The notes under the pieces were generated by a model that was not told the DNA's origin, made no database searches, and was given only the letters and a program-made list of their open reading frames with translations. Both the position numbers and the translations under genes were made by a program. Of a stretch of 64,000 bases of DNA, positions 1 through 64,000 are shown in pieces. Every line of letters begins with the position of its first letter. Within the stretch, counting starts at the first letter, position 1. The stretch lies in the IMG/VR virus record IMGVR_UViG_3300009009_000011, positions 1 to 64,000 of that record, one strand, 5' to 3'. Origin of the DNA: a virus.

Positions 1-1
1 T

Positions 2-2719
2 CAAGAAGTTAAAAAAGGTAAGATGTCCTTAGATGAATTTGAAAAGCAATTCGGTACTATAGAAGAATATGTAGAGAAGGGTATGAAAGGGCAAAGTGCT
101 AAGGTAGATAAGGAAACTTTTAATCTGTTATATAAAGAATTAGAAATTGCTTCTAGAGATATTGGTGAGTTAACCAGATGGCTTGATAATATGTTAGATT
201 CATCTGATCCTGTTGCATCTGCATTAGTTTCGGCATTTATGACAGCAGAGGAATTATCTAGACTTTCAGCCATTGATAAAAAATACGAAATAGCAGATGC
301 CTTAGAAGAGTTAATGAAACATCGTAATAAGAAGGTGTTTTCATCTGAAGAGGGTTTCTATTCGTTTATGTTAGAACACGATGAAGAAGGTAAAACTACT
401 CAATATCTATTACGCCCTTATAAAAGTACATTTTGGGAAGATATAGAGAATATAAGGAAAGAGAACAAACTTAGTAGAACTAAAGAAGAAACTGCGGATG
501 TTGTAAAATCCTTTGCTAAAATGCATAGGGAATTTGATGATGATGCTTTTCGTGAAGGTCTACAAGACTTTCTTAATGAACTTAGAGTTAGTAAAATTAT
601 ATCTGTAAAAGAAATTCAGGGTATTCTAGAGTACATTGAGGGTCGATCCATGCTTCGTATAAACGATATTATACGTATGGAAGATCTTAATGATGAGGCA
701 AAAAATGCTATTGAGAACTGGTTTGGTAAAAATGTTAAATTGTTTTATATATATAGTGAAAAGTATAGTAATAAGGAATGGGATGATTTTATGAAGCTGT
801 GTGGTATAGATACAAAACAATCTCTATATGCTCAATATAAGGCTTTAAAAGATTCAAAAAATCCATATGCTATATTTTACACAAAGATAGAAGAGATAGC
901 AAATCAAGCTAATTATATGATACCAAATGGGTATCGTTTGTTTGATAGACTTCCAGGTGTTATAAAATTAAATAATGAACGTATTAAAGCCGGGCAAAAT
1001 CCTTTTACAATAGCCAAAAATAATTTTGATGTAGAATTTTTTGTACGTCCAGAAGATGTAGAACGTGGTAGTAAAGAAACAACTAATGAGTTTGGTAGGG
1101 TTAAATATTTTATACCTGTATATTATACAGCAAAAGTAGAACCAGAGAATCAATCTTATGATATTGCTGGTATATACTTTAAATTTTGGGAATCTGCAAA
1201 CGACTATCGTGCAAAACGTAACATATTACCAGAACTTGAAATGACTCGTTATTTTATTAATGAGCGTCGTGCATTAAAACGCAGTGTGTTTAAAGATGTA
1301 CTAAAAACATCTGGTAATACTGATGAGGACAAAGAACCTGTATATAAGGATAGAACTACATTAGCAGAGATGTTAAATGATTGGTTTGAGATGGCTTTGT
1401 ATGGCAAGTATACTAAGGATGAAAAGGCTTTAGTAAGACTTAGTGATAAAAAATCCATAGATATTATGAAGAGTGTAGACCTACTTAACAGGTACACTTC
1501 TTTAAACTTATTAGGTGGTAATATTGTACAAGGTTTTGCAAACGTTTTAATTGGTGAAATTATGCAAAGTATTGAGGTTATAGCACACGAATATGTATCT
1601 GCTAAATCTTATACTAAGGCGGCTGCTTTATATACACAATTTCTACCACAAGTATTAGGTGATGTAGGTCGCAATGTACCAAAAACACTACCGGGATTGT
1701 TATACCAAGAATTTAATGTATTAGATGAAGACATATCTGAAACAATGTTTACTACTAATACTGCTACTGGGAAATTTTTAAAGAATACATCTATATACTT
1801 TGTACAACATGCTGGTGAACATTGGCTACAGAATAGATTCCTGTTAGCTATGTTAATGGAAAAACACATGGTTGATTTAAATGGCAACGATGTGGGTACA
1901 TTGTTTAATCAATATGAAGTAGTCAATGGCAGACTTAAATTAAAACAAGAGTCTTCTATGTCTGCTGTTGATTATCAAAAATTTCTTGTAAAAAATAATT
2001 GGACAGCAAAAGATATACAAGCATTTAAACAAAAAATAAAAGGTGTTTTGTCTAGAATGCACGGTGAATATTCTGAATTGGGTAGAGTTGCTATTCAAAG
2101 AACAGCACTTGGTCGTATGGCTTATATGTTTAGGAAGTTTGTTGTACCTGGTTTCAGACGTAGATGGGGTCGTGAAATGTATATAGAACGAATTGGTCAG
2201 TATGTAGAAGGTAATTATATTAGTACAATAAAATTCTTTAGAAATTACTGGCGTGATTTGTTTGGCCTAAAATTTGCATTAATGTCAGAAAACTGGGCAG
2301 CTTTATCAGACCATGAAAAAGCTAATATTCGTAGAACTTTAGCAGAGGCTACGTTTGTTATAGGTGCTATTATTGCTGCATCAGCATTAGCTAAAGCAGG
2401 TGACGATGATGATGATGAATGGTTGATTTCATTTTTAGCTTATCAAAGTTATAGGTTGCGTGCAGAATTGTTATTTTTTACACCTAAAATTGATGAAGCC
2501 TGGTCTATATTACGATCACCAATGGCATCAATGGCAGTACTACAAAATTTGATAGACTTAGCTGGTCAGTTATCCCATCCTGCTGAATTATATGAACGAG
2601 GTCCTTGGAAAGGTCAATTAAAATTAAAGAAAATAATGTTTGACTTTATACCAATATATAAACAAATATATAAAGCACGAGATATAGAACAGCAAATTAG
2701 TTGGTTTAGGAATGATTAA
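2..2719 (+). CDS. C-terminal part of a giant virion-associated (cargo/ejected) protein of crAss-like phages; 5'-truncated
   Basis: The frame is open from base 2 (>898 aa). It is mostly helical, with a GRMAYMFRKF segment and a hydrophobic stretch near the C-terminus. It ends the + strand block at a convergent terminator, as the giant virion RNAP/cargo genes do in crAss-like phages. Confidence 0.6.
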   Translation, partial: QEVKKGKMSLDEFEKQFGTIEEYVEKGMKGQSAKVDKETFNLLYKELEIASRDIGELTRWLDNMLDSSDPVASALVSAFMTAEELSRLSAIDKKYEIADALEELMKHRNKKVFSSEEGFYSFMLEHDEEGKTTQYLLRPYKSTFWEDIENIRKENKLSRTKEETADVVKSFAKMHREFDDDAFREGLQDFLNELRVSKIISVKEIQGILEYIEGRSMLRINDIIRMEDLNDEAKNAIENWFGKNVKLFYIYSEKYSNKEWDDFMKLCGIDTKQSLYAQYKALKDSKNPYAIFYTKIEEIANQANYMIPNGYRLFDRLPGVIKLNNERIKAGQNPFTIAKNNFDVEFFVRPEDVERGSKETTNEFGRVKYFIPVYYTAKVEPENQSYDIAGIYFKFWESANDYRAKRNILPELEMTRYFINERRALKRSVFKDVLKTSGNTDEDKEPVYKDRTTLAEMLNDWFEMALYGKYTKDEKALVRLSDKKSIDIMKSVDLLNRYTSLNLLGGNIVQGFANVLIGEIMQSIEVIAHEYVSAKSYTKAAALYTQFLPQVLGDVGRNVPKTLPGLLYQEFNVLDEDISETMFTTNTATGKFLKNTSIYFVQHAGEHWLQNRFLLAMLMEKHMVDLNGNDVGTLFNQYEVVNGRLKLKQESSMSAVDYQKFLVKNNWTAKDIQAFKQKIKGVLSRMHGEYSELGRVAIQRTALGRMAYMFRKFVVPGFRRRWGREMYIERIGQYVEGNYISTIKFFRNYWRDLFGLKFALMSENWAALSDHEKANIRRTLAEATFVIGAIIAASALAKAGDDDDDEWLISFLAYQSYRLRAELLFFTPKIDEAWSILRSPMASMAVLQNLIDLAGQLSHPAELYERGPWKGQLKLKKIMFDFIPIYKQIYKARDIEQQISWFRND

Positions 2720-2732
2720 AAATGAAATGTCA

Positions 2733-2755
2733 AAGGGGGTCTTTTAGACCCCCTT
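2733..2755. terminator. Bidirectional intrinsic terminator between convergent gene blocks
   Basis: AAGGGGGTC-ttta-GACCCCCTT hairpin between a + gene stop (2719) and a - gene stop (2789). Confidence 0.8.
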
Positions 2756-2788
2756 CTTCATTTCCACTAATTCACTAGTTCACTACTA

Positions 2789-3811
2789 CTAGTTTCTTCG
2801 TCTTGGGTGCATCATTCCTTGGACAAGCATTGTCATTATTTCCTCACCCGCTTCTTTGGATTCTTCAAGCTTTACGGCTTTTTCTTTTTCAACTTCACTT
2901 TCTTCGGCTCTGTTATCTTTTGGAGTTTCAAATCCAATAACTTTCTTTTTCTTATCTTTACGTTCTTTGGACTTTTTAATATTTTCCAATAGTAATGGTG
3001 CATCTTTACCTGACTTTAATTCATATACTTTATTTCGTATAAGTACTGTTATAAAGTCTATTGATGGTTTAATGCCATATTCAATAAATTCTAAAGCTAA
3101 ATCTTCAGCCTTTATTTGGTCTCTGTATTTATCAGGTATAACAGATTCAATCATGGCTTTAATAATTTCAGTATCCTCTGTATCAAAGTTATATACTCTT
3201 TCAATCCTACCTATGCGGTTAATGATTGTTTCAGGTAATCTCTTAGTAGAGTTTACGGTTGCTATTAATACCATGTTGTTTCTGCTGTTAGTACCATCTA
3301 AGAAACTTAACATGTCAAGGTCGTCCCCTTTACTTTTTTCATATTCATCAATTAAGATTCCTATAAATCTGTCAGGGTCTTCAATTCTTATCATGTCAAT
3401 GACTTCGTGTAAGTCTGCAGCAGGTTCACCTTTACTCATAATACATATAGCATTCTTTTCTCTTACTAATACTTCCATTAACTGTCCTGCTAAATATGTC
3501 TTACCAGTACCAGGTCCACCGTTAAATATTAATGCTAATTTATGCATTAATCCTAAGTCAATTCTAGCCTCATGTGCTATAGGATCAATAAAGAAATTTA
3601 TATGTTCCCTTGCTTCTTTGAATACACCTGTGTTTATTTCTTTACCTGATTTGTATCTGTTGTTTAACTCCAGGAATACATGAGTCCCAGACCATGGTGA
3701 TCTTTCAACTTTTATATTATATACACCTGCCTCTAATGTAGATTTTACATCTGCAGATTTCCTTGGTACAACCTCGTATTTGTTAATTTTATCTTCTTGT
3801 ACTAAAAACAT
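2789..3811 (-). CDS. AAA+ ATPase
   Basis: Walker A GGPGTGKT, Walker B ILIDE, sensor-1 ATVN and arginine finger NRIGRIE. Confidence 0.85.
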   Translation of the reverse strand: MFLVQEDKINKYEVVPRKSADVKSTLEAGVYNIKVERSPWSGTHVFLELNNRYKSGKEINTGVFKEAREHINFFIDPIAHEARIDLGLMHKLALIFNGGPGTGKTYLAGQLMEVLVREKNAICIMSKGEPAADLHEVIDMIRIEDPDRFIGILIDEYEKSKGDDLDMLSFLDGTNSRNNMVLIATVNSTKRLPETIINRIGRIERVYNFDTEDTEIIKAMIESVIPDKYRDQIKAEDLALEFIEYGIKPSIDFITVLIRNKVYELKSGKDAPLLLENIKKSKERKDKKKKVIGFETPKDNRAEESEVEKEKAVKLEESKEAGEEIMTMLVQGMMHPRRRN

Positions 3812-3830
3812 ATGATTTATGATTAAAATT

Positions 3831-3852
3831 GGGGGTATTGTTACATACCCCC
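3831..3852 (-). terminator. Hairpin, probable terminator
   Basis: GGGGGTA...TACCCCC inverted repeat in an intergenic gap. Confidence 0.55.
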
Positions 3853-3958
3853 TGTTTTACTTATTTTAAAGCGATTTAAGACACTTTCTTTTTCAAGCAT
3901 ATGGAAATATACCTAAGTTACAGATCGTGTCTCTAAACGCATGTAAATGGCCTCTACG

Positions 3959-4834
3959 TTAATCATTGCTACATTTAACATCAATGCCATCATAATTAGT
4001 GTATGTATATACATAACCTTTAAGCCTTCTCCAATAACTATTTCTAGTATTTTCGAGTTTATTAGTTAATTCATTAGCCTTAAGTACTTCTATAATAGCT
4101 TCTTTCCTTGCAGCTCTTTCAACGAATAACTTACGGAATAACTTACGCCAGAAACCTAACTTTTCAGCTTCAGCTAACTTAGTTACAAGCAATTCATTTG
4201 CAGCTTTTAACTTTTCAACTTCTTCTAAACGTTTAGCTTCTAATTCGGCCTCAGTCTTATTCTTCTTAATCTTATTCATCTCTTCTCTAAGTTCCTGAAT
4301 TTCTTCTTTATACTTATTGATTCGATCAAGATTCTTTGACTGAAGATCTTCTATCTCATTAGAATGACGTTTGTCTTTACGTTTTGCTTCGTTTTCTAGA
4401 GTTTCAATCTTAATCTCAAGATCAAGTTGTAAATCTTCTAAACTTGCAATAGACTTTTTAGTCTGTTTTTCAACATCTTTCCTGATGTTTGCTAATTCAG
4501 AATCAAGGTTCTTGTAAATAGGCTTTCCTGATTTAGTTCTCTTACTTAAAAACTGACCACAATGAGGACAATAAGAACTAGTAGTATTTCCAGTATAGCC
4601 ACAGTTACTACAGTATTTTTCAGTAATTTGTTCTGTACTGCCAACTATAACCTTTTGCTGATCTTTAGCAAGTTCTAATTCTCTTTCGAGTTCGTGTACT
4701 TTAGACTTAAGCACTTCATCTTTGGAGCCTATAGAGATTTGTAGATTTGCAATCTTCTCTGTCAGAGTTAATATCTGATCGTTAAGTCTTTTTAATTCTT
4801 GATCTTTCTGAATAAGGATGTCTGTTTTGTTCAT
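3959..4834 (-). CDS. Coiled-coil protein with zinc-ribbon insertion
   Basis: Heptad-rich K/E/L sequence containing CSNCG-x10-CPHCG. Confidence 0.7.
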   Translation of the reverse strand: MNKTDILIQKDQELKRLNDQILTLTEKIANLQISIGSKDEVLKSKVHELERELELAKDQQKVIVGSTEQITEKYCSNCGYTGNTTSSYCPHCGQFLSKRTKSGKPIYKNLDSELANIRKDVEKQTKKSIASLEDLQLDLEIKIETLENEAKRKDKRHSNEIEDLQSKNLDRINKYKEEIQELREEMNKIKKNKTEAELEAKRLEEVEKLKAANELLVTKLAEAEKLGFWRKLFRKLFVERAARKEAIIEVLKANELTNKLENTRNSYWRRLKGYVYTYTNYDGIDVKCSND

Positions 4835-5070
4835 TCTTCAATTTGTTTTATAAATTCGCTAATATTAATCTGGCTCTCTATTGCACTAACCAGTTCATCA
4901 AATGTGTGATTATCATCAGGTAACACACAGAGACGTGCTGAGATCTCTTCGTTTAACTTTGCTTTTACTTTAATAAGTAACTCACTATTGTTATTAAATT
5001 TGGCAATGTTATTTCTTAATACTTTACTTATAATGTAATTAGTTAATTTTTCCACTTTATATATCTTCAT
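4831..5070 (-). CDS. Hypothetical protein
   Basis: 79-aa ORF with an ATGA overlap to the next gene. Confidence 0.6.
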   Translation of the reverse strand: MKIYKVEKLTNYIISKVLRNNIAKFNNNSELLIKVKAKLNEEISARLCVLPDDNHTFDELVSAIESQINISEFIKQIEE

Positions 5071-5082
5071 ATATTAAAAGTT

Positions 5083-5103
5083 AAGGGGGCATATAGCCCC
5101 CTT
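5083..5103 (-). terminator. Hairpin, probable terminator
   Basis: AAGGGGGC-atata-GCCCCCTT. Confidence 0.65.
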
Positions 5104-5106
5104 TTA

Positions 5107-5610
5107 TTATCGTATACCATATATTAATTCTATATAGAATGGTTTTATATAGTATTCTTCTGCATGGTCTATTGTATATTTATTAGCATAGTATTCGTTT
5201 GCAGTAAACACTTTGTGTTTATCTTTAAATAATATGCCAAATAAAATGCTGTCTTTATCAGCAGACCAGAAATATAATAATTTTCTTTTATACTTCTCTG
5301 ACAGTTTAGAATACTTACCATTAATAATTAAATATAGGTCGTCTTTATACTCTTTTGGTATTTCAAATATGTACAGTGCAGAGTTATCTGTGTAACGTAT
5401 GTTCTTTATAAACAACCCTTCTGTACATAAATTTAAGTCAAAATTATCTTTGACTTCAAATATTATTTTATTATCATATTCTGGTTTATCAAAGATAGAC
5501 AAATACGTATTGTGAATATTAGGGAATGTGTCTGAATGTTTTATATTATCTTTAAATACCATCGGCGCAATAAAATTTATTGTTGTGCTAAAAGTATCTA
5601 AGTAGTTCAT
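5107..5610 (-). CDS. Hypothetical phage protein
   Basis: 167-aa ORF tightly packed in the operon; GKYSKLS motif. Confidence 0.65.
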   Translation of the reverse strand: MNYLDTFSTTINFIAPMVFKDNIKHSDTFPNIHNTYLSIFDKPEYDNKIIFEVKDNFDLNLCTEGLFIKNIRYTDNSALYIFEIPKEYKDDLYLIINGKYSKLSEKYKRKLLYFWSADKDSILFGILFKDKHKVFTANEYYANKYTIDHAEEYYIKPFYIELIYGIR

Positions 5611-5611
5611 T

Positions 5612-6586
5612 TTATAATTCTTCAGTGCCTACACCATCATAATAAACCTGTGGGTAATCCCATAAGTTATTATCAAAGTGCCATTTTAATTGTTTCATAG
5701 TTAGTTCTATTTCGTCTAAACCTCTATTAAGTGTAATTTCCTTTATGGTATACACTTTAATTTCAGTTGGCTCTTTCATATTTATGGCCACTATATAAGT
5801 TTCTTTTTTGTAATCATCAAATCCTTCGATTTTTGTTTCTTTAAAATACCACTTAACAGCTAACCAATAGTAAGCCATTTGACGAAAATATTTATATTCA
5901 AAGAATTTATCCTTGAATTCTCCAAAAGAATTAGTAGTTTTTAAATCAATTATTTTAATTGTTTTACTATTATGATCTATTATAATTCTATCTAATAATG
6001 ATTTACATTCAATTCCATTAGGGTATGTCCAATATATTGGGAATTCATTTTTAATAATTAAATTTTCATCATTATTAAATATGTTTTGTTTATCATTATA
6101 TAATAAATCTCTTACTGTTTTATGTTCCATTAACTTAATTTTTATATCACTAAGTTTATTTTCCATATTTTTAGATAAAACAGTTTTAATAGTAGATATT
6201 TTTATTGATTTTATATAGTTTTTAAATTGATTTGCAAGTTTTTCTGCTTTTTCAAGCAGTACCTCATCCTTTTCTTTACTAACATATACATCTTTATATG
6301 CTCTTAATAGTAAATCTGGTTTAAGTTTATTTTTATATCTTGCTACATGATCACAAAAGTCTTTTTGTTGTTGACTTTTTGGTGCTTCATAGTCTAAAAA
6401 CGTATAATTTTTATTAAATTCTTCTGGTTCTAATATAAAACAATGTACTATTTCACCTTTTTCGTATATAAATTTGTTATCTTCCTCTATCTCCTTATCA
6501 AACATAAGTTTGAAGTACTTAGGAGATATTTGAAACCATGATAATGATGAATTACTAACCCGTTTTATATCGTAATATTCTTTCAT
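5612..6586 (-). CDS. PD-(D/E)XK exonuclease (RecE/ExoVIII-like)
   Basis: SNSSL N-terminus, GEIVH, KSLLDR...IIDLKT and YFRQMAYY motifs. Confidence 0.85.
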   Translation of the reverse strand: MKEYYDIKRVSNSSLSWFQISPKYFKLMFDKEIEEDNKFIYEKGEIVHCFILEPEEFNKNYTFLDYEAPKSQQQKDFCDHVARYKNKLKPDLLLRAYKDVYVSKEKDEVLLEKAEKLANQFKNYIKSIKISTIKTVLSKNMENKLSDIKIKLMEHKTVRDLLYNDKQNIFNNDENLIIKNEFPIYWTYPNGIECKSLLDRIIIDHNSKTIKIIDLKTTNSFGEFKDKFFEYKYFRQMAYYWLAVKWYFKETKIEGFDDYKKETYIVAINMKEPTEIKVYTIKEITLNRGLDEIELTMKQLKWHFDNNLWDYPQVYYDGVGTEEL

Positions 6587-6587
6587 A

Positions 6588-6749
6588 TTACATTATAATC
6601 CTATTAACATCCTTTTTTTGGAAAAAATGATATTCGTTGTTCTGGGATAATAATTCATACATTTGTAATTCTTCGTTAAAATCAAATGATTTTACATTGA
6701 AGAAGTCTAAAGAATCGTCAATTGTGTCGATTGCTATATGATTATACAT
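6588..6749 (-). CDS. Small hypothetical protein (53 aa, not in ORF track)
   Basis: MYNHIAIDTIDD...NRIIM fills the gap and overlaps the upstream stop. Confidence 0.5.
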   Translation of the reverse strand: MYNHIAIDTIDDSLDFFNVKSFDFNEELQMYELLSQNNEYHFFQKKDVNRIIM

Positions 6750-7200
6750 CGTATTTAGATTTTATTATTTGTACTACTTCGTCTATATGCTTTTGATTTC
6801 TAGGCATAAATACATCTGCATTAATATTTTTAGTTGTTAAATAGTATTTAAACAACTTCCACCTTAACGGAAATGCATCATTTGGATTACCCTTGGTTTC
6901 AATTATAAATAATTGACCGCTTGGGTAAGCGCCTACAAAATCTGGGGTATATGTCATACCCTTTATTAAAGCATTAGTTAGCTCGAATTTTTTGTAGTTC
7001 TTTCGTTTTATTAATTCATAACATTTGTTTTTGAATACAAAAGATTCTAATAAATCAAATTTAACAGAATTATAGGTAAAATTTATTGATAATTCTTGTA
7101 GTCTTTTATAGCAATATAATTCTAATTTGCTTTTAAAAGTTATACCCTTATATTCAAGAGGTGTAGCATTACGAACTTTTTTATTTTTACTCTTGTTCAT
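6742..7200 (-). CDS. DUF1064/endonuclease I-like nuclease (putative Holliday junction resolvase)
   Basis: GITFKSKLE, YTPDF and IIETKG motifs. Confidence 0.8.
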   Translation of the reverse strand: MNKSKNKKVRNATPLEYKGITFKSKLELYCYKRLQELSINFTYNSVKFDLLESFVFKNKCYELIKRKNYKKFELTNALIKGMTYTPDFVGAYPSGQLFIIETKGNPNDAFPLRWKLFKYYLTTKNINADVFMPRNQKHIDEVVQIIKSKYDV

Positions 7201-8173
7201 CTAACAACTCTTTTAACATTTCCAAAGCAGTTTCTTTATCAAACTCTTTGACAAAATCGCTTATATCTTTTATTTGATATAAGTCAAGGTATTTTTTAGG
7301 TATAAACTTTATATTTAATGAATGTTTTTCTGATAATTTTTTTGCACCTTGTATACCACCATCATCATAATCAAATAATATGATTATGTTTTTAAACCTT
7401 ATTTTTAGATGGTCTATTATTATTTGAGGTATACCAGACAATTCGCTTTGTGGGGCGATGGCATTAAATCCAAGTGTTTTTAGTACTATGACATCTTTTA
7501 AAGACTTTGTTATGATCAAAAGATCTCCTGTACCTTCTAATTGTTCTAAACCTTGTATATCATAAGTTGAACAATTGTTTCGCCATTTTTCTAGTTTTCT
7601 AGAAAATGGCCTATATATCTTGAATTTATTGTATATACTATAAGCATACATTGGTTCCTTGTCTGTGTAAGTAAATGATTGATTACCATTTACCCAAAAT
7701 GTGTGTATAGGAAATATTTTATATTCTTTTAATAAGTCTTTTGATATACCATATTTTGACCAGTATTGTATATCTTTGTCTGTAAAATTTTTCCTTTTAA
7801 CTTCTATTATATTCTCTTTATTTGTTCGGACTTCTATGTTCTTGATTGTACGCCTTAACGATACTGGCTTTTTTATAACTACATCCTGCCATACTTTTTT
7901 TAAAGCTTGCCCATAATTTAACTCATATAGCTTCTGTACTAAATTTATTATATTACCTGACTCCCCTGTCGCAAAGTCACGATATTTTAATATACCGTTC
8001 TTACTTCTATACAGGGACCAAGAAGGATGCTTGTCCTTACGTAAAGGAGAACTAATAGGCTTGTTTATTTTTACCTCTTTATCTAAGTAATAACAATAGA
8101 TATAATAATCATCTATAATTGATAATATTTTATCAAATGTGATGTTATTTTCTACTTCTCTAGTGTTATACAT
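7187..8173 (-). CDS. DNA primase (DnaG-like, TOPRIM)
   Basis: SPLRKDKHPS...DFATG (Cys-less zinc-finger-like domain) and TOPRIM motifs ITKSLKDV, FDYDDGG and KDISD. Confidence 0.9.
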   Translation of the reverse strand: MYNTREVENNITFDKILSIIDDYYIYCYYLDKEVKINKPISSPLRKDKHPSWSLYRSKNGILKYRDFATGESGNIINLVQKLYELNYGQALKKVWQDVVIKKPVSLRRTIKNIEVRTNKENIIEVKRKNFTDKDIQYWSKYGISKDLLKEYKIFPIHTFWVNGNQSFTYTDKEPMYAYSIYNKFKIYRPFSRKLEKWRNNCSTYDIQGLEQLEGTGDLLIITKSLKDVIVLKTLGFNAIAPQSELSGIPQIIIDHLKIRFKNIIILFDYDDGGIQGAKKLSEKHSLNIKFIPKKYLDLYQIKDISDFVKEFDKETALEMLKELLDEQE

Positions 8174-8186
8174 TTTAGTGTAATAA

Positions 8187-8213
8187 AAGGGGCCGAGTAT
8201 TAGTCAGCCCCTT
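8187..8213 (-). terminator. Hairpin, probable terminator
   Basis: AAGGGGC...GCCCCTT with an A-tract on the + side, which is a U-tract on the - strand. Confidence 0.65.
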
Positions 8214-8221
8214 GAGATATA

Positions 8222-8800
8222 TTAGAAAGGTAATTCGTTTTCGTCTTCTGGTTCCACATCAGAGATATCTACTTTAAAAGGATTTTCAGTGGTAGGAACT
8301 CTGTCGGGAATGTCTTTCTTCATTTTATCAATTGATAAAATTTCAAGACCTGATTTTTCTACGTCCATGCGTTCAATAAAAGGAACATATTTTGGTAGAG
8401 CGGTAAAGTTCTTATTTGAATAAACAACTTTTATTCTAACTTTCTTACCTTCAAACTTGCCTTTTAATAGGCTAATTACTTTCTGGCAAAACTCTTCAAA
8501 AGTTTTAACATCTATTGTGAAGTCATCTTCTGATATGAATTTTGTTGCAATATGCTTAAGTCTTTTAATCTGATTAAGCTTTTTGTTTTCTAGAATATTA
8601 CCATCCCTGTCCTTGGGTTCATATTCTGTGTGAGTTAATAGTTTACCTTCTTTTTCAAAAGTAAGTACTAAAAACGGATTGTTATTTGGACTAATTTTAT
8701 ATTCTATAGATTTTAGTTCAACGTTGTCATGAATCCCTACATCTAAGAAATTTGCCTGTCTTGCTTCTGAATTGACAGACTTGTTTACAATATATGACAT
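8222..8800 (-). CDS. Putative single-stranded DNA-binding protein
   Basis: Beta-rich core and an acidic tail ending DENELPF; adjacent to the Sak4-like ATPase. Confidence 0.65.
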   Translation of the reverse strand: MSYIVNKSVNSEARQANFLDVGIHDNVELKSIEYKISPNNNPFLVLTFEKEGKLLTHTEYEPKDRDGNILENKKLNQIKRLKHIATKFISEDDFTIDVKTFEEFCQKVISLLKGKFEGKKVRIKVVYSNKNFTALPKYVPFIERMDVEKSGLEILSIDKMKKDIPDRVPTTENPFKVDISDVEPEDENELPF

Positions 8801-8801
8801 A

Positions 8802-9461
8802 TTATACTCCTGAATTATTTAATATTTTGTTTACTTTGGCAATAAATAACGAATAATCGTTCTCCATTTTCTCTTGACTTTCATCATCAAGAAACATGGG
8901 TGGTGTTTTTGCAGAACTCTTTCCATCAGAGTTAAGTGTAATAAAATAATTACGCTTTTTATCTACAACGTTCATATCTGCATAATGTACTACAGTAAAG
9001 TCTTTCTCAACAAAACCTTTCCACTCTTTACCTTTTACCATGATACGTTTTTCAATAGCACCTTCATCTGTTTCAACCCATTCATAATGGGCTGTTACAA
9101 CAAGATGTTTATTATAATTCTTTACTACGTATAACAGTTTACCGATTTCTTCATTATAAAAATTCCAGACATCAAAACCTCGTTTTGTGTCTCTGGCTGT
9201 CTTTAAAACACTGTCAAGATAAGCCGAAAAACTATCTAGTATTACGACTTTTATCTCCTTGTTTTTTGCATATTCGATAAGTTTCTGATAACATTCTTGC
9301 CAACTTGTAGGAGCACTATAGTGTTTGAAGCGATTAATAAATGGCAACGGTTTATTTTCCATATTTACGAAACCTGTTGTATCAGGGTCCATATTTCTAA
9401 ATGCCATTGTCTTACCTCGCCCAGACATACCAACTAATGCAAATTGATATGCTGTGGTCAT
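8802..9461 (-). CDS. AAA_24 / Sak4-like ssDNA-annealing ATPase
   Basis: GMSGRGKT, VILDSFS, VTAH and SAKTPP motifs. Confidence 0.85.
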   Translation of the reverse strand: MTTAYQFALVGMSGRGKTMAFRNMDPDTTGFVNMENKPLPFINRFKHYSAPTSWQECYQKLIEYAKNKEIKVVILDSFSAYLDSVLKTARDTKRGFDVWNFYNEEIGKLLYVVKNYNKHLVVTAHYEWVETDEGAIEKRIMVKGKEWKGFVEKDFTVVHYADMNVVDKKRNYFITLNSDGKSSAKTPPMFLDDESQEKMENDYSLFIAKVNKILNNSGV

Positions 9462-9491
9462 TCTTTTTTTACTTATTAAAATTTATTAATA

Positions 9492-9620
9492 AGTTGTAAC
9501 ACACCGAACTACTAACTGATATTGCTCTTGGGTTTCCTTGCGGAACCTCAGTGGTATCGGTGTTCTTTTGGACGGAACTTTGATTATAATTCGCACCTGC
9601 GATAACTGTGTGTTACAACT
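9492..9620 (-). ncRNA. Candidate structured RNA element (multibranch, 13-bp closing stem)
   Basis: Perfect inverted repeat AGTTGTAACACAC/GTGTGTTACAACT enclosing internal hairpins, including GGTTCC-GCAA-GGAAACC on the - strand. Confidence 0.45.
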
Positions 9621-9639
9621 CATTTGTTTACTAAACTAT

Positions 9640-10329
9640 TTATTTAGTCAGATACTTACGTCCCCAACGGTCTTCCTTAACAAAGTATTTGTTTCCGCCA
9701 ATGTAAACAAATTCATTACCAAAGAAATCGACATAAATATCATATTGGTTGTAACCAACTTTTACCCAGTTATCAAAGATAGTTACCTTCTCTTCACATA
9801 CATCATTTAAGAGTATGGCTAAAGGCACATAACTTTTTGGGTGCTTTTTCGACACAGTAACATCAACGTTAATTTCAGTTACTCGTGGCTCATCTTCATC
9901 ATCAACGGCGATGTATCTTTCGTCGTTTGCAGCAACGTATTTTCCTAACCTTTTTAAAATCTTGTCAAAATCGTTAATAAGATCATACGCTTTAAACTGG
10001 CGTCCATCTAAATGATCAAGGTTGTCAACGTTAGTTTCAACTCTATAATCATAGTCAATAGTTCCATTGCAATCACCAAATACTATAAGGTCTCCCTTAT
10101 AAATATTCTTCAAACTCCTCTTGCGAAGAATCTTAGGTTGCTCGCTTAAACCGAACCTGTTAATTTCTTTTGTAAGTCTCCTTACATAGAAACCATCATT
10201 ATTATCACTGTTTAATACAACAAATGATTTTTCTTTCTTAACTTTTTTGCTCTTGTTATTTGAACTTAAACAAGGAATTATACGCTCAACTGCGTTTGAT
10301 AAATTTGATAATTTTAAATAATTTTTCAT
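9640..10329 (-). CDS. Hypothetical protein
   Basis: 229-aa ORF within the replication operon. Confidence 0.7.
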   Translation of the reverse strand: MKNYLKLSNLSNAVERIIPCLSSNNKSKKVKKEKSFVVLNSDNNDGFYVRRLTKEINRFGLSEQPKILRKRSLKNIYKGDLIVFGDCNGTIDYDYRVETNVDNLDHLDGRQFKAYDLINDFDKILKRLGKYVAANDERYIAVDDEDEPRVTEINVDVTVSKKHPKSYVPLAILLNDVCEEKVTIFDNWVKVGYNQYDIYVDFFGNEFVYIGGNKYFVKEDRWGRKYLTK

Positions 10330-10344
10330 GTGATACCTTTCTTT

Positions 10345-11313
10345 TTAACCTCTCTTATACTCTTCTATAGAATTGTATTTGAGATTGTTAACAAATGTTA
10401 ATATTTTGGGTTCACCTTCCCGATTTTTTAGAAAATGCATATAAACCATATCTCGTACAGGCAAACCGCTTGGATAGTCTTTTGTACCTGGTCCATAATC
10501 ATTTATTCCTATTAATTCGGGTCTATGTAATACAACAACATAATCAGAAGTTTGAAATATAGAATCACTACCGAAAATATCTTTACGCATTGGATAATGC
10601 ATATTTCTATTTGCGATTCTCTCACTGCTTTCAATATCTCTATTCATTTGGCTAATCTGTATAATTGTAGTTTTACCTACTTTTTTAGCTTCAATAAATA
10701 CCTTTTGTAGCTCGTGTAATATACCCCTTTCCCTATCCCCAGAGGAACCCCTGGTTAATAAAGTGTGATCGAGTATAACCAATAACCACTTATTATGAGC
10801 TATTGAATATTGAAAGTGTTTGATTGTGTCCCGTATTTCATCAACAGTACCAGGACTATCTACGTAATAAATAGGGTATTTGCTGATTACTTCTGCATGT
10901 TTTTTAATGAGATTTACATCATCTTCACTTAGTTTGTCTTTTGTATTTTCCGTACCAGTGTACAGTTCACTGGTAGTTCTTCTCATTTTGTAAGATAGTT
11001 TACGTCCTATCTGACGAGAACTTAACATTTCAAAACTAAACGATAGTACTATTAATTCTTCTTCTTTATTCAAGTCAAATAAATCTGTTTCCAGACTATT
11101 GACGAATGAAGATTTACCAGAACCACTAATACCTGCAATGGTGTAAATAACATTAGGTTCAATACCGCCCATACACGTTCTATTAAATTTCTGCCACCGA
11201 GTTCTTAACGACTTGCTAACTCCTGTTCGTCTGTTATCAATATACTTTAGTATTTCGGTAGTAGGCTCTTTAATATGTTTATATTGTAGTATGTTATTCA
11301 ATGTCTGTTCCAT
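10345..11313 (-). CDS. dnaB: Replicative DNA helicase, DnaB-like C-terminal domain
   Basis: GISGSGKS, FSFEM, ILDH, SQMNR and LKNREG motifs. Confidence 0.92.
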   Translation of the reverse strand: MEQTLNNILQYKHIKEPTTEILKYIDNRRTGVSKSLRTRWQKFNRTCMGGIEPNVIYTIAGISGSGKSSFVNSLETDLFDLNKEEELIVLSFSFEMLSSRQIGRKLSYKMRRTTSELYTGTENTKDKLSEDDVNLIKKHAEVISKYPIYYVDSPGTVDEIRDTIKHFQYSIAHNKWLLVILDHTLLTRGSSGDRERGILHELQKVFIEAKKVGKTTIIQISQMNRDIESSERIANRNMHYPMRKDIFGSDSIFQTSDYVVVLHRPELIGINDYGPGTKDYPSGLPVRDMVYMHFLKNREGEPKILTFVNNLKYNSIEEYKRG

Positions 11314-11881
11314 AGCCAGTTAAATTTTCATTTTGAGTAGAGACTTGACCCCCTCGGTCAGCGTCTGCATATACTTTCCATGCTTCTGATGAGAGCCACG
11401 CTGGCATACGTTTCATAAAAGCTAATTGACCTCTACGAGAGCGGTCTTCAACTTCTAGTTTTAAACATTTCATTAATAACTCGTGTTTTTTTAAATCTGC
11501 ACCTACAATATTGCGGTATAAAAGGTTGCTTCGCTTATGATCTACTCTTAAATAATCGTAATTACCGTCTGGTCGTAAAACTCTAACAGGAAACGCTTTA
11601 TACAACTCCTCAAAGGAATCTAGTTTAGACTGAAAAAGATTGACAAATTTATCGGTAACTTCTATGGATGTTAGTATTGCATTTACATTGGGCGGATTCT
11701 CAATAAATTGAGTTTCATAAAGATGTTCTAAATCTTCTGTAATTTTATTTAGAGTAGATGAAGCTCTTAAATATCTTTCCAAAAGTTTTAATTCACCTTC
11801 ATAAGCAAGCTTTAATATTACATATTGGTGAACGGATATTCTACATTCTGTTAAATACTTTAAATCTACTTCTATTATCAT
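11294..11881 (-). CDS. Hypothetical protein, possible helicase loader/replication initiator
   Basis: Overlaps the DnaB start; FEELYKAFP and FMKRMPAWL resemble phage initiator C-terminal domains. Confidence 0.5.
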   Translation of the reverse strand: MIIEVDLKYLTECRISVHQYVILKLAYEGELKLLERYLRASSTLNKITEDLEHLYETQFIENPPNVNAILTSIEVTDKFVNLFQSKLDSFEELYKAFPVRVLRPDGNYDYLRVDHKRSNLLYRNIVGADLKKHELLMKCLKLEVEDRSRRGQLAFMKRMPAWLSSEAWKVYADADRGGQVSTQNENLTGYGTDIE

Positions 11882-11932
11882 TATGTTTTAAGTTTAATAG
11901 GTAGAATATTTGATACAGAATGAAAATGTTTG

Positions 11933-12292
11933 TTATTTTTTTAATACCCGTATAAATTTTATTTTGTTATTTTTGATTGTTATTACAGATTTAAAAACTA
12001 TTTCTTTGTGGGAATGTAGTCTTTGTAATCTGTCTACTGTAGTATTCATTTTGAATACTTCTTTTAGTGCATCAACTTTATCTGTAATAGGTAATACCCC
12101 AAATAAAGGGTATAATTCATCTATTAAATCTAAAGCTAATCGTAGTTCTTTACTGGATGGAGAATTTGTAGGTATAAAGGATATTGTATCCATTATATCG
12201 AAATCATTATCATATTCTAATAACAGTAATTTGTTATGTGGATAATCTTCTGCAAATTCTATAAAGCTGTCTATATAATAGGAACATAACAT
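11933..12292 (-). CDS. Hypothetical protein
   Basis: 119-aa ORF within the operon. Confidence 0.6.
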   Translation of the reverse strand: MLCSYYIDSFIEFAEDYPHNKLLLLEYDNDFDIMDTISFIPTNSPSSKELRLALDLIDELYPLFGVLPITDKVDALKEVFKMNTTVDRLQRLHSHKEIVFKSVITIKNNKIKFIRVLKK

Positions 12293-12293
12293 A

Positions 12294-12680
12294 TTATTCT
12301 GTATTTATGTTTAATGTTTTATTACAATGATAAATAAAGTTTCCATCTAAACTCCATATCCCTTTTACTTTGGTATTACTATTTATCATTATAATTTGTA
12401 AATTGTCATCATCTAGATGCCATATAAAATCAGGATTATTCAGAAAAAAATTACATTTACTTTCCATATTTGTAAAATGAATATTTTCTTTTTTTATTCC
12501 TAACTTATTTACAACTTCAAATAAATCCTCGTGGTTACATTCAAAAGAATATTTACTTGGATCTTCATATCTACTTGTAACAATATGTACTTCTATTCCC
12601 TCTTCCATTAGTTTCTTTGCATAATTTTGTATACTTTGAAACTCTAAGGTATTGTCAAAATCGAAACTAACTTTTTTCAT
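12294..12680 (-). CDS. HAD-superfamily phosphatase-like protein
   Basis: SFDFDNTL (DxD), IVTSR and HLDDD motifs. Confidence 0.8.
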   Translation of the reverse strand: MKKVSFDFDNTLEFQSIQNYAKKLMEEGIEVHIVTSRYEDPSKYSFECNHEDLFEVVNKLGIKKENIHFTNMESKCNFFLNNPDFIWHLDDDNLQIIMINSNTKVKGIWSLDGNFIYHCNKTLNINTE

Positions 12681-12681
12681 T

Positions 12682-14553
12682 TTAAAATAGAGTTAATTGT
12701 GGATTAATAATTAAATCAATAATCTTTTGTGTATTATTAATGTAATAACTATAATCTATATTATAATGTAGCATCCGCATACTTTCATTTGCAGATTCCC
12801 AATAATTATTAAATATCATTACTTTTTTATTAACTTCATAATTATTAGTTTTATCTTCTTCATTACAAGTTTTTAGTAATACACCACCAGTTGTTGATAC
12901 ATAATACCTTACAGATCTTTGTAGTATTTCTTTACTATATATGCCATTTTTTATTGTGTGAAATTCATTTGTAAATTTATCGTCTATCCTTTTGGCAATA
13001 CAAAAATCATTAATATCTTTGTGTTCTGTTATTGTTTTTGTTATAGGTATATTATGTATAAAATAATCATATAGTGCTATCGATATTATTGGTTTATCCC
13101 AACCTCTATTTAATGGGTCTGTACCATTATTAAACTCTTTTGGTGTGGTTTTAGTAAATACCCCTTTTTCTTTAACTTTACCATCTAGTTTTACTGCTAG
13201 GTAATTATTAACATCTCTACGAATATACTTTTTATAGTAAGTATATTCTAAAGTATACCCAGTTTCTTTTTCCCAAGTTTCACAAATCTCTTTATATAAA
13301 TTTTCATTATCAATTAATGTTATAATACCATCTGTATTGGCAGATATAACTTTAAAACCTGCCTTTACAATTTTTTCAATCAACATTAACACATATAATT
13401 GTCCATTTATTGTGATTTGCAAATTAACTAGTGGGTCATATAGAAATGAATATTTGTTTCTTGTCTTACCAATAGCTGCATTCATTATTAGTTTTAATCC
13501 CTCTGATTTTGTTTTATTATTTCTACTCTTTTCTATTAATCTGTCATCTCTAATTTGCTTAAATTTCTTTAAGAATTTTATACCAAGATGTTCTGGTGTA
13601 CATTTATGATTTATCATAGTTGTTGGATACATGCTACCTATATCTGCATCAACTATTGACATATTTTCATTTGCTTCAAACAAACCTGGTTCGTCTTCGG
13701 AATGAAGTCCCCCAATACCAAGTTTATATGTTACACCATCAAAGATTATTTTTTTAGAAAAGAATGGTTGGTCTTTGTAATATATGTGTTCTTTAACCTT
13801 TTCTAATAATTCATTTAGTATTAAAGAATCAAAATGCACATCATCAAATACCACCCAGTCAAACTTAATAAATTTACGTTCTGTTCGTAAATCTCTAAAA
13901 TCTTTAGGTTTTAAACCCGTTACTTCTGAATAGAATTTTTCTAGTAGTTTATCGGCTATACCTGTATCAGATTCATTATATAAGTTTACTTCATAAATTT
14001 TAGACAATTCATGTCTAAACTTTATTGCATTTTTTAAATGCTCATATAACCTCTCTGTTATTAATACATCATTTAAATTATAATTTGCTATTAAATCTAT
14101 TTGGCTCTTATCTACAATACTTGTATTATAAATAGGCATATCTTGTAATTTATGCCATTTAAGAGATACGCCAAGTAGTTTTAATGATTTTTTATATCTG
14201 CCTATTTTCATCAAATCAATTGATTTAAATGGTAGATTATACTTGTATTCAGATAGTTTGTCAAATATTATTCTATTTGATAATGCATTTATATTTCTGG
14301 TAGAAATATAACTTGCTTGTGTACTTATATCAAATGAATTAATATATATATAATTTAATATCTGATTATCATAATTAAATGAGTTATAGCCTATAAACCA
14401 CGAAGAGGAATTATCAAATATAAACTTGATTAACTCCTCTCCTTGGTTAATATCTTCAAATATGATAAATTTTTTAATTTCTTGAGATTTTGGATTTTTG
14501 AAAGTAACCATGAAATAATTTTCAAAAGTTTCTATATCATAGATCCATATCAT
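12682..14553 (-). CDS. polB: DNA polymerase, family B (crAss-type)
   Basis: Exo I YDIET, Exo II GYNSFNYD, Exo III YNLNDV; motif A DADIGSMYP; motif B KLIMNAAIG; motif C NTDG; DVNNY. Confidence 0.92.
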   Translation of the reverse strand: MIWIYDIETFENYFMVTFKNPKSQEIKKFIIFEDINQGEELIKFIFDNSSSWFIGYNSFNYDNQILNYIYINSFDISTQASYISTRNINALSNRIIFDKLSEYKYNLPFKSIDLMKIGRYKKSLKLLGVSLKWHKLQDMPIYNTSIVDKSQIDLIANYNLNDVLITERLYEHLKNAIKFRHELSKIYEVNLYNESDTGIADKLLEKFYSEVTGLKPKDFRDLRTERKFIKFDWVVFDDVHFDSLILNELLEKVKEHIYYKDQPFFSKKIIFDGVTYKLGIGGLHSEDEPGLFEANENMSIVDADIGSMYPTTMINHKCTPEHLGIKFLKKFKQIRDDRLIEKSRNNKTKSEGLKLIMNAAIGKTRNKYSFLYDPLVNLQITINGQLYVLMLIEKIVKAGFKVISANTDGIITLIDNENLYKEICETWEKETGYTLEYTYYKKYIRRDVNNYLAVKLDGKVKEKGVFTKTTPKEFNNGTDPLNRGWDKPIISIALYDYFIHNIPITKTITEHKDINDFCIAKRIDDKFTNEFHTIKNGIYSKEILQRSVRYYVSTTGGVLLKTCNEEDKTNNYEVNKKVMIFNNYWESANESMRMLHYNIDYSYYINNTQKIIDLIINPQLTLF

Positions 14554-14586
14554 ATTTTAAAAATTAAAAAGGAGAGCAGTACAGGC

Positions 14587-16194
14587 TCACGCAGAGTTAG
14601 TCTTACTCTCCTTTTGTTGTTTTTCTGTCTGTTTCTCTTTCTCCTGTTGCTCCTGAAGCAACTTCATATTCTTCTTTATTATTCTTCTTCGTTCACACAG
14701 TTCCGATGGATACTGCTTGGTTATTATGGTCTTATATGTTATACGTGGATACCTGTAAAAAGTTTCAATTTTATCAACTAATTCTACAAATATTTTCTTG
14801 TATATTTTGCCTTCAGAATTCTTCAAATAAGCATACTTCGGTATCTGTATTTTACATTCAACCTTTTCTGCTTGTGTGTCTGCTATTTCCATCTCACCGT
14901 GATATTTTTTACCAGATTTTATTGGTTCATATCTTATATTTTCAACTTGCGGTTCGACTTCAATAATTTGACGTTTAGAATGTCTGTCATATAAAGGAGT
15001 AGAGCGATGTTTAATTGGTTTATCTATACCAACTAATTTCTTGTTAATTGTAACATACTTGAGTGGTAGAACTTTCTTTTGTTCTACTTTTGGAATAAAT
15101 GAATTTGTAACTATTTCATTACCTTCTTCATCTTTTGTAGAAAATGGCTTATCACTCCAATATAAATCTTTTTCTGCTAAGTCTATATTGTGATATTTTT
15201 TCCACTCAACTTTTTTGCAGTAATCATAATGACTACCAGTTGTTACTAATTTAAGGGCTTCGGATTTTGTAATGCGTTCTATTTCCCCTGTATTTAAATC
15301 TTTAACGCATACAAGTTTTTCCTTCTTCTTTTTCTTTACATCTGGTCTGTTAGGTCTGTTAAGTTTTGGTATTTGTTTTTTCTTTTCAGCCGGCTTTGCT
15401 GGATTATCCATCCATGCATATATTTTTACCTTTTTTGTATAGGGTTTACCATCTTTAGTTATAAAGATTTTTTCCCCTTCACCTATAAATACTTGTTTTC
15501 TAGGTGCAATTGGAATTTGATGATTAGGCCATTTACCCGTAGTATGTTGTGTATTTCGTTTTTTATCTTCTACAGATGTTGGTTCCAATAAATATTGCCA
15601 TAAAAAATCATAACCACATGGGGAAGGTTCTGGATCATTTAGCCCTAATAGCCAACGCCAATCTTGATTAAAATCTCTCCACCATTGATTAACTTCATTT
15701 GGTAATTTAATCCATGCTTTATATAGAAAAGTTCCATATATCAAACGTCGTTGCATTACTCCATTAACAATGACTCGATGTTCAAATTCATCACCAACTT
15801 TTGGTAATACAGTTACTCTTAAATGTAATGGTTTCTCTATACTTTTTTTAGATTTAGGGTCATATGATCTGTAATTATAATTAATAGTACGTATTGCATA
15901 ATTACCTGTTTCTTGACCTGGCAGTAAAAATGTTAAAGGTTTTGTCTTAAGCATTTCCTTTAATGTACAAGTTGGTATTGCTAAACCATCTCTATACATT
16001 ACTCTTTCTGCTTGAGTTTCTTTTTTTAACTGTACTTTTAAAGACAAAGGTATTCTAATATGACTCTTGCCTTTCTTTACAGTTTTTATTTTAATACATT
16101 TTCTAGTATCCTTAGTTCTACCACGGATGTTAGAGGTCTTGCATTTCAAAACATGCTTTCTTGCATATTTTTTCTTCTTCTTATATTTTGTCAT
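14587..16194 (-). CDS. Very basic 535-aa hypothetical protein
   Basis: Long K/R-rich ORF on the coding strand of the operon. Confidence 0.7.
   Translation of the reverse strand: MTKYKKKKKYARKHVLKCKTSNIRGRTKDTRKCIKIKTVKKGKSHIRIPLSLKVQLKKETQAERVMYRDGLAIPTCTLKEMLKTKPLTFLLPGQETGNYAIRTINYNYRSYDPKSKKSIEKPLHLRVTVLPKVGDEFEHRVIVNGVMQRRLIYGTFLYKAWIKLPNEVNQWWRDFNQDWRWLLGLNDPEPSPCGYDFLWQYLLEPTSVEDKKRNTQHTTGKWPNHQIPIAPRKQVFIGEGEKIFITKDGKPYTKKVKIYAWMDNPAKPAEKKKQIPKLNRPNRPDVKKKKKEKLVCVKDLNTGEIERITKSEALKLVTTGSHYDYCKKVEWKKYHNIDLAEKDLYWSDKPFSTKDEEGNEIVTNSFIPKVEQKKVLPLKYVTINKKLVGIDKPIKHRSTPLYDRHSKRQIIEVEPQVENIRYEPIKSGKKYHGEMEIADTQAEKVECKIQIPKYAYLKNSEGKIYKKIFVELVDKIETFYRYPRITYKTIITKQYPSELCERRRIIKKNMKLLQEQQEKEKQTEKQQKESKTNSA
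14739..14767 (-). promoter_or_regulatory. ECF-type promoter TGAAAC-N16-CGTATAA, about 185 nt upstream of polB
   Basis: Same spacing and -10 element as the four intergenic copies; lies within the preceding ORF. Confidence 0.55.
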
Positions 16195-16242
16195 AATGAA
16201 TCTTCTTCGTATTATTAATACTCCAATTCAAAATATGTAAAA

Positions 16243-16266
16243 GTAAGGGGGCTATTAACCCCCTAC
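16243..16266 (-). terminator. Hairpin, probable terminator
   Basis: AGGGGG...CCCCCT hairpin with an adjacent U-tract on the - strand. Confidence 0.55.
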
Positions 16267-16268
16267 TC

Positions 16269-16493
16269 CTATCCTACGAAAGGTACTTCTTCTGCTTCAG
16301 ATATAATAAATTGTATATCTGGGGCTAATTCAAGATTATTCAATTTTTCCTGAATCTCTTCTTTTCTTTCAAGTAATTGAGTTTTACGACTTACATAAAA
16401 CTCTTTGTTTAAATATGCTTGAGCTCTGTCTAGTTCATTTACACGAACTTCAATATCAAGTAATTCTTTGCGTGTTTTTTTATTTGTTGACAT
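16269..16493 (-). CDS. Hypothetical coiled-coil protein
   Basis: 74-aa ORF. Confidence 0.6.
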   Translation of the reverse strand: MSTNKKTRKELLDIEVRVNELDRAQAYLNKEFYVSRKTQLLERKEEIQEKLNNLELAPDIQFIISEAEEVPFVG

Positions 16494-16520
16494 TTTGTTA
16501 TGATTTATGTATGATTAATG

Positions 16521-17516
16521 TTAAGCCCAGTCTGTTAATATAATTGGGCAATTCCATGTATATCCACGTTTTTTGTCTAATAATTGGAATTGCATTTGGG
16601 GTGATTCTGGAGTAAATCCATATGCCCTACCCATTTCATTATATCCTATGACTGAACCGTTTATTCTAACTTTATTGCCACATAAATATTGATGCCAGTG
16701 GCCTATCCACGCCATATCAAATGGCAATACTGTGTTTTCTCTATGAATCCATTTCTTTAACGGTACTTCTATGCCGCCAATACCGCCTTGATATTGGAAA
16801 TGATTACCATGTGAGAATTTATTAATTTTACCATATATATTATAATATGTATATGGCGATTCATTAATTACAAATGTAACGTTTGTATACCCTTGTTCTT
16901 TAAAATAACTTTGTAAATGACTATACATAATATATTCGAAAGAAGTTGAAACAGAATTTTTGAATTGGTTCTTTTTTGTTATTCTTCCGTGATTACCTGT
17001 AGTACATATAACTATTATTTCTTTTAAGTTTTCATATTCTGCAAGAGTTTTAATTCCACGAATAAGTAACTCTTCGGCTAATAAAGTACCTTGAATAGGG
17101 GTCAATCTATTTGTTTGTACTAATTCTTCATGTATCCAACCTGATATAAAATCTCCAACTAAATGTAAAACTAAATTGTTAATTTTTATTCCAGATCTTG
17201 TATATACCCTTAACATATAAATTAATCTAGAGAAAAATTTTTCAGTTCTTATTTTAGCTATTTCTGGATTATATTTATTTAACCCATTAGTTATATCAGG
17301 ATTTACTATTTCATCTACATGAAGATCCCCAAACTGTGATATAGCTGTACATTCCTCTTTTAAAGATTTGTTTTCTTTAATAGTGAATTTTTCCAGACTA
17401 GTTACATTTTGAACTGATACAGCCGTGATATTATCTAAAGCTTTTTTTACTTTTTGATATTCTTCATTGATTTTTTGAAGAGCTTTTCTATCTTGTCCTC
17501 TTGTGGTTGATGCCAT
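16521..17516 (-). CDS. Calcineurin-like metallophosphoesterase
   Basis: All five motifs are present: GDLH, GDF, GNHGR, SHG and GHWH. Confidence 0.88.
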   Translation of the reverse strand: MASTTRGQDRKALQKINEEYQKVKKALDNITAVSVQNVTSLEKFTIKENKSLKEECTAISQFGDLHVDEIVNPDITNGLNKYNPEIAKIRTEKFFSRLIYMLRVYTRSGIKINNLVLHLVGDFISGWIHEELVQTNRLTPIQGTLLAEELLIRGIKTLAEYENLKEIIVICTTGNHGRITKKNQFKNSVSTSFEYIMYSHLQSYFKEQGYTNVTFVINESPYTYYNIYGKINKFSHGNHFQYQGGIGGIEVPLKKWIHRENTVLPFDMAWIGHWHQYLCGNKVRINGSVIGYNEMGRAYGFTPESPQMQFQLLDKKRGYTWNCPIILTDWA

Positions 17517-17903
17517 TTATGCTGATTTTTTAAGTTGTGATTTGTGATATTTTTTACAATTCATACCATCCCTTAAATATTTTTTACCATTGTGGAGATT
17601 TATTTTAAATATCTCCCTGTCAATTTTGCGTAATCGTTTCTTTGACATTTTTGGTTCATAACATAAAAGAAATAGTATATGAGTGTTCTTTAAATAAAGA
17701 GTCTTTTTTGTAGACACTTTATTCTTATGAGGTGTTCCGTGTATAGGGTCACCAGATATTGTATCATATCCTATTATACGTAACCTGGGTTTAATGCGTA
17801 CAACTTTTTTAGGTTTTATAGGCAATTTCCCTAAATTGATTTCCTTACGAACTTGTTTGATCATTCGTAAATTCTGTTGATTTTGTTGTCTTCTTAAATT
17901 CAT
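17517..17903 (-). CDS. Basic hypothetical protein
   Basis: 128-aa K/R-rich ORF abutting the next gene. Confidence 0.6.
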   Translation of the reverse strand: MNLRRQQNQQNLRMIKQVRKEINLGKLPIKPKKVVRIKPRLRIIGYDTISGDPIHGTPHKNKVSTKKTLYLKNTHILFLLCYEPKMSKKRLRKIDREIFKINLHNGKKYLRDGMNCKKYHKSQLKKSA

Positions 17904-17956
17904 GTTTTAAGATTTTATATGTCGATAGTATGTATCAAATAATATGAATAAATGAA

Positions 17957-17979
17957 AAGGGCTCCATTACAGAGCCCTT
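17957..17979 (-). terminator. Intrinsic terminator
   Basis: AAGGGCTC...GAGCCCTT followed by TTTT on the - strand. Confidence 0.7.
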
Positions 17980-17986
17980 AACACAA

Positions 17987-18436
17987 TTAAATATTTAAAC
18001 CTAACTTGCTTAGATCTTCAGATACTTCTATTGATACCTCCTTTGTATTAAAATTAGAAAGTTTTGTTCTAATCTCGTTGATGTCTTTATCGATTGTTGC
18101 GATTTTATCATCTATTCCGGATTTATCTAATTGAGCTTTATCCGATGCTTTTTCCTTGACATTCAATAAGAACTTCTTTTTTCCATTAAGGTTGGACAGT
18201 TTATAGATGTAATAATTGTTAGTTTTTCCATCTTCGTGTTTGCCCTTATTAGCTTCTTGAATAGTTTCTTTGATTGGTATCAAAGCTTCTTCAGCTAGTT
18301 GGATAGTCTCTAACGACTTTTCAACTTTCATTTCTGTGTTATTATAATTTAACACATATTCTTCTGAATTTTGGATAAGCTTTTCAAGCGAGTCTTTGAT
18401 TTTTATTATTGTTGATAATTGTACTCTTTTTTTCAT
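17987..18436 (-). CDS. Hypothetical helical protein
   Basis: 149-aa coiled-coil-like ORF. Confidence 0.7.
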   Translation of the reverse strand: MKKRVQLSTIIKIKDSLEKLIQNSEEYVLNYNNTEMKVEKSLETIQLAEEALIPIKETIQEANKGKHEDGKTNNYYIYKLSNLNGKKKFLLNVKEKASDKAQLDKSGIDDKIATIDKDINEIRTKLSNFNTKEVSIEVSEDLSKLGLNI

Positions 18437-18525
18437 ACTTATTTGATTTTGAAATAAAACAGCCTGTTTGTTTTATAATCTACATACCAAGCGATTAGAT
18501 TTTATTCCAAAGTAATCAAAAAGTG

Positions 18526-18999
18526 CTAAGCAGTATTAAGAATAGCAGAAACTTTATTCCAATAGTCTATTGTTTTAGGTCCCTTACCGTTCCAGTCTTT
18601 TGCAGCCTTTTCAAATGATTTTTGAGATATTTGATTACCTCTCCAATCATGGTCTGTAAAATACAGAAATACTTCTTTAGCCTTATCAAAATCATACATG
18701 TCTTTCAATGTATAATTCTTATTAGTCAATTTGTTATAATGATCAATCCTACATTGTCTAATCTGTAACCCACCAACAGCATTTTCTTTTGAGTTATATG
18801 CTGATGTATCTCTACTAGATTCAATAAAGAATATAGCATCAATTAAAGGATTATAAATAACATAACTTTCTCTCATAACTTCAGATACTGCTATAAAAGC
18901 GGTATTTTGGATACTTTCGTTAAAATTAGACTTGGTATCTGGAGCATATGAAATAAGGTTACTAAATGCTAGAAGGATCACCCATAGCAATTTTTTCAT
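18526..18999 (-). CDS. Lysozyme-like / lytic transglycosylase with signal peptide
   Basis: N-terminal MKKLLWVILLAF; catalytic IES; AVGGLQI; WNG. Confidence 0.8.
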   Translation of the reverse strand: MKKLLWVILLAFSNLISYAPDTKSNFNESIQNTAFIAVSEVMRESYVIYNPLIDAIFFIESSRDTSAYNSKENAVGGLQIRQCRIDHYNKLTNKNYTLKDMYDFDKAKEVFLYFTDHDWRGNQISQKSFEKAAKDWNGKGPKTIDYWNKVSAILNTA

Positions 19000-19051
19000 A
19001 ATATCAAATTTGGTTATACATAGGTTACCTTTAGGTAACCCCTAACAGTCT

Positions 19052-19080
19052 TTATACGTAAAAACTGCGATTTGGTTACA
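19052..19080 (-). promoter_or_regulatory. ECF-type promoter TGTAAC-N16-CGTATAA heading the replication operon
   Basis: Exact motif in an intergenic position, just downstream of a terminator-like hairpin. Confidence 0.75.
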
Positions 19081-19171
19081 ACCATTTTTGATTACTTTGT
19101 TACTTAGCGTTAGTTTCTGCAAATGCATACTTACACTTGTAACCACTTGACGGTGCTAAGAAACAAGTTTA

Positions 19172-19195
19172 ACATCCGCCTATTAGAGCGGATGT
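19172..19195 (-). terminator. Hairpin closing the early transcription unit
   Basis: ACATCCGC-ctattaga-GCGGATGT. Confidence 0.55.
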
Positions 19196-19220
19196 ATATT
19201 AATATACTGTACAATTGAAG

Positions 19221-19778
19221 TTACTCTGTTTTTATTCGTAAACTAATAATTGGCACTACTCTTTGTAGGTCCACTAATTTAGATTTTAACTTTTTCACTT
19301 TGTCTGATAGCCTGTGGCTATTTGTAGCATGTTTCATACCATTCAAAGTTTTGTCAACTTTAAACGATTGATATCTTGCTATTACTGGTTCTTTATAGTC
19401 TGCTACAATGTCAACACTTTCTGGTTCTACTATAATACATGCTTTCATATACTCTTTGTATACAACATCTAATAGATCCATACGGTCGCAATATCTAGTA
19501 AGACTGACGATAGTGGCGACTTTATCATTAAATAAACTTACATATACAGCACGGTCTGCTTTTTTACATATAAGTTTACCTACTTCTATAGGTATATATT
19601 TAATAATTATGTCTGTTACTGGTATCCTTTTTCTGAAAAGTGACCATTTAGATTTTTTCAGAATTACTATACCAGAGCGGGTTACTCTAGCGTAACCCAC
19701 CCGTGGTAATAATGAAACACACATTTCCGCAATTTTCTTACGATTACGGTATGTGAGGTAGATAATATTCTTTAACAT
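19221..19778 (-). CDS. Hypothetical protein
   Basis: 185-aa ORF with a TAATG overlap. Confidence 0.65.
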   Translation of the reverse strand: MLKNIIYLTYRNRKKIAEMCVSLLPRVGYARVTRSGIVILKKSKWSLFRKRIPVTDIIIKYIPIEVGKLICKKADRAVYVSLFNDKVATIVSLTRYCDRMDLLDVVYKEYMKACIIVEPESVDIVADYKEPVIARYQSFKVDKTLNGMKHATNSHRLSDKVKKLKSKLVDLQRVVPIISLRIKTE

Positions 19779-20371
19779 TAAGGAGATAACTTAATAAGTT
19801 CATAGAATCTTACATAGTCTTGCCCCATTAGAGCCGGCCATAATAGAGATGCTACTAATAATATTATTAAATAACATACAAACAACATAAATACATAAGC
19901 AATAGCACTACCATTTAACCTTCTGTATGACTTAACATATAGTGTTATAAGTAAAAACATAGATAAAATAGAACCTACTGCTAAACATGTACTTTGGTTA
20001 TTTTTCTGACGAATAAATTTATTAATCTGTCCAACAGAATAACCTGTACGTTGCTGTAATTGGTCCATTACAGGACCATACCTCCTTTCTTGTAGCTTTG
20101 CTAAAACAGTAATATTATCATTAAAGTTTTTAGCTACTTCTAGAAGTTCTTTATTACTTAACATCTGCAAATTAAATTTCCCTTCCAATACACCATTATT
20201 ATCCGTAATGGTTAATTGTGGATTCTGAAATTGTACATTTACAGTAATGCTGTCTGATGCTGTTTGTAATACCATGTCATCTGTATTATCTTTATCCGGA
20301 ATTTTAGTAAAGGATGGTAAGATAAAGGTAAACAAAAACATCATTGAATAAATCAATAAACGATTTCTCAT
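19778..20371 (-). CDS. Membrane protein (signal peptide plus two C-terminal TM helices)
   Basis: Hydrophobic N-terminus and two hydrophobic C-terminal segments. Confidence 0.7.
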   Translation of the reverse strand: MRNRLLIYSMMFLFTFILPSFTKIPDKDNTDDMVLQTASDSITVNVQFQNPQLTITDNNGVLEGKFNLQMLSNKELLEVAKNFNDNITVLAKLQERRYGPVMDQLQQRTGYSVGQINKFIRQKNNQSTCLAVGSILSMFLLITLYVKSYRRLNGSAIAYVFMLFVCYLIILLVASLLWPALMGQDYVRFYELIKLSP

Positions 20372-20394
20372 GATTGTAATTGATTAATTTTTGA

Positions 20395-20424
20395 TAAAAG
20401 AAAGCGGGCGCCCAACTCCCCGCC
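20395..20424 (-). terminator. Intrinsic terminator
   Basis: On the - strand, GCGGG...CCCGC followed by TTTCTTTT. Confidence 0.6.
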
Positions 20425-20518
20425 ACGTCTCATAAAGTTTTTAGGCCATGACGACCACGGTTTACGAGCTTACCTTTAACCGTACACATTTGGGTTTATT
20501 TCTGGAGTAGCAACCAGA

Positions 20519-20998
20519 TTAAAATCTGTCGTTTTCGAGTTGAATTTTGATGGCTTCTACAGCACGATTTGCTTCATCTGCCATTTCCTGTGCCCTTTCG
20601 AGTTCTATTTCAGTAAGTACTCTTGCTACAGCTCGTGCGTTTTCTTCTGTTGCAAAAAGACATTCTTCGAGTTTAACAACTCGTCTGCCTTCTTTTGGTA
20701 CATCAATAACTCCGTTGATAGTTATACAACCCTCTTTTGCTTTGTTGGTAAGACTGTCTACAACAAAAGACTTGATACCAACAACTTTTGGAGCAAATTC
20801 TTTCTTTTTACCTTTAGCTTTATCGTCCCAGGGCTTAGACTTTAAAGTATAGATATTCTGTTCCAACTTAATGTCCCTTGGGTTTAGGGTATCAATCTCA
20901 AGAGCTAAGTCATCGAGATTAGATGCATTTCTTGCTGCATTTGCAATTTCCTTAACATTTAATGTAATGTTAACTACTTCGTTCTTTTCTTTTGACAT
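20519..20998 (-). CDS. Hypothetical protein
   Basis: 159-aa ORF with natural composition. Confidence 0.7.
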   Translation of the reverse strand: MSKEKNEVVNITLNVKEIANAARNASNLDDLALEIDTLNPRDIKLEQNIYTLKSKPWDDKAKGKKKEFAPKVVGIKSFVVDSLTNKAKEGCITINGVIDVPKEGRRVVKLEECLFATEENARAVARVLTEIELERAQEMADEANRAVEAIKIQLENDRF

Positions 20999-21019
20999 GA
21001 TCGTAAATTTAATTTGATT

Positions 21020-21493
21020 TTACTTGATTTGTTTTTTGACTATATAAAATAATTTTTTGTTTTTTGTTAGATGCTTTGTAATATTGGTATCTCGTATTTC
21101 TTTCTTTGGAAGAATTATTCCAGATTTAATATCTTTATAATCCAGTTCAAGTTCTATCCATAAATTTGTTAAAACTTCTTTTGGATTTCCCCATAAACAT
21201 TTTGGTAACTTGTTTCTACTAACATCCCATATATTTTTATAGGGTCTTAAAAAAGTTTTAGTTTCTTCTGTAGATTTATGAAAAGATAATCTTGGTAACT
21301 GTATTATTTTTTGTTTATTAAATAAATTAAATACCAACGCTTTAACTGTTGAAACTTTATATCTAAGTTTTATCCCTCCAACATAAGCATCTTTCACTAT
21401 GACCTTTTTATCAGCAATTTCTGGTATATCACTTTGTATAAGATCATAACGATAAAAAGTTTGTTTTTGCATGGTACTAAATTTTAATTGCAT
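21020..21493 (-). CDS. Basic hypothetical protein
   Basis: 157-aa ORF directly downstream of the large non-coding region. Confidence 0.65.
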   Translation of the reverse strand: MQLKFSTMQKQTFYRYDLIQSDIPEIADKKVIVKDAYVGGIKLRYKVSTVKALVFNLFNKQKIIQLPRLSFHKSTEETKTFLRPYKNIWDVSRNKLPKCLWGNPKEVLTNLWIELELDYKDIKSGIILPKKEIRDTNITKHLTKNKKLFYIVKKQIK

Positions 21494-23258
21494 TTGTGTT
21501 GAAGCACGAGTAACTAACTTATGAGCACATTGTTATCGTAGACAACATTTTAACCCAAAAATTTTACTCTGATGTTTTTATTTATATTATAAGAAAGTTA
21601 TATTGGTTAAGGATATAACGTATCAATCTTATAATCGATGAACCTTGTGAGCAACTATTAAGTACACTCCAATAGTCATACAAATAGGTTTACGCTAATT
21701 ACTCTGTGTGCTTCGGATGCAAGCGTATTACTTAGTTCCCTTCTTCTTCGCTTAGCTTAGAATGTATCTTTTTTTGTACGGACGATGTCGCCGTTAACAC
21801 AAATATTATGTTTTACTTTTTCAGTATGTTGCTTATTATATGATGTCCCACCCTTATAGATAGTGCTATTTACTCCTGTATTTCACCACAGGCTCTAACT
21901 TTTACTTCGATAAATTCTGAAATATATTGAGATATTTTTTGAAAATAAGTAAATTAAATTGTATATTAATGAAATACACAACAAGTTTCGATTTCACACA
22001 TGTATCTATATGTGATGGTGCATATAATAACGGTAGATTTCACCCTCTACCTCACGTCAATGCTAATGTGACTATAGGTTGTCCTTCTATATACAGATAT
22101 CCTTATGACCATTACGGTTTTTTGGCTATTACATCTGTACACTCCAGAATCTGATATGTAGGCATGGATTTATTAACATTATCCAATTTTCGAGACTTAT
22201 TTTATTGCTTATTTCAACGGTGGATTTAAACCACGAAGTCTGACACTCACTGTGAGCTTATGACATCCCAGTTACGGTGGGCTCCCTTTGAACTTAGATA
22301 TAATATGATACCATTGCATATTATAACTTCTCTTGGGACTACGATTACTTTAAGTTTTATTTAAGTATGGTAAAAATAATGCTATATCTACTACTCACGA
22401 TTGGTCTCTGTTCTAATTAGCCTTTGGCATAATTATTTTCGTCAATTGCGGAACAAAGGGTTTGATCTCGTTCTAATCCATCTATCCATTATAAGATGGG
22501 AGCAGCCGTACTTTTTGTTCTACCGTAAGTACCAACGTCACCTAATTAATTAGGAATCTAAAAATCATCGTTTTCCTCTCTATTATACGTTCTGAATCAC
22601 TATAACGTATACCTCCTCTATCGTTACCAGTCAAATGCACTGGTGCTTAAATATTTGAGAAAATGAATTCTCAACTTTCCTCCCACATAGCATTGTATCC
22701 TAATTTTTAGCATTTCATCGGTAACCTTAACAGAGTTATTTTTTGACCCTGGGAATTCCACCCATTGCGTTACTCATTATGTTATATAACTTCGTTCCTA
22801 TACATAAGGTTATCTCAAACCTTGTGGTTTCTCCCATGTCTTACGACACTTCTAACTTTCGGTCTTTAGTTAGCTAACTGTATTAAACTCCTCACCATAT
22901 AACTTGTTTTCTAATAGACAGGTTTTCCCTAATTGTATCAGAATTAGTTTTACGTATCGGGTATACAATCTAGACACATTCTCCATGCATGTTTCGAAAT
23001 ATGCTAGTAAATTGTAGTGACCTCTGTCTTACTCTGTTGACATTCTAACTCAAAGCGAATGCATCCACGGTACTATCGGGTGCAATAAACTTTGTTAAAG
23101 CGGCTATGGCTAAGAGAGAATGAATTACTTCTTTTATAGTTATCATTGTTTAATGCACCACTTTCTGCTTTGTGTTCGGGTTTTCACCACAGTTATTAAA
23201 GGTTTACTCCTACTGGGGTTAATAGCAAATCGCAGCTATCTACTAAACGCAAATAACA
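21494..23258 (-). ncRNA. Candidate giant structured non-coding RNA (one or two RNAs)
   Basis: 1.75 kb with no - strand ORF in the track, inside a densely coding - strand block. It has many short hairpins with GNRA or T-loop-like loops on the - strand, repeated modules and long-range complementarity. Confidence 0.65.
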
Positions 23259-24908
23259 TCAAAGATCTTCATTTGTTGCATTAGCAACAAAATATACAGC
23301 TTTTTTTATTTTTCCATCATGAGTCTTTAAAAGCTTATCATGAAGCACTGTAACACTTTTGATAAAATCAATACCATATTCTTGATTTAGTGTTGCTTTA
23401 TAACTTTTTATAAAATTTTTAAAATCCAATAGACCCATCTTGTTGGCTTCAATAACTTCCTTATTTGGTTTTATCAAAATATGACAATCTTCACCCATCA
23501 TAAATATGAATACTTCCTTGAAATATGGTACATTTTTTAATATACGTTCAAGGTTTTCATAATTACTACCATTGAATGGAGAGTTCTTTATTGCATACTT
23601 TAATTTACCATAAACAAAAAGAAATGTTTTTCCATTAGCAATATCTATAGAAGCATGATCATTAGTGTCATAATACATTCCTTTACTTATTTCTAAGTAG
23701 TTAGCAAAATGATCACTAGCGATTACTAATGCTCCTTCTCCTGTCTGAACATTCAATTCTTTTATACCAACCGTTATATTATTTAGAGGCTCTCCAACAC
23801 AATTTTGTTCTTTGTGTTTCTTTGAGGAATAGTTATTTACAGCTATTACTTGATTAGTTTCTTGTACACCATAAGTAGTGTATATTGGTAACTTACCAAT
23901 AATAGTATGCATAATCCTTGGAGATAAAAATGCATTTAATATAATGATGGCATCTTTACGAGTACCAAAATTAAAGTCCTTTTTTAGACGATGTCGTGCA
24001 ATTAATGTAAATAACCATGAGAAACAAGTTTCTAATAATAATTTACCAAACCATCTAATTTGGTATACATGTTTTACAACTTCATACCAATGATTTTCAA
24101 ATGCATTTGTATTTGTAATAACTATATTTGCCTCTATTTTAGAGAATACAAATCTAGCATCGGAGTATAACGGCCATAATATACACCAAACAGGAGCAAT
24201 TGCGAAACTTATTTCAGAATAAATTGCTTTATTCTTTAAATTTGGCAATAAACTAGTATCTACTAATTTCATGAATGCATTATATACTTCCTCATCGTTG
24301 AAATATACACATTTTGGATAAGTAGAATCAGCTCCAGAAGAGAATACACCTATTTCACGGTTCCTTTTTTTAACATGAAAATCATGAAAGATAATGTCTT
24401 CTAATTCGTTTGCATTATACGGACCATTATTTATGGCTTCTAAATCCATTTCTAGATCTTGATAGGTATAACCTTTTATAAATGGGATGTTATTAATAAA
24501 TAGTTTACTGTCTATATTAAATGCAGTTTTGTAACATGGATTTCCACGCACTCTATTTACAACATCATATTCTTGTACATTAACTGATGTAAATAAGATA
24601 TTTATATCAGAATTAGTTATTATACCAGAAACCATTGCTGATTTTATATTTGGTGGTATTAAATAGAAATCTACATTCTTTAATATAAGTGCGATATAAC
24701 ATGCAATATAAGATGTAGAATTAGCAGCCCACAAGGCAAATCTTAAATCTTGCCCATATTCTTTTTGTATAATATTTATAACATACATGAACTTAAATAC
24801 TTCTTTTATAAAAGCTACAAAAGTAATATAATTTTCATATACATTAACAAATATTTTATCATTCCACCTTAAATGAAAGATGTTGATGATAGCTTGTATT
24901 AATTTCAT
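23259..24908 (-). CDS. Divergent AMP-dependent synthetase/ligase (long-chain acyl-CoA synthetase-like)
   Basis: ANL motifs: A3 FSSGADSTYPK, A5 TYGVQET, A7 YYDTND, A8 YGKLK and A10 LLKTHDGKIKK. Confidence 0.8.
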   Translation of the reverse strand: MKLIQAIINIFHLRWNDKIFVNVYENYITFVAFIKEVFKFMYVINIIQKEYGQDLRFALWAANSTSYIACYIALILKNVDFYLIPPNIKSAMVSGIITNSDINILFTSVNVQEYDVVNRVRGNPCYKTAFNIDSKLFINNIPFIKGYTYQDLEMDLEAINNGPYNANELEDIIFHDFHVKKRNREIGVFSSGADSTYPKCVYFNDEEVYNAFMKLVDTSLLPNLKNKAIYSEISFAIAPVWCILWPLYSDARFVFSKIEANIVITNTNAFENHWYEVVKHVYQIRWFGKLLLETCFSWLFTLIARHRLKKDFNFGTRKDAIIILNAFLSPRIMHTIIGKLPIYTTYGVQETNQVIAVNNYSSKKHKEQNCVGEPLNNITVGIKELNVQTGEGALVIASDHFANYLEISKGMYYDTNDHASIDIANGKTFLFVYGKLKYAIKNSPFNGSNYENLERILKNVPYFKEVFIFMMGEDCHILIKPNKEVIEANKMGLLDFKNFIKSYKATLNQEYGIDFIKSVTVLHDKLLKTHDGKIKKAVYFVANATNEDL

Positions 24909-25276
24909 AATGGAAGTAATACATTGTTAAGAGACCACTCATAATAACTTACATTATTAAAAGCAGAGTCTATAACTATCATAAACCTGTTAGGTCGTCT
25001 TTCACTTTCAGTATCATAGTTTTTGAATACTAAAGAGAATTTAAAATCTCCTGTATCTTCACTATTTTTATTAAGCACTCTCACATCAAATACAGAATGG
25101 GGATTATGCTCAATAAAATGAATTACTTCGTCTCGTTTTTTAGCTATTTCAACTTGCTTGCTGAATGCGGGTAATTCCTTTTTCACATCAGTTTCAAGTT
25201 TGACTAGCTTATTATAGAACAAACTTTCAAGTAGATTGGAAGCGTCCTTGTTTGTTTTTGATATCGTTTGATCCAT
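24905..25276 (-). CDS. Hypothetical protein
   Basis: 123-aa ORF with an ATGA overlap. Confidence 0.65.
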   Translation of the reverse strand: MDQTISKTNKDASNLLESLFYNKLVKLETDVKKELPAFSKQVEIAKKRDEVIHFIEHNPHSVFDVRVLNKNSEDTGDFKFSLVFKNYDTESERRPNRFMIVIDSAFNNVSYYEWSLNNVLLPL

Positions 25277-25853
25277 GTTTTTTTGATTTTATTATTGATG
25301 ATAATGTTGATAATTCAGTTAATAAATCTGATTTTGTCGCATATTTAAAACCAATACCAAGTTCTTCATCAGATAGTCCTTTAATAGAGGATATTACATG
25401 ATTTACTTGTTTAAATGGCCAAACATCTCCAGGAAAATAGATTATACTATCAAATGTATCCCTTGCCTCTACTAGAAAAAGCACATGCTCTGCTCTAGTA
25501 GTATATGTGTGTGGATATAATAAAACATATCCACTTTTTAAATCAGATGGACTGAACCAGAAAAAATCTTCTATATAAATAGGTCTTCGACCTATAATCC
25601 CTCTTATGGATATAGATATATCCCTTTTTAATTCAAAGATTTTATTACCTAATTCATCCGTAATTTCTTTTATATGTCTTTCACTTGGCAACAAAAATGG
25701 AAATCTATTTATAAAAAATTCAGAATTCCTTAAAGATTGTTTTGCAGCATTTGCAATAATTATGGCTTTTGATTTTGATATGCAACTACAAATAATATCA
25801 GCTTGAATTTTCTTTTTCATTATCTCTAATTCTGCTACTTTTGAAGTTGTCAT
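25227..25853 (-). CDS. Hypothetical protein
   Basis: 208-aa ORF. Confidence 0.65.
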   Translation of the reverse strand: MTTSKVAELEIMKKKIQADIICSCISKSKAIIIANAAKQSLRNSEFFINRFPFLLPSERHIKEITDELGNKIFELKRDISISIRGIIGRRPIYIEDFFWFSPSDLKSGYVLLYPHTYTTRAEHVLFLVEARDTFDSIIYFPGDVWPFKQVNHVISSIKGLSDEELGIGFKYATKSDLLTELSTLSSIIKSKKHGSNDIKNKQGRFQST

Positions 25854-25877
25854 ATTTTTTAATTTAAGTTATAAAAG

Positions 25878-25982
25878 AAGCCCTAGTACTACCTATTAGG
25901 TATTAATTTATTTATGCCACGGTTAGTAAATAGGATAAGATTTACCACTTAGAATAAACAAACACAAATAATACTAGGGCTT
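25878..25982. repeat. Inverted repeat (11 bp) enclosing small hairpins
   Basis: AAGCCCTAGTA / TACTAGGGCTT. Confidence 0.6.
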
Positions 25983-25998
25983 AATGTTTTAATAACAA

Positions 25999-28900
25999 TT
26001 ATTCTGTTTGACCAATACTATCATTATAGTTTTCAAAAGCCTTCTTTATCATCTTGTGATGTTCAGTTGGACTTTGTTTTGCTACTCTTACAGTATGTAA
26101 TCCTTTGCCAGAATTTATTGCATTTACGATAGCCTCTCTTAATTTAGAAGAATCATTAAATTTCTTCACTATTGATTTCAGAGATTCTTTGAAACCATGT
26201 TTATCTTTAGCATTAGCTAATTCTTCAAAAGTTTCATTCTCGTATTCTTTACGAGTTTCTCCTATTACTTCTGCTTCCTTAATATTAGCAAGTTCTTTGT
26301 CTGTGTAAACAGTTTTTACCCACTGATTTACTTCAGCTTCAGTCATGCTCATATCAGAAATTTGCTTTTTGTCACAAACCACTGACTTTACAGCTTTTAA
26401 AGCAGAAATTTCGTTTTCTTTTGCTTTATATTTAACTAATACATCTTTAACATCTTTTTCAGATTTAGCTGTTACCAAAGCATCTTTAATGATGTCTGTC
26501 AAATCCTTTGTGTCTGCAGGTGAAACAATAACCTCTTCTTTCTTTGCAGATGTTTCGGTTTTAACAGGCTTTGTAGATACAGCTAATTTGGTTTCTGAAT
26601 CTTTTGGTAAACTTTCACTGAGTGGCGTACCTCTTACTGATTTAAGATTTTCCATATATTTATCATACATGGCTTTGTTCTTAATTTTTGCAGAACTTAC
26701 ACACATCTCTCTTATCTCTTTAAGGCCTGTATCAATCTTATTGTCTCGACAATATATTCTTACTTCATTAGTAAAAGATAATAGCCCAACAGTGGAATCG
26801 CCTATTTTAGAATCTATATGTTCTTGAGCTTTCTTTTTCATTTCCACTATAGATTCAGGTGACGTATACATAGCTCTTGTAAAAGCTTCTAAGTATGAGT
26901 CAAGCATTTCCGGATGCTGTGAGTTAAACATTGGATGAAGCATTTCTGGTTCTTTTGGAAACAGTTTATCAGAAACCTTATCACTTGCCCATTTCTTTAA
27001 ATCATTTAAAGACAGTTTGTTTTCCAAAACTTGTACTTTAATCTCATTTTCGAAATGTTTATAAGATTCAATTTCAGATACTTCATATTTGTTATTAATG
27101 TCGAGTTTATCTTTTATCTCATAAATCTCTTTAATAAATGCAGTAAAACCTTCAAGATTTTTCACTTTGATTATACTGTCGACATTGTCTATTGTACCTT
27201 TTATTGGTAGGAAAGTTTTATCTTTCTTTTCCAAAAGCTTGAGATTTGTTTTAGCAAAATCTTCAGCAGATACTTTAGCTTTACGAGCTTCTATAATAAG
27301 AGGCAATAGTTTTGCTACAGGATATTCCTTTAATGTAGCAACATATGTTTCGTTGATTTCTTCAAACTTCTTTGAAATGAATTTTTGGTAATTATCCTCT
27401 GTAAGTACAAGAGTTCCTGTTTCTTCTGGATCATCAAACTCTTGTCCTTTCATTTTAAGAAGTGTTGGGTGATTTAATACATCCTCTAAAATACCATTAC
27501 TTTTTATTACAGAAAGTATAATACCTTCGAGTTTATCAACTCTCTTCTTCTTTTCTTCTGCTAAAGTTATAGCCGGATCTATTGGCTTCTCGGATGCAGT
27601 ATCTATTTGTTCTGTAGATACATTTCCAGCACCTGTCACATCCGAAGTTACATGCTCCCCCGGTACTTTACTTTGGTCACTTTCAGGTCCTTTTGAAGAT
27701 TCTACGATTACATCAATAAAATGTAGAACATGATAAGAAGTATAAAACATAGCTTTGTTTACAGGTGTTTTGTTATCACTAGCAGTTCCTAACAATATTT
27801 TATGTTTTAACTTTTTAACCATGTTGATTACAAATTCAGTTTCGAATTTATCATCTTTTGGTGCATTTTTAATAGCATCAACAACATTTTGATATTGATC
27901 CTTTTCGTTGTTTTCTTCAAAGACTATCATTTTTTCATAACACATGTGACTAAAGAAGTCTTTAGCGCTTGTAATTAGTTTGGGCCGATTTTCGATAACA
28001 TTTATAAATTCTTTGCTATCTTTATATTCATTAGCAGGGCGAGAATTAAAGAATAAATTAACTTCCTCTTTAATTTTATCCATATTTTGTGCCTTGCCTT
28101 CATCAGACCCACGTAGTTCTTTACATTTGGCTAATAAAGTATCGATGTGTTCTACTTCTTTTTGTAAGGTGCTTTCTTCATTAATATAAGCATTTGATTC
28201 ATTAGATTCTTCTAATTCATCTTCAACTTTTATTTCAGCATCTTTAACTCCAAACTTTTTAAGATTTTCTAAAGTCTTATCAACATTTTCATTTGCTACT
28301 TCAAATATAATGTTACTATATTCTTCCCTGCCTTTTTTAGTTTGTAGTTGAATATATACATCCTCTGGTACGATATCTTTAATATCACACTTTACAGATT
28401 TTAGCCATTTACAAAGGTTATCATAATACTTAGTTGGCACTGCTATTAATGTACCAGGTTCTTCATCAGAAGTCTCTTCCTGGGATGCATTTTCTGAAGC
28501 CACTGTTGTACTTGATGCAGGTTGAGCAGTCTCTTTTGCATCTGTAGTAGGGTTTGTTTCTTTACCAGGATCAGTATCTGCTTCTTTGTCTGGTTTAGCA
28601 GTTTTATTATGCTTTTTGGCAGATTTTTCCAAATCATCAATCCAGCTTTTTACCCTTGCTTCGTGCCATTTTTCAGGTTTTTGTTTTTCCTTAACAGGTA
28701 TATATTTAGCATTTAATAAATAACCTTTTGCTAAATTCAAAGCTTCTTCTTTTTTACCAGCTAAAATTAATTCTTTACACTTTTCAGCTAAAGCATTTTG
28801 CTTAATTGTATCCGGTATCATTTGAATAACTTTTGCTTCTTTTTCCTGTTTTTCAGCAGCCTCTACTAAATAAACAAAATTAGTATTATAATATTTATTA

Positions 28901-29460
28901 GCTTCGGCTTCTGTAGAAATTTCTACAGTTTTGTTATCCCCTAAATCTACAATTGTTTCAATTAATAGATTTATAATTTCTGAATGGATGGTTTCTTTAG
29001 TCTTATGACTTGCAATTGCATCTTTGACAAGATTCTCTAATGTCTTGAAACCCCATCTTTTCTTTTCAGTCTGAGGGCCGAATGGTAAATCTTTATTTTC
29101 ATCTTTTCCACCACTAACCGTAGGAAAGTTTTTATCAAAGAATTTCCTATTTACTCCTAGAGTTTCTGCATCTGATACTACACTATTTAATTCTGATACT
29201 TTGAAAAAGTCAAGAGTAAATTGTGTTCTTGCTAATAATATAGACTCCAGTCTAATTATTTCGAAATTTACAAGGTCTCTCTGAGCTATTTCATCAGGAT
29301 TAATAAGTGTAATTTTACGTCTTGTCCAGTAATCTAGAGCATCTGTAATGTCTTTTGTACTGTTGTACAAGAATGCTCTCAATGAATTAACATCATACTT
29401 TTTAATAGTATCATATATATCATTGTACTGATTTTGTGTTGCTTGATTATTTTTACTCAT
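25999..29460 (-). CDS. Large (1153 aa) helical hypothetical protein with degenerate repeats
   Basis: Long ORF of helical modules separated by low-complexity linkers. Confidence 0.8.
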   Translation of the reverse strand: MSKNNQATQNQYNDIYDTIKKYDVNSLRAFLYNSTKDITDALDYWTRRKITLINPDEIAQRDLVNFEIIRLESILLARTQFTLDFFKVSELNSVVSDAETLGVNRKFFDKNFPTVSGGKDENKDLPFGPQTEKKRWGFKTLENLVKDAIASHKTKETIHSEIINLLIETIVDLGDNKTVEISTEAEANKYYNTNFVYLVEAAEKQEKEAKVIQMIPDTIKQNALAEKCKELILAGKKEEALNLAKGYLLNAKYIPVKEKQKPEKWHEARVKSWIDDLEKSAKKHNKTAKPDKEADTDPGKETNPTTDAKETAQPASSTTVASENASQEETSDEEPGTLIAVPTKYYDNLCKWLKSVKCDIKDIVPEDVYIQLQTKKGREEYSNIIFEVANENVDKTLENLKKFGVKDAEIKVEDELEESNESNAYINEESTLQKEVEHIDTLLAKCKELRGSDEGKAQNMDKIKEEVNLFFNSRPANEYKDSKEFINVIENRPKLITSAKDFFSHMCYEKMIVFEENNEKDQYQNVVDAIKNAPKDDKFETEFVINMVKKLKHKILLGTASDNKTPVNKAMFYTSYHVLHFIDVIVESSKGPESDQSKVPGEHVTSDVTGAGNVSTEQIDTASEKPIDPAITLAEEKKKRVDKLEGIILSVIKSNGILEDVLNHPTLLKMKGQEFDDPEETGTLVLTEDNYQKFISKKFEEINETYVATLKEYPVAKLLPLIIEARKAKVSAEDFAKTNLKLLEKKDKTFLPIKGTIDNVDSIIKVKNLEGFTAFIKEIYEIKDKLDINNKYEVSEIESYKHFENEIKVQVLENKLSLNDLKKWASDKVSDKLFPKEPEMLHPMFNSQHPEMLDSYLEAFTRAMYTSPESIVEMKKKAQEHIDSKIGDSTVGLLSFTNEVRIYCRDNKIDTGLKEIREMCVSSAKIKNKAMYDKYMENLKSVRGTPLSESLPKDSETKLAVSTKPVKTETSAKKEEVIVSPADTKDLTDIIKDALVTAKSEKDVKDVLVKYKAKENEISALKAVKSVVCDKKQISDMSMTEAEVNQWVKTVYTDKELANIKEAEVIGETRKEYENETFEELANAKDKHGFKESLKSIVKKFNDSSKLREAIVNAINSGKGLHTVRVAKQSPTEHHKMIKKAFENYNDSIGQTE

Positions 29461-29509
29461 ATTTGATTTATTTATACGTTGATTACAGAATAACTATTTG
29501 TACAGTATA

Positions 29510-29785
29510 TTAGTCGTTATCTTCAATTTCTTCTAAGAGATTGAGTTCTGCAACTGTTGTAGAAAATAAATCATCTTCTTCCAGTTCCATATATACTTCA
29601 GCACATGTGCGTAACATGTTTTTACGAAGCTTAATAACAGCTTTAGTGGCTTCTTTATCCCCACGTTTAGCTCTTTTTATAGCTTTTTGTAATGCACTTA
29701 AAACGCCTTCTTTATTGGCATCTACTTTTTTAACGACGAGTTTTTTTAATAAATCGTCCCTGTCAGTGAATGTAATTTTACTCAT
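29510..29785 (-). CDS. Hypothetical protein
   Basis: 91-aa ORF. Confidence 0.65.
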   Translation of the reverse strand: MSKITFTDRDDLLKKLVVKKVDANKEGVLSALQKAIKRAKRGDKEATKAVIKLRKNMLRTCAEVYMELEEDDLFSTTVAELNLLEEIEDND

Positions 29786-29790
29786 TGTGA

Positions 29791-30300
29791 TTAATTTTTT
29801 ATGATTTTAAAACCTATTGATTCTAGTTTGTGTAAAAAAGATGCCCCATATCTGGAACGTCTAAATATTGCAATATATTGTCGTGATTCTTTTTCATTTT
29901 CACTTAACATCGCATAACCACGATTAGTGATCCTGAATTCAAAAAGGTTATGTATATCGTCTGGTTTTATAAACCTATAACAAGAGTGTGATAATGGATA
30001 AGATTTACCCATTATAGGAAACAACACATGTAAAGTATTTACACTACTAATGTGACAATGTTTATAACTCTTATTATCTAGTTTAACATCTAACCATTTT
30101 TCTTTACCTGGCATCCATATAGAACCATAAAATTTAACAATACGCCCCATATCACCATCATGTGTTATTATAGGGTGACCATCTTCTAATGTGGTTTCTA
30201 CAGCAGATTTTTTTATTAACAAGCCATAATAAAGATTTTCAACCTTTGGTTTTGAAAATTTTGATTTCAGCCAATTTTTAGTAAATTTGAATTTACTCAT
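29791..30300 (-). CDS. Hypothetical protein
   Basis: 169-aa ORF. Confidence 0.65.
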   Translation of the reverse strand: MSKFKFTKNWLKSKFSKPKVENLYYGLLIKKSAVETTLEDGHPIITHDGDMGRIVKFYGSIWMPGKEKWLDVKLDNKSYKHCHISSVNTLHVLFPIMGKSYPLSHSCYRFIKPDDIHNLFEFRITNRGYAMLSENEKESRQYIAIFRRSRYGASFLHKLESIGFKIIKN

Positions 30301-30460
30301 TTTTCCTTTGTGTTAAACAATGAAATTTTATTCTTTGTAATGGGGTAGTTTCAATAAAAATGTATTCATAACCATCATTACTACGACGGCAGAAAAATAT
30401 ACCAGGTTTATTGCCTGCTTCTTTTTCAACAGATTCAATTTGTTTATCTATTCTGTTCAT
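30293..30460 (-). CDS. Small hypothetical protein (55 aa, not in ORF track)
   Basis: MNRIDKQIES...RKNE overlaps both neighbours. Confidence 0.5.
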   Translation of the reverse strand: MNRIDKQIESVEKEAGNKPGIFFCRRSNDGYEYIFIETTPLQRIKFHCLTQRKNE

Positions 30461-30672
30461 GTAGATATTATATATGTTGCGACAAAACTAACTATAAAAC
30501 ACAACAAACTTACCATGGCTATAAGTATGCAAAAGTCTGTTACTTTTTTTATAGCATGTATATAATTTGCTGATATTAGTCTATTTTCTATAATACTTGA
30601 ATAATGTAATCTAAGTATAGTAAAAAGCATAACAAATACTATTGTTACAATAAGTGATATTAATATAGTCAT
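30457..30672 (-). CDS. Small two-TM membrane protein immediately downstream of the ECF sigma gene
   Basis: Two hydrophobic segments. Confidence 0.6.
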   Translation of the reverse strand: MTILISLIVTIVFVMLFTILRLHYSSIIENRLISANYIHAIKKVTDFCILIAMVSLLCFIVSFVATYIIST

Positions 30673-30674
30673 GA

Positions 30675-31229
30675 TTATTTTTGTTGATTTATTATTAGTT
30701 TAGCTAATACTAATTTTGCCCTATGTATATAGGCCTTAACAGTACCTATAGGCATGTTTAGTTTATTAGCAATTTCCTCATAACTCATATCCTCAAAGTA
30801 TCGTTTTTGTATTACATTACGATATATTGGTTTAAGTTTATTTACAGCATCTTTTAAAGTTACATAATTCTGCATTTTAATGATGTTATCATCTGTGGTA
30901 GCATCATCTACAATTTGATTATGATCTTCATGTTGATGTTGTAAATCAGGCTGTACTTTACATTTTCTTAAGTAGTCAATGGCTGTGTTAGTAGCTATCC
31001 TATATAACCATGTACTAAATTTACATTTGTCATTATACATATTTAAATTTAAATATGCTTTAACAAATGTTTCATTAGTTAAATCTCTTGCTGTTTCTTT
31101 ATTATTAACTATCTTTAAGATATGAAAGTATATTATGTCTTCCCACTCTTCAAGTATCCAACGAAATTGTTGTTTGTCTCCATTTAATATTAATTTAATT
31201 AGAGACATATCAATTACACGTTTAGGCAT
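30675..31229 (-). CDS. ECF-family RNA polymerase sigma factor (SigW/RpoE-like)
   Basis: Region 2 ARDLTNETFVKAY...FSTWLYRIATNTAIDYLRK; region 4 HTH MSYEEIANKLNMPIGTVKAYIHRAK. Confidence 0.95.
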   Translation of the reverse strand: MPKRVIDMSLIKLILNGDKQQFRWILEEWEDIIYFHILKIVNNKETARDLTNETFVKAYLNLNMYNDKCKFSTWLYRIATNTAIDYLRKCKVQPDLQHQHEDHNQIVDDATTDDNIIKMQNYVTLKDAVNKLKPIYRNVIQKRYFEDMSYEEIANKLNMPIGTVKAYIHRAKLVLAKLIINQQK

Positions 31230-31467
31230 ATATTAAATCTATTATTTTATCTACTAAAATATTTGGTAAATATTTTTTTAATAGCTTTAATGTTGCAGCT
31301 CTGTTAAGTGTTGGAGCATCATCTAATGGACAATCATATGGAAATTTATTAGTATTATCACAATTACCATTAAAGTTTTTGGAATGAATACATTTGAAAT
31401 ACTCACTAGTTGGTGGCACATCTTCTCTACGATATGCACACGCTGCTGGACTTAATATTGTTTTCAT
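31222..31467 (-). CDS. Small Cys-rich protein
   Basis: C-x-H...C...FP-xx-CPL motif. Confidence 0.6.
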   Translation of the reverse strand: MKTILSPAACAYRREDVPPTSEYFKCIHSKNFNGNCDNTNKFPYDCPLDDAPTLNRAATLKLLKKYLPNILVDKIIDLIYA

Positions 31468-31469
31468 AA

Positions 31470-31784
31470 TTATTTAGTTTTAAAATAACCACATGTTACA
31501 CCTATGCAATCTAATGGAGCATCTGGTTCATTACAACTATAAATACCTTTTTTATCATAATATCTACAATCCTTACGATTACGTCTTTTTGGTATTGTTA
31601 CAGTCATTTCACCATCTCTCCAACGATTACGTCTTGTTCTTATTATACCATCTTGTAATGGGCAACTAAAGGGAAAAGCATCATAATGACAAGATATCCT
31701 TAAACCTTCAGGATGTGTACAGTTGCAGCCAACATGAACTAGTACTTTATAACCACATTCTCTTGTATTATTAATTAGTTTCAT
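31470..31784 (-). CDS. Small Cys-rich protein
   Basis: CTHP...C...FPFSCPL plus a second Cys cluster. Confidence 0.6.
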   Translation of the reverse strand: MKLINNTRECGYKVLVHVGCNCTHPEGLRISCHYDAFPFSCPLQDGIIRTRRNRWRDGEMTVTIPKRRNRKDCRYYDKKGIYSCNEPDAPLDCIGVTCGYFKTK

Positions 31785-32164
31785 AGTATTAGTTTTAGTG
31801 CTTCAATTAAACCTTGTTCAAGTGCTTCTTCATATGTATTATATCTAAGTGACTTAATATTACGAATATATTTACTTGTTTTATAAGTATTATCTACAAT
31901 ATCACAAGCAAAAGTTTTGTCTGAATAAGGATGAAGGAACATATGAATGTCATGTATTTCTCTTAACCATTTCTGAAGTAGAGATTGAGTAGGTGCTTCA
32001 TAAACAAACCTCTGCACGAAATTATTTGTGTGTAGAGTTATTTCATTATTCAATATATGAATGTCTGATAAATGATTATTTCTATAATCACATATACTTC
32101 CATTTACAAACCCCTTTTCTTTAGCTAATTTAGCTGTCTCAAATGAGATTAATTGATCTGTCAT
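31781..32164 (-). CDS. Conserved Bacteroidota-phage hypothetical protein
   Basis: ISFETAKLAKEKGF, APTQSLLQKWLRE and TYEEALE motifs. Confidence 0.75.
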   Translation of the reverse strand: MTDQLISFETAKLAKEKGFVNGSICDYRNNHLSDIHILNNEITLHTNNFVQRFVYEAPTQSLLQKWLREIHDIHMFLHPYSDKTFACDIVDNTYKTSKYIRNIKSLRYNTYEEALEQGLIEALKLIL

Positions 32165-32754
32165 ACGCCATCAAATTGGGGATTAATAACTTTACAGGTA
32201 TTACAGTTCTCGGAGTTCTGATGTCCACATTCTCTACACTCAAGAGGTAATGGTTCAGGGTTAAAACATCTGGGTTCGTCAAACGGTGCACCTTTATCTT
32301 GATTTGATTTATTTGTTAATGATGTACCATCATAATCAACTACTTGTTCCCATGAACCAATTAAGCAAAAATCATCTTTAAACATTATTGCAATGTTCTC
32401 AGAATGTGCTTGTATAGATTCAAGTATATAGACAGCTTTATTATCAAGTATTTTATATATACTTAATATATTTTCAAGCTCCTTAAAGAATTTTCTAGGT
32501 ATACATATAAGACTACTTATATGTTCGTCTTTATCATATATACCTTTTATCCTAGCAGTATGATATGGGAAATACCCAATTATCATAACACCTAATTGAA
32601 ATGCTGATTTATTACACTTAATAAAATTAAGCTTATTATACCACGATTCTTTGAATATCATGTATTTGATTGTTAATTGATTTAAAAAGAAAAAAGTATA
32701 TCTAGTATTATTTATATTATGGGCTATAGCTTTAGGCTTAACTTGAATAGGCAC
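32161..32754 (-). CDS. Hypothetical protein with C-terminal Cys cluster (start uncertain)
   Basis: CRECGHQNSENCNTC; the annotated GTG start is doubtful. Confidence 0.5.
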   Translation of the reverse strand: MPIQVKPKAIAHNINNTRYTFFFLNQLTIKYMIFKESWYNKLNFIKCNKSAFQLGVMIIGYFPYHTARIKGIYDKDEHISSLICIPRKFFKELENILSIYKILDNKAVYILESIQAHSENIAIMFKDDFCLIGSWEQVVDYDGTSLTNKSNQDKGAPFDEPRCFNPEPLPLECRECGHQNSENCNTCKVINPQFDGV

Positions 32755-32863
32755 TATAGGCAGCTCATATTTATAATACAGGAATTGATATAATCGTATA
32801 TATTATGTAATATTACATACTATAATGATATATATGCAAAACCTTTGTCAATATACTTTTTAG

Positions 32864-32949
32864 TCCCCATAGTAAGACTTGAACTTACACATCCATTACT
32901 GAATAAGGGATTTTAAGTCCCTCTTGTCTACCAATTCCAACATATGGGG
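32864..32949 (-). tRNA. tRNA-Leu(UAA), no encoded CCA
   Basis: Acceptor CCCCATA/TATGGGG plus A73; D arm TTGGAATTGGTAGACAA; anticodon loop CTTAAAA; long variable arm; T arm GTAAG-TTCAAGT-CTTAC. Confidence 0.92.
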
Positions 32950-32954
32950 ATTTT

Positions 32955-33390
32955 ATAACTAGGGTGACATTACTATCACCCTAATCATAATTTCGGCTTT
33001 ACCTTACAAAGTGTCCCATTTGGTTTGCTGTACAACTCAAGCTTTCAAATATTACAAATGTTAATAACTTTAGGGATGTAATATAAAAGCTTGTTTGAGG
33101 TAGGGCAAGGCTAAACAACAGTTTAGTTTCAGAGTATATGTCACAATGAGTGAGAGGTCTGAACTTGCCCTATAGGATAACAAGGGTGTACAGATAATCT
33201 GTAATATTATCTAATTGATATTCAATTATTAATGATAATACCTACGGACTCGGTCCGCTTTACACTACCCTTGTTATAGGAGTACACCATTAGTTATATG
33301 AGTTTGTTACCAATATTGTCAGTATGTAAATGGAATTACCCTAATTACAGAAATCAATTACAATAGTCAGGTGATGCTGTCACCCTTTGG
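32955..33390 (-). ncRNA. Hairpin-rich non-coding leader upstream of the tRNA
   Basis: Several tandem multibranch inverted-repeat units and no ORF. Confidence 0.4.
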
Positions 33391-33402
33391 TATCATATAA
33401 TA

Positions 33403-33576
33403 TTACCTTTTTACTAATGATGTACAAGGTCTTTTTAACACTTGGTTAATATAACCAGATGAATCTAAACATCCAATAATTTTAGATGAGTATATTTTTT
33501 TAGCAAAACGTCTATTCTGGTTCCATAATGTAATATTCCCAGAGCGTTTCATTTTATTTTTTAACTCTTTTAGCAT
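33403..33576 (-). CDS. Small hypothetical protein (probable start 33576; track ORF extends to 33705)
   Basis: The longer ORF overlaps the upstream gene heavily. Confidence 0.45.
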   Translation of the reverse strand: MLKELKNKMKRSGNITLWNQNRRFAKKIYSSKIIGCLDSSGYINQVLKRPCTSLVKR

Positions 33577-33877
33577 ATTTAATTCTTCCGAGTTTAATAT
33601 TACTTCTGGAAGATTTATCCTTGATGTTAATCGAGTCTGTGTTTGGTGTTCTACAACTTTTAATTTTAGTCGTAATGTTTTGTTTTGTGGTTGCATACCA
33701 ATCAAGTGTTGAGGTTAAACATAGAACTAAATAAAATAATGGCCACATTGCACTAAATACCATCATAATTGGTATTGGTAAGTCTTCATGTTGTACAGCA
33801 ATATATACCATTGTTATAACTATTATACTTATGTATAATAGTGTAAATACTGTTGGCCAATTAAATGGATGTATCAT
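33554..33877 (-). CDS. Membrane protein (two TM helices)
   Basis: Two hydrophobic segments with a WP motif. Confidence 0.6.
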   Translation of the reverse strand: MIHPFNWPTVFTLLYISIIVITMVYIAVQHEDLPIPIMMVFSAMWPLFYLVLCLTSTLDWYATTKQNITTKIKSCRTPNTDSINIKDKSSRSNIKLGRIKYAKRVKK

Positions 33878-34101
33878 ATTTTTATATATATTAAGTCCAT
33901 ATTTTTACCAAATACTTTTTTAAAACAAGGATATTTATATTTCTTATTTTCTAATTTTAGGCAATCTGAATTATCCTTAAAATAACAACCTTCACATTTA
34001 TGATGATAAATTTCGTTAATAATACTATTATTATTACAGAGTGCTTTAACTCGCATTAATTTAACACCTTTATATTCATATATCTTATGTATTTTACTCA
34101 T
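33874..34101 (-). CDS. Small Cys-rich phage protein
   Basis: CEGCYF...C...C motif. Confidence 0.65.
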   Translation of the reverse strand: MSKIHKIYEYKGVKLMRVKALCNNNSIINEIYHHKCEGCYFKDNSDCLKLENKKYKYPCFKKVFGKNMDLIYIKI

Positions 34102-34103
34102 GA

Positions 34104-34310
34104 TTATTTCTTTTTAGGTGTAGGACATTCAGAATAAGGATCAGTACCATAATGTTCCCCCATAGTCCAACCACATCTAGCACATATTTCTTTGTTAAAA
34201 TGTGATTTATGATCTGGACCAATATGACGAAAAGAAACGATACCACTCCTATAATAATTACTATTACTATACCGCCTTGGTTTAAATGATTTAAATTGAA
34301 TTTTTGCCAT
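34104..34310 (-). CDS. Small zinc-binding protein (probable start 34310)
   Basis: AATC-ATG start context; CARCG...EH...CP. Confidence 0.55.
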   Translation of the reverse strand: MAKIQFKSFKPRRYSNSNYYRSGIVSFRHIGPDHKSHFNKEICARCGWTMGEHYGTDPYSECPTPKKK

Positions 34311-34388
34311 GATTACAAGTATGAATGGGTTTGATAAACAAAAAAGGGGGAACAAATTATAATATAATTTGTATTGCATATATAAAGT

Positions 34389-34446
34389 AATGTAGAGTGT
34401 AATACTCATGAGGCCCACGACTGCCTAATTTCTCACACTCTACATT
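34389..34446. repeat. 12-bp inverted repeat with internal hairpin
   Basis: AATGTAGAGTGT / ACACTCTACATT. Confidence 0.6.
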
Positions 34447-34479
34447 TGTTGTTATGTTAAATACGCCAAAATGGCCTAA

Positions 34480-35289
34480 TTATGGAAGGTCCATACCTGC
34501 GGCATCTTTGCCGGTATCGTCATCTTTGTCAGTTTCAGGTGGCATACTTACATCTTCAAGGTTTTCAACTTTCCTTTCACTTGCCCCTGCTGTATTTACA
34601 ACGTATGTTACTTCTTCAGCAAGCAGAGGTTCTACACGCTTTTGGTATTGTGCAATAGCCAATGACATGAGTGAAGGAATCTGATGGTCGTATATGAACA
34701 TACGCATTTCCCTCATTACAGTTTTGGATTTTTCACCAAATTTACCTGTACTGATGTCTTTCCTTGCATTTGAAAGAACTTTACCATCAGGTCCTATTAC
34801 ATGATGTCCAGGTACCTGAACAGCTACGAATACCCCCATTACAGGGTTACGCATTTTAAGCCTTGGGTTACCTTCATCATCTTTTTTCATACCTTCAAAC
34901 CATTTTTCCTTTTCTTTTAATCTTTCGATTATGTCAGAGAAGAATTCAGGTTGCTGGTTTTCAAATAAGTTATCAGCCCATGCTTTACGTGGTACAACAA
35001 TGGGTTCATCAGGACTTGTTACAGTCTTGACGTAGTCAGTTTTAACTATCCTGAGATAGTTAGTGTCTCTGAGTGTAGGATTGGCTTTTTTAGCTTCATC
35101 CGAAAGTTTGGTTCTCAGAGTGAATTGATCTTTTTCTACATTATCGCTACTTACTTTCACCTTACCTGTTAAGATGAATTTTGTTTTTTGAGGTATAAGC
35201 GGATGTGCAGCAGGCCCGAATAGGCCAGGATTCAGTTCAATTAGTTTTTGCCGAATTTCAGCTTCGGTGGCTTTTGTTTTTTGTGCCAT
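34480..35289 (-). CDS. Hypothetical protein, possible second ssDNA-binding protein
   Basis: Beta-rich core and an acidic tail ending GMDLP. Confidence 0.55.
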   Translation of the reverse strand: MAQKTKATEAEIRQKLIELNPGLFGPAAHPLIPQKTKFILTGKVKVSSDNVEKDQFTLRTKLSDEAKKANPTLRDTNYLRIVKTDYVKTVTSPDEPIVVPRKAWADNLFENQQPEFFSDIIERLKEKEKWFEGMKKDDEGNPRLKMRNPVMGVFVAVQVPGHHVIGPDGKVLSNARKDISTGKFGEKSKTVMREMRMFIYDHQIPSLMSLAIAQYQKRVEPLLAEEVTYVVNTAGASERKVENLEDVSMPPETDKDDDTGKDAAGMDLP

Positions 35290-35529
35290 AATGTTTTAAA
35301 TAATAGTGAGTTTTTGTGAATTAGCGAATTATATATAGTGGTTATTGTTGTCAATCTATTTCAATGCGTAGACCCTAGTCTTTAAACCGTAGCTTCTACT
35401 CTTTTGTTAGCATCGTGAACTGTTTTGTAATTCAGTTATCACATAACCCTGCAATAGGTTATTGGCTGTTTTTAAGACATTGCATATCTTATTATCAGAC
35501 TTAACTCATCGTCATGAGTGATATTGTTA

Positions 35530-35616
35530 AAAGCCTTGTTATAATAAATAAATTATCAATTTGAAATATGTACACAATTATCCTGTAATTATACAAAGAA
35601 CGCATAACAAGGCTTT
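35530..35616. repeat. 13-bp inverted repeat in a non-coding gap
   Basis: AAAGCCTTGTTAT / ATAACAAGGCTTT. Confidence 0.6.
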
Positions 35617-35622
35617 ATATTA

Positions 35623-35907
35623 TTATTTATTAGATTGCATGGTTAAAACATATACGTCTATTGCAGACTTTAATGATTTAGCCATCATTATCTCTTTAAT
35701 ATCAAACTCTGGGTTTGGATGTTCAGTGTGACCAAATAAGTCACGTTTAGTACCAATCTTCCCAATTATTGTATTTGTTGGGTCATCAATACTGTCAAGT
35801 AAACTTTGAGTTGATACTTCTGTTTCAGGGAATTTAATTTGCCCATAACCAATGATGTTATCATCAACATCTAGTATTGGTGTGTGTATACAATTAATTT
35901 TCCTCAT
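35623..35907 (-). CDS. Hypothetical protein
   Basis: 94-aa ORF. Confidence 0.6.
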   Translation of the reverse strand: MRKINCIHTPILDVDDNIIGYGQIKFPETEVSTQSLLDSIDDPTNTIIGKIGTKRDLFGHTEHPNPEFDIKEIMMAKSLKSAIDVYVLTMQSNK

Positions 35908-36080
35908 GATTTAGATGTTTTTGGTTTGTTATGTATTGTACACAATTTACATTGTGGGCTATTTAAATTCGGCCCCACACATGTTATACAGTCTGCTTTA
36001 TTTGTAGGGTATTCCCTTGACCCAGTCATATATGGTTCAACGTGACCATATCGTAGTTGTTTAATTTGTTGTGGTGTCAT
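35904..36080 (-). CDS. Small Cys-containing protein (58 aa, not in ORF track)
   Basis: MTPQQIKQLR...CITC...CKLC; ATGA overlap; preceded by AATCACGACA. Confidence 0.55.
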   Translation of the reverse strand: MTPQQIKQLRYGHVEPYMTGSREYPTNKADCITCVGPNLNSPQCKLCTIHNKPKTSKS

Positions 36081-36088
36081 TGTCGTGA

Positions 36089-36478
36089 TTATGTTAAAGG
36101 TTTAAATGATGCACATTGTCTTGTTGGTCTTTCAGGGTTACGTAGATATGTATTACAATGGTCTTGATGATCACATTGTAGGCATAGTGTCCCAGATGTA
36201 ATGGTTTTAGGTGGAGTAGAAAGCACAAGTTTAGCTAAACAATTAGGCATATTGTTTTGTATACTATTATATGCTTTAATAGCTAATGATAGTTTTCCAA
36301 CTGAACATATTATATTATTCATATGTTTTATATGAAAAAATATGGTCTCTGTTGTATGACCAAACCTGTTAGTTTGTAAGGTTATAGTCATTTCTATTTT
36401 CTTTTGTTCAGCACTTGATGATGCTATAATATGTTTATATTCACCATCTAATTGACTTGATAATATTGTATGTGCCAT
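36089..36478 (-). CDS. Hypothetical protein with C-terminal Cys cluster
   Basis: CLQCDHQDHC...C. Confidence 0.6.
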   Translation of the reverse strand: MAHTILSSQLDGEYKHIIASSSAEQKKIEMTITLQTNRFGHTTETIFFHIKHMNNIICSVGKLSLAIKAYNSIQNNMPNCLAKLVLSTPPKTITSGTLCLQCDHQDHCNTYLRNPERPTRQCASFKPLT

Positions 36479-36681
36479 TATTTGCGCTTTGACCTTTCTT
36501 CAATACGCATTCTTTGTAAGATACCATTGTCCATTTTTATTATGGAGTTGGCTAATTTTGAGATGGCTGATGCTTTTTCGACAGTTAATTTACCGTCATG
36601 TACTTCTTTTGAATAAGTGATTAAGTCTGATTTGTAATCTCTTAATTCATTTAAATCTGTTGTCGTGATTGGGTTTTTCAT
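36478..36681 (-). CDS. Small helical phage protein
   Basis: 67-aa ORF coupled to the upstream gene. Confidence 0.6.
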   Translation of the reverse strand: MKNPITTTDLNELRDYKSDLITYSKEVHDGKLTVEKASAISKLANSIIKMDNGILQRMRIEERSKRK

Positions 36682-37097
36682 GATTTTTGGTTTTTAATTT
36701 GACGATATAAAGTTAATTGTGCTTTTTTGAGTTCTATTTGTTCTGGAGTTATTGAGTTTTTGTCTAAATGAAGATCATATATTATAGTATGTTTTATATA
36801 ATCTGGTGTTAAAGTGTTTCGTTTTATTTGCTCTCTTTTTATTCTACATCTACGTATTATATCTTTACCTTTTTTTGTTTTTGAGTATTTTTTGTTTTTT
36901 TCTCTTATGTGTTTTTTGTTATTATTTCTCCATATTTTATTTTCTTCTCTTGCACATTCTTTGCATATATTTGTTGGAATGTGATATATATATGTTTTAT
37001 TTGGTCTTTTTGTGGTTACTTTTTGTATACGGAAGTTATTTATTGGCAATTCTTTGCCATTTGAATGTAATGGACCATAACATATTTTAGTTACCAT
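36678..37097 (-). CDS. Basic zinc-finger protein resembling HNH-endonuclease N-termini, without a nuclease domain
   Basis: KIC...H...ICKEC, a K-rich helix and a C-terminal ITPEQIELKK. Confidence 0.6.
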   Translation of the reverse strand: MVTKICYGPLHSNGKELPINNFRIQKVTTKRPNKTYIYHIPTNICKECAREENKIWRNNNKKHIREKNKKYSKTKKGKDIIRRCRIKREQIKRNTLTPDYIKHTIIYDLHLDKNSITPEQIELKKAQLTLYRQIKNQKS

Positions 37098-37393
37098 TGT
37101 CGTGAAGTTTTAGTTATAAAACTAGGGGTTGATGTTGCTAAGCTTTGTCCAATTTCTATTCCGAAGTTGAATAGGTCGGTAGTGTTTAACTCATATAGAG
37201 ATGCTATTATTAAAAAACGATGTATTATTCTTTTTCCTGTAAAGCTTTTTACTCTTTTACTTTTGTGTATGTATAGTTTAATATATGACCAATGTTTTTC
37301 CATTAATTCAATGGTTGGTTGAATTTTACTTTCTCTTGTTCCGGCTGGTATTGGCCAAAAAGCTTGGTCTACATGAGTTTTATACTCTTTCAT
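37091..37393 (-). CDS. Hypothetical protein
   Basis: 100-aa ORF. Confidence 0.6.
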   Translation of the reverse strand: MKEYKTHVDQAFWPIPAGTRESKIQPTIELMEKHWSYIKLYIHKSKRVKSFTGKRIIHRFLIIASLYELNTTDLFNFGIEIGQSLATSTPSFITKTSRQW

Positions 37394-37403
37394 TGTCGTG
37401 ATT

Positions 37404-38057
37404 ATTAATGGTTAATATTACTCAGTTATCAAGCTGAGTCGCACAATTAGTTTATTAAGCTAGGAACTCAATCCGAATATTACATTATTTCAATACTTTA
37501 TTAAATGGAAACCAGGTTCAATGTTAGCTTATTCAACTATACTTCACATACTTATGATTATATATGAAGGCTAATGTTTTTATTATTGAAACATCTTTCA
37601 GCTTACGCTTAGTCGGATGAACATTAGCTGCCCTTGCACAATTTACCTAGATCATTGATATGATTTAATATATGTCCTTTGATTGTGCATGATATTATCA
37701 CCTTATGCTATAATTTAGACTGATAAAGGTGTAGATATTAAAGGCCCCCTAATTATAGCAATATTATAGTCAAGGAGCCAGTTATTTCATTAAATCTAAA
37801 TATTATTTTATTTGTTCCAGTTATATAGTTATGGTCAGACACCTGTAATGGAGCAAATAGGTGAAACTAACTCTAATTTGTGTCTGGTGTGCAGTCTTTG
37901 TATTGAGGATATTGACTGCTTATATAATTTAATATTCAGATAATTATAACCAATGTATTCAATATGATTGATAAACATAGGCTATTAATTTGCTTATTGT
38001 CCTTATTTATGTATCAATGGTATTATAGCGTAAAGAGCAGTTTATTACTGCTCACTA
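37404..38057 (-). other. 650-bp non-coding, hairpin-rich region
   Basis: No ORF of 60 aa or more; many inverted repeats. Confidence 0.5.
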
Positions 38058-38300
38058 TCATCCACCCTTCTTTACTGTGGTTTCAGGCACTAACTCAAAC
38101 CCTATCATCGGTGTACCTGTCTTCTTCTGGTCATATTGGTTAATTCTGACCTTGTGACCATCAATTTCAGCGACTTTCTTGGTCTCTACAAACTGTTCAC
38201 CAAAATGAATATCGCTGATTTCCATCTGTGCGTTGCCTTTGAGTGTGGCTAATGCAGACTCACTAAAGGACTTTTCTGGTTTTGCATAAAAGCTTTTCAT
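38058..38300 (-). CDS. Hypothetical protein, first gene of the leftward arm
   Basis: 80-aa ORF with natural composition. Confidence 0.7.
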   Translation of the reverse strand: MKSFYAKPEKSFSESALATLKGNAQMEISDIHFGEQFVETKKVAEIDGHKVRINQYDQKKTGTPMIGFELVPETTVKKGG

Positions 38301-38548
38301 GTCGTGGTTTTTAGTTTTTAAAACTTATTTATTATTGGTGACGGGGTACAACCCCTTCCCGAAGGGCTCGGGGGTAGTTGATATGAGGCAGTTAGCGGGG
38401 GCTATTATATATACAAAATGTACGGTTAAGACGGGCTACTATATACACAGTTTATACAGTTCTCACACACGTTAATATATAGTATGGGGTAGGGGGGTAT
38501 TTTATATATATAGTTAAGCCGGGGGTATTGAAAATAAAAGGTTAAATT
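38301..38548. other. Divergence point of the two genome arms, with G-tracts and hairpins; candidate genome end/origin
   Basis: The coding strand switches here; six runs of G4-G6 lie on the + strand. Confidence 0.5.
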
Positions 38549-38577
38549 TGTAACCTTTATATTTTTAATACGTATAA
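38549..38577 (+). promoter_or_regulatory. ECF-type promoter TGTAAC-N16-CGTATAA
   Basis: Exact motif just upstream of the first rightward gene. Confidence 0.75.
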
Positions 38578-38599
38578 TGAGTATAAATATGTATATAGT

Positions 38600-38860
38600 A
38601 TGGTATTTACTAGGGAACAAATAGCAGATTGGGTTAAAGAGATTGATGCCTGTAAAGCAGAAGAAGAAGTGTATGGTAAACCAATAATAATGTGTAGACG
38701 TGGTGGGGTATATGAAACTACTGTTACTTTTGAATGTGAGGAGTGTGAAGAAGTGTTAAGTGTAGAACCAGGGTTAGAGGAAATAAATCATATAGATTGT
38801 AGGTGCCCAACATGTAATACAGTAAGGCCTATAACTACTATATTTTTAAGTTGTGATTAA
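38600..38860 (+). CDS. Zinc-ribbon protein
   Basis: CEEC...CPTC. Confidence 0.65.
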   Translation: MVFTREQIADWVKEIDACKAEEEVYGKPIIMCRRGGVYETTVTFECEECEEVLSVEPGLEEINHIDCRCPTCNTVRPITTIFLSCD

Positions 38861-39212
38861 TATGAAGAAAATTGATAAATTAGTTGAAAAAGCCAAGCAG
38901 TTTATATTGCTTGATGATAGGTTATTAGTATATCCATTACCATTACGTAGTTATAGTACTACGGATACGGTTTTAGATGATGAGGCTAATAAAGGTAAAA
39001 ATCCAATGCTTGACGAGTTAAAGACTGTCAAGAAGGTTGTTGAGATAAATTATAAGTATCAGGTTGCTATAGTTTTAGCAAAGTCTGATAATGTTAAAGA
39101 CCTTAACATAGGCGATAAGATTGTGTATAGGTTGTCTAATGTTATAGACTTTGACCTGCTGAAAGATGTGTCTATGCTAAAGCGATTTGAGATAATAGCT
39201 AAAATGGTATAA
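38853..39212 (+). CDS. GroES/cpn10-like co-chaperonin
   Basis: LDDRLLV...AIVLA...LNIGDKIVY...FEIIAK matches the cpn10 pattern; the mobile loop is long. Confidence 0.65.
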   Translation: MINMKKIDKLVEKAKQFILLDDRLLVYPLPLRSYSTTDTVLDDEANKGKNPMLDELKTVKKVVEINYKYQVAIVLAKSDNVKDLNIGDKIVYRLSNVIDFDLLKDVSMLKRFEIIAKMV

Positions 39213-39214
39213 TT

Positions 39215-39370
39215 ATGTGGTACAGGAAGTTAAAGCGTAAAATAAAGCGGCTTATATCGACTGTAAAGAAGAAATTGCCACATAAACCTGATGCTATGAC
39301 AAAGTTATATTATATCTTGAGTAATGTTAATGGTAAGTATTATTTTACAGACTCATTAAAAAAGCTATAA
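39215..39370 (+). CDS. Small basic protein (51 aa, not in ORF track)
   Basis: MWYRKLKRK...SLKKL. Confidence 0.45.
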   Translation: MWYRKLKRKIKRLISTVKKKLPHKPDAMTKLYYILSNVNGKYYFTDSLKKL

Positions 39371-39397
39371 TAAACTAAAAAAATATTTTGTATAAAG

Positions 39398-39426
39398 TGC
39401 AACAAAATTGTAACTTGTACGTATAA
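39398..39426 (+). promoter_or_regulatory. ECF-type promoter TGCAAC-N16-CGTATAA
   Basis: Intergenic motif copy. Confidence 0.7.
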
Positions 39427-39429
39427 CGA

Positions 39430-39675
39430 GTAGATCCTTGAACCCTCCCTGGTGTCTGGTAAACAATTGGGAGGAGAGTTGGGTGGAGATACTACAAATA
39501 GTAGGACGGTCATCCATTGGTCACAAAGAATAAAATATAAGTTTTAGGTGAGGTGTATATAAAAGGATACACCGAGGTAGACAAATTAACTATTGTCAGC
39601 ACTGCCTAATAACTGAAGTTTTTATTTAAAAAGGAGGTCTTTTACCGCAAGGTAAAGGGAACACCTCTATTAGTT
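39430..39675 (+). ncRNA. Candidate structured sRNA or 5' leader
   Basis: Starts right after an ECF-type promoter; nested stems including CTTTTACC-GCAA-GGTAAAGG; no ORF. Confidence 0.45.
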
Positions 39676-39713
39676 AATATCATATATTATTTAATTGGCT
39701 TTGACTTCTTATT

Positions 39714-39959
39714 ATGAAAAGTTTGAATAGTGTTCAACAAAATATATTTAATGATTTTTTATTATTAAAGGTTATACAAGATGATAATAATCATAATAAG
39801 TTATGGGCCATAAATATATTATATGAAAGATTTGGTGATCGGGTTTTAGATAAGGGTTTACTGAAACCTATAGCAAAAGAGTTGGGGGTAGCTAGGTATG
39901 TTGTAGTTGATTATATAAAGTATAAGTTAAAAGGGTTACCTCATGGCAAAATTAAGTAA
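39714..39959 (+). CDS. Small HTH-like protein
   Basis: IAKELGVARYVV. Confidence 0.55.
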   Translation: MKSLNSVQQNIFNDFLLLKVIQDDNNHNKLWAINILYERFGDRVLDKGLLKPIAKELGVARYVVVDYIKYKLKGLPHGKIK

Positions 39960-40146
39960 AGCTGAGTTACGTAGGTTAGTTGAGCATGTTGAATCTGTAG
40001 GTTCAGACTTAGACACGTTAGACTTAAGGTCATTAATATGTGACGAGGGGTTGTGTCCTATCGAACATTGCGCTTATTACGGGCCAGGCGAAGTTGAATG
40101 TCCACACTTGACACAAGTGTGTGAGCTGTTAAAAAATGGTAAATGA
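39943..40146 (+). CDS. Small Cys-rich protein
   Basis: 67 aa with five Cys. Confidence 0.55.
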   Translation: MAKLSKAELRRLVEHVESVGSDLDTLDLRSLICDEGLCPIEHCAYYGPGEVECPHLTQVCELLKNGK

Positions 40147-40490
40147 CTGTTATAGACAAGGCAGATGATGGTAAGTTGAGGTGGGACCTTTTACCAGTTG
40201 CCGAAATTGAAGAGCTAGTTAAAGTTATAAACATGGGGGCTGAAAAGTATGCTCCTAATAATTGGCAAAATATGCCAAATGCGACAGACCGACTATATGC
40301 TGCTTTATTGAGGCATTTAGTTGATTGGCGTAAAGGGTCTAAAATAGACCAAGAATCTGGGTTAAATCATTTAGCCCATGTGTTATGTAACGCTTTATTT
40401 TTATTGTGGTTTGACCGTAATAAAGGGGGGAGGTGCAATGATGTGCAAGAAGAAGTGGAACCAAAAGGGATTTATGCTTTTGTAAAGTGA
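40143..40490 (+). CDS. dATP/dGTP diphosphohydrolase-like protein (DUF5664)
   Basis: KADDGKLRWDLLP, GAEKYAPNNW, ALLRH and DQESGLNHLAHVLCN motifs. Confidence 0.85.
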   Translation: MTVIDKADDGKLRWDLLPVAEIEELVKVINMGAEKYAPNNWQNMPNATDRLYAALLRHLVDWRKGSKIDQESGLNHLAHVLCNALFLLWFDRNKGGRCNDVQEEVEPKGIYAFVK

Positions 40491-40550
40491 GACCAAGGGG
40501 TGTAAAAAACCTCTGATTATATATAGCAGGTGTGTAACAACATTCTGTAC

Positions 40551-40586
40551 AAGGCTAGGGCTAAATACTCTAGCCTTTTATTTTTT
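40551..40586 (+). terminator. Intrinsic terminator
   Basis: AAGGCTAG...CTAGCCTT followed by a T-tract, immediately before the next promoter. Confidence 0.75.
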
Positions 40587-40607
40587 ATGAAAATATTTTA
40601 CATTAAT

Positions 40608-40636
40608 TGTAACTTTATTGTAACTTATACGTATAA
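40608..40636 (+). promoter_or_regulatory. ECF-type promoter TGTAAC-N16-CGTATAA
   Basis: Intergenic motif copy directly after a terminator. Confidence 0.75.
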
Positions 40637-40683
40637 AGGGTGTGGGGCAGTTTTAGTATAAAGTTATTTAAAATGATAATAAT

Positions 40684-40830
40684 ATGAGATTAGTTAAGTT
40701 AATACCGGTTTATAGGGTTGTTGAAGTTAGCCCTTTAAAGCCGTTGAAGAAGCGCATTTTAAAACTAATGCGGCGTTCGAAAACAAAAACAATAAGTTAT
40801 AATGTACTGATTAGGTTATTAGTTGATTAA
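40684..40830 (+). CDS. Small basic protein (48 aa, not in ORF track)
   Basis: First ORF after the promoter; abuts the next start. Confidence 0.4.
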   Translation: MRLVKLIPVYRVVEVSPLKPLKKRILKLMRRSKTKTISYNVLIRLLVD

Positions 40831-40831
40831 T

Positions 40832-41209
40832 ATGGGCGAAAAAGAGCGTTATATAAAACAGCCAATATTTGATCATCAACAGTTTTTAAGTGATGATGGG
40901 TCTTTTATACAGGCTAAATGTGAATTAGAGTTATACTATTATGACGACCTTAGAACTAAGCTAGAGTGGGTTTCTCCACAGGCAATTTTAAAGCTTAGTA
41001 ATGGGGACCGAGTGTTTAATTTTTATACAGAATCTTTTAATTCAGATGCTAGGCAAACCTCTATAAATACTATTGAAAAAGTTATAGCTGTGTTAGAGCA
41101 GTTTAAAGCTGCTTTTATATATTTAGATGAACAAACTACTGTGTTAGAAGCAGAGGCAGATAAGAATAATAAGGTTACAGAGGAAGTTGTAGAACCAATA
41201 AATGAATAA
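40832..41209 (+). CDS. Hypothetical protein
   Basis: About 125 aa; ATG at 40832. Confidence 0.65.
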   Translation: MGEKERYIKQPIFDHQQFLSDDGSFIQAKCELELYYYDDLRTKLEWVSPQAILKLSNGDRVFNFYTESFNSDARQTSINTIEKVIAVLEQFKAAFIYLDEQTTVLEAEADKNNKVTEEVVEPINE

Positions 41210-41479
41210 ATGGGTTTTGGCGAAGTTGATGTTTGGTTATGGCTTGCTCTATTTTTTGGGTGTATTGTATATGACTATACAAACGCTAAGTATGTGCGAG
41301 CTGTAGCCGAATACAACAGGCTAAAAGCCGCAAACACTAGTATGTTTTTAGTTGTTGCAGGGGGGTTATTTACATACGAATATGTTAATAACTTATGGAA
41401 TTTAATACCTATTGCAGCAGGTTGTTGGTTAGGGACTTTTATTAGTGTTTGGCAGAAAAATAAAATAAATGTTAAGTGA
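41210..41479 (+). CDS. Small three-TM membrane protein
   Basis: Three hydrophobic segments; GCWLGT. Confidence 0.65.
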   Translation: MGFGEVDVWLWLALFFGCIVYDYTNAKYVRAVAEYNRLKAANTSMFLVVAGGLFTYEYVNNLWNLIPIAAGCWLGTFISVWQKNKINVK

Positions 41480-41885
41480 TAAATTAGTTTTAGCAATAGA
41501 CTTTGATGGGACTATAGTTAGTCATAATTACCCAGAGATGGGGGAGTTATTTACACATGCTAAAGAATGCATTAATGAATTATATGATAGTGGTAAATAT
41601 TACATTATAATATGGTCATGTCGCACTAATCAGAATGAGGCAGATATGATAAAGTTTTTGAATGAAAATGGTATAAGGTATCATTCAATTAATGAGAATT
41701 GTCCAGAGTTTATAGCTAAGTGTGAATTAGTTAAATGTGGCTTACCCCGTAAATTATATTATGATATATTAGTGGATGATAGGTCATTGTGGGGTTATTG
41801 TATTAACTTTGAATTTGAATGGCCTATGATTAAAAGATTAATAGAAACTGAGTATATACTCAAAACAAAAAATATAACAGTATGA
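41469..41885 (+). CDS. HAD-superfamily phosphatase (BT0820-like)
   Basis: AIDFDGTIV, WSCR, INEN and RKLYYDILVDDR motifs. Confidence 0.85.
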   Translation: MLSDKLVLAIDFDGTIVSHNYPEMGELFTHAKECINELYDSGKYYIIIWSCRTNQNEADMIKFLNENGIRYHSINENCPEFIAKCELVKCGLPRKLYYDILVDDRSLWGYCINFEFEWPMIKRLIETEYILKTKNITV

Positions 41886-42088
41886 GTTTAAAATCAAAGT
41901 GGTGGTGTATTAAGTCAGAGTGTAAGCATTATAATACACATTCTACACACAAAGGGGCTCTTGTTGTTACAGAGCATTGTAGACATAAAGATGCGGTCAA
42001 TTCTAAAAAATGTGATACCCCAAGGTTAGGTCGTAATATAGATACTATGCAGATGTGTCCTGTATTATATGATATGAAGGAGGACTAA
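41882..42088 (+). CDS. Small Cys/His-rich protein
   Basis: 68-aa ORF. Confidence 0.55.
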   Translation: MSLKSKWWCIKSECKHYNTHSTHKGALVVTEHCRHKDAVNSKKCDTPRLGRNIDTMQMCPVLYDMKED

Positions 42089-44401
42089 ATGACTAGGGTA
42101 GAAGTATTAAAAACAGCAAAGGATTATTTTAAAGGTAATGAATTACAAGCAACTCTTTGGGTTGATAAGTACTGTTTACATGATAATTTAGGTAATTATT
42201 TAGAGTCTACTCCTGATGATATGTTTCATCGTTTAGCTAAAGAATTTGCACGTATTGAATTAAAATACCCAAATCCATTATATGAAGAAGAGATATACAA
42301 TTTGCTTAAAGACTTTACTTACATTATTCCAGGTGGGTCTATTCTCTTTGGTGTTGGTAATGATCATGTTTACACCTCTCTTGGCAATTGTTTCGTTATT
42401 GGTGATAGTACTGATTCGTATGGTTCAATTTGTAAAATTGACGAAGAGCAAGTACAATTAATGAAACGGCGTGGTGGTGTAGGTCATGACATTTCACATT
42501 TACGTCCTAAAGGTGCTTCTGTTAATAATGCAGCTTGCACCTCAACTGGGGCAATTAGCTTTATGAGTAGGTATTCTAACACTACTCGTGAAGTAGCTCA
42601 AGGGGGTAGGCGTGGTGCTTTGATATTAACTATGTCAGTTGATCATCCAGATATAGAGGATTTTATAGAGTCTAAGGCAGATATAACTAAGCTTACAGGT
42701 TGTAATATTTCAGTAAAGGTTACTGACAAATTTATGGATGATGTAAAAGCTAAAGTACCTCAGGCATTGACCATTTGGCAAAAATTGGTATATCAGGCCT
42801 GGGCTACAGCTGAACCTGGTGTATTATTCTGGGATACTATTACTAATAATAGTCCTGCTGATAAATATAAAGGGTTTGAATCTGTATCAACTAATCCATG
42901 TGGGGAGATACCTTTATGTCCGTACGATACATGTCGTTTAATGTCTGTTAATTTGTTTAGTTTTGTTGATAAACCTTTTACTCCTAATGCTACTTTTAAT
43001 GCTATAAAATTTGTTGATGTTGTTAATAAGGCTCAACGATTGATGGATGATGTGATTGATTTAGAGAAAGAAAAGATAGATAAAATATTAAAAAAGATAT
43101 CTCCTGCTAAAGTAAATAGTGATTCTACACATAGGGAGTATATACTTTGGACAAAGATATATGAGAAACTACACAAAGGTCGTAGGACTGGTTTATCTGT
43201 AATAGGCCTTGCAGATTGCTTAGCAGCATTAAATGTTAAATATGGTTCACCAGAATCTATAAGCACAATTGATTTTATGTTTAACATATTTAAAAAAGCT
43301 GCTTATACTTCTAGCGAATACATGGCAGAAGAGCGTGGAGCGTTTCCTGTATGGGATAAAAATATAGACCCTATGCCTAGACGTAATATTGCTTTATTAA
43401 CTATACCCCCATCAGGTACAATATCTATTATGGCTGGTGTAACAAGTGGTATAGAGCCAGTATTTAATTTATTATATATACGTAGGCGTAAGGTTGAGGA
43501 ATCTGATAATGTTGTATTTGTAGATAAACAAGGTGACAAATGGGAAGAGTATACTGTATTACATCCTAAATATGAAGAGTGGAAATATACAACAGATTTA
43601 AAATTATTTGGTGATGCTTGGGATAGAAAAACATTGTATAATATAGATATAGAGGATACATATATTAAAGCATCTCCTTATTATGGTTGTACAGCACATG
43701 ATATCAACCCTTTAGATAGGGTTAAGGTGCAAGCTACTATACAGAAATATATAGACCATAGTATAGCATCTACTATTAATTTGCCAGCAACTGCAACAGT
43801 TGAAGATATATCTAATATATACATGACTGCATGGGAAAGTGGTTGTAAGGGTATTACTGTATATCGTGAAGGTTGTAGGGATGGGGTGTTAATTAATAAA
43901 GGTGAGAATAAGACTGAATTTAAGCAACACAATGCCCCAAAGAGGCCTAAAATTTTAAGGGCTCAAGTTAATGAAGTTAAGATAAAAGGTAATGTTTATA
44001 GTGTGCTTGTTGGTTTGTTTGATAATAAACCATATGAAGTATTTGTTTTGAACTATTCTTTACCTTCTATTGAAGGGGATATAGTTAAGAATTCAAAAGG
44101 TAATTATATATATGGTACTATTAATGTTACAGAGAATTTAACAGATGAGCAGTCAGCAATAACTAGGTTAGTGTCTACTGCTTTAAGACATGGTACTGAC
44201 ATTAAATTTATAGTGGAACAACTTAATAAAATAGGTGGTGATTTAACATCTTTTACAAAAGCAATATCTAGGGTATTAAAAAAATACATACCAGATGGTA
44301 CTAATATTAAAGGTATTAAATGTGAAGTGTGTGGGAATGGTTTAGTTATGGAGAATGGTTGTATGATTTGTAAATCGTGTGGTAATAGTAAATGTAGTTA
44401 A
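42089..44401 (+). CDS. nrdJ: Ribonucleotide reductase class II (adenosylcobalamin-dependent)
   Basis: GNCFV, QGGRRGA, TNPCGE, PSGTIS, SGIEP, GCKGITVYR and a C-terminal Zn ribbon; no small subunit nearby. Confidence 0.93.
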   Translation: MTRVEVLKTAKDYFKGNELQATLWVDKYCLHDNLGNYLESTPDDMFHRLAKEFARIELKYPNPLYEEEIYNLLKDFTYIIPGGSILFGVGNDHVYTSLGNCFVIGDSTDSYGSICKIDEEQVQLMKRRGGVGHDISHLRPKGASVNNAACTSTGAISFMSRYSNTTREVAQGGRRGALILTMSVDHPDIEDFIESKADITKLTGCNISVKVTDKFMDDVKAKVPQALTIWQKLVYQAWATAEPGVLFWDTITNNSPADKYKGFESVSTNPCGEIPLCPYDTCRLMSVNLFSFVDKPFTPNATFNAIKFVDVVNKAQRLMDDVIDLEKEKIDKILKKISPAKVNSDSTHREYILWTKIYEKLHKGRRTGLSVIGLADCLAALNVKYGSPESISTIDFMFNIFKKAAYTSSEYMAEERGAFPVWDKNIDPMPRRNIALLTIPPSGTISIMAGVTSGIEPVFNLLYIRRRKVEESDNVVFVDKQGDKWEEYTVLHPKYEEWKYTTDLKLFGDAWDRKTLYNIDIEDTYIKASPYYGCTAHDINPLDRVKVQATIQKYIDHSIASTINLPATATVEDISNIYMTAWESGCKGITVYREGCRDGVLINKGENKTEFKQHNAPKRPKILRAQVNEVKIKGNVYSVLVGLFDNKPYEVFVLNYSLPSIEGDIVKNSKGNYIYGTINVTENLTDEQSAITRLVSTALRHGTDIKFIVEQLNKIGGDLTSFTKAISRVLKKYIPDGTNIKGIKCEVCGNGLVMENGCMICKSCGNSKCS

Positions 44402-44403
44402 TA

Positions 44404-44541
44404 ATGGCTAGAGGTATAGGTGTAAGTAAATTTAGGCGTAAGCCAAGGCATAAAAGGCCTGGTATTCATGCTAAATGTAAAGAATCAAAGAATAAAAATA
44501 GTAGGAATTATGTTAAACAGTATGTTGGGCAAGGGCGTTGA
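44404..44541 (+). CDS. Small basic protein ending YVGQGR (45 aa, not in ORF track)
   Basis: MARGIG...KRPGIHAK...KQYVGQGR starts 2 nt after the nrdJ stop. Confidence 0.65.
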   Translation: MARGIGVSKFRRKPRHKRPGIHAKCKESKNKNSRNYVKQYVGQGR

Positions 44542-44701
44542 AGATAACATAAGGGCAGAAGTTTTAGAGATAAATAAAGACATGCCTGACGGTATATATT
44601 TATATGAAATATACCCTGGGTTTAAAACATGGATGAGTAAACAATTAATGATAGAGGTGGAAGTAGCACTTCGTTTAAAAGTATTAGAATATGATAGGTA
44701 A
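44468..44701 (+). CDS. Hypothetical protein (start uncertain)
   Basis: The ORF overlaps the preceding small gene. Confidence 0.4.
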   Translation: MLNVKNQRIKIVGIMLNSMLGKGVEDNIRAEVLEINKDMPDGIYLYEIYPGFKTWMSKQLMIEVEVALRLKVLEYDR

Positions 44702-44948
44702 AAAGTTTTATGTATATACCAACTGGGGCCTTTGTAAAGGCACTGTTGTGAAAGAGAAAAAAGATGAGAAGTATAATACTGGGTTAACTCAGTATAAATT
44801 GAGAATTGATATTGATAGGAATAATACAAACAAAGATTATGGATTTTGGTTTTGTGAAGGCCAATTACATAAGTATTATTTTACAGCAATAGTATTAGAA
44901 TTATTTAAACCATTTGGTTGGTTTGTTAAATCTATAATTAAAGGTTAA
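44691..44948 (+). CDS. Hypothetical protein
   Basis: 85-aa ORF. Confidence 0.55.
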   Translation: MIGKKFYVYTNWGLCKGTVVKEKKDEKYNTGLTQYKLRIDIDRNNTNKDYGFWFCEGQLHKYYFTAIVLELFKPFGWFVKSIIKG

Positions 44949-44949
44949 T

Positions 44950-45516
44950 ATGAAAATGTGCAAGACAGATAAATTTGAACCAGTTGAGGTTATAAAGTCC
45001 TTTTTAGGAATTAAGAAGGGGACTGTGCTGAAGTTTGATGGTGCGAGTTCTAAGTATATAAGTAGGGTTGAAGAGGAAGAAATAGGTGACAATGATTATT
45101 ATTATTCAGGTCATGCTATTGCTATAGATCCTTTGATTGTTGAGAATAATTTGGGTAAACATTTTAAATTACTTGAATTAAAAGCAGCACCAGTACAACC
45201 AGCTATAGAAGAAAAAGAACAGGAAGTACCGCCTGTAAAATTTGTTAGTTGTGAAAAAACAGAGAATACAGACGCACCAGATCAAGAACCAGTCCGTATG
45301 GAGAAGAAGAGAGAACTGCCGCCTGAAAAAGCAGATCTTGTATTTGAATGTGGGTTGTGTCATTTTGTTAATAAGATTGCTTCTGTAAGGCACGGGGTAT
45401 TTTTTCCTGTCGGCAAAGATACTTTTCTAAAAATCAAGTGTGAGAATTGTGGGATTACTACTAATATTTATTATGATATAGCAGATGATACTACAGAAGA
45501 AAGTAAACAAGGGTAG
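44950..45516 (+). CDS. C4 zinc-finger protein
   Basis: CGLC...CENC. Confidence 0.7.
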   Translation: MKMCKTDKFEPVEVIKSFLGIKKGTVLKFDGASSKYISRVEEEEIGDNDYYYSGHAIAIDPLIVENNLGKHFKLLELKAAPVQPAIEEKEQEVPPVKFVSCEKTENTDAPDQEPVRMEKKRELPPEKADLVFECGLCHFVNKIASVRHGVFFPVGKDTFLKIKCENCGITTNIYYDIADDTTEESKQG

Positions 45517-45898
45517 TTTTTATACTGACTTTGTAAATATTTTAAATGGGGTACTTCAGCTTTCTCCGAGGGAAGCTGAGGTATTTTCTCATTTATTATT
45601 GTTTAGTGATGCAGGTTATGCGGAGAATATAAATCATAAAACAGTAAGGAAGAATATAAAATTGGTATTAGGTATTAGTGAAGCAAATTTAAGTAGGTAT
45701 TTGAATACTATAAAAACTAAAGGTCTTATAGTAAAAAGTGGTGAATCTAAATGGGTAATAAATGATAACATAAAACCTGATGTTGAAGGTGATACTGTTG
45801 AGGTTTTATTTAGTTTAAAGATATTAAAAGATGTTGAAGATAAAGCAGTTGTGGAAAAAGCTATCGCTGGTGTCTATACAAAAGACGCTGAATCATAA
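45485..45898 (+). CDS. Winged-HTH DNA-binding protein
   Basis: LSPREAEV...LGISEANLSRYLNTIKTKGLI. Confidence 0.75.
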   Translation: MILQKKVNKGSFYTDFVNILNGVLQLSPREAEVFSHLLLFSDAGYAENINHKTVRKNIKLVLGISEANLSRYLNTIKTKGLIVKSGESKWVINDNIKPDVEGDTVEVLFSLKILKDVEDKAVVEKAIAGVYTKDAES

Positions 45899-46115
45899 TC
45901 TAGAGTGGAAAGATGTTGAACATCAGATATATGATGAAAATAGTAATAAAGTATATGAGATTAGGTTTTTAGGTATTAAGGTCTATAGGATTGAGAATAC
46001 GGTTATTGCTAATCATGAAATACTTAAAGCGGGTAAAAAAATAGGTTTTATATCAGATGACAAAGTTGGTGAACAAGCAAGAGTTGTTGATAAAGCAACT
46101 AGCCAAAGAATATAA
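45831..46115 (+). CDS. Hypothetical protein
   Basis: 94-aa ORF overlapping its neighbours. Confidence 0.45.
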   Translation: MLKIKQLWKKLSLVSIQKTLNHNLEWKDVEHQIYDENSNKVYEIRFLGIKVYRIENTVIANHEILKAGKKIGFISDDKVGEQARVVDKATSQRI

Positions 46116-46455
46116 AATAGACTATAGGGTATGTAAAGCAATAGTTAATTCTCCTTTTTTGTATTTAAAGTATTTGGTTACAGACGATTTTCAAGAGGAT
46201 GGAATGCGTATACCATATTTTGGTGCTTTTTGTCAAAAAGGTGGTTATAAAAATAAAACAATGAGAACTGAAACTAGGAAAAAAATATTATTAGAAAATA
46301 TAGATGAGGTTACCATTATGATGGCAACTACACAAGGTTTTATAGTTCCGTCAAGTGATTCTGCTAAGGAAGTTATAGAGAAAGCTTGGGAAGATGGTGA
46401 CTACGAAAAGATTAATTTTATTTGGGGTGGGTGGAAAGAATATAATGGTAGTTAA
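46057..46455 (+). CDS. HU/IHF-like DNA-binding protein
   Basis: LIKQLAKEY...MRIPYFGAF pattern. Confidence 0.6.
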   Translation: MTKLVNKQELLIKQLAKEYKIDYRVCKAIVNSPFLYLKYLVTDDFQEDGMRIPYFGAFCQKGGYKNKTMRTETRKKILLENIDEVTIMMATTQGFIVPSSDSAKEVIEKAWEDGDYEKINFIWGGWKEYNGS

Positions 46456-46456
46456 T

Positions 46457-47665
46457 ATGAAGAATTTATATTATGATAAAAAGGAAAAGAAACTTAGCAC
46501 TAAAAAACCTGTTGTAGAGAATCCTGATTTAAAATTTAAAGGAGAAAAAGGGGATAAAGGTGACAAAGGAGATCCTGGTGAACCTGGTAAAGATGGTAAA
46601 ACTCCAGTAGAAGGGGTTGATTATTTTATAAAAGAAGGTTTAAGAGGGTTCCCTGGTAAAAATGGATCTGATGGTAAAAGTTTAGATCCTCATCATTATA
46701 TACCATATATAAATGCTATAAAAGATGTTGACTTAGGCAATCATGAATTGTATACAGATGGTATACATGTAGATGGTTCTACTGCACTTCCGCCCACAGG
46801 CCCTGGCCTTACTCTTGCTTATTTCACTGGTGCGTTTCCTGGGGATACTAGTATGATAGCATCAATGAATTGGGATGCTGGTATTCCTATTGATCTAGCA
46901 ATTGAAGGTAAGGATATTAATATTGATGCAAGTGATATTAATTTGAATGCTAGTAATGTTAATATTGGTAATGATTTGATAGCCGATGGTGGTACATGTG
47001 AGTTGGATAGAATTGAAACTTTTTATGTTAATTGTAGTGATGGTTTTATAAAAATAAATAGTGCAGATAGTGGTGGTAGATTTTTAGTAACAGGGGATAA
47101 TAGAAGTGGTTATACACATCAAAGTAGCACTACAGGTAATTATAGTCAATTTGCGACTGGTGTAAACGTTGGTGGTGCTTTAAGTACAATTACTATTCAT
47201 GATGCAGGCACAGGTTATAATGTAGATGATGTATTAGAAATATATCAACCAGGTATAGGTGCTTGTGGAGGTAGAGTGTGGGTTAATACAGTGGATGGTG
47301 TAGGTGGTGTTACAAGTGTAAGTGTTAATACTGGTGGTACTGCTTATATAGTTCAAGATGATCTTGAAACAGTTTTAATAGTAGGTGGTGGAACTGGTTG
47401 TAGATTAAACATAACAGGAGTTACTGTTGGAGGTTACGTGTTTTTACAATCTAATTCTGATGGTGATTCAGTTACTCAACCAATACAAATTTGGATTGAC
47501 GCTGCTAAAGAATATGAGTTTTCTTCTACTAAATTAGACCTGTGTTCTAATGGTTTAAAATCTACAGGTTTGTCAGAGCATGCTGATAATGCAGCAGCTT
47601 TGCTTGCAGGATTAACCGCAGGTGATTTCTATCGTACTGCTGATGTTGTTAAAGTTGTTCATTAA
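46457..47665 (+). CDS. Collagen-like, Gly-rich fibre protein
   Basis: G-X-Y repeats (GEKGDKGDKGDPGEPGKDG), GTGY repeats and a C-terminal ADNAAALLAGLTAGDFY. The track ORF begins at 46394; the likely ATG is 46457. Confidence 0.75.
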   Translation: MKNLYYDKKEKKLSTKKPVVENPDLKFKGEKGDKGDKGDPGEPGKDGKTPVEGVDYFIKEGLRGFPGKNGSDGKSLDPHHYIPYINAIKDVDLGNHELYTDGIHVDGSTALPPTGPGLTLAYFTGAFPGDTSMIASMNWDAGIPIDLAIEGKDINIDASDINLNASNVNIGNDLIADGGTCELDRIETFYVNCSDGFIKINSADSGGRFLVTGDNRSGYTHQSSTTGNYSQFATGVNVGGALSTITIHDAGTGYNVDDVLEIYQPGIGACGGRVWVNTVDGVGGVTSVSVNTGGTAYIVQDDLETVLIVGGGTGCRLNITGVTVGGYVFLQSNSDGDSVTQPIQIWIDAAKEYEFSSTKLDLCSNGLKSTGLSEHADNAAALLAGLTAGDFYRTADVVKVVH

Positions 47666-48237
47666 TGAAAATCTTTGATATAGTAGATAATCGGGTGGTT
47701 TTAAATCCCCAATCTCTTAATATTCCAGAATTTAAAGCTATATGGGACAGGGATAAATCTAAGATGAAAGGTAACGCTACGAAAGAAATTTCGTATATAG
47801 TATATCTTTGTGATGAATCTGTTGATAATCCTTATCGTGCTTATAGGGAAGACGAAAGGGAGAATATGATTTTAAAAGATTTCATGGGGGTAGAATGGAA
47901 ACCTGATGAATTAATAAGTAAGGCCACTGAAAAGTTCAGAGACCTTAAACAAACTACTAATTCTAGGTTATTAAGATCAGCAAAAAAGGCAGCAGAAAAG
48001 CTGTCTGAGTATTTTGATTCTGTAGATTTTAATGTTAGGGATTCTTATGGGAAACCTGTATTTTCATCTAGGGATTTAGCATCAAACTTGAAAGAGGTTG
48101 CGGGTATTGTTAAATCTTTAAATATGTTAGAGGAAATGGTTCGTAAAGAACAGACAGAATCTTCTAATGTACGAGGAGGTGGTGATGTAGGTTTGTATGA
48201 ATTAGAGAGATCTGATTTTGATTATGGGTTAGATTAA
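47665..48237 (+). CDS. Conserved protein upstream of TerL (possible small terminase)
   Basis: Position and TAATG coupling to TerL; C-terminal NVRGGG. Confidence 0.55.
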   Translation: MKIFDIVDNRVVLNPQSLNIPEFKAIWDRDKSKMKGNATKEISYIVYLCDESVDNPYRAYREDERENMILKDFMGVEWKPDELISKATEKFRDLKQTTNSRLLRSAKKAAEKLSEYFDSVDFNVRDSYGKPVFSSRDLASNLKEVAGIVKSLNMLEEMVRKEQTESSNVRGGGDVGLYELERSDFDYGLD

Positions 48238-50261
48238 TGGCAGGTGTATATAAAATTAAGGTAATTAACTGTGATAATGCTGACAAGTTTAGACCGGCAG
48301 CAGTTAATTATGAACAGTATGAGTATTATACGGCAGCTCCTATTGGTACCACAGCTTATATGAAGTTTTGGGACGAGGAGCTTAGTCGTTGTATATTTGG
48401 GTATACTACCGAAGATGGTGAGTTTATATCTGGGTATTTTTATTTTTATTTGAATTATTGTAGGATAGTAAAGACAGACGAAAAGGAAATCATAGATGCT
48501 CGTGGTAAAACTAGGACTATTATAAAGAGGGTTGAAAGTTTTCCTAGGTACTATGATTATGATAGGGCTTATTTTGATGCAATAGAAGAAGCAGAGAGAC
48601 TTGGTAAACATCTTGTGACGATTAAGAAACGTGGTGCTGGGTATTCTTATAAAGGTGCTTCTATGTTATGTAGAAATTTTTATTGTATACCAAGGTCTAA
48701 GTCTTATGCCATTGCTGCTGAGGCAGAGTTTTTAACAAAAGATGGGTTGCTTACAAAGGCGTGGGATATGATGTCATTTATAGATACAAAGACTGCTTTT
48801 AGTAAGCGTAGGCAAAAGAAGGATACAGGTATGCACAAAAGGGCTTCTTTTGTGATGAGGTCTGCAGATGAATATGGTATAGTATCTGAACAAGGGTATG
48901 GCTCTGAGATTATAGGTGTGAGTCTTAAAAATGACCCACAAAAAGCTAGGGGTAAACGAGCAAAGTTAATATTATGGGAAGAGGCTGGTAAATTTCCTGG
49001 GTTAAAAGAGTCTTGGCAAATAGCTAGACCTTCTGTAGAGGAAGGTAATGTTGCATTTGGTTTGATGATAGCATATGGTACTGGTGGTACTGAGGATGCT
49101 AATTATGAAGGATTGAAAGATTTGTTTTATGAACCAGACGCATATAATGCTTTGCCCATACAAAACATTTGGGACGATGGTGCGTTAGATGGTAAACCAT
49201 GTGGGTTCTTTGTACCAGAATATTTTAATGTTTATGGCAAAGATATAAATGGAATTCCATTTATGGATAAGAATGGTAATTCTAATATTCATGTTACGTT
49301 AATTTGGGCGAATGAACAACGTGATATTATAATAGAGAATTCTAGTGATAAATCTTCAATAGATAGGTATATTGCAGAGCATCCATTTAATCCAATGGAA
49401 GCAACATTGCAGATATCGGGGAATATATTTCCAAAAAAAGATATTATAAGACATTTAGCTGAGATAAGAAATTCTAGTAAGTTAAAGAATTTTAAGCAAG
49501 TAGGTGATTTATATTTTGGGGAAGATGGTATAGTTAGATGGGAGATTAATACTAAATATAAGGATTTAACTAAGTATAGAGTTTCATCAAATGATGACCC
49601 AACAGGAGCCATAGTAATATGGGAACATCCTCCGGATGAAATACCTTTTGGGTTGTATGTTATAGGGTGTGATAGTTATGATTATGATCAGTCATCTACA
49701 GATTCTTTAGGCTCGGCTTTTGTTTATAAACGTTTTCAAAATTTTGAGGCCTATTATGATTTACCTGTTGCAGAATATACAGGGCGTCCAGATAAGGCTG
49801 AAACTTTTTATGAGAAGGTTAGACTTTTAGCTTTATATTATAGAGCTAAAATCATGTATGAAAATCAAAACAAAGGTATATTTGATTATTTCTTACATAA
49901 GAAATGTGATTATTTATTGGCAGATCAGCCAGATATAATCAGAGATGTTGTAGGTGTTACAACTGTACAAAGGACAAAAGGTTGCCATATGAGCAAACCT
50001 TTAAAGATATGGGGTATAGGTTTACTTAAGGATTGGTTAAATGAAGAGTATGCCCCAGGTAAAAAAAATCTAACAAAGATTTTTTCAGAACCTCTGCTAG
50101 AGGAATTAATAGCGTTTAATGATACTGGTAACTTTGATAGGGTGATGGCCGTGATACAAATCATGATATATCTCAGAGAGCTCTATTCTGTTACAGTTAA
50201 GAAGAATAAAGAAGTTTCTAAACGTTCTTTATTTATAGAAGGTATATTTAGAGATATTTAA
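48237..50261 (+). CDS. terL: Terminase large subunit
   Basis: KKRGAGYS Walker A, WEEAG Walker B, GTGG, nuclease IGCDSYD and NFDRVMA. Confidence 0.93.
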   Translation: MAGVYKIKVINCDNADKFRPAAVNYEQYEYYTAAPIGTTAYMKFWDEELSRCIFGYTTEDGEFISGYFYFYLNYCRIVKTDEKEIIDARGKTRTIIKRVESFPRYYDYDRAYFDAIEEAERLGKHLVTIKKRGAGYSYKGASMLCRNFYCIPRSKSYAIAAEAEFLTKDGLLTKAWDMMSFIDTKTAFSKRRQKKDTGMHKRASFVMRSADEYGIVSEQGYGSEIIGVSLKNDPQKARGKRAKLILWEEAGKFPGLKESWQIARPSVEEGNVAFGLMIAYGTGGTEDANYEGLKDLFYEPDAYNALPIQNIWDDGALDGKPCGFFVPEYFNVYGKDINGIPFMDKNGNSNIHVTLIWANEQRDIIIENSSDKSSIDRYIAEHPFNPMEATLQISGNIFPKKDIIRHLAEIRNSSKLKNFKQVGDLYFGEDGIVRWEINTKYKDLTKYRVSSNDDPTGAIVIWEHPPDEIPFGLYVIGCDSYDYDQSSTDSLGSAFVYKRFQNFEAYYDLPVAEYTGRPDKAETFYEKVRLLALYYRAKIMYENQNKGIFDYFLHKKCDYLLADQPDIIRDVVGVTTVQRTKGCHMSKPLKIWGIGLLKDWLNEEYAPGKKNLTKIFSEPLLEELIAFNDTGNFDRVMAVIQIMIYLRELYSVTVKKNKEVSKRSLFIEGIFRDI

Positions 50262-50272
50262 TTATAATTAAA

Positions 50273-52615
50273 ATGGTAGACAAATCTAATTTTCCTGTAC
50301 AAAAATTACCTAAATACAAGAAGACCAAAGAGTGGGGCAAGGCTTCGCTTGACTCTGTAATATCAAGAGATTCTGGTGGGTTTTTAGGTGCTCAACGTAA
50401 GCAGGAGATGACTACTTGGTATGGGTTGTATAATAGTGAATACAATGAGGATGACTTAAAGTATGTTACTAATCCGTTTAAAGTCGAAGATGGCTTCCCT
50501 GCCAAACTTCAGAACTTTAATATTATTAGGCCTAAGATTGATCTTTTGATAGGTGAGGAATCAAAGAGACCTTTTGATATACGGGTTATTCAAACCAATC
50601 CAGATGTAGTTACACAATTACAGGATAAGAAAAAAGAACTGCTTATGCAGTATATATCAAACGTTGTAGGGTTACAACAGGATCAAAATGGAGAGCCTAT
50701 CACACCAAAAGAGATTGAGAAATATTTAAAGTATTCATATAAAACTGTTGCAGAAGAAACAGCTTATCATGCACTTAACTATTTAAAAGAAAAGTTAAAT
50801 CTTAATAACGAATTTTTGAAGGGCTGGAGAGATGGGCTGATAGCTAGTGAAGAGATATATTTTGTATCTACAATTAATGGTGAACCTTTTTTAGAACGGG
50901 TTAATCCAATAAATTGTGATTATGACAAGGACCCAGATATAGAGTTTATAGAAGACGGTGACTGGTTTGTAAGGTATATGCAGATGAGTCCAGCTACTAT
51001 TTATGATAGGTTTTTTGATTTGATGGATGAAAAAGACCTTGATAGGATGTTAGAATACGCAGGAGAAGGCAGAGCTTCTACATCTACTTTGGGTTCGTCT
51101 ATGGCCGATAAGGTTGAGTTTAGAGACATGACAACTAAGAAGTATATATACTCTGGTGATACAGATTTTAATTTAGTTGAAGTTTATCACGGGGTGTGGA
51201 GATCTTATAAGAAGATTGGATTTTTAACTAGTGTAGATGAGGGGTCAGGGCAAGAACAAACAACAATAGTTAGTGAGGATTATAAGCCGTTGCCTACAGA
51301 TGATATAGAATGGGATTGGATACCAGAGGTGTGGGAAGGTTATAAAGTAGGAGATGATATATATTTAGGTATTGGACCTGTAGAATATCAGCACACTTCT
51401 ATTAATAATGTGTCTTCTAGAAAACTACCGTATTGTGGTATTATATATAATAATATAAATTCTTTACCTAAGTCATTAGTTGCCTTAATGAAACCTTTAC
51501 AATATATGTATATTATATTATGGTATAGGTTGGAGCTAGCAATAGCTAGAGATAAGGGCAAAATTATCAATATGGATATAACTCAAATACCTAAAGGTTT
51601 GGGTATTGATGTTAATCAATGGATGCATTATCTTAGTGCCCTCGGGGTTAATTTTATTAATCCTTATGATGAGGGTTGGGATATACCTGGTAGAGAGGGG
51701 GGTAAACCTGCTGCTTATAATCAGATAACTGACATTGATTTATCTATGATGAATGTCATGGCTGGGTACATTGAACTCATGGCCAAGATAGAAGACATGA
51801 TTGGTGAGATATCTGGTGTTAGTAAACAGCGTCAAGGTTCTATATCTAAGACAGAATTAGTTGGTAATGTAGAGCGTGCTGTTATACAGTCTTCTCATAT
51901 TACAGAACCTTTGTTTTGGTATCATAATCAGGTTAAGAGAAATGCATTGACAATGTTGATAAATGTGGCTAAACATGCTTGGCGTGAAAAGCCTAACATG
52001 AGTATACATTATATATTGAATGATGCAGAGAGGGTATTCTTAAATGTTGAGGATGATTTCTTATATTCAGATTTAGATGTATTTCTTAGCGATAGTACAA
52101 AACAGAATATGGATATTGAGTCTATAAAGACTTTATTACAGCCAGCTATGCAGAATGGTGCTACTTTACTTGAAGCTGCAGAGATATTATCTTCTGATAA
52201 TTTATCACAAATTAAACTCAAACTTACAGAAATAGAGAAACGTAAGGAAGAGTTAATGGCTCAGCAAGCACAAGCAGAACAACAGCAAGTACAGATGGAG
52301 GCTCAATTTAAAATGGAAGATCTTCGTATTAAGGAAGAAGATTCTATACGTAGGGCAGAGACTCAAATACAAGTTGCATTGCTTGGTGCTAATAGTAAGG
52401 ATGGTGATGCTAATAATAATGGTACTTTAGATCAAATGGATTTAATGGATTTTCAATTACAATTGGAGAAGCAAAAAGAGGAAGTAAAGATTAAAGATGC
52501 ACAAGTTAAAGAGACTGTGCGTAAGAATAAAAAAGCTGAAGAGCAACGTCAGCAAGAAATAGAAATAAAACGTAAGATTGCAAACAAACCGAGGACAACA
52601 AGTAATAGTAAATAG
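50273..52615 (+). CDS. Portal protein
   Basis: 780 aa after TerL; NIIRPKIDLLIGEE, ISGVSKQRQG and a Q-rich helical C-terminus. Confidence 0.9.
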   Translation: MVDKSNFPVQKLPKYKKTKEWGKASLDSVISRDSGGFLGAQRKQEMTTWYGLYNSEYNEDDLKYVTNPFKVEDGFPAKLQNFNIIRPKIDLLIGEESKRPFDIRVIQTNPDVVTQLQDKKKELLMQYISNVVGLQQDQNGEPITPKEIEKYLKYSYKTVAEETAYHALNYLKEKLNLNNEFLKGWRDGLIASEEIYFVSTINGEPFLERVNPINCDYDKDPDIEFIEDGDWFVRYMQMSPATIYDRFFDLMDEKDLDRMLEYAGEGRASTSTLGSSMADKVEFRDMTTKKYIYSGDTDFNLVEVYHGVWRSYKKIGFLTSVDEGSGQEQTTIVSEDYKPLPTDDIEWDWIPEVWEGYKVGDDIYLGIGPVEYQHTSINNVSSRKLPYCGIIYNNINSLPKSLVALMKPLQYMYIILWYRLELAIARDKGKIINMDITQIPKGLGIDVNQWMHYLSALGVNFINPYDEGWDIPGREGGKPAAYNQITDIDLSMMNVMAGYIELMAKIEDMIGEISGVSKQRQGSISKTELVGNVERAVIQSSHITEPLFWYHNQVKRNALTMLINVAKHAWREKPNMSIHYILNDAERVFLNVEDDFLYSDLDVFLSDSTKQNMDIESIKTLLQPAMQNGATLLEAAEILSSDNLSQIKLKLTEIEKRKEELMAQQAQAEQQQVQMEAQFKMEDLRIKEEDSIRRAETQIQVALLGANSKDGDANNNGTLDQMDLMDFQLQLEKQKEEVKIKDAQVKETVRKNKKAEEQRQQEIEIKRKIANKPRTTSNSK

Positions 52616-52617
52616 TT

Positions 52618-53796
52618 ATGACAAAAAAGGTAGATAATAATCCGCCTAATGTATTTGAAGGATTCGAGGCTTTATCAAAAAGTTTATTGGGTAACCCTGG
52701 TGGTGGGAAATCTCCAGATGATGAAATACCGTATATAGACCCTGAAGATATTGGCAAAGAAGAGGTCGAAGAAGGCGAGGAGAAGAAAGAAGAAAAAGAA
52801 GAAGTAGAGGAACCTATTAAAAAGAAACCTACTTCAGTTAAAGAAGAAGTTAATGAAGACGATGAAGAAGACGAATCTGGTGAAGAAGATGATGAAGGAG
52901 ATTCTGGAAAAGAGGAAACTGATACTGAAGAGGTTGAAACAGAAGTAACTACTTTTCTGAAAGATAGGTTATCTGAAGAACTTGGATGGGAGCTTGATGA
53001 AGATGATAAATTTGAGTCCATAAAAGATGTTGTGGATTATATGAAAGTTTTGGTTGATGAGAATTCTAAACCAAAGTATCATAGTAAAGAAATACAAGCT
53101 TTAGATGAATATGTTAAAAACGGTGGAAGTATAAGTAAATATTTTAAAGAAGTTTATAAAGAAGCTGCTGCAGGAGTAGATTATGATCATATAGATTTGA
53201 CTAGGGAATCTAATCAAAGGTTAGTTGTGCGTGAAGTATTAAAAGAACAAGGTCTAAGTTCGGAGCGTATTCAGAAGCGTTTAGATAGGTATGAGAGAGA
53301 AGGGCTTTTACAAGACGAAGCGTCAGATGCTGTAGAATTGTTAAAAGAATACAAGTCTCGTAATGAAGAAAAGCTATTAGATGAACAGAAAAAAATAGCA
53401 GCAGAGCAGGGTAAACAGCAACAAAACTTCTTTGAAAACGTACAAAACAGTGTAAAAGGCCTGGAGAATATCCGTGGCGTAAAAATTTCTAACAAGGAAA
53501 AAACAGAATTGTTAGATTATATATTTAAGCCTGATTCTGATGGTTTAACTAAATATCAGAAAGATTACATGTCTGATATTAAGAACTTGATTGAGTCGGC
53601 TTATTTTACTAAAAAAGGGGACTTCCTCATAGACGAGGCAAAGAAAAAAGGTTCCTCTGATGCTTATAAAGAATTTCATCAGAAATTAAAAGCTAACAAA
53701 GGTAAGCGATCCAAGAATACAGGAGGCCTAGAGAGTGGCTCAGACTCTGATTTATTATTAAGCTCGTTAAGTAAAAATTTATTAAGTAAAGTATAA
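52618..53796 (+). CDS. Putative scaffolding protein
   Basis: Highly acidic N-terminus and helical C-terminus, between portal and MCP. Confidence 0.7.
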   Translation: MTKKVDNNPPNVFEGFEALSKSLLGNPGGGKSPDDEIPYIDPEDIGKEEVEEGEEKKEEKEEVEEPIKKKPTSVKEEVNEDDEEDESGEEDDEGDSGKEETDTEEVETEVTTFLKDRLSEELGWELDEDDKFESIKDVVDYMKVLVDENSKPKYHSKEIQALDEYVKNGGSISKYFKEVYKEAAAGVDYDHIDLTRESNQRLVVREVLKEQGLSSERIQKRLDRYEREGLLQDEASDAVELLKEYKSRNEEKLLDEQKKIAAEQGKQQQNFFENVQNSVKGLENIRGVKISNKEKTELLDYIFKPDSDGLTKYQKDYMSDIKNLIESAYFTKKGDFLIDEAKKKGSSDAYKEFHQKLKANKGKRSKNTGGLESGSDSDLLLSSLSKNLLSKV

Positions 53797-53823
53797 TTAT
53801 TAATTTATTGATTGAAGGTTATT

Positions 53824-55290
53824 ATGGAAAATAATGTATTAAATAAACTACAGCTCTACCGTACAAAGTGGTTTTCAGACCTCGTAGACGAGAAGATGCT
53901 TGCTAATACACTACTTACCAGACCTCATGAAGTATCACCCGTTTTGTCTTATATAATGGGACGTTTCAATCAAGGAAGCGTTATCGATTATATAACTAAT
54001 GGTATGGGTAAAGTCATGACGATCGAGAACAGGCAGTATGAATGGCGTGTTATGATCGAATCCGAGCGTGCGGTTACAATTCGCAATGCTCAGATCGATG
54101 GTACAGCTGTTTCAGCAACTGATGTTCCTGGTATTAATGGACAGCCCATTACTCTTTGGTTATCAGACAAATGGTTTGGTCCTGGAGCTATTATCGAATT
54201 TGATGATAAAGAATATCAAGTGAGAGTAGTTTCTGAGCCTTATCAGGATGGTAATGAGTGGGTTTATACAGTAGTGTTGGCAGATGGTCAGGCAGCTTCT
54301 TACATTCCGCCTACACTTCTGGCAGCTGGTAAACAGGTATCTAGGGTTGGTAGTGCATATGAAGAAGGTAGTGATGAGGCTGATATCGTTAATTATCAGA
54401 CCCCGTTCATGCTCAGGAATCATCTGACTACTATGAGATTAACTTATGACATCACAGGTGATGCTTATTCATCTGTCATGGTTATCGAAATTCGTGAACC
54501 TGGAACTAAAAAATCTACTAAGTACTGGGCTCCTTATCAGGAGTGGGTTGCTCTTCGTCAGTGGTATGAAAGAGTAGACTATATGACTATGTATTCTAAG
54601 TATAATGCTAATGCTGATGGTACAGTTAGTCTTATTGGTACTAATGGTCGTCCTGTGTATATTGGTGCAGGTATTCTGCAGCAGATAGCTCCGGCTAACA
54701 GGAAGGGCTATACAACTATGACACTTGATTTACTTGATACTTATATGTCAGACCTTTCTTTCAACATCCGTGGATTTGGTGAGCGCAAGTTTCTTGCTCT
54801 TGCTGGTGAAATGGCTATGAAAGAATTTGACAGAGTATTAAGAGATAAGGCTTCTGGCTACACACTTATGGACACAAAATTTGTCACAGGTAATGGTCAG
54901 GAACTTACTTTAGGTGGTCAGTTTACAACATATAAGGGTCTCAACGGGGTTGAGCTTACACTTAAGCATTTACCGTTGTTTGACGATCCTATTCGTAACA
55001 GAAAACTTCATCCGATTACAGGTAAACCTCTGGAGTCTTATCGTATGGTATTCCTTAACATTGGAATAAAAGACGGTGATTCTAACATTAAGAAGGTTGT
55101 TCGTAAAGATCGTGAATTAGTTATGTGGCACACCGCTGGTGCTGTTGCTCCTGGTTCAGGTCATTCGAAATCAATCACTACACTGAGGTCCAATACCAAG
55201 GATAGCTACCAGGTTAACTTCCTGTCAGAACAGGGTGTTATGGTAACAGATCCTACTAGTTGTGGTGAATTATACTGCGACGCTGAATAA
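53824..55290 (+). CDS. Major capsid protein
   Basis: About 490 aa in crAss-type synteny; distinct highly expressed codon usage; HPITGKPLESYR. Confidence 0.88.
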   Translation: MENNVLNKLQLYRTKWFSDLVDEKMLANTLLTRPHEVSPVLSYIMGRFNQGSVIDYITNGMGKVMTIENRQYEWRVMIESERAVTIRNAQIDGTAVSATDVPGINGQPITLWLSDKWFGPGAIIEFDDKEYQVRVVSEPYQDGNEWVYTVVLADGQAASYIPPTLLAAGKQVSRVGSAYEEGSDEADIVNYQTPFMLRNHLTTMRLTYDITGDAYSSVMVIEIREPGTKKSTKYWAPYQEWVALRQWYERVDYMTMYSKYNANADGTVSLIGTNGRPVYIGAGILQQIAPANRKGYTTMTLDLLDTYMSDLSFNIRGFGERKFLALAGEMAMKEFDRVLRDKASGYTLMDTKFVTGNGQELTLGGQFTTYKGLNGVELTLKHLPLFDDPIRNRKLHPITGKPLESYRMVFLNIGIKDGDSNIKKVVRKDRELVMWHTAGAVAPGSGHSKSITTLRSNTKDSYQVNFLSEQGVMVTDPTSCGELYCDAE

Positions 55291-55296
55291 AAACTG

Positions 55297-55334
55297 GGTG
55301 TGATGTAGGGGGCTGAGTAAGCCCCCTGAACACC
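55297..55334 (+). terminator. Hairpin after MCP
   Basis: AGGGGGCT-gagta-AGCCCCCT. Confidence 0.6.
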
Positions 55335-55368
55335 ATTATTATTTATAAACCGTTTTAAGCGAGGAATT

Positions 55369-56265
55369 ATGAAAGCAACATTACGGCCGTTGTATAAAGA
55401 CAAATGGTCAGGGCTAATAAAGTATAGAAATTGTTATGAGGACATATGTCCTTATTACACACGGTCAGGGATGATCTACACCGGTCTGTCAAAGGCAGAC
55501 GAAGAAAGATTAAGTAAAGAATTAGGGGTAGACTTAGCTCGTGGTTCAGAGTTTTGGAAGAATTATTTTGTAAGGACTTATACAGGGGACATCATATTAG
55601 ATTTAGAAGATCCTAATGATGAATTAAAATATCTGTATTTAAAGAATCATAAGAAAGTAAAGACATCTGAGTTTGAACATAAAGCAAGTGCTAAGTTTTT
55701 ACTTATTAATAAAGAAGAAGAGGCCAAGAAGTCTAATCTTATAAACAAAGTTAGACGTAGGGCAATGAAGGAATTTGATACACTTACAACAGAAGAGGTT
55801 AGGAAAGTTCTTAGGTTGTTTGGGTATAATGGGGATAATATGGAACCAGAAGTTGCAGAAAATAAACTGTTTGAACTTGTGGAAAATAATCCTGAATCAT
55901 TCTTAGAGAAGTGGGTAAACAATAAACATAGGGATACTGAAGTTGTTGTTGAGCGTGCAATATCTATGAATATTATAAGACGTAGTAAAAACGTATACAA
56001 ATATGGGTCTGAAATTGTAGGTCGTTCTATGGTAGAAGCAATTGATTTTTTAGAGAATCCAAAGAACCAAGATATATTATTATCTGTTATGAAATCATTA
56101 CAGTCTAAAGTTTATATAGATCAACCAGATGTTAATAACACTTTGACTACTATTGAAGAAGTGGTTGTGGATGTTCCTAAAGTTAAATCAGAGGTTACTA
56201 TAGACTTAGATGATGATGAAGTAAAGTTTAAATCTAGACCTAGGAAAAAAGGAGATACATTATAA
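55369..56265 (+). CDS. Conserved crAss-like virion/assembly protein
   Basis: Position after MCP; ILDLEDPNDEL motif. Confidence 0.65.
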   Translation: MKATLRPLYKDKWSGLIKYRNCYEDICPYYTRSGMIYTGLSKADEERLSKELGVDLARGSEFWKNYFVRTYTGDIILDLEDPNDELKYLYLKNHKKVKTSEFEHKASAKFLLINKEEEAKKSNLINKVRRRAMKEFDTLTTEEVRKVLRLFGYNGDNMEPEVAENKLFELVENNPESFLEKWVNNKHRDTEVVVERAISMNIIRRSKNVYKYGSEIVGRSMVEAIDFLENPKNQDILLSVMKSLQSKVYIDQPDVNNTLTTIEEVVVDVPKVKSEVTIDLDDDEVKFKSRPRKKGDTL

Positions 56266-57125
56266 TGACAATAGCTAACATGCATGTTGCCTTTAAACTC
56301 TTGCTGGACAAATCGACTGGCTTAGAGTTTCCTGCTTTTGAACCCGAAGAAATAGATCTTTGGTTAAATAAGGCACAACGGCAATTTGTTAAAAATAGGT
56401 TTCTTGGTACAGATAAGGGGATAGGTTTTGAACAAACTTCAAAACGTATTATGGACCTTTCTGTATTATTAACTGAAGATACGTTGGTTTATAGAAATGG
56501 TACAGACTTAGTTGTCGGTACAATAAAAGATAATTCATTTGTAGCAGATTTAAGTAGGTGCCCTACTACTGTATTTTTAATAGTAGGGGATGAAGTGCTT
56601 ATTGCATATGCTGATTTACTTGATACATTAACTAGTGTTACAACTGGTAATTTGGTTACTGGTAGTGCATATTATGTGCTTACTAGTACCATAACACACA
56701 ATGGTACTGTATATTCAGCAGGGGAATATTTTGAAGCAGCTAATGCTAATTTTACCGGTTCAGGTACAGTTGCATTAGTTACTGCTAAAAAACAAGGTGT
56801 TACTAATTGCACTGCTAATAATTATAGGGCTCATATAGATGATCCTTATAGTGAACACAGGCTACATTATGAAGAGGCAAAACCTCTGCGTTTGATATAT
56901 CAAAGGTATGTTGAACTGGTTACTGATGGTAATTATGGTATATTAGAATATAGTATAAGATATTTGAGGGAACCTGCAGATGTTGCGGTTGGCACTCCCA
57001 CACATTGTGAATTGCCAGCCCATACTCATGATGAGATAGTTGCCTTGGCTGCTAATATGGTCTTAGAGAATATAGAACAGCCTAGGTATAAATCTAACTT
57101 AAATGAGTTAAACAAAGTTGAATAA
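56265..57125 (+). CDS. Head-tail ring/adaptor protein
   Basis: EEIDLWLNKAQ and YLREP...CELPAHTHDEIV motifs. Confidence 0.7.
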   Translation: MTIANMHVAFKLLLDKSTGLEFPAFEPEEIDLWLNKAQRQFVKNRFLGTDKGIGFEQTSKRIMDLSVLLTEDTLVYRNGTDLVVGTIKDNSFVADLSRCPTTVFLIVGDEVLIAYADLLDTLTSVTTGNLVTGSAYYVLTSTITHNGTVYSAGEYFEAANANFTGSGTVALVTAKKQGVTNCTANNYRAHIDDPYSEHRLHYEEAKPLRLIYQRYVELVTDGNYGILEYSIRYLREPADVAVGTPTHCELPAHTHDEIVALAANMVLENIEQPRYKSNLNELNKVE

Positions 57126-57143
57126 TTAAAAATTTATTTTATT

Positions 57144-58211
57144 ATGCTAACAAGAGTAAATAAGGTATTAATCGGGAAGGATATTAACCGGGATGCAGCA
57201 ATAGTTAATGGGGCTACCATTGCGACTATTATACAAACTGGAGTTCTGGCTGATGGTGAAGTAGTTGTTCTTGATAAGTATAAAAAAGTATTGGGTGCCG
57301 GCGCAACTTTTGCTGACTCCGATACCATTTATATTGCTCAAGGTACTAGTAAAACGTATGATTATACGAATGAAGCTGGTACTGCATTTGCAGCCTGTCG
57401 GGAGATGATTTTTTCTGATCCAATACAAGGTAAAAAGGTAAGGTCTTTTAAAGGGGATGCTTTTACAGTGAAAGCTGAGCAGACCGCTGTAGTAGATCTT
57501 ACAGGACTCACTCCTATAGAAGGGACTGAGTATTTGATTCGTGTTATATATAAGGATATGGAAGAGTATCCTAGTCAATTTACACAGACTTATCGTTATA
57601 TAGCAACTGCAGCTGATGCTGCTGATATTGATGTTTTTGGAGCAGCTATTGTTGCTAAAGTTAATGCTCATAGTGGTCGTAGAGTAAATGCTACATATGG
57701 TGCTGGTGGGGACACAATTACATTAACAGCTAGGGAAATCCCTAATTGTTGCACTGCACTTACAGATCTTGAGGAATTCAGGATGGTTCAATTTGAAGCT
57801 AGGTTTTTATATGTTGACTCAGACGGTAATTGGCAGATTATACCATCTACTGTTACTACAGTAACATATGCAGGCCCTACTCCAGGTTCAGGTAATTGGG
57901 AACAGGTTAGAGATCTTGAAAAAGCTGCTCAGCCGTATAGTGGTATTAGTAATTTTACACAGTTTCCTGTTATTACTCCAACCATGGCTACTACAGTGGA
58001 TTCTTATTATGATCTTATTGTTATAGAACATGATCGGGAATATTTGTCTCCTGGTATTAATAGTTATCAGTCTACAAGTCTGACTACTGTTATAGCTTTA
58101 GCTACTGCTGTTAATGGTGTAAATGCTGGTACGCAGTCTCCAGATATAGTAGCTACCTTGAATACATGGATGGCTTCATGTCCTGGTCAGTTTGCTAATA
58201 TTTCAATTTAA
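57144..58211 (+). CDS. Putative auxiliary capsid/structural protein
   Basis: 355 aa, T/A/G-rich, in the structural block. Confidence 0.6.
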   Translation: MLTRVNKVLIGKDINRDAAIVNGATIATIIQTGVLADGEVVVLDKYKKVLGAGATFADSDTIYIAQGTSKTYDYTNEAGTAFAACREMIFSDPIQGKKVRSFKGDAFTVKAEQTAVVDLTGLTPIEGTEYLIRVIYKDMEEYPSQFTQTYRYIATAADAADIDVFGAAIVAKVNAHSGRRVNATYGAGGDTITLTAREIPNCCTALTDLEEFRMVQFEARFLYVDSDGNWQIIPSTVTTVTYAGPTPGSGNWEQVRDLEKAAQPYSGISNFTQFPVITPTMATTVDSYYDLIVIEHDREYLSPGINSYQSTSLTTVIALATAVNGVNAGTQSPDIVATLNTWMASCPGQFANISI

Positions 58212-58228
58212 TTAAGGAGGATATAAAC

Positions 58229-58648
58229 ATGGCAAATGATTTTTTAATTCAGAGAGTTGCGTTTGGTAATGTTACTTATGTAAGTACCGCTACCAATGCT
58301 ACAAACAGTGTTACCGTTGATGGCGGGTATCTTCCTAAAGGTGCTATCGTTACAGGTATTAGACTTTTTCCTGGTGGTGCTATAACAAATGGCAGTAACT
58401 TTGAAAATGCTACATTTAATTTATATTGTGGTGGACAGGCTCTTGGCACAAATGATAGGAAAGCTTCCGAAGCATTCGTACAGACTGCTGCTGCAACTAT
58501 GGCCGTAGCAGGCGGTATTGCTTACGTTTCAGTAGGTGGACCGTTAGTTGTTTACTGGGCTTCTAGCACAAGTAAGAAGACTGGCATAGCTTTTGATTCA
58601 GATATATATGTAGAATATTTATATTGTGGTTCAAGAGATACCGATTAA
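58229..58648 (+). CDS. Small structural/decoration protein
   Basis: LPKGAIVTG beta-sandwich-type motif. Confidence 0.55.
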   Translation: MANDFLIQRVAFGNVTYVSTATNATNSVTVDGGYLPKGAIVTGIRLFPGGAITNGSNFENATFNLYCGGQALGTNDRKASEAFVQTAAATMAVAGGIAYVSVGGPLVVYWASSTSKKTGIAFDSDIYVEYLYCGSRDTD

Positions 58649-58680
58649 TTGAGGTAATAACATTAATGCTCGTATAGATT

Positions 58681-58720
58681 AAGTAATAGGGGGTTGGGGT
58701 AACCCATCCCCCTTACTTTT
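58681..58720 (+). terminator. Intrinsic terminator
   Basis: AGGGGGTTGGG-gtaa-CCCATCCCCCT followed by a T-tract. Confidence 0.7.
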
Positions 58721-58731
58721 AAAATAAATGT

Positions 58732-59451
58732 ATGAAAGAACCAAGAATAGTAGTTAATGAATCTGTAGGGAAACATAACTCAAATCTTGATGAGTCAATA
58801 AAAAGAATTGACAAATCTAAAATGTATAGGGATAATTCCACGATTATAGTGTGTCCTACAAGGGGTATGTTCCCCACAATGGTTGTCCAGTCTTGGATGA
58901 AATTAATGAGACCAATGAACCAAACAGTTGCTGGACCAATTTTTGCAGAGTCTATGAAAGTAGATGTAGCATATGAAAGTTTGTTTGAGTATATATTAAG
59001 CAATGAATATTTAAGTAAATTTAAATATGTACTCACAATTGAAGAAGACAATTTACCCCCGCCTGATGGTTTATTGAAACTATATGAAAGTATGGATGAA
59101 TATGACGTTGTAGGTGGTCTATATTGGGGTAAAGGTGATAATGGGTTTCCAATGATATTTGGTGATCCAAAAGATTCTACTGATTTTAAACCAGCAACAC
59201 CCGTTGCTAATTCGTTACAGCAAGCCAATGCTTTAGGTATGGGGTTTAACTTATTTAAATTAGATATGTTTAGAAAAGTACCTAAACCTTGGTTTAAGAC
59301 TGTTGAGGGTAAAGATGAAAATGGTAATATGTCTGGTATAACACAGGATGTTTATTTTTATCAAAAAGCTGCTAAAGAAGGTTATAAATTTGCATGTGAC
59401 ACTTCTATATTAGTGGGCCACTATGATAATAAAACGGATGTTGTTTATTAA
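58732..59451 (+). CDS. GT-A fold (GT2-like) glycosyltransferase
   Basis: IIVCPTRG, LTIEEDNLPP (DxD-like), GMGFNLFK, TQDVYF and VGHYD. Confidence 0.8.
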   Translation: MKEPRIVVNESVGKHNSNLDESIKRIDKSKMYRDNSTIIVCPTRGMFPTMVVQSWMKLMRPMNQTVAGPIFAESMKVDVAYESLFEYILSNEYLSKFKYVLTIEEDNLPPPDGLLKLYESMDEYDVVGGLYWGKGDNGFPMIFGDPKDSTDFKPATPVANSLQQANALGMGFNLFKLDMFRKVPKPWFKTVEGKDENGNMSGITQDVYFYQKAAKEGYKFACDTSILVGHYDNKTDVVY

Positions 59452-59463
59452 AATACAGTAGAT

Positions 59464-60054
59464 ATGATAAATGAATTAAAGCTTGATTTGGCTTGCGGGG
59501 ATAATAAAAAAGAAGGTTTTAAAGGTATAGATATAGCAAATTTGCCGGAAGTAGATTATGTAGTAGATTTGCAAGTTTATCCCTGGCCTATAGAATCTAA
59601 TAGTGTAGAAGAAATACATTGTGGTCATTATATTGAGCATATTCCTCATGTTAATATAAAAGGGGTTTTAAAAGAGTCAAATTCTTTTGAAGAGTTTAAG
59701 GAAAAGTTACTTCAGTCTAAAGACGGTCTCATAGAATTTTTTAATGAAGTATATAGAATATTAAAACCTGGTGGTAAGGCAACAATGGTTGCGCCTTATT
59801 ATACATCTGAAAGGGCTTATGGTGATCCAACCCATGTAAGATCCATAAATGATTTTATGTGTTATTATTTAACAAAAGATTGGGTTAAAGTAAATAAATT
59901 AGAACATTACGGTATAGAGTGTGATTTTGATGTTAAGTTGTCTTATTTTATAACTAATGAAATGACATTAAAATCTGAAGAAATTAGGATGAAAGCATTT
60001 CAACATGATTGGAATGTAATAATGGATATTATAATAGAATTAACAAAGAAATAG
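59464..60054 (+). CDS. Class I SAM-dependent methyltransferase
   Basis: LDLACG, HYIEHI, EVYRILKPGG and DPTH. Confidence 0.85.
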   Translation: MINELKLDLACGDNKKEGFKGIDIANLPEVDYVVDLQVYPWPIESNSVEEIHCGHYIEHIPHVNIKGVLKESNSFEEFKEKLLQSKDGLIEFFNEVYRILKPGGKATMVAPYYTSERAYGDPTHVRSINDFMCYYLTKDWVKVNKLEHYGIECDFDVKLSYFITNEMTLKSEEIRMKAFQHDWNVIMDIIIELTKK

Positions 60055-61835
60055 TGATCCCAACCTTTGGCGACATAGTAATACCAAAAGTACCTGTTAA
60101 AAAGAGGTTTGTACCTACTGAGCATGATAATGCTGCTCATAGTGAAGTGTATGTGACCTCTACTACTTATACACCTGCTACTACTACTGCATTAGGTGCT
60201 GTTATAGTTCCTGTTGCAGGTAATTTAGATGTAGATGTAAGTGGTAATATATCAGTACCGTTAGCTACTACAACTACTGTTGGTGTTGTAAAGATACCAA
60301 CTTCTGGTAATTTAACCATTGATGGTTCAGGTAATGTTAGTGTTCCTACAACTTCTGCTGGTACCCTTGGCGTATTAAAATTAGGAGTTGGTCTTACAGA
60401 TGTTGGTGGGGGTGTTATTAATGTTACAGGGGGGACTCCTGGTATACATAATTTAGTAGATACTGTTAATCATCCTGTTACGGGATTAACTATTGGTCAT
60501 TATTTAAAAGCGACTGGGGCAACTACTTATGAGTTTGCAGATTTACCATCCCCAAGTGCAATGGGGGCAATAGCTGATCCAGGCACCTCTGTTGATTATG
60601 ATATTTTAATATGGAACGGTGCAACAGGTGATGCAGTATATGGTGAAAGTAAAGTATCTATAAATCCAGGCACTGGATTATTAATGTCAGACAATGATAT
60701 AATTGCATATGGTTCTGGTGGCGGTGGTGCAGGTGGTTGGACATTTAGATATTCATTAGTATCAGATGGTTCTTTTAATGTAAACCTTGTTAATGATAGT
60801 GCTGCTCCTGGTCCGAGTAAAGTATATGGTACAGATGGGGCTGGTACAAGGGGTTGGATTACAGCTCCTACTACTATGACTTACCCAGGTGCAGGTATTG
60901 CTTTATCAACTGGTTCTGCCTGGGGTACATCAATAACTAATAATTCAGCTAATTGGAATACAGCGTATGGATGGGGTAATCATGCTTCGGCCGGTTACTA
61001 TGTTGGGACCAACTCAACAATAAGAGGTTTGTTTTCTTCTTCAGCTACAGGGCTTACCTACACAAACTCCACTGGAATATTTTCTCTTTCATCGGGTTAT
61101 GTTATCCCGACAACCACTGAGCAGAGCAACTGGAATACAGCCTATGGCTGGGGCAATCATGGTTCTGTTGGTTATGCTGTAAAAGCTACTGATGAAACAA
61201 TAACTGGTACTTGGATATTTACTGGTGCAGATGCTTATGGAGGTGGATTTTTAGCTGCTAAATTTGATGATGGTGATTTATGGTTAACAAATGGAATATG
61301 GATTAGTTTTGGTACAGATGTAGATTCTTATATTAATTGGTCTGGTGATCAATATTTTAGATTAAGTATTCAATCATATGCAGTAGACACTGCTATATTA
61401 TTTGAAGGTAAAGATGCTGGTGGTACATTACGAACATTAGCTATGTTTAAACCAAGATCAGGATGTGAATTATATTATACTGGTACTAAAAGATTTGAAA
61501 CAAATAATTATGGTGCTACTGTAGTTGGACAATTATACTTAACTGATTCAAGTTCTACTATAGAAAAAGGTTCAACTGGAGCATTAAAACAAGTAACTGC
61601 TTATGGTTATGTTGAAATTGGTGCTCAAAATTCAAGTTATTGTCATTTTGAGACAGATAGATCTGCTTATTATTTTGATCATAACTTAGTTATAAATGAG
61701 GGTATTATTTCATCTTATGATGAAGATTTTATTTTAAAACGTGCTGGCACTACTAAATTAACTTTTACTACAACATCTGCTACATTTGAACAAACAGTAT
61801 ATTCAAAAGGAGATGTAATAGCTTATTCAACTTAA
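60054..61835 (+). CDS. Tail fibre protein
   Basis: G/T/S-rich; three PxAxxxxLGxVK-type repeats; two WNTAYGWGNH repeats; DIIAY/DVIAY motifs. The track ORF starts at 60009; the GTG at 60054 is the likely start. Confidence 0.8.
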   Translation: MIPTFGDIVIPKVPVKKRFVPTEHDNAAHSEVYVTSTTYTPATTTALGAVIVPVAGNLDVDVSGNISVPLATTTTVGVVKIPTSGNLTIDGSGNVSVPTTSAGTLGVLKLGVGLTDVGGGVINVTGGTPGIHNLVDTVNHPVTGLTIGHYLKATGATTYEFADLPSPSAMGAIADPGTSVDYDILIWNGATGDAVYGESKVSINPGTGLLMSDNDIIAYGSGGGGAGGWTFRYSLVSDGSFNVNLVNDSAAPGPSKVYGTDGAGTRGWITAPTTMTYPGAGIALSTGSAWGTSITNNSANWNTAYGWGNHASAGYYVGTNSTIRGLFSSSATGLTYTNSTGIFSLSSGYVIPTTTEQSNWNTAYGWGNHGSVGYAVKATDETITGTWIFTGADAYGGGFLAAKFDDGDLWLTNGIWISFGTDVDSYINWSGDQYFRLSIQSYAVDTAILFEGKDAGGTLRTLAMFKPRSGCELYYTGTKRFETNNYGATVVGQLYLTDSSSTIEKGSTGALKQVTAYGYVEIGAQNSSYCHFETDRSAYYFDHNLVINEGIISSYDEDFILKRAGTTKLTFTTTSATFEQTVYSKGDVIAYST

Positions 61836-61838
61836 TAT

Positions 61839-62342
61839 ATGGCACTAGGAACAAAACAATCTGGTATATATAAAATAGAATCAAAACATAAAAAAGAAAG
61901 ATTTTATATAGGCAGTGCATCTAGAATTGATACTAGATGGAATTTACATTTACATGATCTTAGGTGTAATAAACATGGAAATCAAAAATTACAAAATCAT
62001 TATAATAAATATGGGGAGTCTGATTTATTGTTTTCTATATTATTAATTTGTGATAAGGAAGATTTAATTAAAATCGAGCAATATTTTATTGATTTTTATA
62101 ATCCGTGGTTTAATATATGTAAAATTGCTGGTAGTTCTTTAGGTATAAAAAGATCAGAGACTACCAAAGAAAAAGTTAGACAAGCAAATTTAGGCAAGAA
62201 ACAATCAAGAGAAACTGTCGAAAAAAGATTGAGGTCTAGAGGAGATGTTTGGAACAAAGGTTTAACTAAAGAAGATCCACGGGTTGCTAGATCTGTTAGA
62301 AATTTTCATGGAGTGAGAAAAGAATTAAGGAAAGGAAAATAA
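61839..62342 (+). mobile_element. Free-standing GIY-YIG homing endonuclease with NUMOD3 repeats
   Basis: SGIYKI...FYIGSA...RW..H, EQYFID, GIKRSETTKEK and VWNKGLT. Confidence 0.9.
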
Positions 62343-63806
62343 GTGGCATTAGGTACTTCAAATATTAGTTTAGGTTCAGTAAAATCTGAAATAGGTGAGA
62401 GTACTTATAGTCTTTTTGATATAGGTACATCTACTTTAATAAATAAATGGTCAAAGTATAAACCAATACGAGATGCTGGTGCAGGTACTAATTGGCCTAC
62501 TGGTATTAATAATTTATATGGGTTAGATTTACCTGTTTGGGATAATACAAGTGATAGATTTGAAGATGATAATGGAGATTTAAGTGATGATTGGGATTAT
62601 TTACATCCTCGTGGCGGTAGTCCTGGGGGGACTCCTGATGAACCAGCAAGGTTAGGAGATTTTAGGGGATATGAACACGATGATTCTTTAACCTGGCCAC
62701 CGATGTATTGTAAAACTGACGATCAAGATGAAAATACTCCATTAAGTCCTGCACAACCTAGTGGTGGGTTTTCGTCTTGTACTGCTACAGGAAAGTTTAA
62801 TGTTACTCCATCAAGTGTTAGAATAAAAGTTTCTGATTTAGGGTTAAGTAATTATTATTTTGGAGTTCTTGTAAAAACACCAGATAATGATTATTTTATA
62901 AAAACTAATTCAACAACAATTGGGAGTTCTAATGAAACTGTTGGTTTAGGCATTACTCCAAGTGTAACTTTAACTGATCCTACAGATCCAGAATCAACAT
63001 ATCAAAATTTACCTTATGGGGTTGGTAGTTATACTATGTATTATTGTATATCTTCTACTAATTATACTACTTGGACAGAAGATCCAACTGCAACAATTTA
63101 TTTAATGCCGTCTGGAAGTGTTACTGATTTAACATATAAAAATTATTTTACTTTTATAGTAGAAGATTGGGTTTATACAGCTGATGGAAGTTTATATTGG
63201 ACATATGATGATGATGCTTATGATGATTATGATGAGGCTACTATATATATGTCTGAAGATGCTGAACCTTTTACAGTAGATTTAGATGGAAATACTTGGT
63301 TAGAATATGATGTATATGCTTCAGATGGTACTACTAAAATAACAAGTACTCCAGCATTGTGGAGTAATGGGTGTAAATTAAGAATGTTTCCAATAAATGC
63401 AAATGGTGGACTAGTTAAAGAAGGTATTGTTTATGTAGATGGAACAAATTGTACACCATATCCTATAACAGTAACTCATCAAGCAGCTCCTGCGATAGTT
63501 ACAGTTTATGCTGGTGATTCAGATGTACTTACAGTTTCATCAACTGATGGGCATGTTATTGGTGGGTTAAATATAGAATTTACACCTCATTATGTTCCAG
63601 ATAATGATCCTCATTATGATGTTTGTTGGTATATTAAAGTTAATGATGGTGCTAAGGGTGAATATAGTTCTCTTACAACGGGATTAGCTTGTACTCAAGA
63701 TACACATGAAAACATGCAATCTATTGGTTATGGTTCATTAACTTGGAGTGATGGTGATACAGTGGATGTTTATTTATATTATGAAGAAGCACCAGCTGTA
63801 CCATAA
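62343..63806 (+). CDS. Tail/structural protein
   Basis: INKWSKYKP and PARLGDFRGY motifs typical of Bacteroidota phage fibre-associated proteins. Confidence 0.7.
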   Translation: MALGTSNISLGSVKSEIGESTYSLFDIGTSTLINKWSKYKPIRDAGAGTNWPTGINNLYGLDLPVWDNTSDRFEDDNGDLSDDWDYLHPRGGSPGGTPDEPARLGDFRGYEHDDSLTWPPMYCKTDDQDENTPLSPAQPSGGFSSCTATGKFNVTPSSVRIKVSDLGLSNYYFGVLVKTPDNDYFIKTNSTTIGSSNETVGLGITPSVTLTDPTDPESTYQNLPYGVGSYTMYYCISSTNYTTWTEDPTATIYLMPSGSVTDLTYKNYFTFIVEDWVYTADGSLYWTYDDDAYDDYDEATIYMSEDAEPFTVDLDGNTWLEYDVYASDGTTKITSTPALWSNGCKLRMFPINANGGLVKEGIVYVDGTNCTPYPITVTHQAAPAIVTVYAGDSDVLTVSSTDGHVIGGLNIEFTPHYVPDNDPHYDVCWYIKVNDGAKGEYSSLTTGLACTQDTHENMQSIGYGSLTWSDGDTVDVYLYYEEAPAVP

Positions 63807-63834
63807 ATTTTTTAACAATTAAATATAATATAAT

Positions 63835-63984
63835 ATGGAATTTTTAATGGGATTTTTAGTAGGTGTTGTTCTTACTTTAGTAGTATTATTTGCTATTAAG
63901 AAAAAGAAAGATACAAAAGTTGTTCTTGATCCTAAACAATTTACACCAGGGCCTGAAAAAAGGCACAATATACCTGAAGTTTAG
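63835..63984 (+). CDS. Small single-TM protein (49 aa, not in ORF track)
   Basis: MEFLMGFLVGVVLTLVVLFAIKKKK. Confidence 0.5.
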   Translation: MEFLMGFLVGVVLTLVVLFAIKKKKDTKVVLDPKQFTPGPEKRHNIPEV

Positions 63985-64000
63985 GTTTAGGTAAAAAATA

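Follow-up and report, generated by a model that had tools for sequence, protein, structure and literature searches.

A Bacteroidota ECF-type promoter motif at five sites of a crAss-like phage genome, kept in relatives with and without a phage-encoded ECF sigma factor

Introduction

To our knowledge, phi14:2 is the only crAss-like phage for which the passage from virion-polymerase to host-polymerase transcription has been described; it uses promoters of the sigma-A type. The ECF sigma factors SigW and SigX of Bacillus subtilis recognize promoters composed of TGAAAC or TGTAAC, a spacer of 16–17 nt, and CGTA or CGAC. In phi14:2, a member of the Steigviridae, the early transcripts share no common motif and include the replication module, which is read by the virion polymerase, and the later genes are transcribed by the host polymerase (10.1101/2020.03.07.982082). 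Within the Bacteroidota, an SM6 (sigma-ECF) promoter of Flavobacterium psychrophilum has the form TGTAAC-N16-CGTATAA, and its mapped transcription start lies 6 nt downstream of the box (Guerin et al. 2021, PMC9723704, Table S2). A mapped start close to rpoD in the same organism follows TGTAAC-N17-CGTATAA, and the SM6 class also includes an ECF sigma/anti-sigma operon (PMC9723704).

The phage under study is IMG/VR record IMGVR_UViG_3300009009_000011 (referred to as G000), and the window is the 64,000-nucleotide stretch of DNA analysed (positions 1–64,000 of the record). An original prediction, made from this stretch alone, held that a phage ECF sigma factor and five promoters form the early-to-late switch of the lineage. 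Here, we compare these sites with related phages (G001–G005), with Bacteroidota genomes, and with jumbo phages.

Five ECF-type sites in a crAss-like phage genome

The genome is indeed crAss-like. Its capsid, portal, and terminase genes have PHROG matches of 1e-124 to 1e-150, the capsid protein is 55–61% identical to Suoliviridae, and a 4461-aa ORF contains DFDID at residue 3058, which agrees with the Crassvirales pattern DFDxD and marks the virion RNA polymerase. A pattern scan of the 101,841-bp genome found exactly five copies of TGHAAC-N16-CGTATAA (0.00 expected from shuffles), and the shorter AAC-N16-CGTATAA was also observed five times, compared with 0.11 expected; a chance origin of the motif is excluded. 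A PWM derived from 26 sites of the clade and applied with a threshold of at least 14 bits recovered the five known sites alone, with scores of 28–41 bits, and gave none in shuffled sequences. The copy number, the invariant 16-nt spacer, and all positions and strands given in the original prediction were thereby reproduced. The sites and the features next to them are:

38549–38577, plus strand: P1, TGTAAC-N16-CGTATAA, first of three sites heading the right arm, 23 nt before ORF 38600–38860
39398–39426, plus strand: P2, TGCAAC-N16-CGTATAA, separated by a 288-nt ORF-free leader from ORFs 39714–40490
40551–40587, plus strand: strong terminator-like hairpin of 10 pairs with a T-run, just 5' of P3
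40608–40636, plus strand: P3, ECF-type promoter site with the top PWM score (40.8 bits)
19052–19080, minus strand: P4, ECF-type promoter site at the head of the replication operon; ORF 18526–18999 follows after 53 nt
19022–19041, minus strand: leader hairpin of the replication-operon transcript, kept in G000, G001, and G002 with differing stem sequence
14739–14767, minus strand: P5, TGAAAC-N16-CGTATAA, inside the 3' end of ORF 14587–16194; the DNA polymerase gene 12682–14553 follows 186 nt downstream

At each of the five sites the -35 box ends in AAC, the -10 box contains CGT, and the spacer of 16 nt lies within the 16–17 nt of the class. The clade consensus additionally has a T-tract after AAC, and the assignment to the ECF-type promoters (TGTAAC, T-tract, 16-nt spacer, CGTA) was upheld. 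All copies are oriented along the local coding strand, just 5' of genes, and their positions, kept at orthologous places in relatives, point to retention by selection. Four of them are effectively intergenic as had been claimed, the fifth being P5. Two copies had been described as directly following terminator-like hairpins. This is correct for the copy at 40608, whereas the hairpin upstream of P4 is about 85 nt away from the copy at 19080 and thus more loosely associated. Motif searches and the PWM revealed no second ECF-like motif in G000, and the host sigma-A box TAnnTTTG was not enriched in the phage intergenic DNA. A genome-wide search for bipartite words was too noisy to use.

Transcription from P1 is predicted to start near 38583, and counterparts of this site are located at the head of the arm in G001, G002, G003, and G004. 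For P2, the blastn match to G004 spans the motif alone, and in the P3 region the motif itself is the sole similarity to G001 and G002. A search with a 19-mer from P2/P3 retrieved unrelated contigs only. P3 heads the ORFs from 40823 onwards, among them the ribonucleotide reductase gene (42089–44401), and possibly drives the remainder of the right arm. Sites orthologous to P4 precede the orthologous gene in G001 (90777–90805) and G002 (34177–34205); the leader hairpin downstream has fold energies of -11.3, -9.1, and -8.6 kcal/mol in G000, G001, and G002, respectively, with compensatory changes in the stem. P5 has orthologous sites that are likewise intragenic (84005–84033 in G001 and 40359–40387 in G002). 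The gene that follows P5 had been named polB; its PHROG match is to "DNA polymerase", but the family B label lacks a Pfam or PDB sequence match.

The phage sigma factor and its motif-free surroundings

Two further features concern the sigma gene:

19221–38300, minus strand: block of small genes that holds the sigma gene and contains no ECF-type site
30675–31229, minus strand: intact ECF sigma ORF, SigW-like, 184 aa

Both the absence of the motif from the 19.2–38.3 kb block, which follows from the PWM recovering only the five sites and agrees with the pattern scans, and the location of the sigma gene within this block were confirmed. The block contains no shared repeat motif and no common early-promoter motif, and the sigma-A -7 box is not enriched in it. 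By analogy to phi14:2, we presume that it is early and read by the virion polymerase. Conserved early proteins considered as alternative readers of the motif (1153 aa, 549 aa, 269 aa, and others) had no informative family or Atlas match.

The ORF is an intact ECF sigma factor as predicted, with Pfam matches to Sigma70_r2 (PF04542, 8e-14), Sigma70_r4_2 (PF08281, 1e-15), and Sigma70_ECF (PF07638, 3e-4), and it scores 94 bits against TIGR02937 (sigma70-ECF; cut-off 42.9 bits). Only r2 and r4 models are matched, with neither sigma-1.1 nor sigma-3, which fits an ECF (group 4) sigma factor. The nearest solved homologue is B. subtilis SigW (187 aa, E 1e-28, aligned end to end). SigW is also the top NCBIfam match, with a score under the equivalog cut-offs. 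The neighbouring ORFs (30457–30672 and 31222–31467) have no Pfam or PHROG match, and no RsiW/PrsW-type partner was seen adjoining the gene. The phage protein shares 42% identity with a conserved 200-aa ECF family of Bacteroidota, 44% with the sigma of G004, and 28–36% with other Suoliviridae sigmas. In the phage sigma clade, the sigma-2.4 and sigma-4.2 helices are conserved, and they are similar to the corresponding helices of host ECF sigmas. A scan of IMG/VR with the protein gave no matches, and a metagenome scan with the phage sigma alignment retrieved mostly bacterial loci, at which the motif was not enriched.

The motif is retained in relatives that lack the sigma gene

Orthologous motif sites were found in G001–G005; the intergenic DNA of G000 and its relatives has otherwise diverged, and blastn shows the motif as its sole conserved island. 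The closest relative, G004 (major capsid protein, MCP, 91% identical), has both sigma and motif. G001 (a complete genome with terminal repeats), G002, and G003, with MCPs of 66–73% identity, keep the motif at orthologous positions and carry full early blocks, and no sigma gene was detected in them by tblastn, six-frame searches with PF08281 and PF04542, Pfam analysis of the early ORFs, or hhalign. Conversely, 13 of 14 complete genomes of distant Suoliviridae contain the sigma and not the motif. Between G000 and its relatives, the virion polymerases share only 27–32% identity, with the motif unchanged.

Retention of the motif by relatives without the sigma had been named beforehand as one of the observations that would refute the original prediction, and it was found in three genomes. 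The phage sigma is therefore at most an optional reader of these sites and not a private switch, and the proposal that it forms, with the five promoters, the early-to-late switch of the lineage was not borne out. The expectation that the motif is confined to sigma carriers likewise failed, given the sigma-less relatives, the host genomes described below, and the distant Suoliviridae that have a sigma and no motif.

The motif in Bacteroidota genomes and jumbo phages

In seven Bacteroidota genomes other than F. psychrophilum, the exact motif is located 25–50 nt before rpoD; it also precedes queA in two genomes and the gene of a 160-aa host ECF sigma in three. TGTAAC-N16/17-CGT is found before 11 of 12 orthologues of the latter gene, which, judged from these upstream boxes, looks self-controlled. 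This host protein is 26–32% identical to the phage sigma. Across 401 Bacteroidota genomes, and likewise in a set of five, the 13-base motif was not enriched genome-wide over a reversed-pattern control; the host signal emerged only when the genes downstream of motif matches were inspected. AAC-N16-CGT does not occur within 1.5 kb of the 200-aa host genes whose products are closest to the phage sigma; these genes are driven by sigma-A-type boxes in a GT2-sigma-rsmG operon, so that the choice of a host reader follows from the logic of self-control alone. We regard the 160-aa ECF sigma as the candidate. Since host rpoD and queA as well as an ECF sigma gene are preceded by the same boxes, a host ECF sigma should be enough to fire the phage sites. 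Firing through such a factor, which had also been named beforehand as refuting the original prediction, appears likely. The B. thetaiotaomicron promoter motif PM2, considered as a possible equivalent, seems to be a different motif.

The motif is also present in uncultured jumbo phages of about 320 kb (G033–G043), with 12–52 copies per contig compared with 0 in controls. In one complete jumbo phage genome, 49 of 58 sites are intergenic, at a median distance of 28 nt to the start codon. The ECF sigmas of these phages are 31–33% identical to the phage sigma, and some are encoded at the head of promoter arrays. The jumbo phages are unrelated to G000: protein matches to it are the sigma and ribonucleotide reductase plus three lesser ones. 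What the sigma-less relatives have in common with the jumbo phages is a tail-fibre-like domain and a single weak match of 37 residues.

Discussion

We favour the interpretation, with a probability of roughly 0.6, that the five sites are Bacteroidota ECF-class (SM6) promoters for middle and later genes, for which a host ECF sigma suffices and which the phage sigma probably also reads. The analysis establishes the motif, its orthologous conservation, its use by hosts and further phages, and which genomes carry a sigma gene; promoter activity in the phage, its timing, and the acting sigma factor are inferred. Bacterial core RNA polymerase with an ECF sigma would read the sites, with P4 starting the replication operon, P5 the DNA polymerase segment, and P1–P3 the head of the right arm including ribonucleotide reductase; the structural genes would perhaps be reached by read-through. 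The promoter class belongs to the host, whose ECF sigma alone would be enough, as the sigma-less relatives require. The SigW-like phage sigma would be made from the motif-free block, presumably early via the virion polymerase. It would most likely read the same boxes as a back-up and free middle transcription from the state of the host sigma, be it free or held by an anti-sigma.

The original prediction went further: the phage ECF sigma would be a product of transcription by the virion polymerase and would by itself be both necessary and sufficient to turn on the five promoters, thereby accounting for the early-to-late switch in this lineage. The position of the sigma gene in a motif-free block, the SigW-like protein together with a motif resembling the familiar SigW consensus, the joint presence of sigma and motif in the closest relative, and the ECF sigmas carried by all many-copy jumbo phages, some heading promoter arrays, are in line with such a closed arrangement. 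We nevertheless consider it unlikely, because the complete genome G001 as well as G002 and G003 keep the motif positions with no sigma found by five methods, the motif is a host promoter class, the sigmas of G000 and G004 share just 44% identity despite identical -35 boxes, and 13 of 14 complete distant Suoliviridae have the sigma without the motif.

A host ECF sigma could also be the sole reader, with the phage sigma working elsewhere, either at other phage or host promoters or by titrating a host anti-sigma. Retention of the motif in sigma-less relatives, the fast evolution of the phage sigma (44% identity between G000 and G004 versus 91% for the capsid protein), and the different family of the motif-bearing host sigma gene compared with the nearest kin of the phage sigma point in this direction. 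Yet the helices by which sigmas of the phage clade read DNA are conserved and typical of ECF factors, G000 has no second ECF-like motif that was detectable, and SigW, the nearest solved relative, reads almost identical boxes, which makes an exclusive role of the host factor quite improbable. That the crAss-type virion RNA polymerase instead uses the motif as its promoter, or that the motif is no promoter and serves as an operator, packaging, or replication signal, is hardly credible: the virion-read early replication module of phi14:2 would match sites heading replication genes, but the motif precedes bacterial rpoD, ECF sigma genes, and mapped bacterial starts, occurs in jumbo phages that share almost no protein with the sigma-less relatives, has no counterpart in the early transcripts of phi14:2, which lack a common motif, and stays the same across virion polymerases of 27–32% identity.

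If the sites are host-class promoters, as we favour, transcription in this lineage appears to rely on ECF promoters of a host class in place of sigma-A-type promoters, with or without a sigma of its own, and this would account for the gain and loss of sigma genes among Suoliviridae-like phages. The analysis provides concrete promoters with predicted starts and a candidate host factor, the 160-aa ECF sigma. As a mark of both the host regulon and several groups of phages, the motif may also help to assign uncultured phages to hosts. A wider proposal, which we put forward tentatively and with the odds against it, is that the host ECF promoter class driving rpoD serves as a promoter "language" common to unrelated Bacteroidota phages (the crAss-like clade and jumbo phages), and that phage ECF sigmas are freely gained and lost copies that escape the host anti-sigma. 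If so, a phage with a sigma would fire this class upon infection irrespective of cellular stress, and sigma-less relatives would depend on infection itself to release the host sigma.

Among the described systems, the SM6 class has the same boxes and spacing, with TGTAAC-N16/17-CGTATAA in F. psychrophilum. The F. psychrophilum sites are chromosomal and nutrient-stress-induced, with starts mapped in that organism only, whereas those of the phage precede replication and right-arm genes and follow a much stricter consensus of 13 invariant bases. The B. subtilis SigW/SigX promoters share the architecture of the phage sites, and among solved homologues of the phage sigma SigW is the nearest, albeit from another phylum. 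The jumbo phages have the identical motif in strand-consistent, intergenic positions and encode ECF sigmas, but carry tens of copies, which are placed before small genes. Like G000, phi14:2 is crAss-like and has a DFDID virion polymerase. Its middle promoters are, in contrast, of the sigma-A type (TTG..TAnnTTTG), boxes of which are not enriched in G000, and its replication module is early, whereas the replication genes here carry ECF-type promoters. The phage sigma cascades of SPO1 (gp28 and gp33/34), T4 (gp55), and phiEco32 (gp36) resemble this system in the small sigma encoded by an early phage gene and in the strict promoter consensus found on later genes and missing from the early block. 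They differ in that the first stage here is presumably performed by an injected virion polymerase, that the promoters are of a host-native class, and that close relatives manage without a phage sigma; for the latter two reasons, the phage sigma is not the element that defines the switch.

Five probable ECF-type promoter sites in the phage genome

In the window, which covers bases 1-64000 of a 101,841-bp virus record, the pattern TGHAAC-N16-CGTATAA matched five times (shuffle expectation 0.00), at exactly the coordinates and strands of the original prediction, and all five copies point along the local coding strand. The shorter pattern AAC-N16-CGTATAA returned the identical sites (0.11 expected in the window), and a pattern search of the remainder of the record yielded no additional copy. 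With a weight matrix derived from 26 clade sites, the five copies, P1 to P5, reached 28-41 bits; no other site attained the threshold of 14 bits, and shuffles yielded none. This delimits the set sharply and leaves the small-gene block at 19.2-38.3 kb, presumed to be early, free of the motif, as had been proposed.

Promoter sites and other features of the window
38549-38577, plus strand: P1, at the head of the plus-strand right arm (P1 to P3 span at most 2.1 kb)
39398-39426, plus strand: P2, same arm head
39427-39713, plus strand: ORF-free stretch of 288 nt directly downstream of P2
40551-40587: good terminator-like hairpin immediately ahead of P3
40608-40636, plus strand: P3, same arm head
19080-19052, minus strand: P4, 53 nt upstream of ORF 18526-18999
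19022-19041, minus strand: hairpin beginning about 10-13 nt past the -10 box of P4, the replication-operon promoter
14767-14739, minus strand: P5, within the end of ORF 14587-16194, with the DNA polymerase gene 186 nt downstream
21494-23258, minus strand: ORF-less gap of 1.77 kb in the early block
23259-24908, minus strand: conserved early 549-aa protein with a weak, below-cut-off AMP-binding (adenylate-forming enzyme) match (E 1e-5)
32863-32949, minus strand: tRNA-Leu (anticodon TAA) within the early block

The gene downstream of P5 was identified as DNA polymerase by its PHROG match (7e-140). The hairpin behind P4 is present in this phage (G000) and in two relatives, G001 and G002, with stem sequences that differ by compensatory changes and a conserved GGGGTA just before it, and may be an element of the 5' leader. 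The stretch behind P2 had no Rfam match at gathering scores. ORF-poor gaps syntenic with that of the early block occur in G001 (about 93.2-95.1 kb), G002 (about 30.8-31.8 kb) and a third relative, G003 (about 47.0-48.5 kb). The extended -10 box of P3, TTATACGTATAA (40625-40636), is a perfect palindrome, so that CGTATAA can also be read on the opposite strand, which is probably incidental.

The terminase, portal and major capsid proteins matched crAss-type PHROGs (1e-124 to 1e-150), and the capsid protein was 55-61% identical to those of Suoliviridae such as cr118_1. An ORF of 4461 aa outside the window contains the residues DFDID, which form the catalytic motif in the virion polymerase of phi14:2. 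The predicted intact ECF sigma factor at 30675-31229 was recovered by the Pfam r2, r4_2 and ECF models; its TIGR02937 score exceeded the cut-off, its best-named matches were SigW, and the closest solved chain was Bacillus subtilis SigW (1e-28). Since many Suoliviridae records contain homologues (28-36% identity) annotated as 'sigma-W', the sigma gene is not itself new.

Relatives with and without the sigma factor

A capsid-based scan of IMG/VR provided five useful relatives, all of which contain the motif.

Relatives of the phage (capsid identity to G000; copies of AAC-N16-CGTATAA)
G001: 101,116 bp, complete with terminal repeats; 73%; 6 copies
G002: 69 kb; 71%; 5 copies
G003: 92 kb; 66%; 3 copies
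G004: 44 kb; 91%; 0 copies, with TGTAAC-N15-ACGTA(A/T)TA variants as its form of the motif
G005: 51 kb; 72%; 1 copy

In G001 and G002 the motif lies upstream of the 18526-18999 orthologue and, ahead of the polymerase gene, within the 14587-16194 orthologue, and the right-arm head of G001 to G004 bears two to four copies. Across the diverged intergenic regions, the motif was essentially the sole blastn alignment between the phage and its relatives. G001, G002 and G003 possess the whole small-gene block, and no sigma factor was detected in them by tblastn, by six-frame searches with PF08281 and PF04542, or by hhalign of their 90-400 aa ORFs against a phage-sigma profile (top probability 8.5%); a Pfam search of the G001 early ORFs likewise found none. 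A sigma gene is present in G004, its product being just 44% identical to that of G000. Among distant complete Suoliviridae (capsid 57%), 13 of 14 encode the sigma factor, and the motif was not found in them. Hence, motif and phage sigma do not travel together. In one of the distant Suoliviridae, the cr60_1-like G025, late genes on the right arm, including those for terminase and portal, appear as many short ORFs under table 11 (for example at 24.6-29.0 kb), which fits stop-codon reassignment in late genes.

The same motif in Bacteroidota and jumbo phages

Across 401 Bacteroidota genomes the exact motif was no commoner than its control, but its positions were non-random. It occurred 25-50 nt upstream of a gene for a 287-aa RpoD-type primary sigma factor in four genomes, upstream of a 160-aa ECF sigma gene in three, and upstream of queA in two; three more rpoD genes of the same lineage were preceded by TGTAAC-N17-CGTATAA. 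Orthologues of the 160-aa sigma gene had TGTAAC-N16/17-CGT 40-85 nt upstream in 11 of 12 cases, which is typical of an autoregulated ECF sigma factor. In Flavobacterium psychrophilum, the promoter class SM6, defined by transcription start sites and assigned to sigma-ECF, includes an ECF sigma/anti-sigma operon (Guerin et al. 2021, PMC9723704); starts were mapped 6 nt past the box of an SM6 promoter with TGTAAC-N16-CGTATAA and, near rpoD, behind TGTAAC-N17-CGTATAA (PMC9723704 Table S2). Because the SM6 boxes and spacing equal those of the phage, the phage motif represents a known host promoter class of experimentally established activity. Within a limited coverage of the literature, we found no paper that describes phages using this class.

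An IMG/VR scan for TGTAAC-N15-ACGTATAA, followed by motif counts per contig, retrieved jumbo-phage fragments and one complete genome, G036 (321,624 bp), with 12-52 strand-consistent copies per contig and zero in the reversed-pattern control. In G036, 49 of 58 relaxed matches were intergenic, with just 8.5% of the genome being intergenic; the sites cluster in a small-gene region, a median of 28 nt from the next start codon. Every jumbo fragment of at least 88 kb carries one or two ECF sigma genes, whose products are 31-33% identical to the G000 sigma. Upstream of the G036 sigma gene that heads the promoter array (185699-186265) lies a degenerate motif copy, TGTTAC-N16-GTTTAAT (within 185439-185698), possibly a weaker form of this promoter. 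G002 and G003 had no protein in common with G036, and G001 contributed a domain of a tail-fibre-like protein (30445-34368), 34-38% identical to two G036 proteins (304442-308779), which hints at related hosts; one weak 37-residue match was the only other similarity between G036 and the sigma-less relatives. With almost no protein shared, a common phage-encoded reader of the motif is not available.

Which sigma factor reads the sites

That P1 to P5 are promoters is strongly supported. SigW reads almost the same boxes, and members of the phage sigma clade have conserved sigma-2.4 and sigma-4.2 helices that are similar to those of host ECF sigma factors; on these grounds, the phage sigma is a likely reader of the five sites. 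Given the relatives that lack a sigma and the promoters in hosts, a host sigma must also be able to read them. One candidate is the 160-aa ECF sigma, which is 26-32% identical to the phage protein and whose gene is preceded by the motif. A second candidate, a 200-aa ECF family, is closer to the phage sigma (42% identity) and is encoded in a sigma-A-driven GT2-sigma-rsmG operon; its loci contained no AAC-N16-CGTA within 1.5 kb and no adjacent anti-sigma gene. This SigW-like protein is about 90% identical among Bacteroidales (loci L098-L177, sigma at about 1501-2100); its gene overlaps the end of the GT2 glycosyltransferase gene, often with rsmG next, and has sigma-A-type boxes upstream. In a single-cell study of a lytic B. 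fragilis phage, host 'sigE' was reported to be highly expressed early in infection, a background observation that would fit host-sigma reading of the boxes.

The original prediction of a phage sigma factor with its own regulon thus stands as to the motif and its reading as promoters. Its further proposal, a phage-private regulon acting as the early-to-late switch of the lineage, is not supported, given that the sigma-less G001 to G003 keep the motif at orthologous sites and that hosts use it. We suggest instead that the phage took over a host-type ECF promoter class to transcribe its replication genes and right arm; its own sigma would read the boxes as an option, and might evade a host anti-sigma factor.

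Comparison with phi14:2

In phi14:2, no motif is common to the early transcripts, which the virion polymerase produces, the replication module belongs to the early class, and middle promoters resemble primary-sigma promoters (10.1101/2020.03.07.982082). Upstream of phi14:2 g070, g075, g108 and g110 we found TTG..TAnnTTTG, of the Bacteroidota sigma-A type. TAnnTTTG was not enriched in G000 intergenic DNA (10 of 168 copies in the intergenic 10% of the genome), and its upstream regions contained no other repeated motif. Hence, whereas phi14:2 relies on sigma-A-type middle promoters, these seem to have been replaced by ECF-type promoters in the G000 lineage.

Follow-up and report, generated by a model that had tools for sequence, protein, structure and literature searches.

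The window analyzed spans 64,000 nucleotides (positions 1 to 64,000 of IMG/VR record IMGVR_UViG_3300009009_000011) of a 101.8-kb genome, hereafter W. Terminase, portal and capsid proteins assign W to the Crassvirales, in agreement with the crAss-like phage recognized in the initial annotation, and the terminase is nearest to that of Suoliviridae (57%). On the minus strand a gap is found at 21494-23258, between the stop of a 549-aa ORF (23259-24908) and the next minus strand ORF (21020-21493). As already remarked at first reading, the gap is devoid of minus strand ORFs reaching 60 aa, the longest being 45 aa, and none appears when TAG is read as Q or translation table 4 is used. The sole plus strand ORF, 75 aa long, is not conserved. 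The true start of the downstream gene is probably the second ATG (21472), because the relatives align at this ATG, and the gap would therefore be about 20 nt longer. The GC content of the gap is 0.35 (range 0.35-0.38), vs. about 0.27 (range 0.24-0.30) in the flanks.

The upstream neighbor (23259-24908, minus strand) is a divergent ANL-type enzyme (AMP-forming, MenE-like), which matches Pfam PF00501 with E=1e-5, below the cut-off of that model, and also TIGR01923 and PDB 3ipl; 13 homologues of this protein were found. The downstream neighbor is a conserved 150-aa protein (21020-21472, minus strand), the gene of which starts about 28 nt past the last helix of the RNA described below. None of seven neighbor genes (0/7) could be assigned to a PHROGs family. 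The DNA polymerase gene lies 7 kb downstream of the gap, which is located on the minus strand ahead of the replication genes. The only tRNA found by ARAGORN, a tRNA-Leu (32863-32949), is about 9.6 kb away from the RNA.

The locus had been initially placed in the early region of the genome. This is plausible: the RNA shares a block with a sigma-70/ECF-type gene (30675-31229), and the block lies upstream of the first copy of TGnAAC-N15-ACGTATAA, an ECF-type promoter motif present in five copies vs. 0.1 expected. No copy of the motif is found on the minus strand from 19080 to the head of the arm. Promoter and terminator consensus scans gave nothing above shuffles, the single terminator call corresponding to the internal GGUAGA hairpin. 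Alignment of the 170 nt at the end of the upstream gene revealed no promoter-like conserved block, and no terminator-like site was seen between the RNA and the downstream gene.

Three IMG/VR Crassvirales contigs (L002, L003 and L136) feature a gap of 1.6-1.9 kb at the same place, after the gene for the same divergent adenylate-forming enzyme. The whole conserved region (21501-23258, minus strand) is ORF-free and syntenic in the three relatives, as is the enzyme gene in 4 of 4 genomes. Positions in the RNA are given as 23259 minus the window coordinate, the region thus corresponding to RNA 1-1758. Nucleotide identity in the gap (0.68/0.58/0.60) is at the level of the coding flanks. In L136, blocks of the gap are 74-86% identical though the flanking enzyme is 28% identical; the nhmmer alignment extends over about 880 model positions (E=1.8e-77), the 3' end being detected as well, and while the middle part has diverged past alignment both ends are kept. 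The domains of the RNA are kept together, and in the same order, in the four genomes. The RNA is kept by at least four distantly related environmental phages, and is under stronger purifying selection than the adjacent proteins.

No further relatives were found by blastn with the gap and tblastn with the flanking enzyme among 50,697 GenBank phages, by single-protein scans of IMG/VR, or by scanning 185,579 prokaryote genomes with a protein profile and a 22-base DNA pattern. A scan of metagenomes yielded nothing beyond a duplicate of L002, and the profile of a downstream 185-aa protein retrieved the same two contigs and nothing new. About 120 loci picked by a 14-mer pattern are all unrelated, and were rejected by nhmmer.

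The RNA is predicted to be made up by at least five domains, each with its own closing helix, spanning 110-650 nt; all the features listed below are on the minus strand. Domain 1 (23141-23255, RNA 4-118) has a 12-bp closing helix with 4 compensatory pairs in three genomes, and includes an AUAGC/GCUAU hairpin (23222-23239) showing four pair types over the four genomes. The conserved helix CAUUCU/AGAAUG (23041-23122) bears a variable arm (23051-23112), which is different in L002, missing from L003, and nearly identical in the distant L136; an environmental variant carries in its place another sequence, hairpin-forming too. Three nested helices form a 5' sub-domain (22919-23052, RNA 207-340). Domain 2 (22729-23038) is closed by a long-range helix pairing 23032-23038 with 22729-22735 (AACAGAG/CUCUGUU), kept in 4 of 4 genomes with changes from G-C to C-G and from A-U to G-U. 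An expansion segment of about 125 nt (22778-22904) is found in W only, and is missing from L002, L003 and L136. The T-loop-like hairpin GGG-UGGAAUY-CCC (22751-22763), which served as search anchor, is invariant in 4 of 4 genomes except for Y. The most conserved block, CUGUUAAGG.. ..CGAUGAAA (22708-22735), is near-invariant in the four genomes and marks the junction between domains 2 and 3.

Compensatory pairs are found in every long-range helix of domain 3 (22076-22727, RNA 532-1183), the helices which close and subdivide the domain being 532-536/1179-1183, 770-779/1086-1095 and 875-895/1062-1085. A variable or expansion region (22579-22689) corresponds to 111 nt skipped in the metatranscriptome contig of a relative (X9, joint 22578>22690), and an insertion at about 22642-22674 is specific to W. 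The core multi-branch sub-domain (22203-22359, RNA 900-1056) holds the CCCA..UGGG hairpin and the T-loop-like GUGG-UUUAAAU-CCAC hairpin; the hairpin ACAURUCAG-AUU-CUGGAGU (22141-22159) is invariant in W, L002 and L003. Domain 4 (21831-22051, RNA 1208-1428) features a 26-bp long-range helix with 7 compensatory pairs, enclosing the GGUAGA..UCUACC and CCUGU..ACAGG hairpins, which bear GUGAAA loops; GGTGAAA occurs in 3 copies in the gap and 12 in the whole window. Domain 5 (21501-21714, RNA 1545-1758) has an 18-bp closing helix, formed by GAAGCAC..GAGUAAUUAGC with GUUAGUUACUC..GUGCUUC and showing an A-U to G-C compensation, which encloses a hairpin at 21647-21681. The L136 gap carries this domain too, at its 3' end. 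The 3' strand of the closing helix is not a repeated promoter, since it occurs once in the window. The closing helices of neighboring domains abut, 524-530 being directly followed by 532-536. Among the supported helices, none pairs the 5' end of the RNA with its 3' end. An internal duplication into two related domains was considered and rejected, just two 13-14-nt repeats having been found.

The eight hairpins singled out in the initial annotation all lie on the minus strand, within 1 nt of where they had been mapped, and differ in their conservation. The stems of GGG-UGGAAUU-CCC (22751-22763), CCCA..UGGG (22267-22281) and GUGG-UUUAAAU-CCAC (22220-22234) are invariant in the three close genomes, and GGUAGA..UCUACC (22032-22051) and CCUGU..ACAGG (21875-21892) show compensatory changes in the relatives. 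UGUC-GUAA-GACA and AAGGUU-UGAGAU-AACCUU are not conserved and reside inside the insertion of about 125 nt found in W only; the hairpin described as loop-E-like is not conserved either, and is part of the variable arm. Three of the eight motifs thus belong to lineage-specific expansions, outside the conserved core.

Compensatory changes were found at 72 of 241 consensus pairs in three genomes and at 18 of 45 pairs in four genomes, the pairs having been counted on the same alignments that yielded the consensus structures. In the 5' sub-domain, aligned over four genomes, 94% of cells are paired and both-sided changes occur at 11 of 21 pairs (shuffles 0/500; slid controls 0-3). In the core sub-domain, aligned over three genomes, 98% of cells are paired and 11 of 37 pairs are compensatory (shuffles 0/500; slid controls 0-1). 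These counts, which ignore phylogeny, cover four genomes only, one of them poorly alignable. The search for covariation among homologues, on which the first proposal had been made to depend, revealed what is generically expected of a structured ncRNA, compensatory pairing above controls, in four genomes.

Less circular than the consensus-based counts is a test in which pairs are predicted from one sequence only. Where both sides have changed, 58-63% of these pairs are canonical in the other genomes, vs. 33-45% for slid partners; the upstream coding control gives 37-41%. The test is weak when L136 is the sole target (0.42-0.50 vs. 0.19-0.51), and one coding control shows some signal (0.50-0.51; mean z -1.9). 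The mean z of the consensus energy relative to column shuffles is -3.0 for the sense strand, -1.9 for the antisense strand, and -0.9 and -1.9 for the coding controls, and this sense-over-antisense asymmetry agrees with the minus strand reading adopted at first. Folding better than dinucleotide shuffles, also anticipated, was found for the 3' 806 nt (z -3.2) and not for the 5' 959 nt, which as a single sequence fold no better than shuffles (z -1.5). Single-sequence folding is overall only modestly better than shuffles, and the decisive support is comparative.

RNA from the region is found in environmental samples. Two wetland metatranscriptome runs (X7 and X9) have their deepest contig cover over 21642-23377 (up to 24 and 19), whereas the depth is 0 over 23378-24679, in the upstream gene, and cover is little or none over 21208-21641. 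The data are assembled contigs from one study, listed at 216-752 nt, in runs picked by this stretch; they carry no strand, ends or true abundance, and missing contig cover is not evidence of transcript ends. In a DNA run, 13 kb are covered, save one 434-nt bin, at a depth of about 0.4-7, upstream gene included. Runs X8, X10 and X11 cover small shares of the stretch, X8 representing a relative about 93% identical.

Rfam covariance models at gathering score gave no match to GOLLD (RF01998) or ROOL (RF03087) over the whole window. No Rfam match was found in the gap at E up to 10 (W, L002, L003) or up to 5 (L136). Rfam 15 models for group I and group II introns, RNase P, tmRNA, OLE, HEARO and raiA gave no family match, the sole tmRNA match scoring 11.7 bits on the opposite strand. 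The Rfam check recommended in the initial annotation was thus negative for all the families named, and the alternative advanced there, a larger member of the GOLLD/ROOL class, is to be discarded, as neither model matches.

GOLLD RNAs, which occur in lake and sediment metagenomes, resemble the gap RNA in being very large, multi-domain and phage-borne, and in carrying tertiary-motif-like conserved loops. The gap RNA is however about two times longer, is not beside a tRNA, and is not matched by the GOLLD model in any of the four genomes. A homo-oligomeric RNA-only cage, seen by cryo-EM, is a feature of GOLLD. ROOL, which is phage- or prophage-associated, OLE and raiA are likewise large RNAs with ornate secondary structure. 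The gap RNA is three times longer than these, is so far confined to a small Crassvirales clade, and is not matched by their models.

The nearest precedent for the gap RNA is provided by the early lncRNAs of Cellulophaga phage phi14:2, which map to the g004-g005 and g005-g006 intergenic regions, are early and persistent, and outnumber most mRNAs (Drobysheva et al., bioRxiv 10.1101/2020.03.07.982082). The phi14:2 record features, at 2905-4601, about 1.7 kb without valid CDS on the DNA polymerase strand, 5-7 kb upstream of the polymerase; the ends of the phi14:2 RNAs are available from GEO GSE133609. Both phages are Crassvirales, and the two regions are similar in position, size and strand relation to the DNA polymerase, and are both transcribed; as in phi14:2, a kilobase CDS-free region resides in the early/replication arm of W, on the coding strand of the arm. 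In contrast, phi14:2 belongs to Steigviridae and the W lineage is by terminase nearest to Suoliviridae, and no sequence or structure similarity is detectable. A search of phi14:2 (NC_021806) with the full nhmmer profile turned up noise only (E=8.5). Two covariance models, built on the core (R1, 140 positions) and on the 5' sub-domain (R2, 136 positions), found no match there, nor in crAss001 and three Suoliviridae genomes. A 14.8-bit match in cr118_1 was rejected as noise, having many equal-scoring matches. We know of no published conserved structure for the phi14:2 RNAs.

With no helix tying the 5' and 3' ends, each domain could be an RNA of its own. Either a string of separate structured RNAs, or an RNA of about 1.1-1.5 kb followed by domain 5 as a structured cis-regulatory leader of the conserved small genes downstream, is a possible but rather unlikely arrangement. 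Each domain has its own closing helix, the middle of the L136 gap is unalignable while both ends are kept, and the RNA contigs listed are 216-752 nt long. About 28 nt, devoid of terminator-like sites, separate domain 5 from the next start codon, a spacing that a cis-acting leader would suit too. Yet the neighboring closing helices abut (524-530, 532-536), all the domains are co-retained in the same order in four genomes, and transcript ends are not visible in the contigs.

Selection might act on DNA, the gap serving as replication origin, as packaging site or as a dense protein-binding array upstream of the replication module. The position ahead of the replication genes, the ability of DNA to form hairpins and the conserved-structure signal of the antisense strand (mean z -1.9) would fit, but this is very improbable, as iterons or direct repeats are missing save two 13-14-nt pairs, the GC content exceeds that of the flanks, and the cumulative GC skew makes no turn across 18-27 kb. 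Compensatory changes, G-U intermediates included, favor the sense strand, contigs from the RNA libraries are deepest at the gap, and block-wise conservation over 1.6-1.9 kb with expansion hairpins is unlike an origin.

Small or recoded proteins, or a decayed gene, can be practically dismissed: both strands have short open frames (30-77 codons), and about four stretches of about 33 codons are free of stops on the antisense strand in three genomes, but substitutions lack codon periodicity (0.48/0.54/0.55 over codon positions in the gap, vs. 0.69/0.58/0.43 and 0.66/0.50/0.39 in the flanking genes), reassignment of each stop in turn opens frames of at most 85-184 codons, none common to the relatives, indels lie in hairpins and are not multiples of three, and an identity of about 70% is unexpected of a decayed gene while neighboring proteins drop to 28-55%. 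Equally remote is a self-splicing intron, retroelement template or other mobile RNA element: introns occur in crAss-like phages, and the presence of the variable arm in W and the distant L136, and not in closer relatives, hints at modular exchange, but the RNA sits between complete genes and interrupts none, it occupies a fixed position in the four genomes, Rfam gives no match (E up to 10; L136 up to 5) to group I or II introns, HEARO, retrons or any other family, and no reverse transcriptase is found in the 101.8-kb genome.

It is therefore highly likely that the gap hosts a conserved structured ncRNA. Probably, the gap corresponds to one gene, or to a compact group of genes, encoding on the minus strand a very large structured ncRNA of an undescribed family. 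The large structured ncRNA of undescribed class originally envisaged thus finds support in ORF-less conservation in four genomes, compensatory changes, the lack of an Rfam match, and metatranscriptome contigs. We slightly favor one molecule spanning all the domains; a scaffold acting in trans and a leader acting in cis are about equally probable.

As a single structured ncRNA, the transcript would measure about 1.76 kb in W and 1.6-1.95 kb in the relatives, and would be transcribed in the direction of its neighbors. It would probably be made early, because the block precedes the phage sigma-factor-dependent promoters in the left arm. Five or more helix-closed domains would be assembled, with invariant junctions and loops (two T-loop-like hairpins, GUGAAA loops), and, similarly to rRNA or RNase P, conserved helices would carry grafted expansion hairpins specific to a lineage. 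The RNA may accumulate stably and abundantly, and may work in trans during infection, its fold providing the scaffold of an RNP or of an RNA-only assembly. On the scaffold reading, it would be the counterpart of the abundant early lncRNAs of phi14:2.

More speculatively, the RNA may represent one lineage of a general Crassvirales feature, each clade carrying in this same position, ahead of its replication genes, a kilobase, rRNA-like multi-domain RNA, the phi14:2 lncRNAs included. Function, and perhaps ancestry, would be shared and sequences diverged past recognition, the RNA acting as the core of an RNP or RNA-only assembly for early host takeover; this remains a doubtful generalization. Were it true, no structured phage RNA known would be larger than this one, at 1.6-1.95 kb. 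Besides rRNA, structured RNAs larger than about 1 kb are, as far as we know, extremely rare. GOLLD, ROOL and OLE have each revealed an unexpected RNA architecture, and Crassvirales include some of the most abundant viruses known. The family described here, defined by sequence and supported by covariation, can be compared with the unexplained early RNAs of phi14:2. Structure probing, cryo-EM and comparative genomics could then be used to test the long RNAs of crAss-like phages, for which the expansion arms, being modular, and the T-loop-like hairpins, being invariant, suggest concrete constructs and mutants.

The window covers the first 64 kb of a record 101,841 bp long, with an IMG/VR completeness rating of 100%. 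Its terminase, portal protein and major capsid protein all have crAss-type PHROG matches (E = 1e-124 to 1e-150). Among GenBank phages no terminase is more than 57% identical to this one, and the top matches are in Suoliviridae. Parts of the stretch were found in 11 public runs from 8 studies, covering freshwater sediment, soil or wetland, and lake water; contigs from the lake-water run X8 are ~93% identical to it. The lineage is environmental crAss-like, not gut, and the phage probably comes from freshwater sediment.

Genes are tightly packed on the - strand arm, from ~37.4 kb down to 2.8 kb. The gap 21494-23258 leaves 1,765 nt between a 549-aa ORF (23259-24908) and ORF 21020-21493, the longest - strand ORF inside it being 45 aa, and its GC content is 0.35-0.38 vs 0.24-0.30 in both flanks. 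It holds a conserved, untranslated, base-paired, multi-domain element, read on the - strand. The same block encodes a tRNA-Leu (anticodon TAA; 32863-32949, - strand) ~9.6 kb upstream of the RNA. The listed ATG of the downstream ORF (21493, - strand) is probably wrong: relatives align at the second ATG, 21472, which gives a protein of 150 residues, not 157.

Searches of IMG/VR for relatives, using an upstream-protein profile and DNA patterns from conserved blocks, recovered three contigs, L002, L003 and the 101-kb L136, with gaps of 1,589, 1,594 and 1,944 nt, respectively. In all three, the homologue of the 549-aa protein is followed by the gap and by the same run of small conserved genes. DNA identity in the gap is 0.68 between the window and L002, 0.58 between the window and L003, and 0.60 between L002 and L003; the coding flanks range over 0.54-0.66, the same as the untranslated gap. 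Invariant bases form blocks of 15-30, and indels fall in the variable stretches between them. The flanking protein of the most distant contig, L136, has only 28% identity to its counterpart in the window, and the gap is still aligned by nhmmer over profile positions 10-886 (E=1.8e-77), with the 3' terminal domain matched separately and one 98-nt block at 86% identity to the window. Since the L136 gap is alignable at this protein distance, purifying selection on the non-coding gap is no weaker than on the adjacent proteins. The element has been kept in four phages whose adjacent proteins fell to 28-55% identity.

Four lines of evidence, namely consensus folding, pair counts, a less circular pairing test and consensus energy, agree on a conserved structure. 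For three genomes aligned over positions 531-1765, RNAalifold predicted 241 pairs, of which 72 show a compensatory double change, and for the 5' 560 nt of four genomes 45 pairs, 18 of them compensatory; covariation counts here rest on four genomes and carry no phylogeny-aware significance. At 22919-23052, a 5' sub-domain compared in four genomes, 94% of cells are paired and double-sided changes occur in 11/21 pairs, and at 22203-22359, a core sub-domain compared in three, 98% are paired and 11/37 pairs are compensatory, figures flattered by taking the structures from the alignments that were counted. None of 500 shuffles was as good in either case, and slid partners gave 0-3 and 0-1, respectively. 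In the less circular test, pairs with probability of at least 0.6 in a single-sequence fold were scored in the other genomes wherever both bases had changed. Canonical pairing was retained in 63%, 59% and 58% of cases with three references, against 33-45% for partners slid by 1-3 columns, 46-64% for the antisense strand, 37-41% for upstream and 50-51% for downstream coding controls. Consensus energy, compared with column-shuffled alignments, gave a mean z of -3.0 on the sense strand (z < -3 in 11/20 windows), vs -1.9 for antisense and -0.9 and -1.9 for coding controls; single-sequence folding gave weaker evidence (z -1.5 and -3.2). In the downstream coding alignment, one 160-column window (~20050-20200, - strand, inside ORF 19778-20371) reached a consensus-folding z of -7.0, on a par with the top-scoring windows of the RNA, and that mRNA may contain a structured element of its own.

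The RNA is predicted to fold into at least five domains, each with its own closing helix (RNA positions are 23259 minus the window coordinate). Domain 1 (4-118) would be closed by a 12-bp helix, domain 2 (221-530) by 221-227 with 524-530, domain 3 (532-1183) closed and subdivided by helices 532-536/1179-1183, 770-779/1086-1095 and 875-895/1062-1085, domain 4 (1208-1428) closed by 26 bp and domain 5 (1545-1758) by 18 bp. Among the invariant elements are two T-loop-like hairpins (22751-22763 and 22220-22234), a CCCA..UGGG hairpin, an ACAURUCAG..CUGGAGU hairpin and the junction block CUGUUAAGG..CGAUGAAA. All the hairpins listed in the initial annotation are present where it placed them, those of GNRA type included, though two of the latter sit in a 125-nt expansion unique to this genome. 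Expansion arms are grafted on conserved helices: on helix CAUUCU/AGAAUG there is a 60-nt arm in the window, a different arm in L002 and none in L003. The variable arm at 23051-23112 (- strand) is 86% identical to L136 ~4253-4348 (- strand), despite the 28% identity of the flanking protein, and in an environmental variant, present in four runs, unrelated sequence takes its place, with the hairpin fold kept. To judge from these sequences, arms may be exchanged as modules between lineages, or repeatedly replaced. The conserved block directly before the next gene, which forms the 3' strand of the helix closing domain 5, occurs once in the window and is therefore no repeated promoter. The region might yield several RNAs, or one RNA plus a leader, with domain 5 leading the downstream genes; this is possible but not favored, and is a variant of the reading as a large structured RNA, not an exclusive alternative to it.

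The element occurs in RNA libraries. In two wetland metatranscriptomes, X7 and X9, summed contig depth in four bins over 21642-23377 was 8.5, 5.8, 24 and 11, and 6.4, 3.2, 15 and 19, respectively, vs 0 over the upstream gene and 0 to ~7 across the rest of the 13 kb compared. In a DNA run of the same study depth was ~0.4-7 over those 13 kb except in one 434-nt bin (22510-22943), and the upstream gene was covered. These data lend modest support to the region being transcribed and relatively abundant, because X7 and X9 come from one study, were chosen using this stretch, and are assembled contigs free of strand, ends or quantitative meaning. Conservation at the DNA level is a most improbable reading next to that of an RNA, with the sequence present in RNA libraries and its pairs often retained through double changes. 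A coding region is less probable still: substitutions are even over codon phases in the gap (0.48/0.54/0.55) and follow a coding pattern in the flanks (0.69/0.58/0.43 and 0.66/0.50/0.39), and no frame common to the relatives appeared in the gap with TAG=Q, table 4 or any single stop reassigned. Equally remote is an intron or retroelement; no reverse transcriptase was found in the genome, and Rfam 15 gave no match, whether the window was scanned at gathering score or the four gaps at relaxed E-values, a search covering group I and II introns, GOLLD, ROOL, OLE, HEARO, raiA, RNase P and tmRNA, and in line with the undescribed class suggested initially.

A divergent, MenE-like AMP-forming enzyme of the ANL superfamily (23259-24908, - strand) lies directly upstream of the RNA in 4/4 genomes (L002 3-1463; L003 7262-8656; L136 4483-6063, - strand). 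Such a gene is unusual in crAss-like phages; 5.8 billion proteins yielded only 13 homologues, and GenBank phages yielded none. By position, this syntenic adenylate-forming enzyme is a candidate partner of the RNA.

The motif TGnAAC-N15-ACGTATAA has five exact copies in the window vs 0.1 expected, all oriented along the local coding strand, ahead of replication genes (14739-14767 and 19052-19080, - strand) and at the head of the right arm (38549-38577, 39398-39426 and 40608-40636, + strand); it was not found in the related locus L128. With a sigma-70/ECF-type gene at 30675-31229 (- strand), the phage seems to have a sigma factor that controls a regulon of its own. Both the RNA and the sigma gene lie in the motif-free part of the - strand arm, whose transcription, we infer, precedes the action of the phage sigma factor.

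The crAss-like phage phi14:2 transcribes two of its long intergenic regions early, and their RNAs persist and are more abundant than most mRNAs (Drobysheva et al., bioRxiv 10.1101/2020.03.07.982082). In the current RefSeq record those regions are a 1.7-kb CDS-free stretch ~5 kb upstream of the polymerase gene, of the same size and in the same position as the gap. Searches of phi14:2, crAss001 and three Suoliviridae genomes with an nhmmer profile and two covariance models brought up nothing similar in sequence or structure. In cr118_1, a Suoliviridae phage, a ~1.3-kb stretch heads the - strand arm (NC_055872.1 65629-66926; locus L135 5630-6927) and contains one annotated ORF only, a 75-aa hypothetical; in position the stretch may correspond to the RNA region, the covariance-model match in it being at noise level (14.8 bits). 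The RNA described here would be stable, abundant and made early, and would act in trans as a folded scaffold, a functional counterpart of the phi14:2 RNAs.
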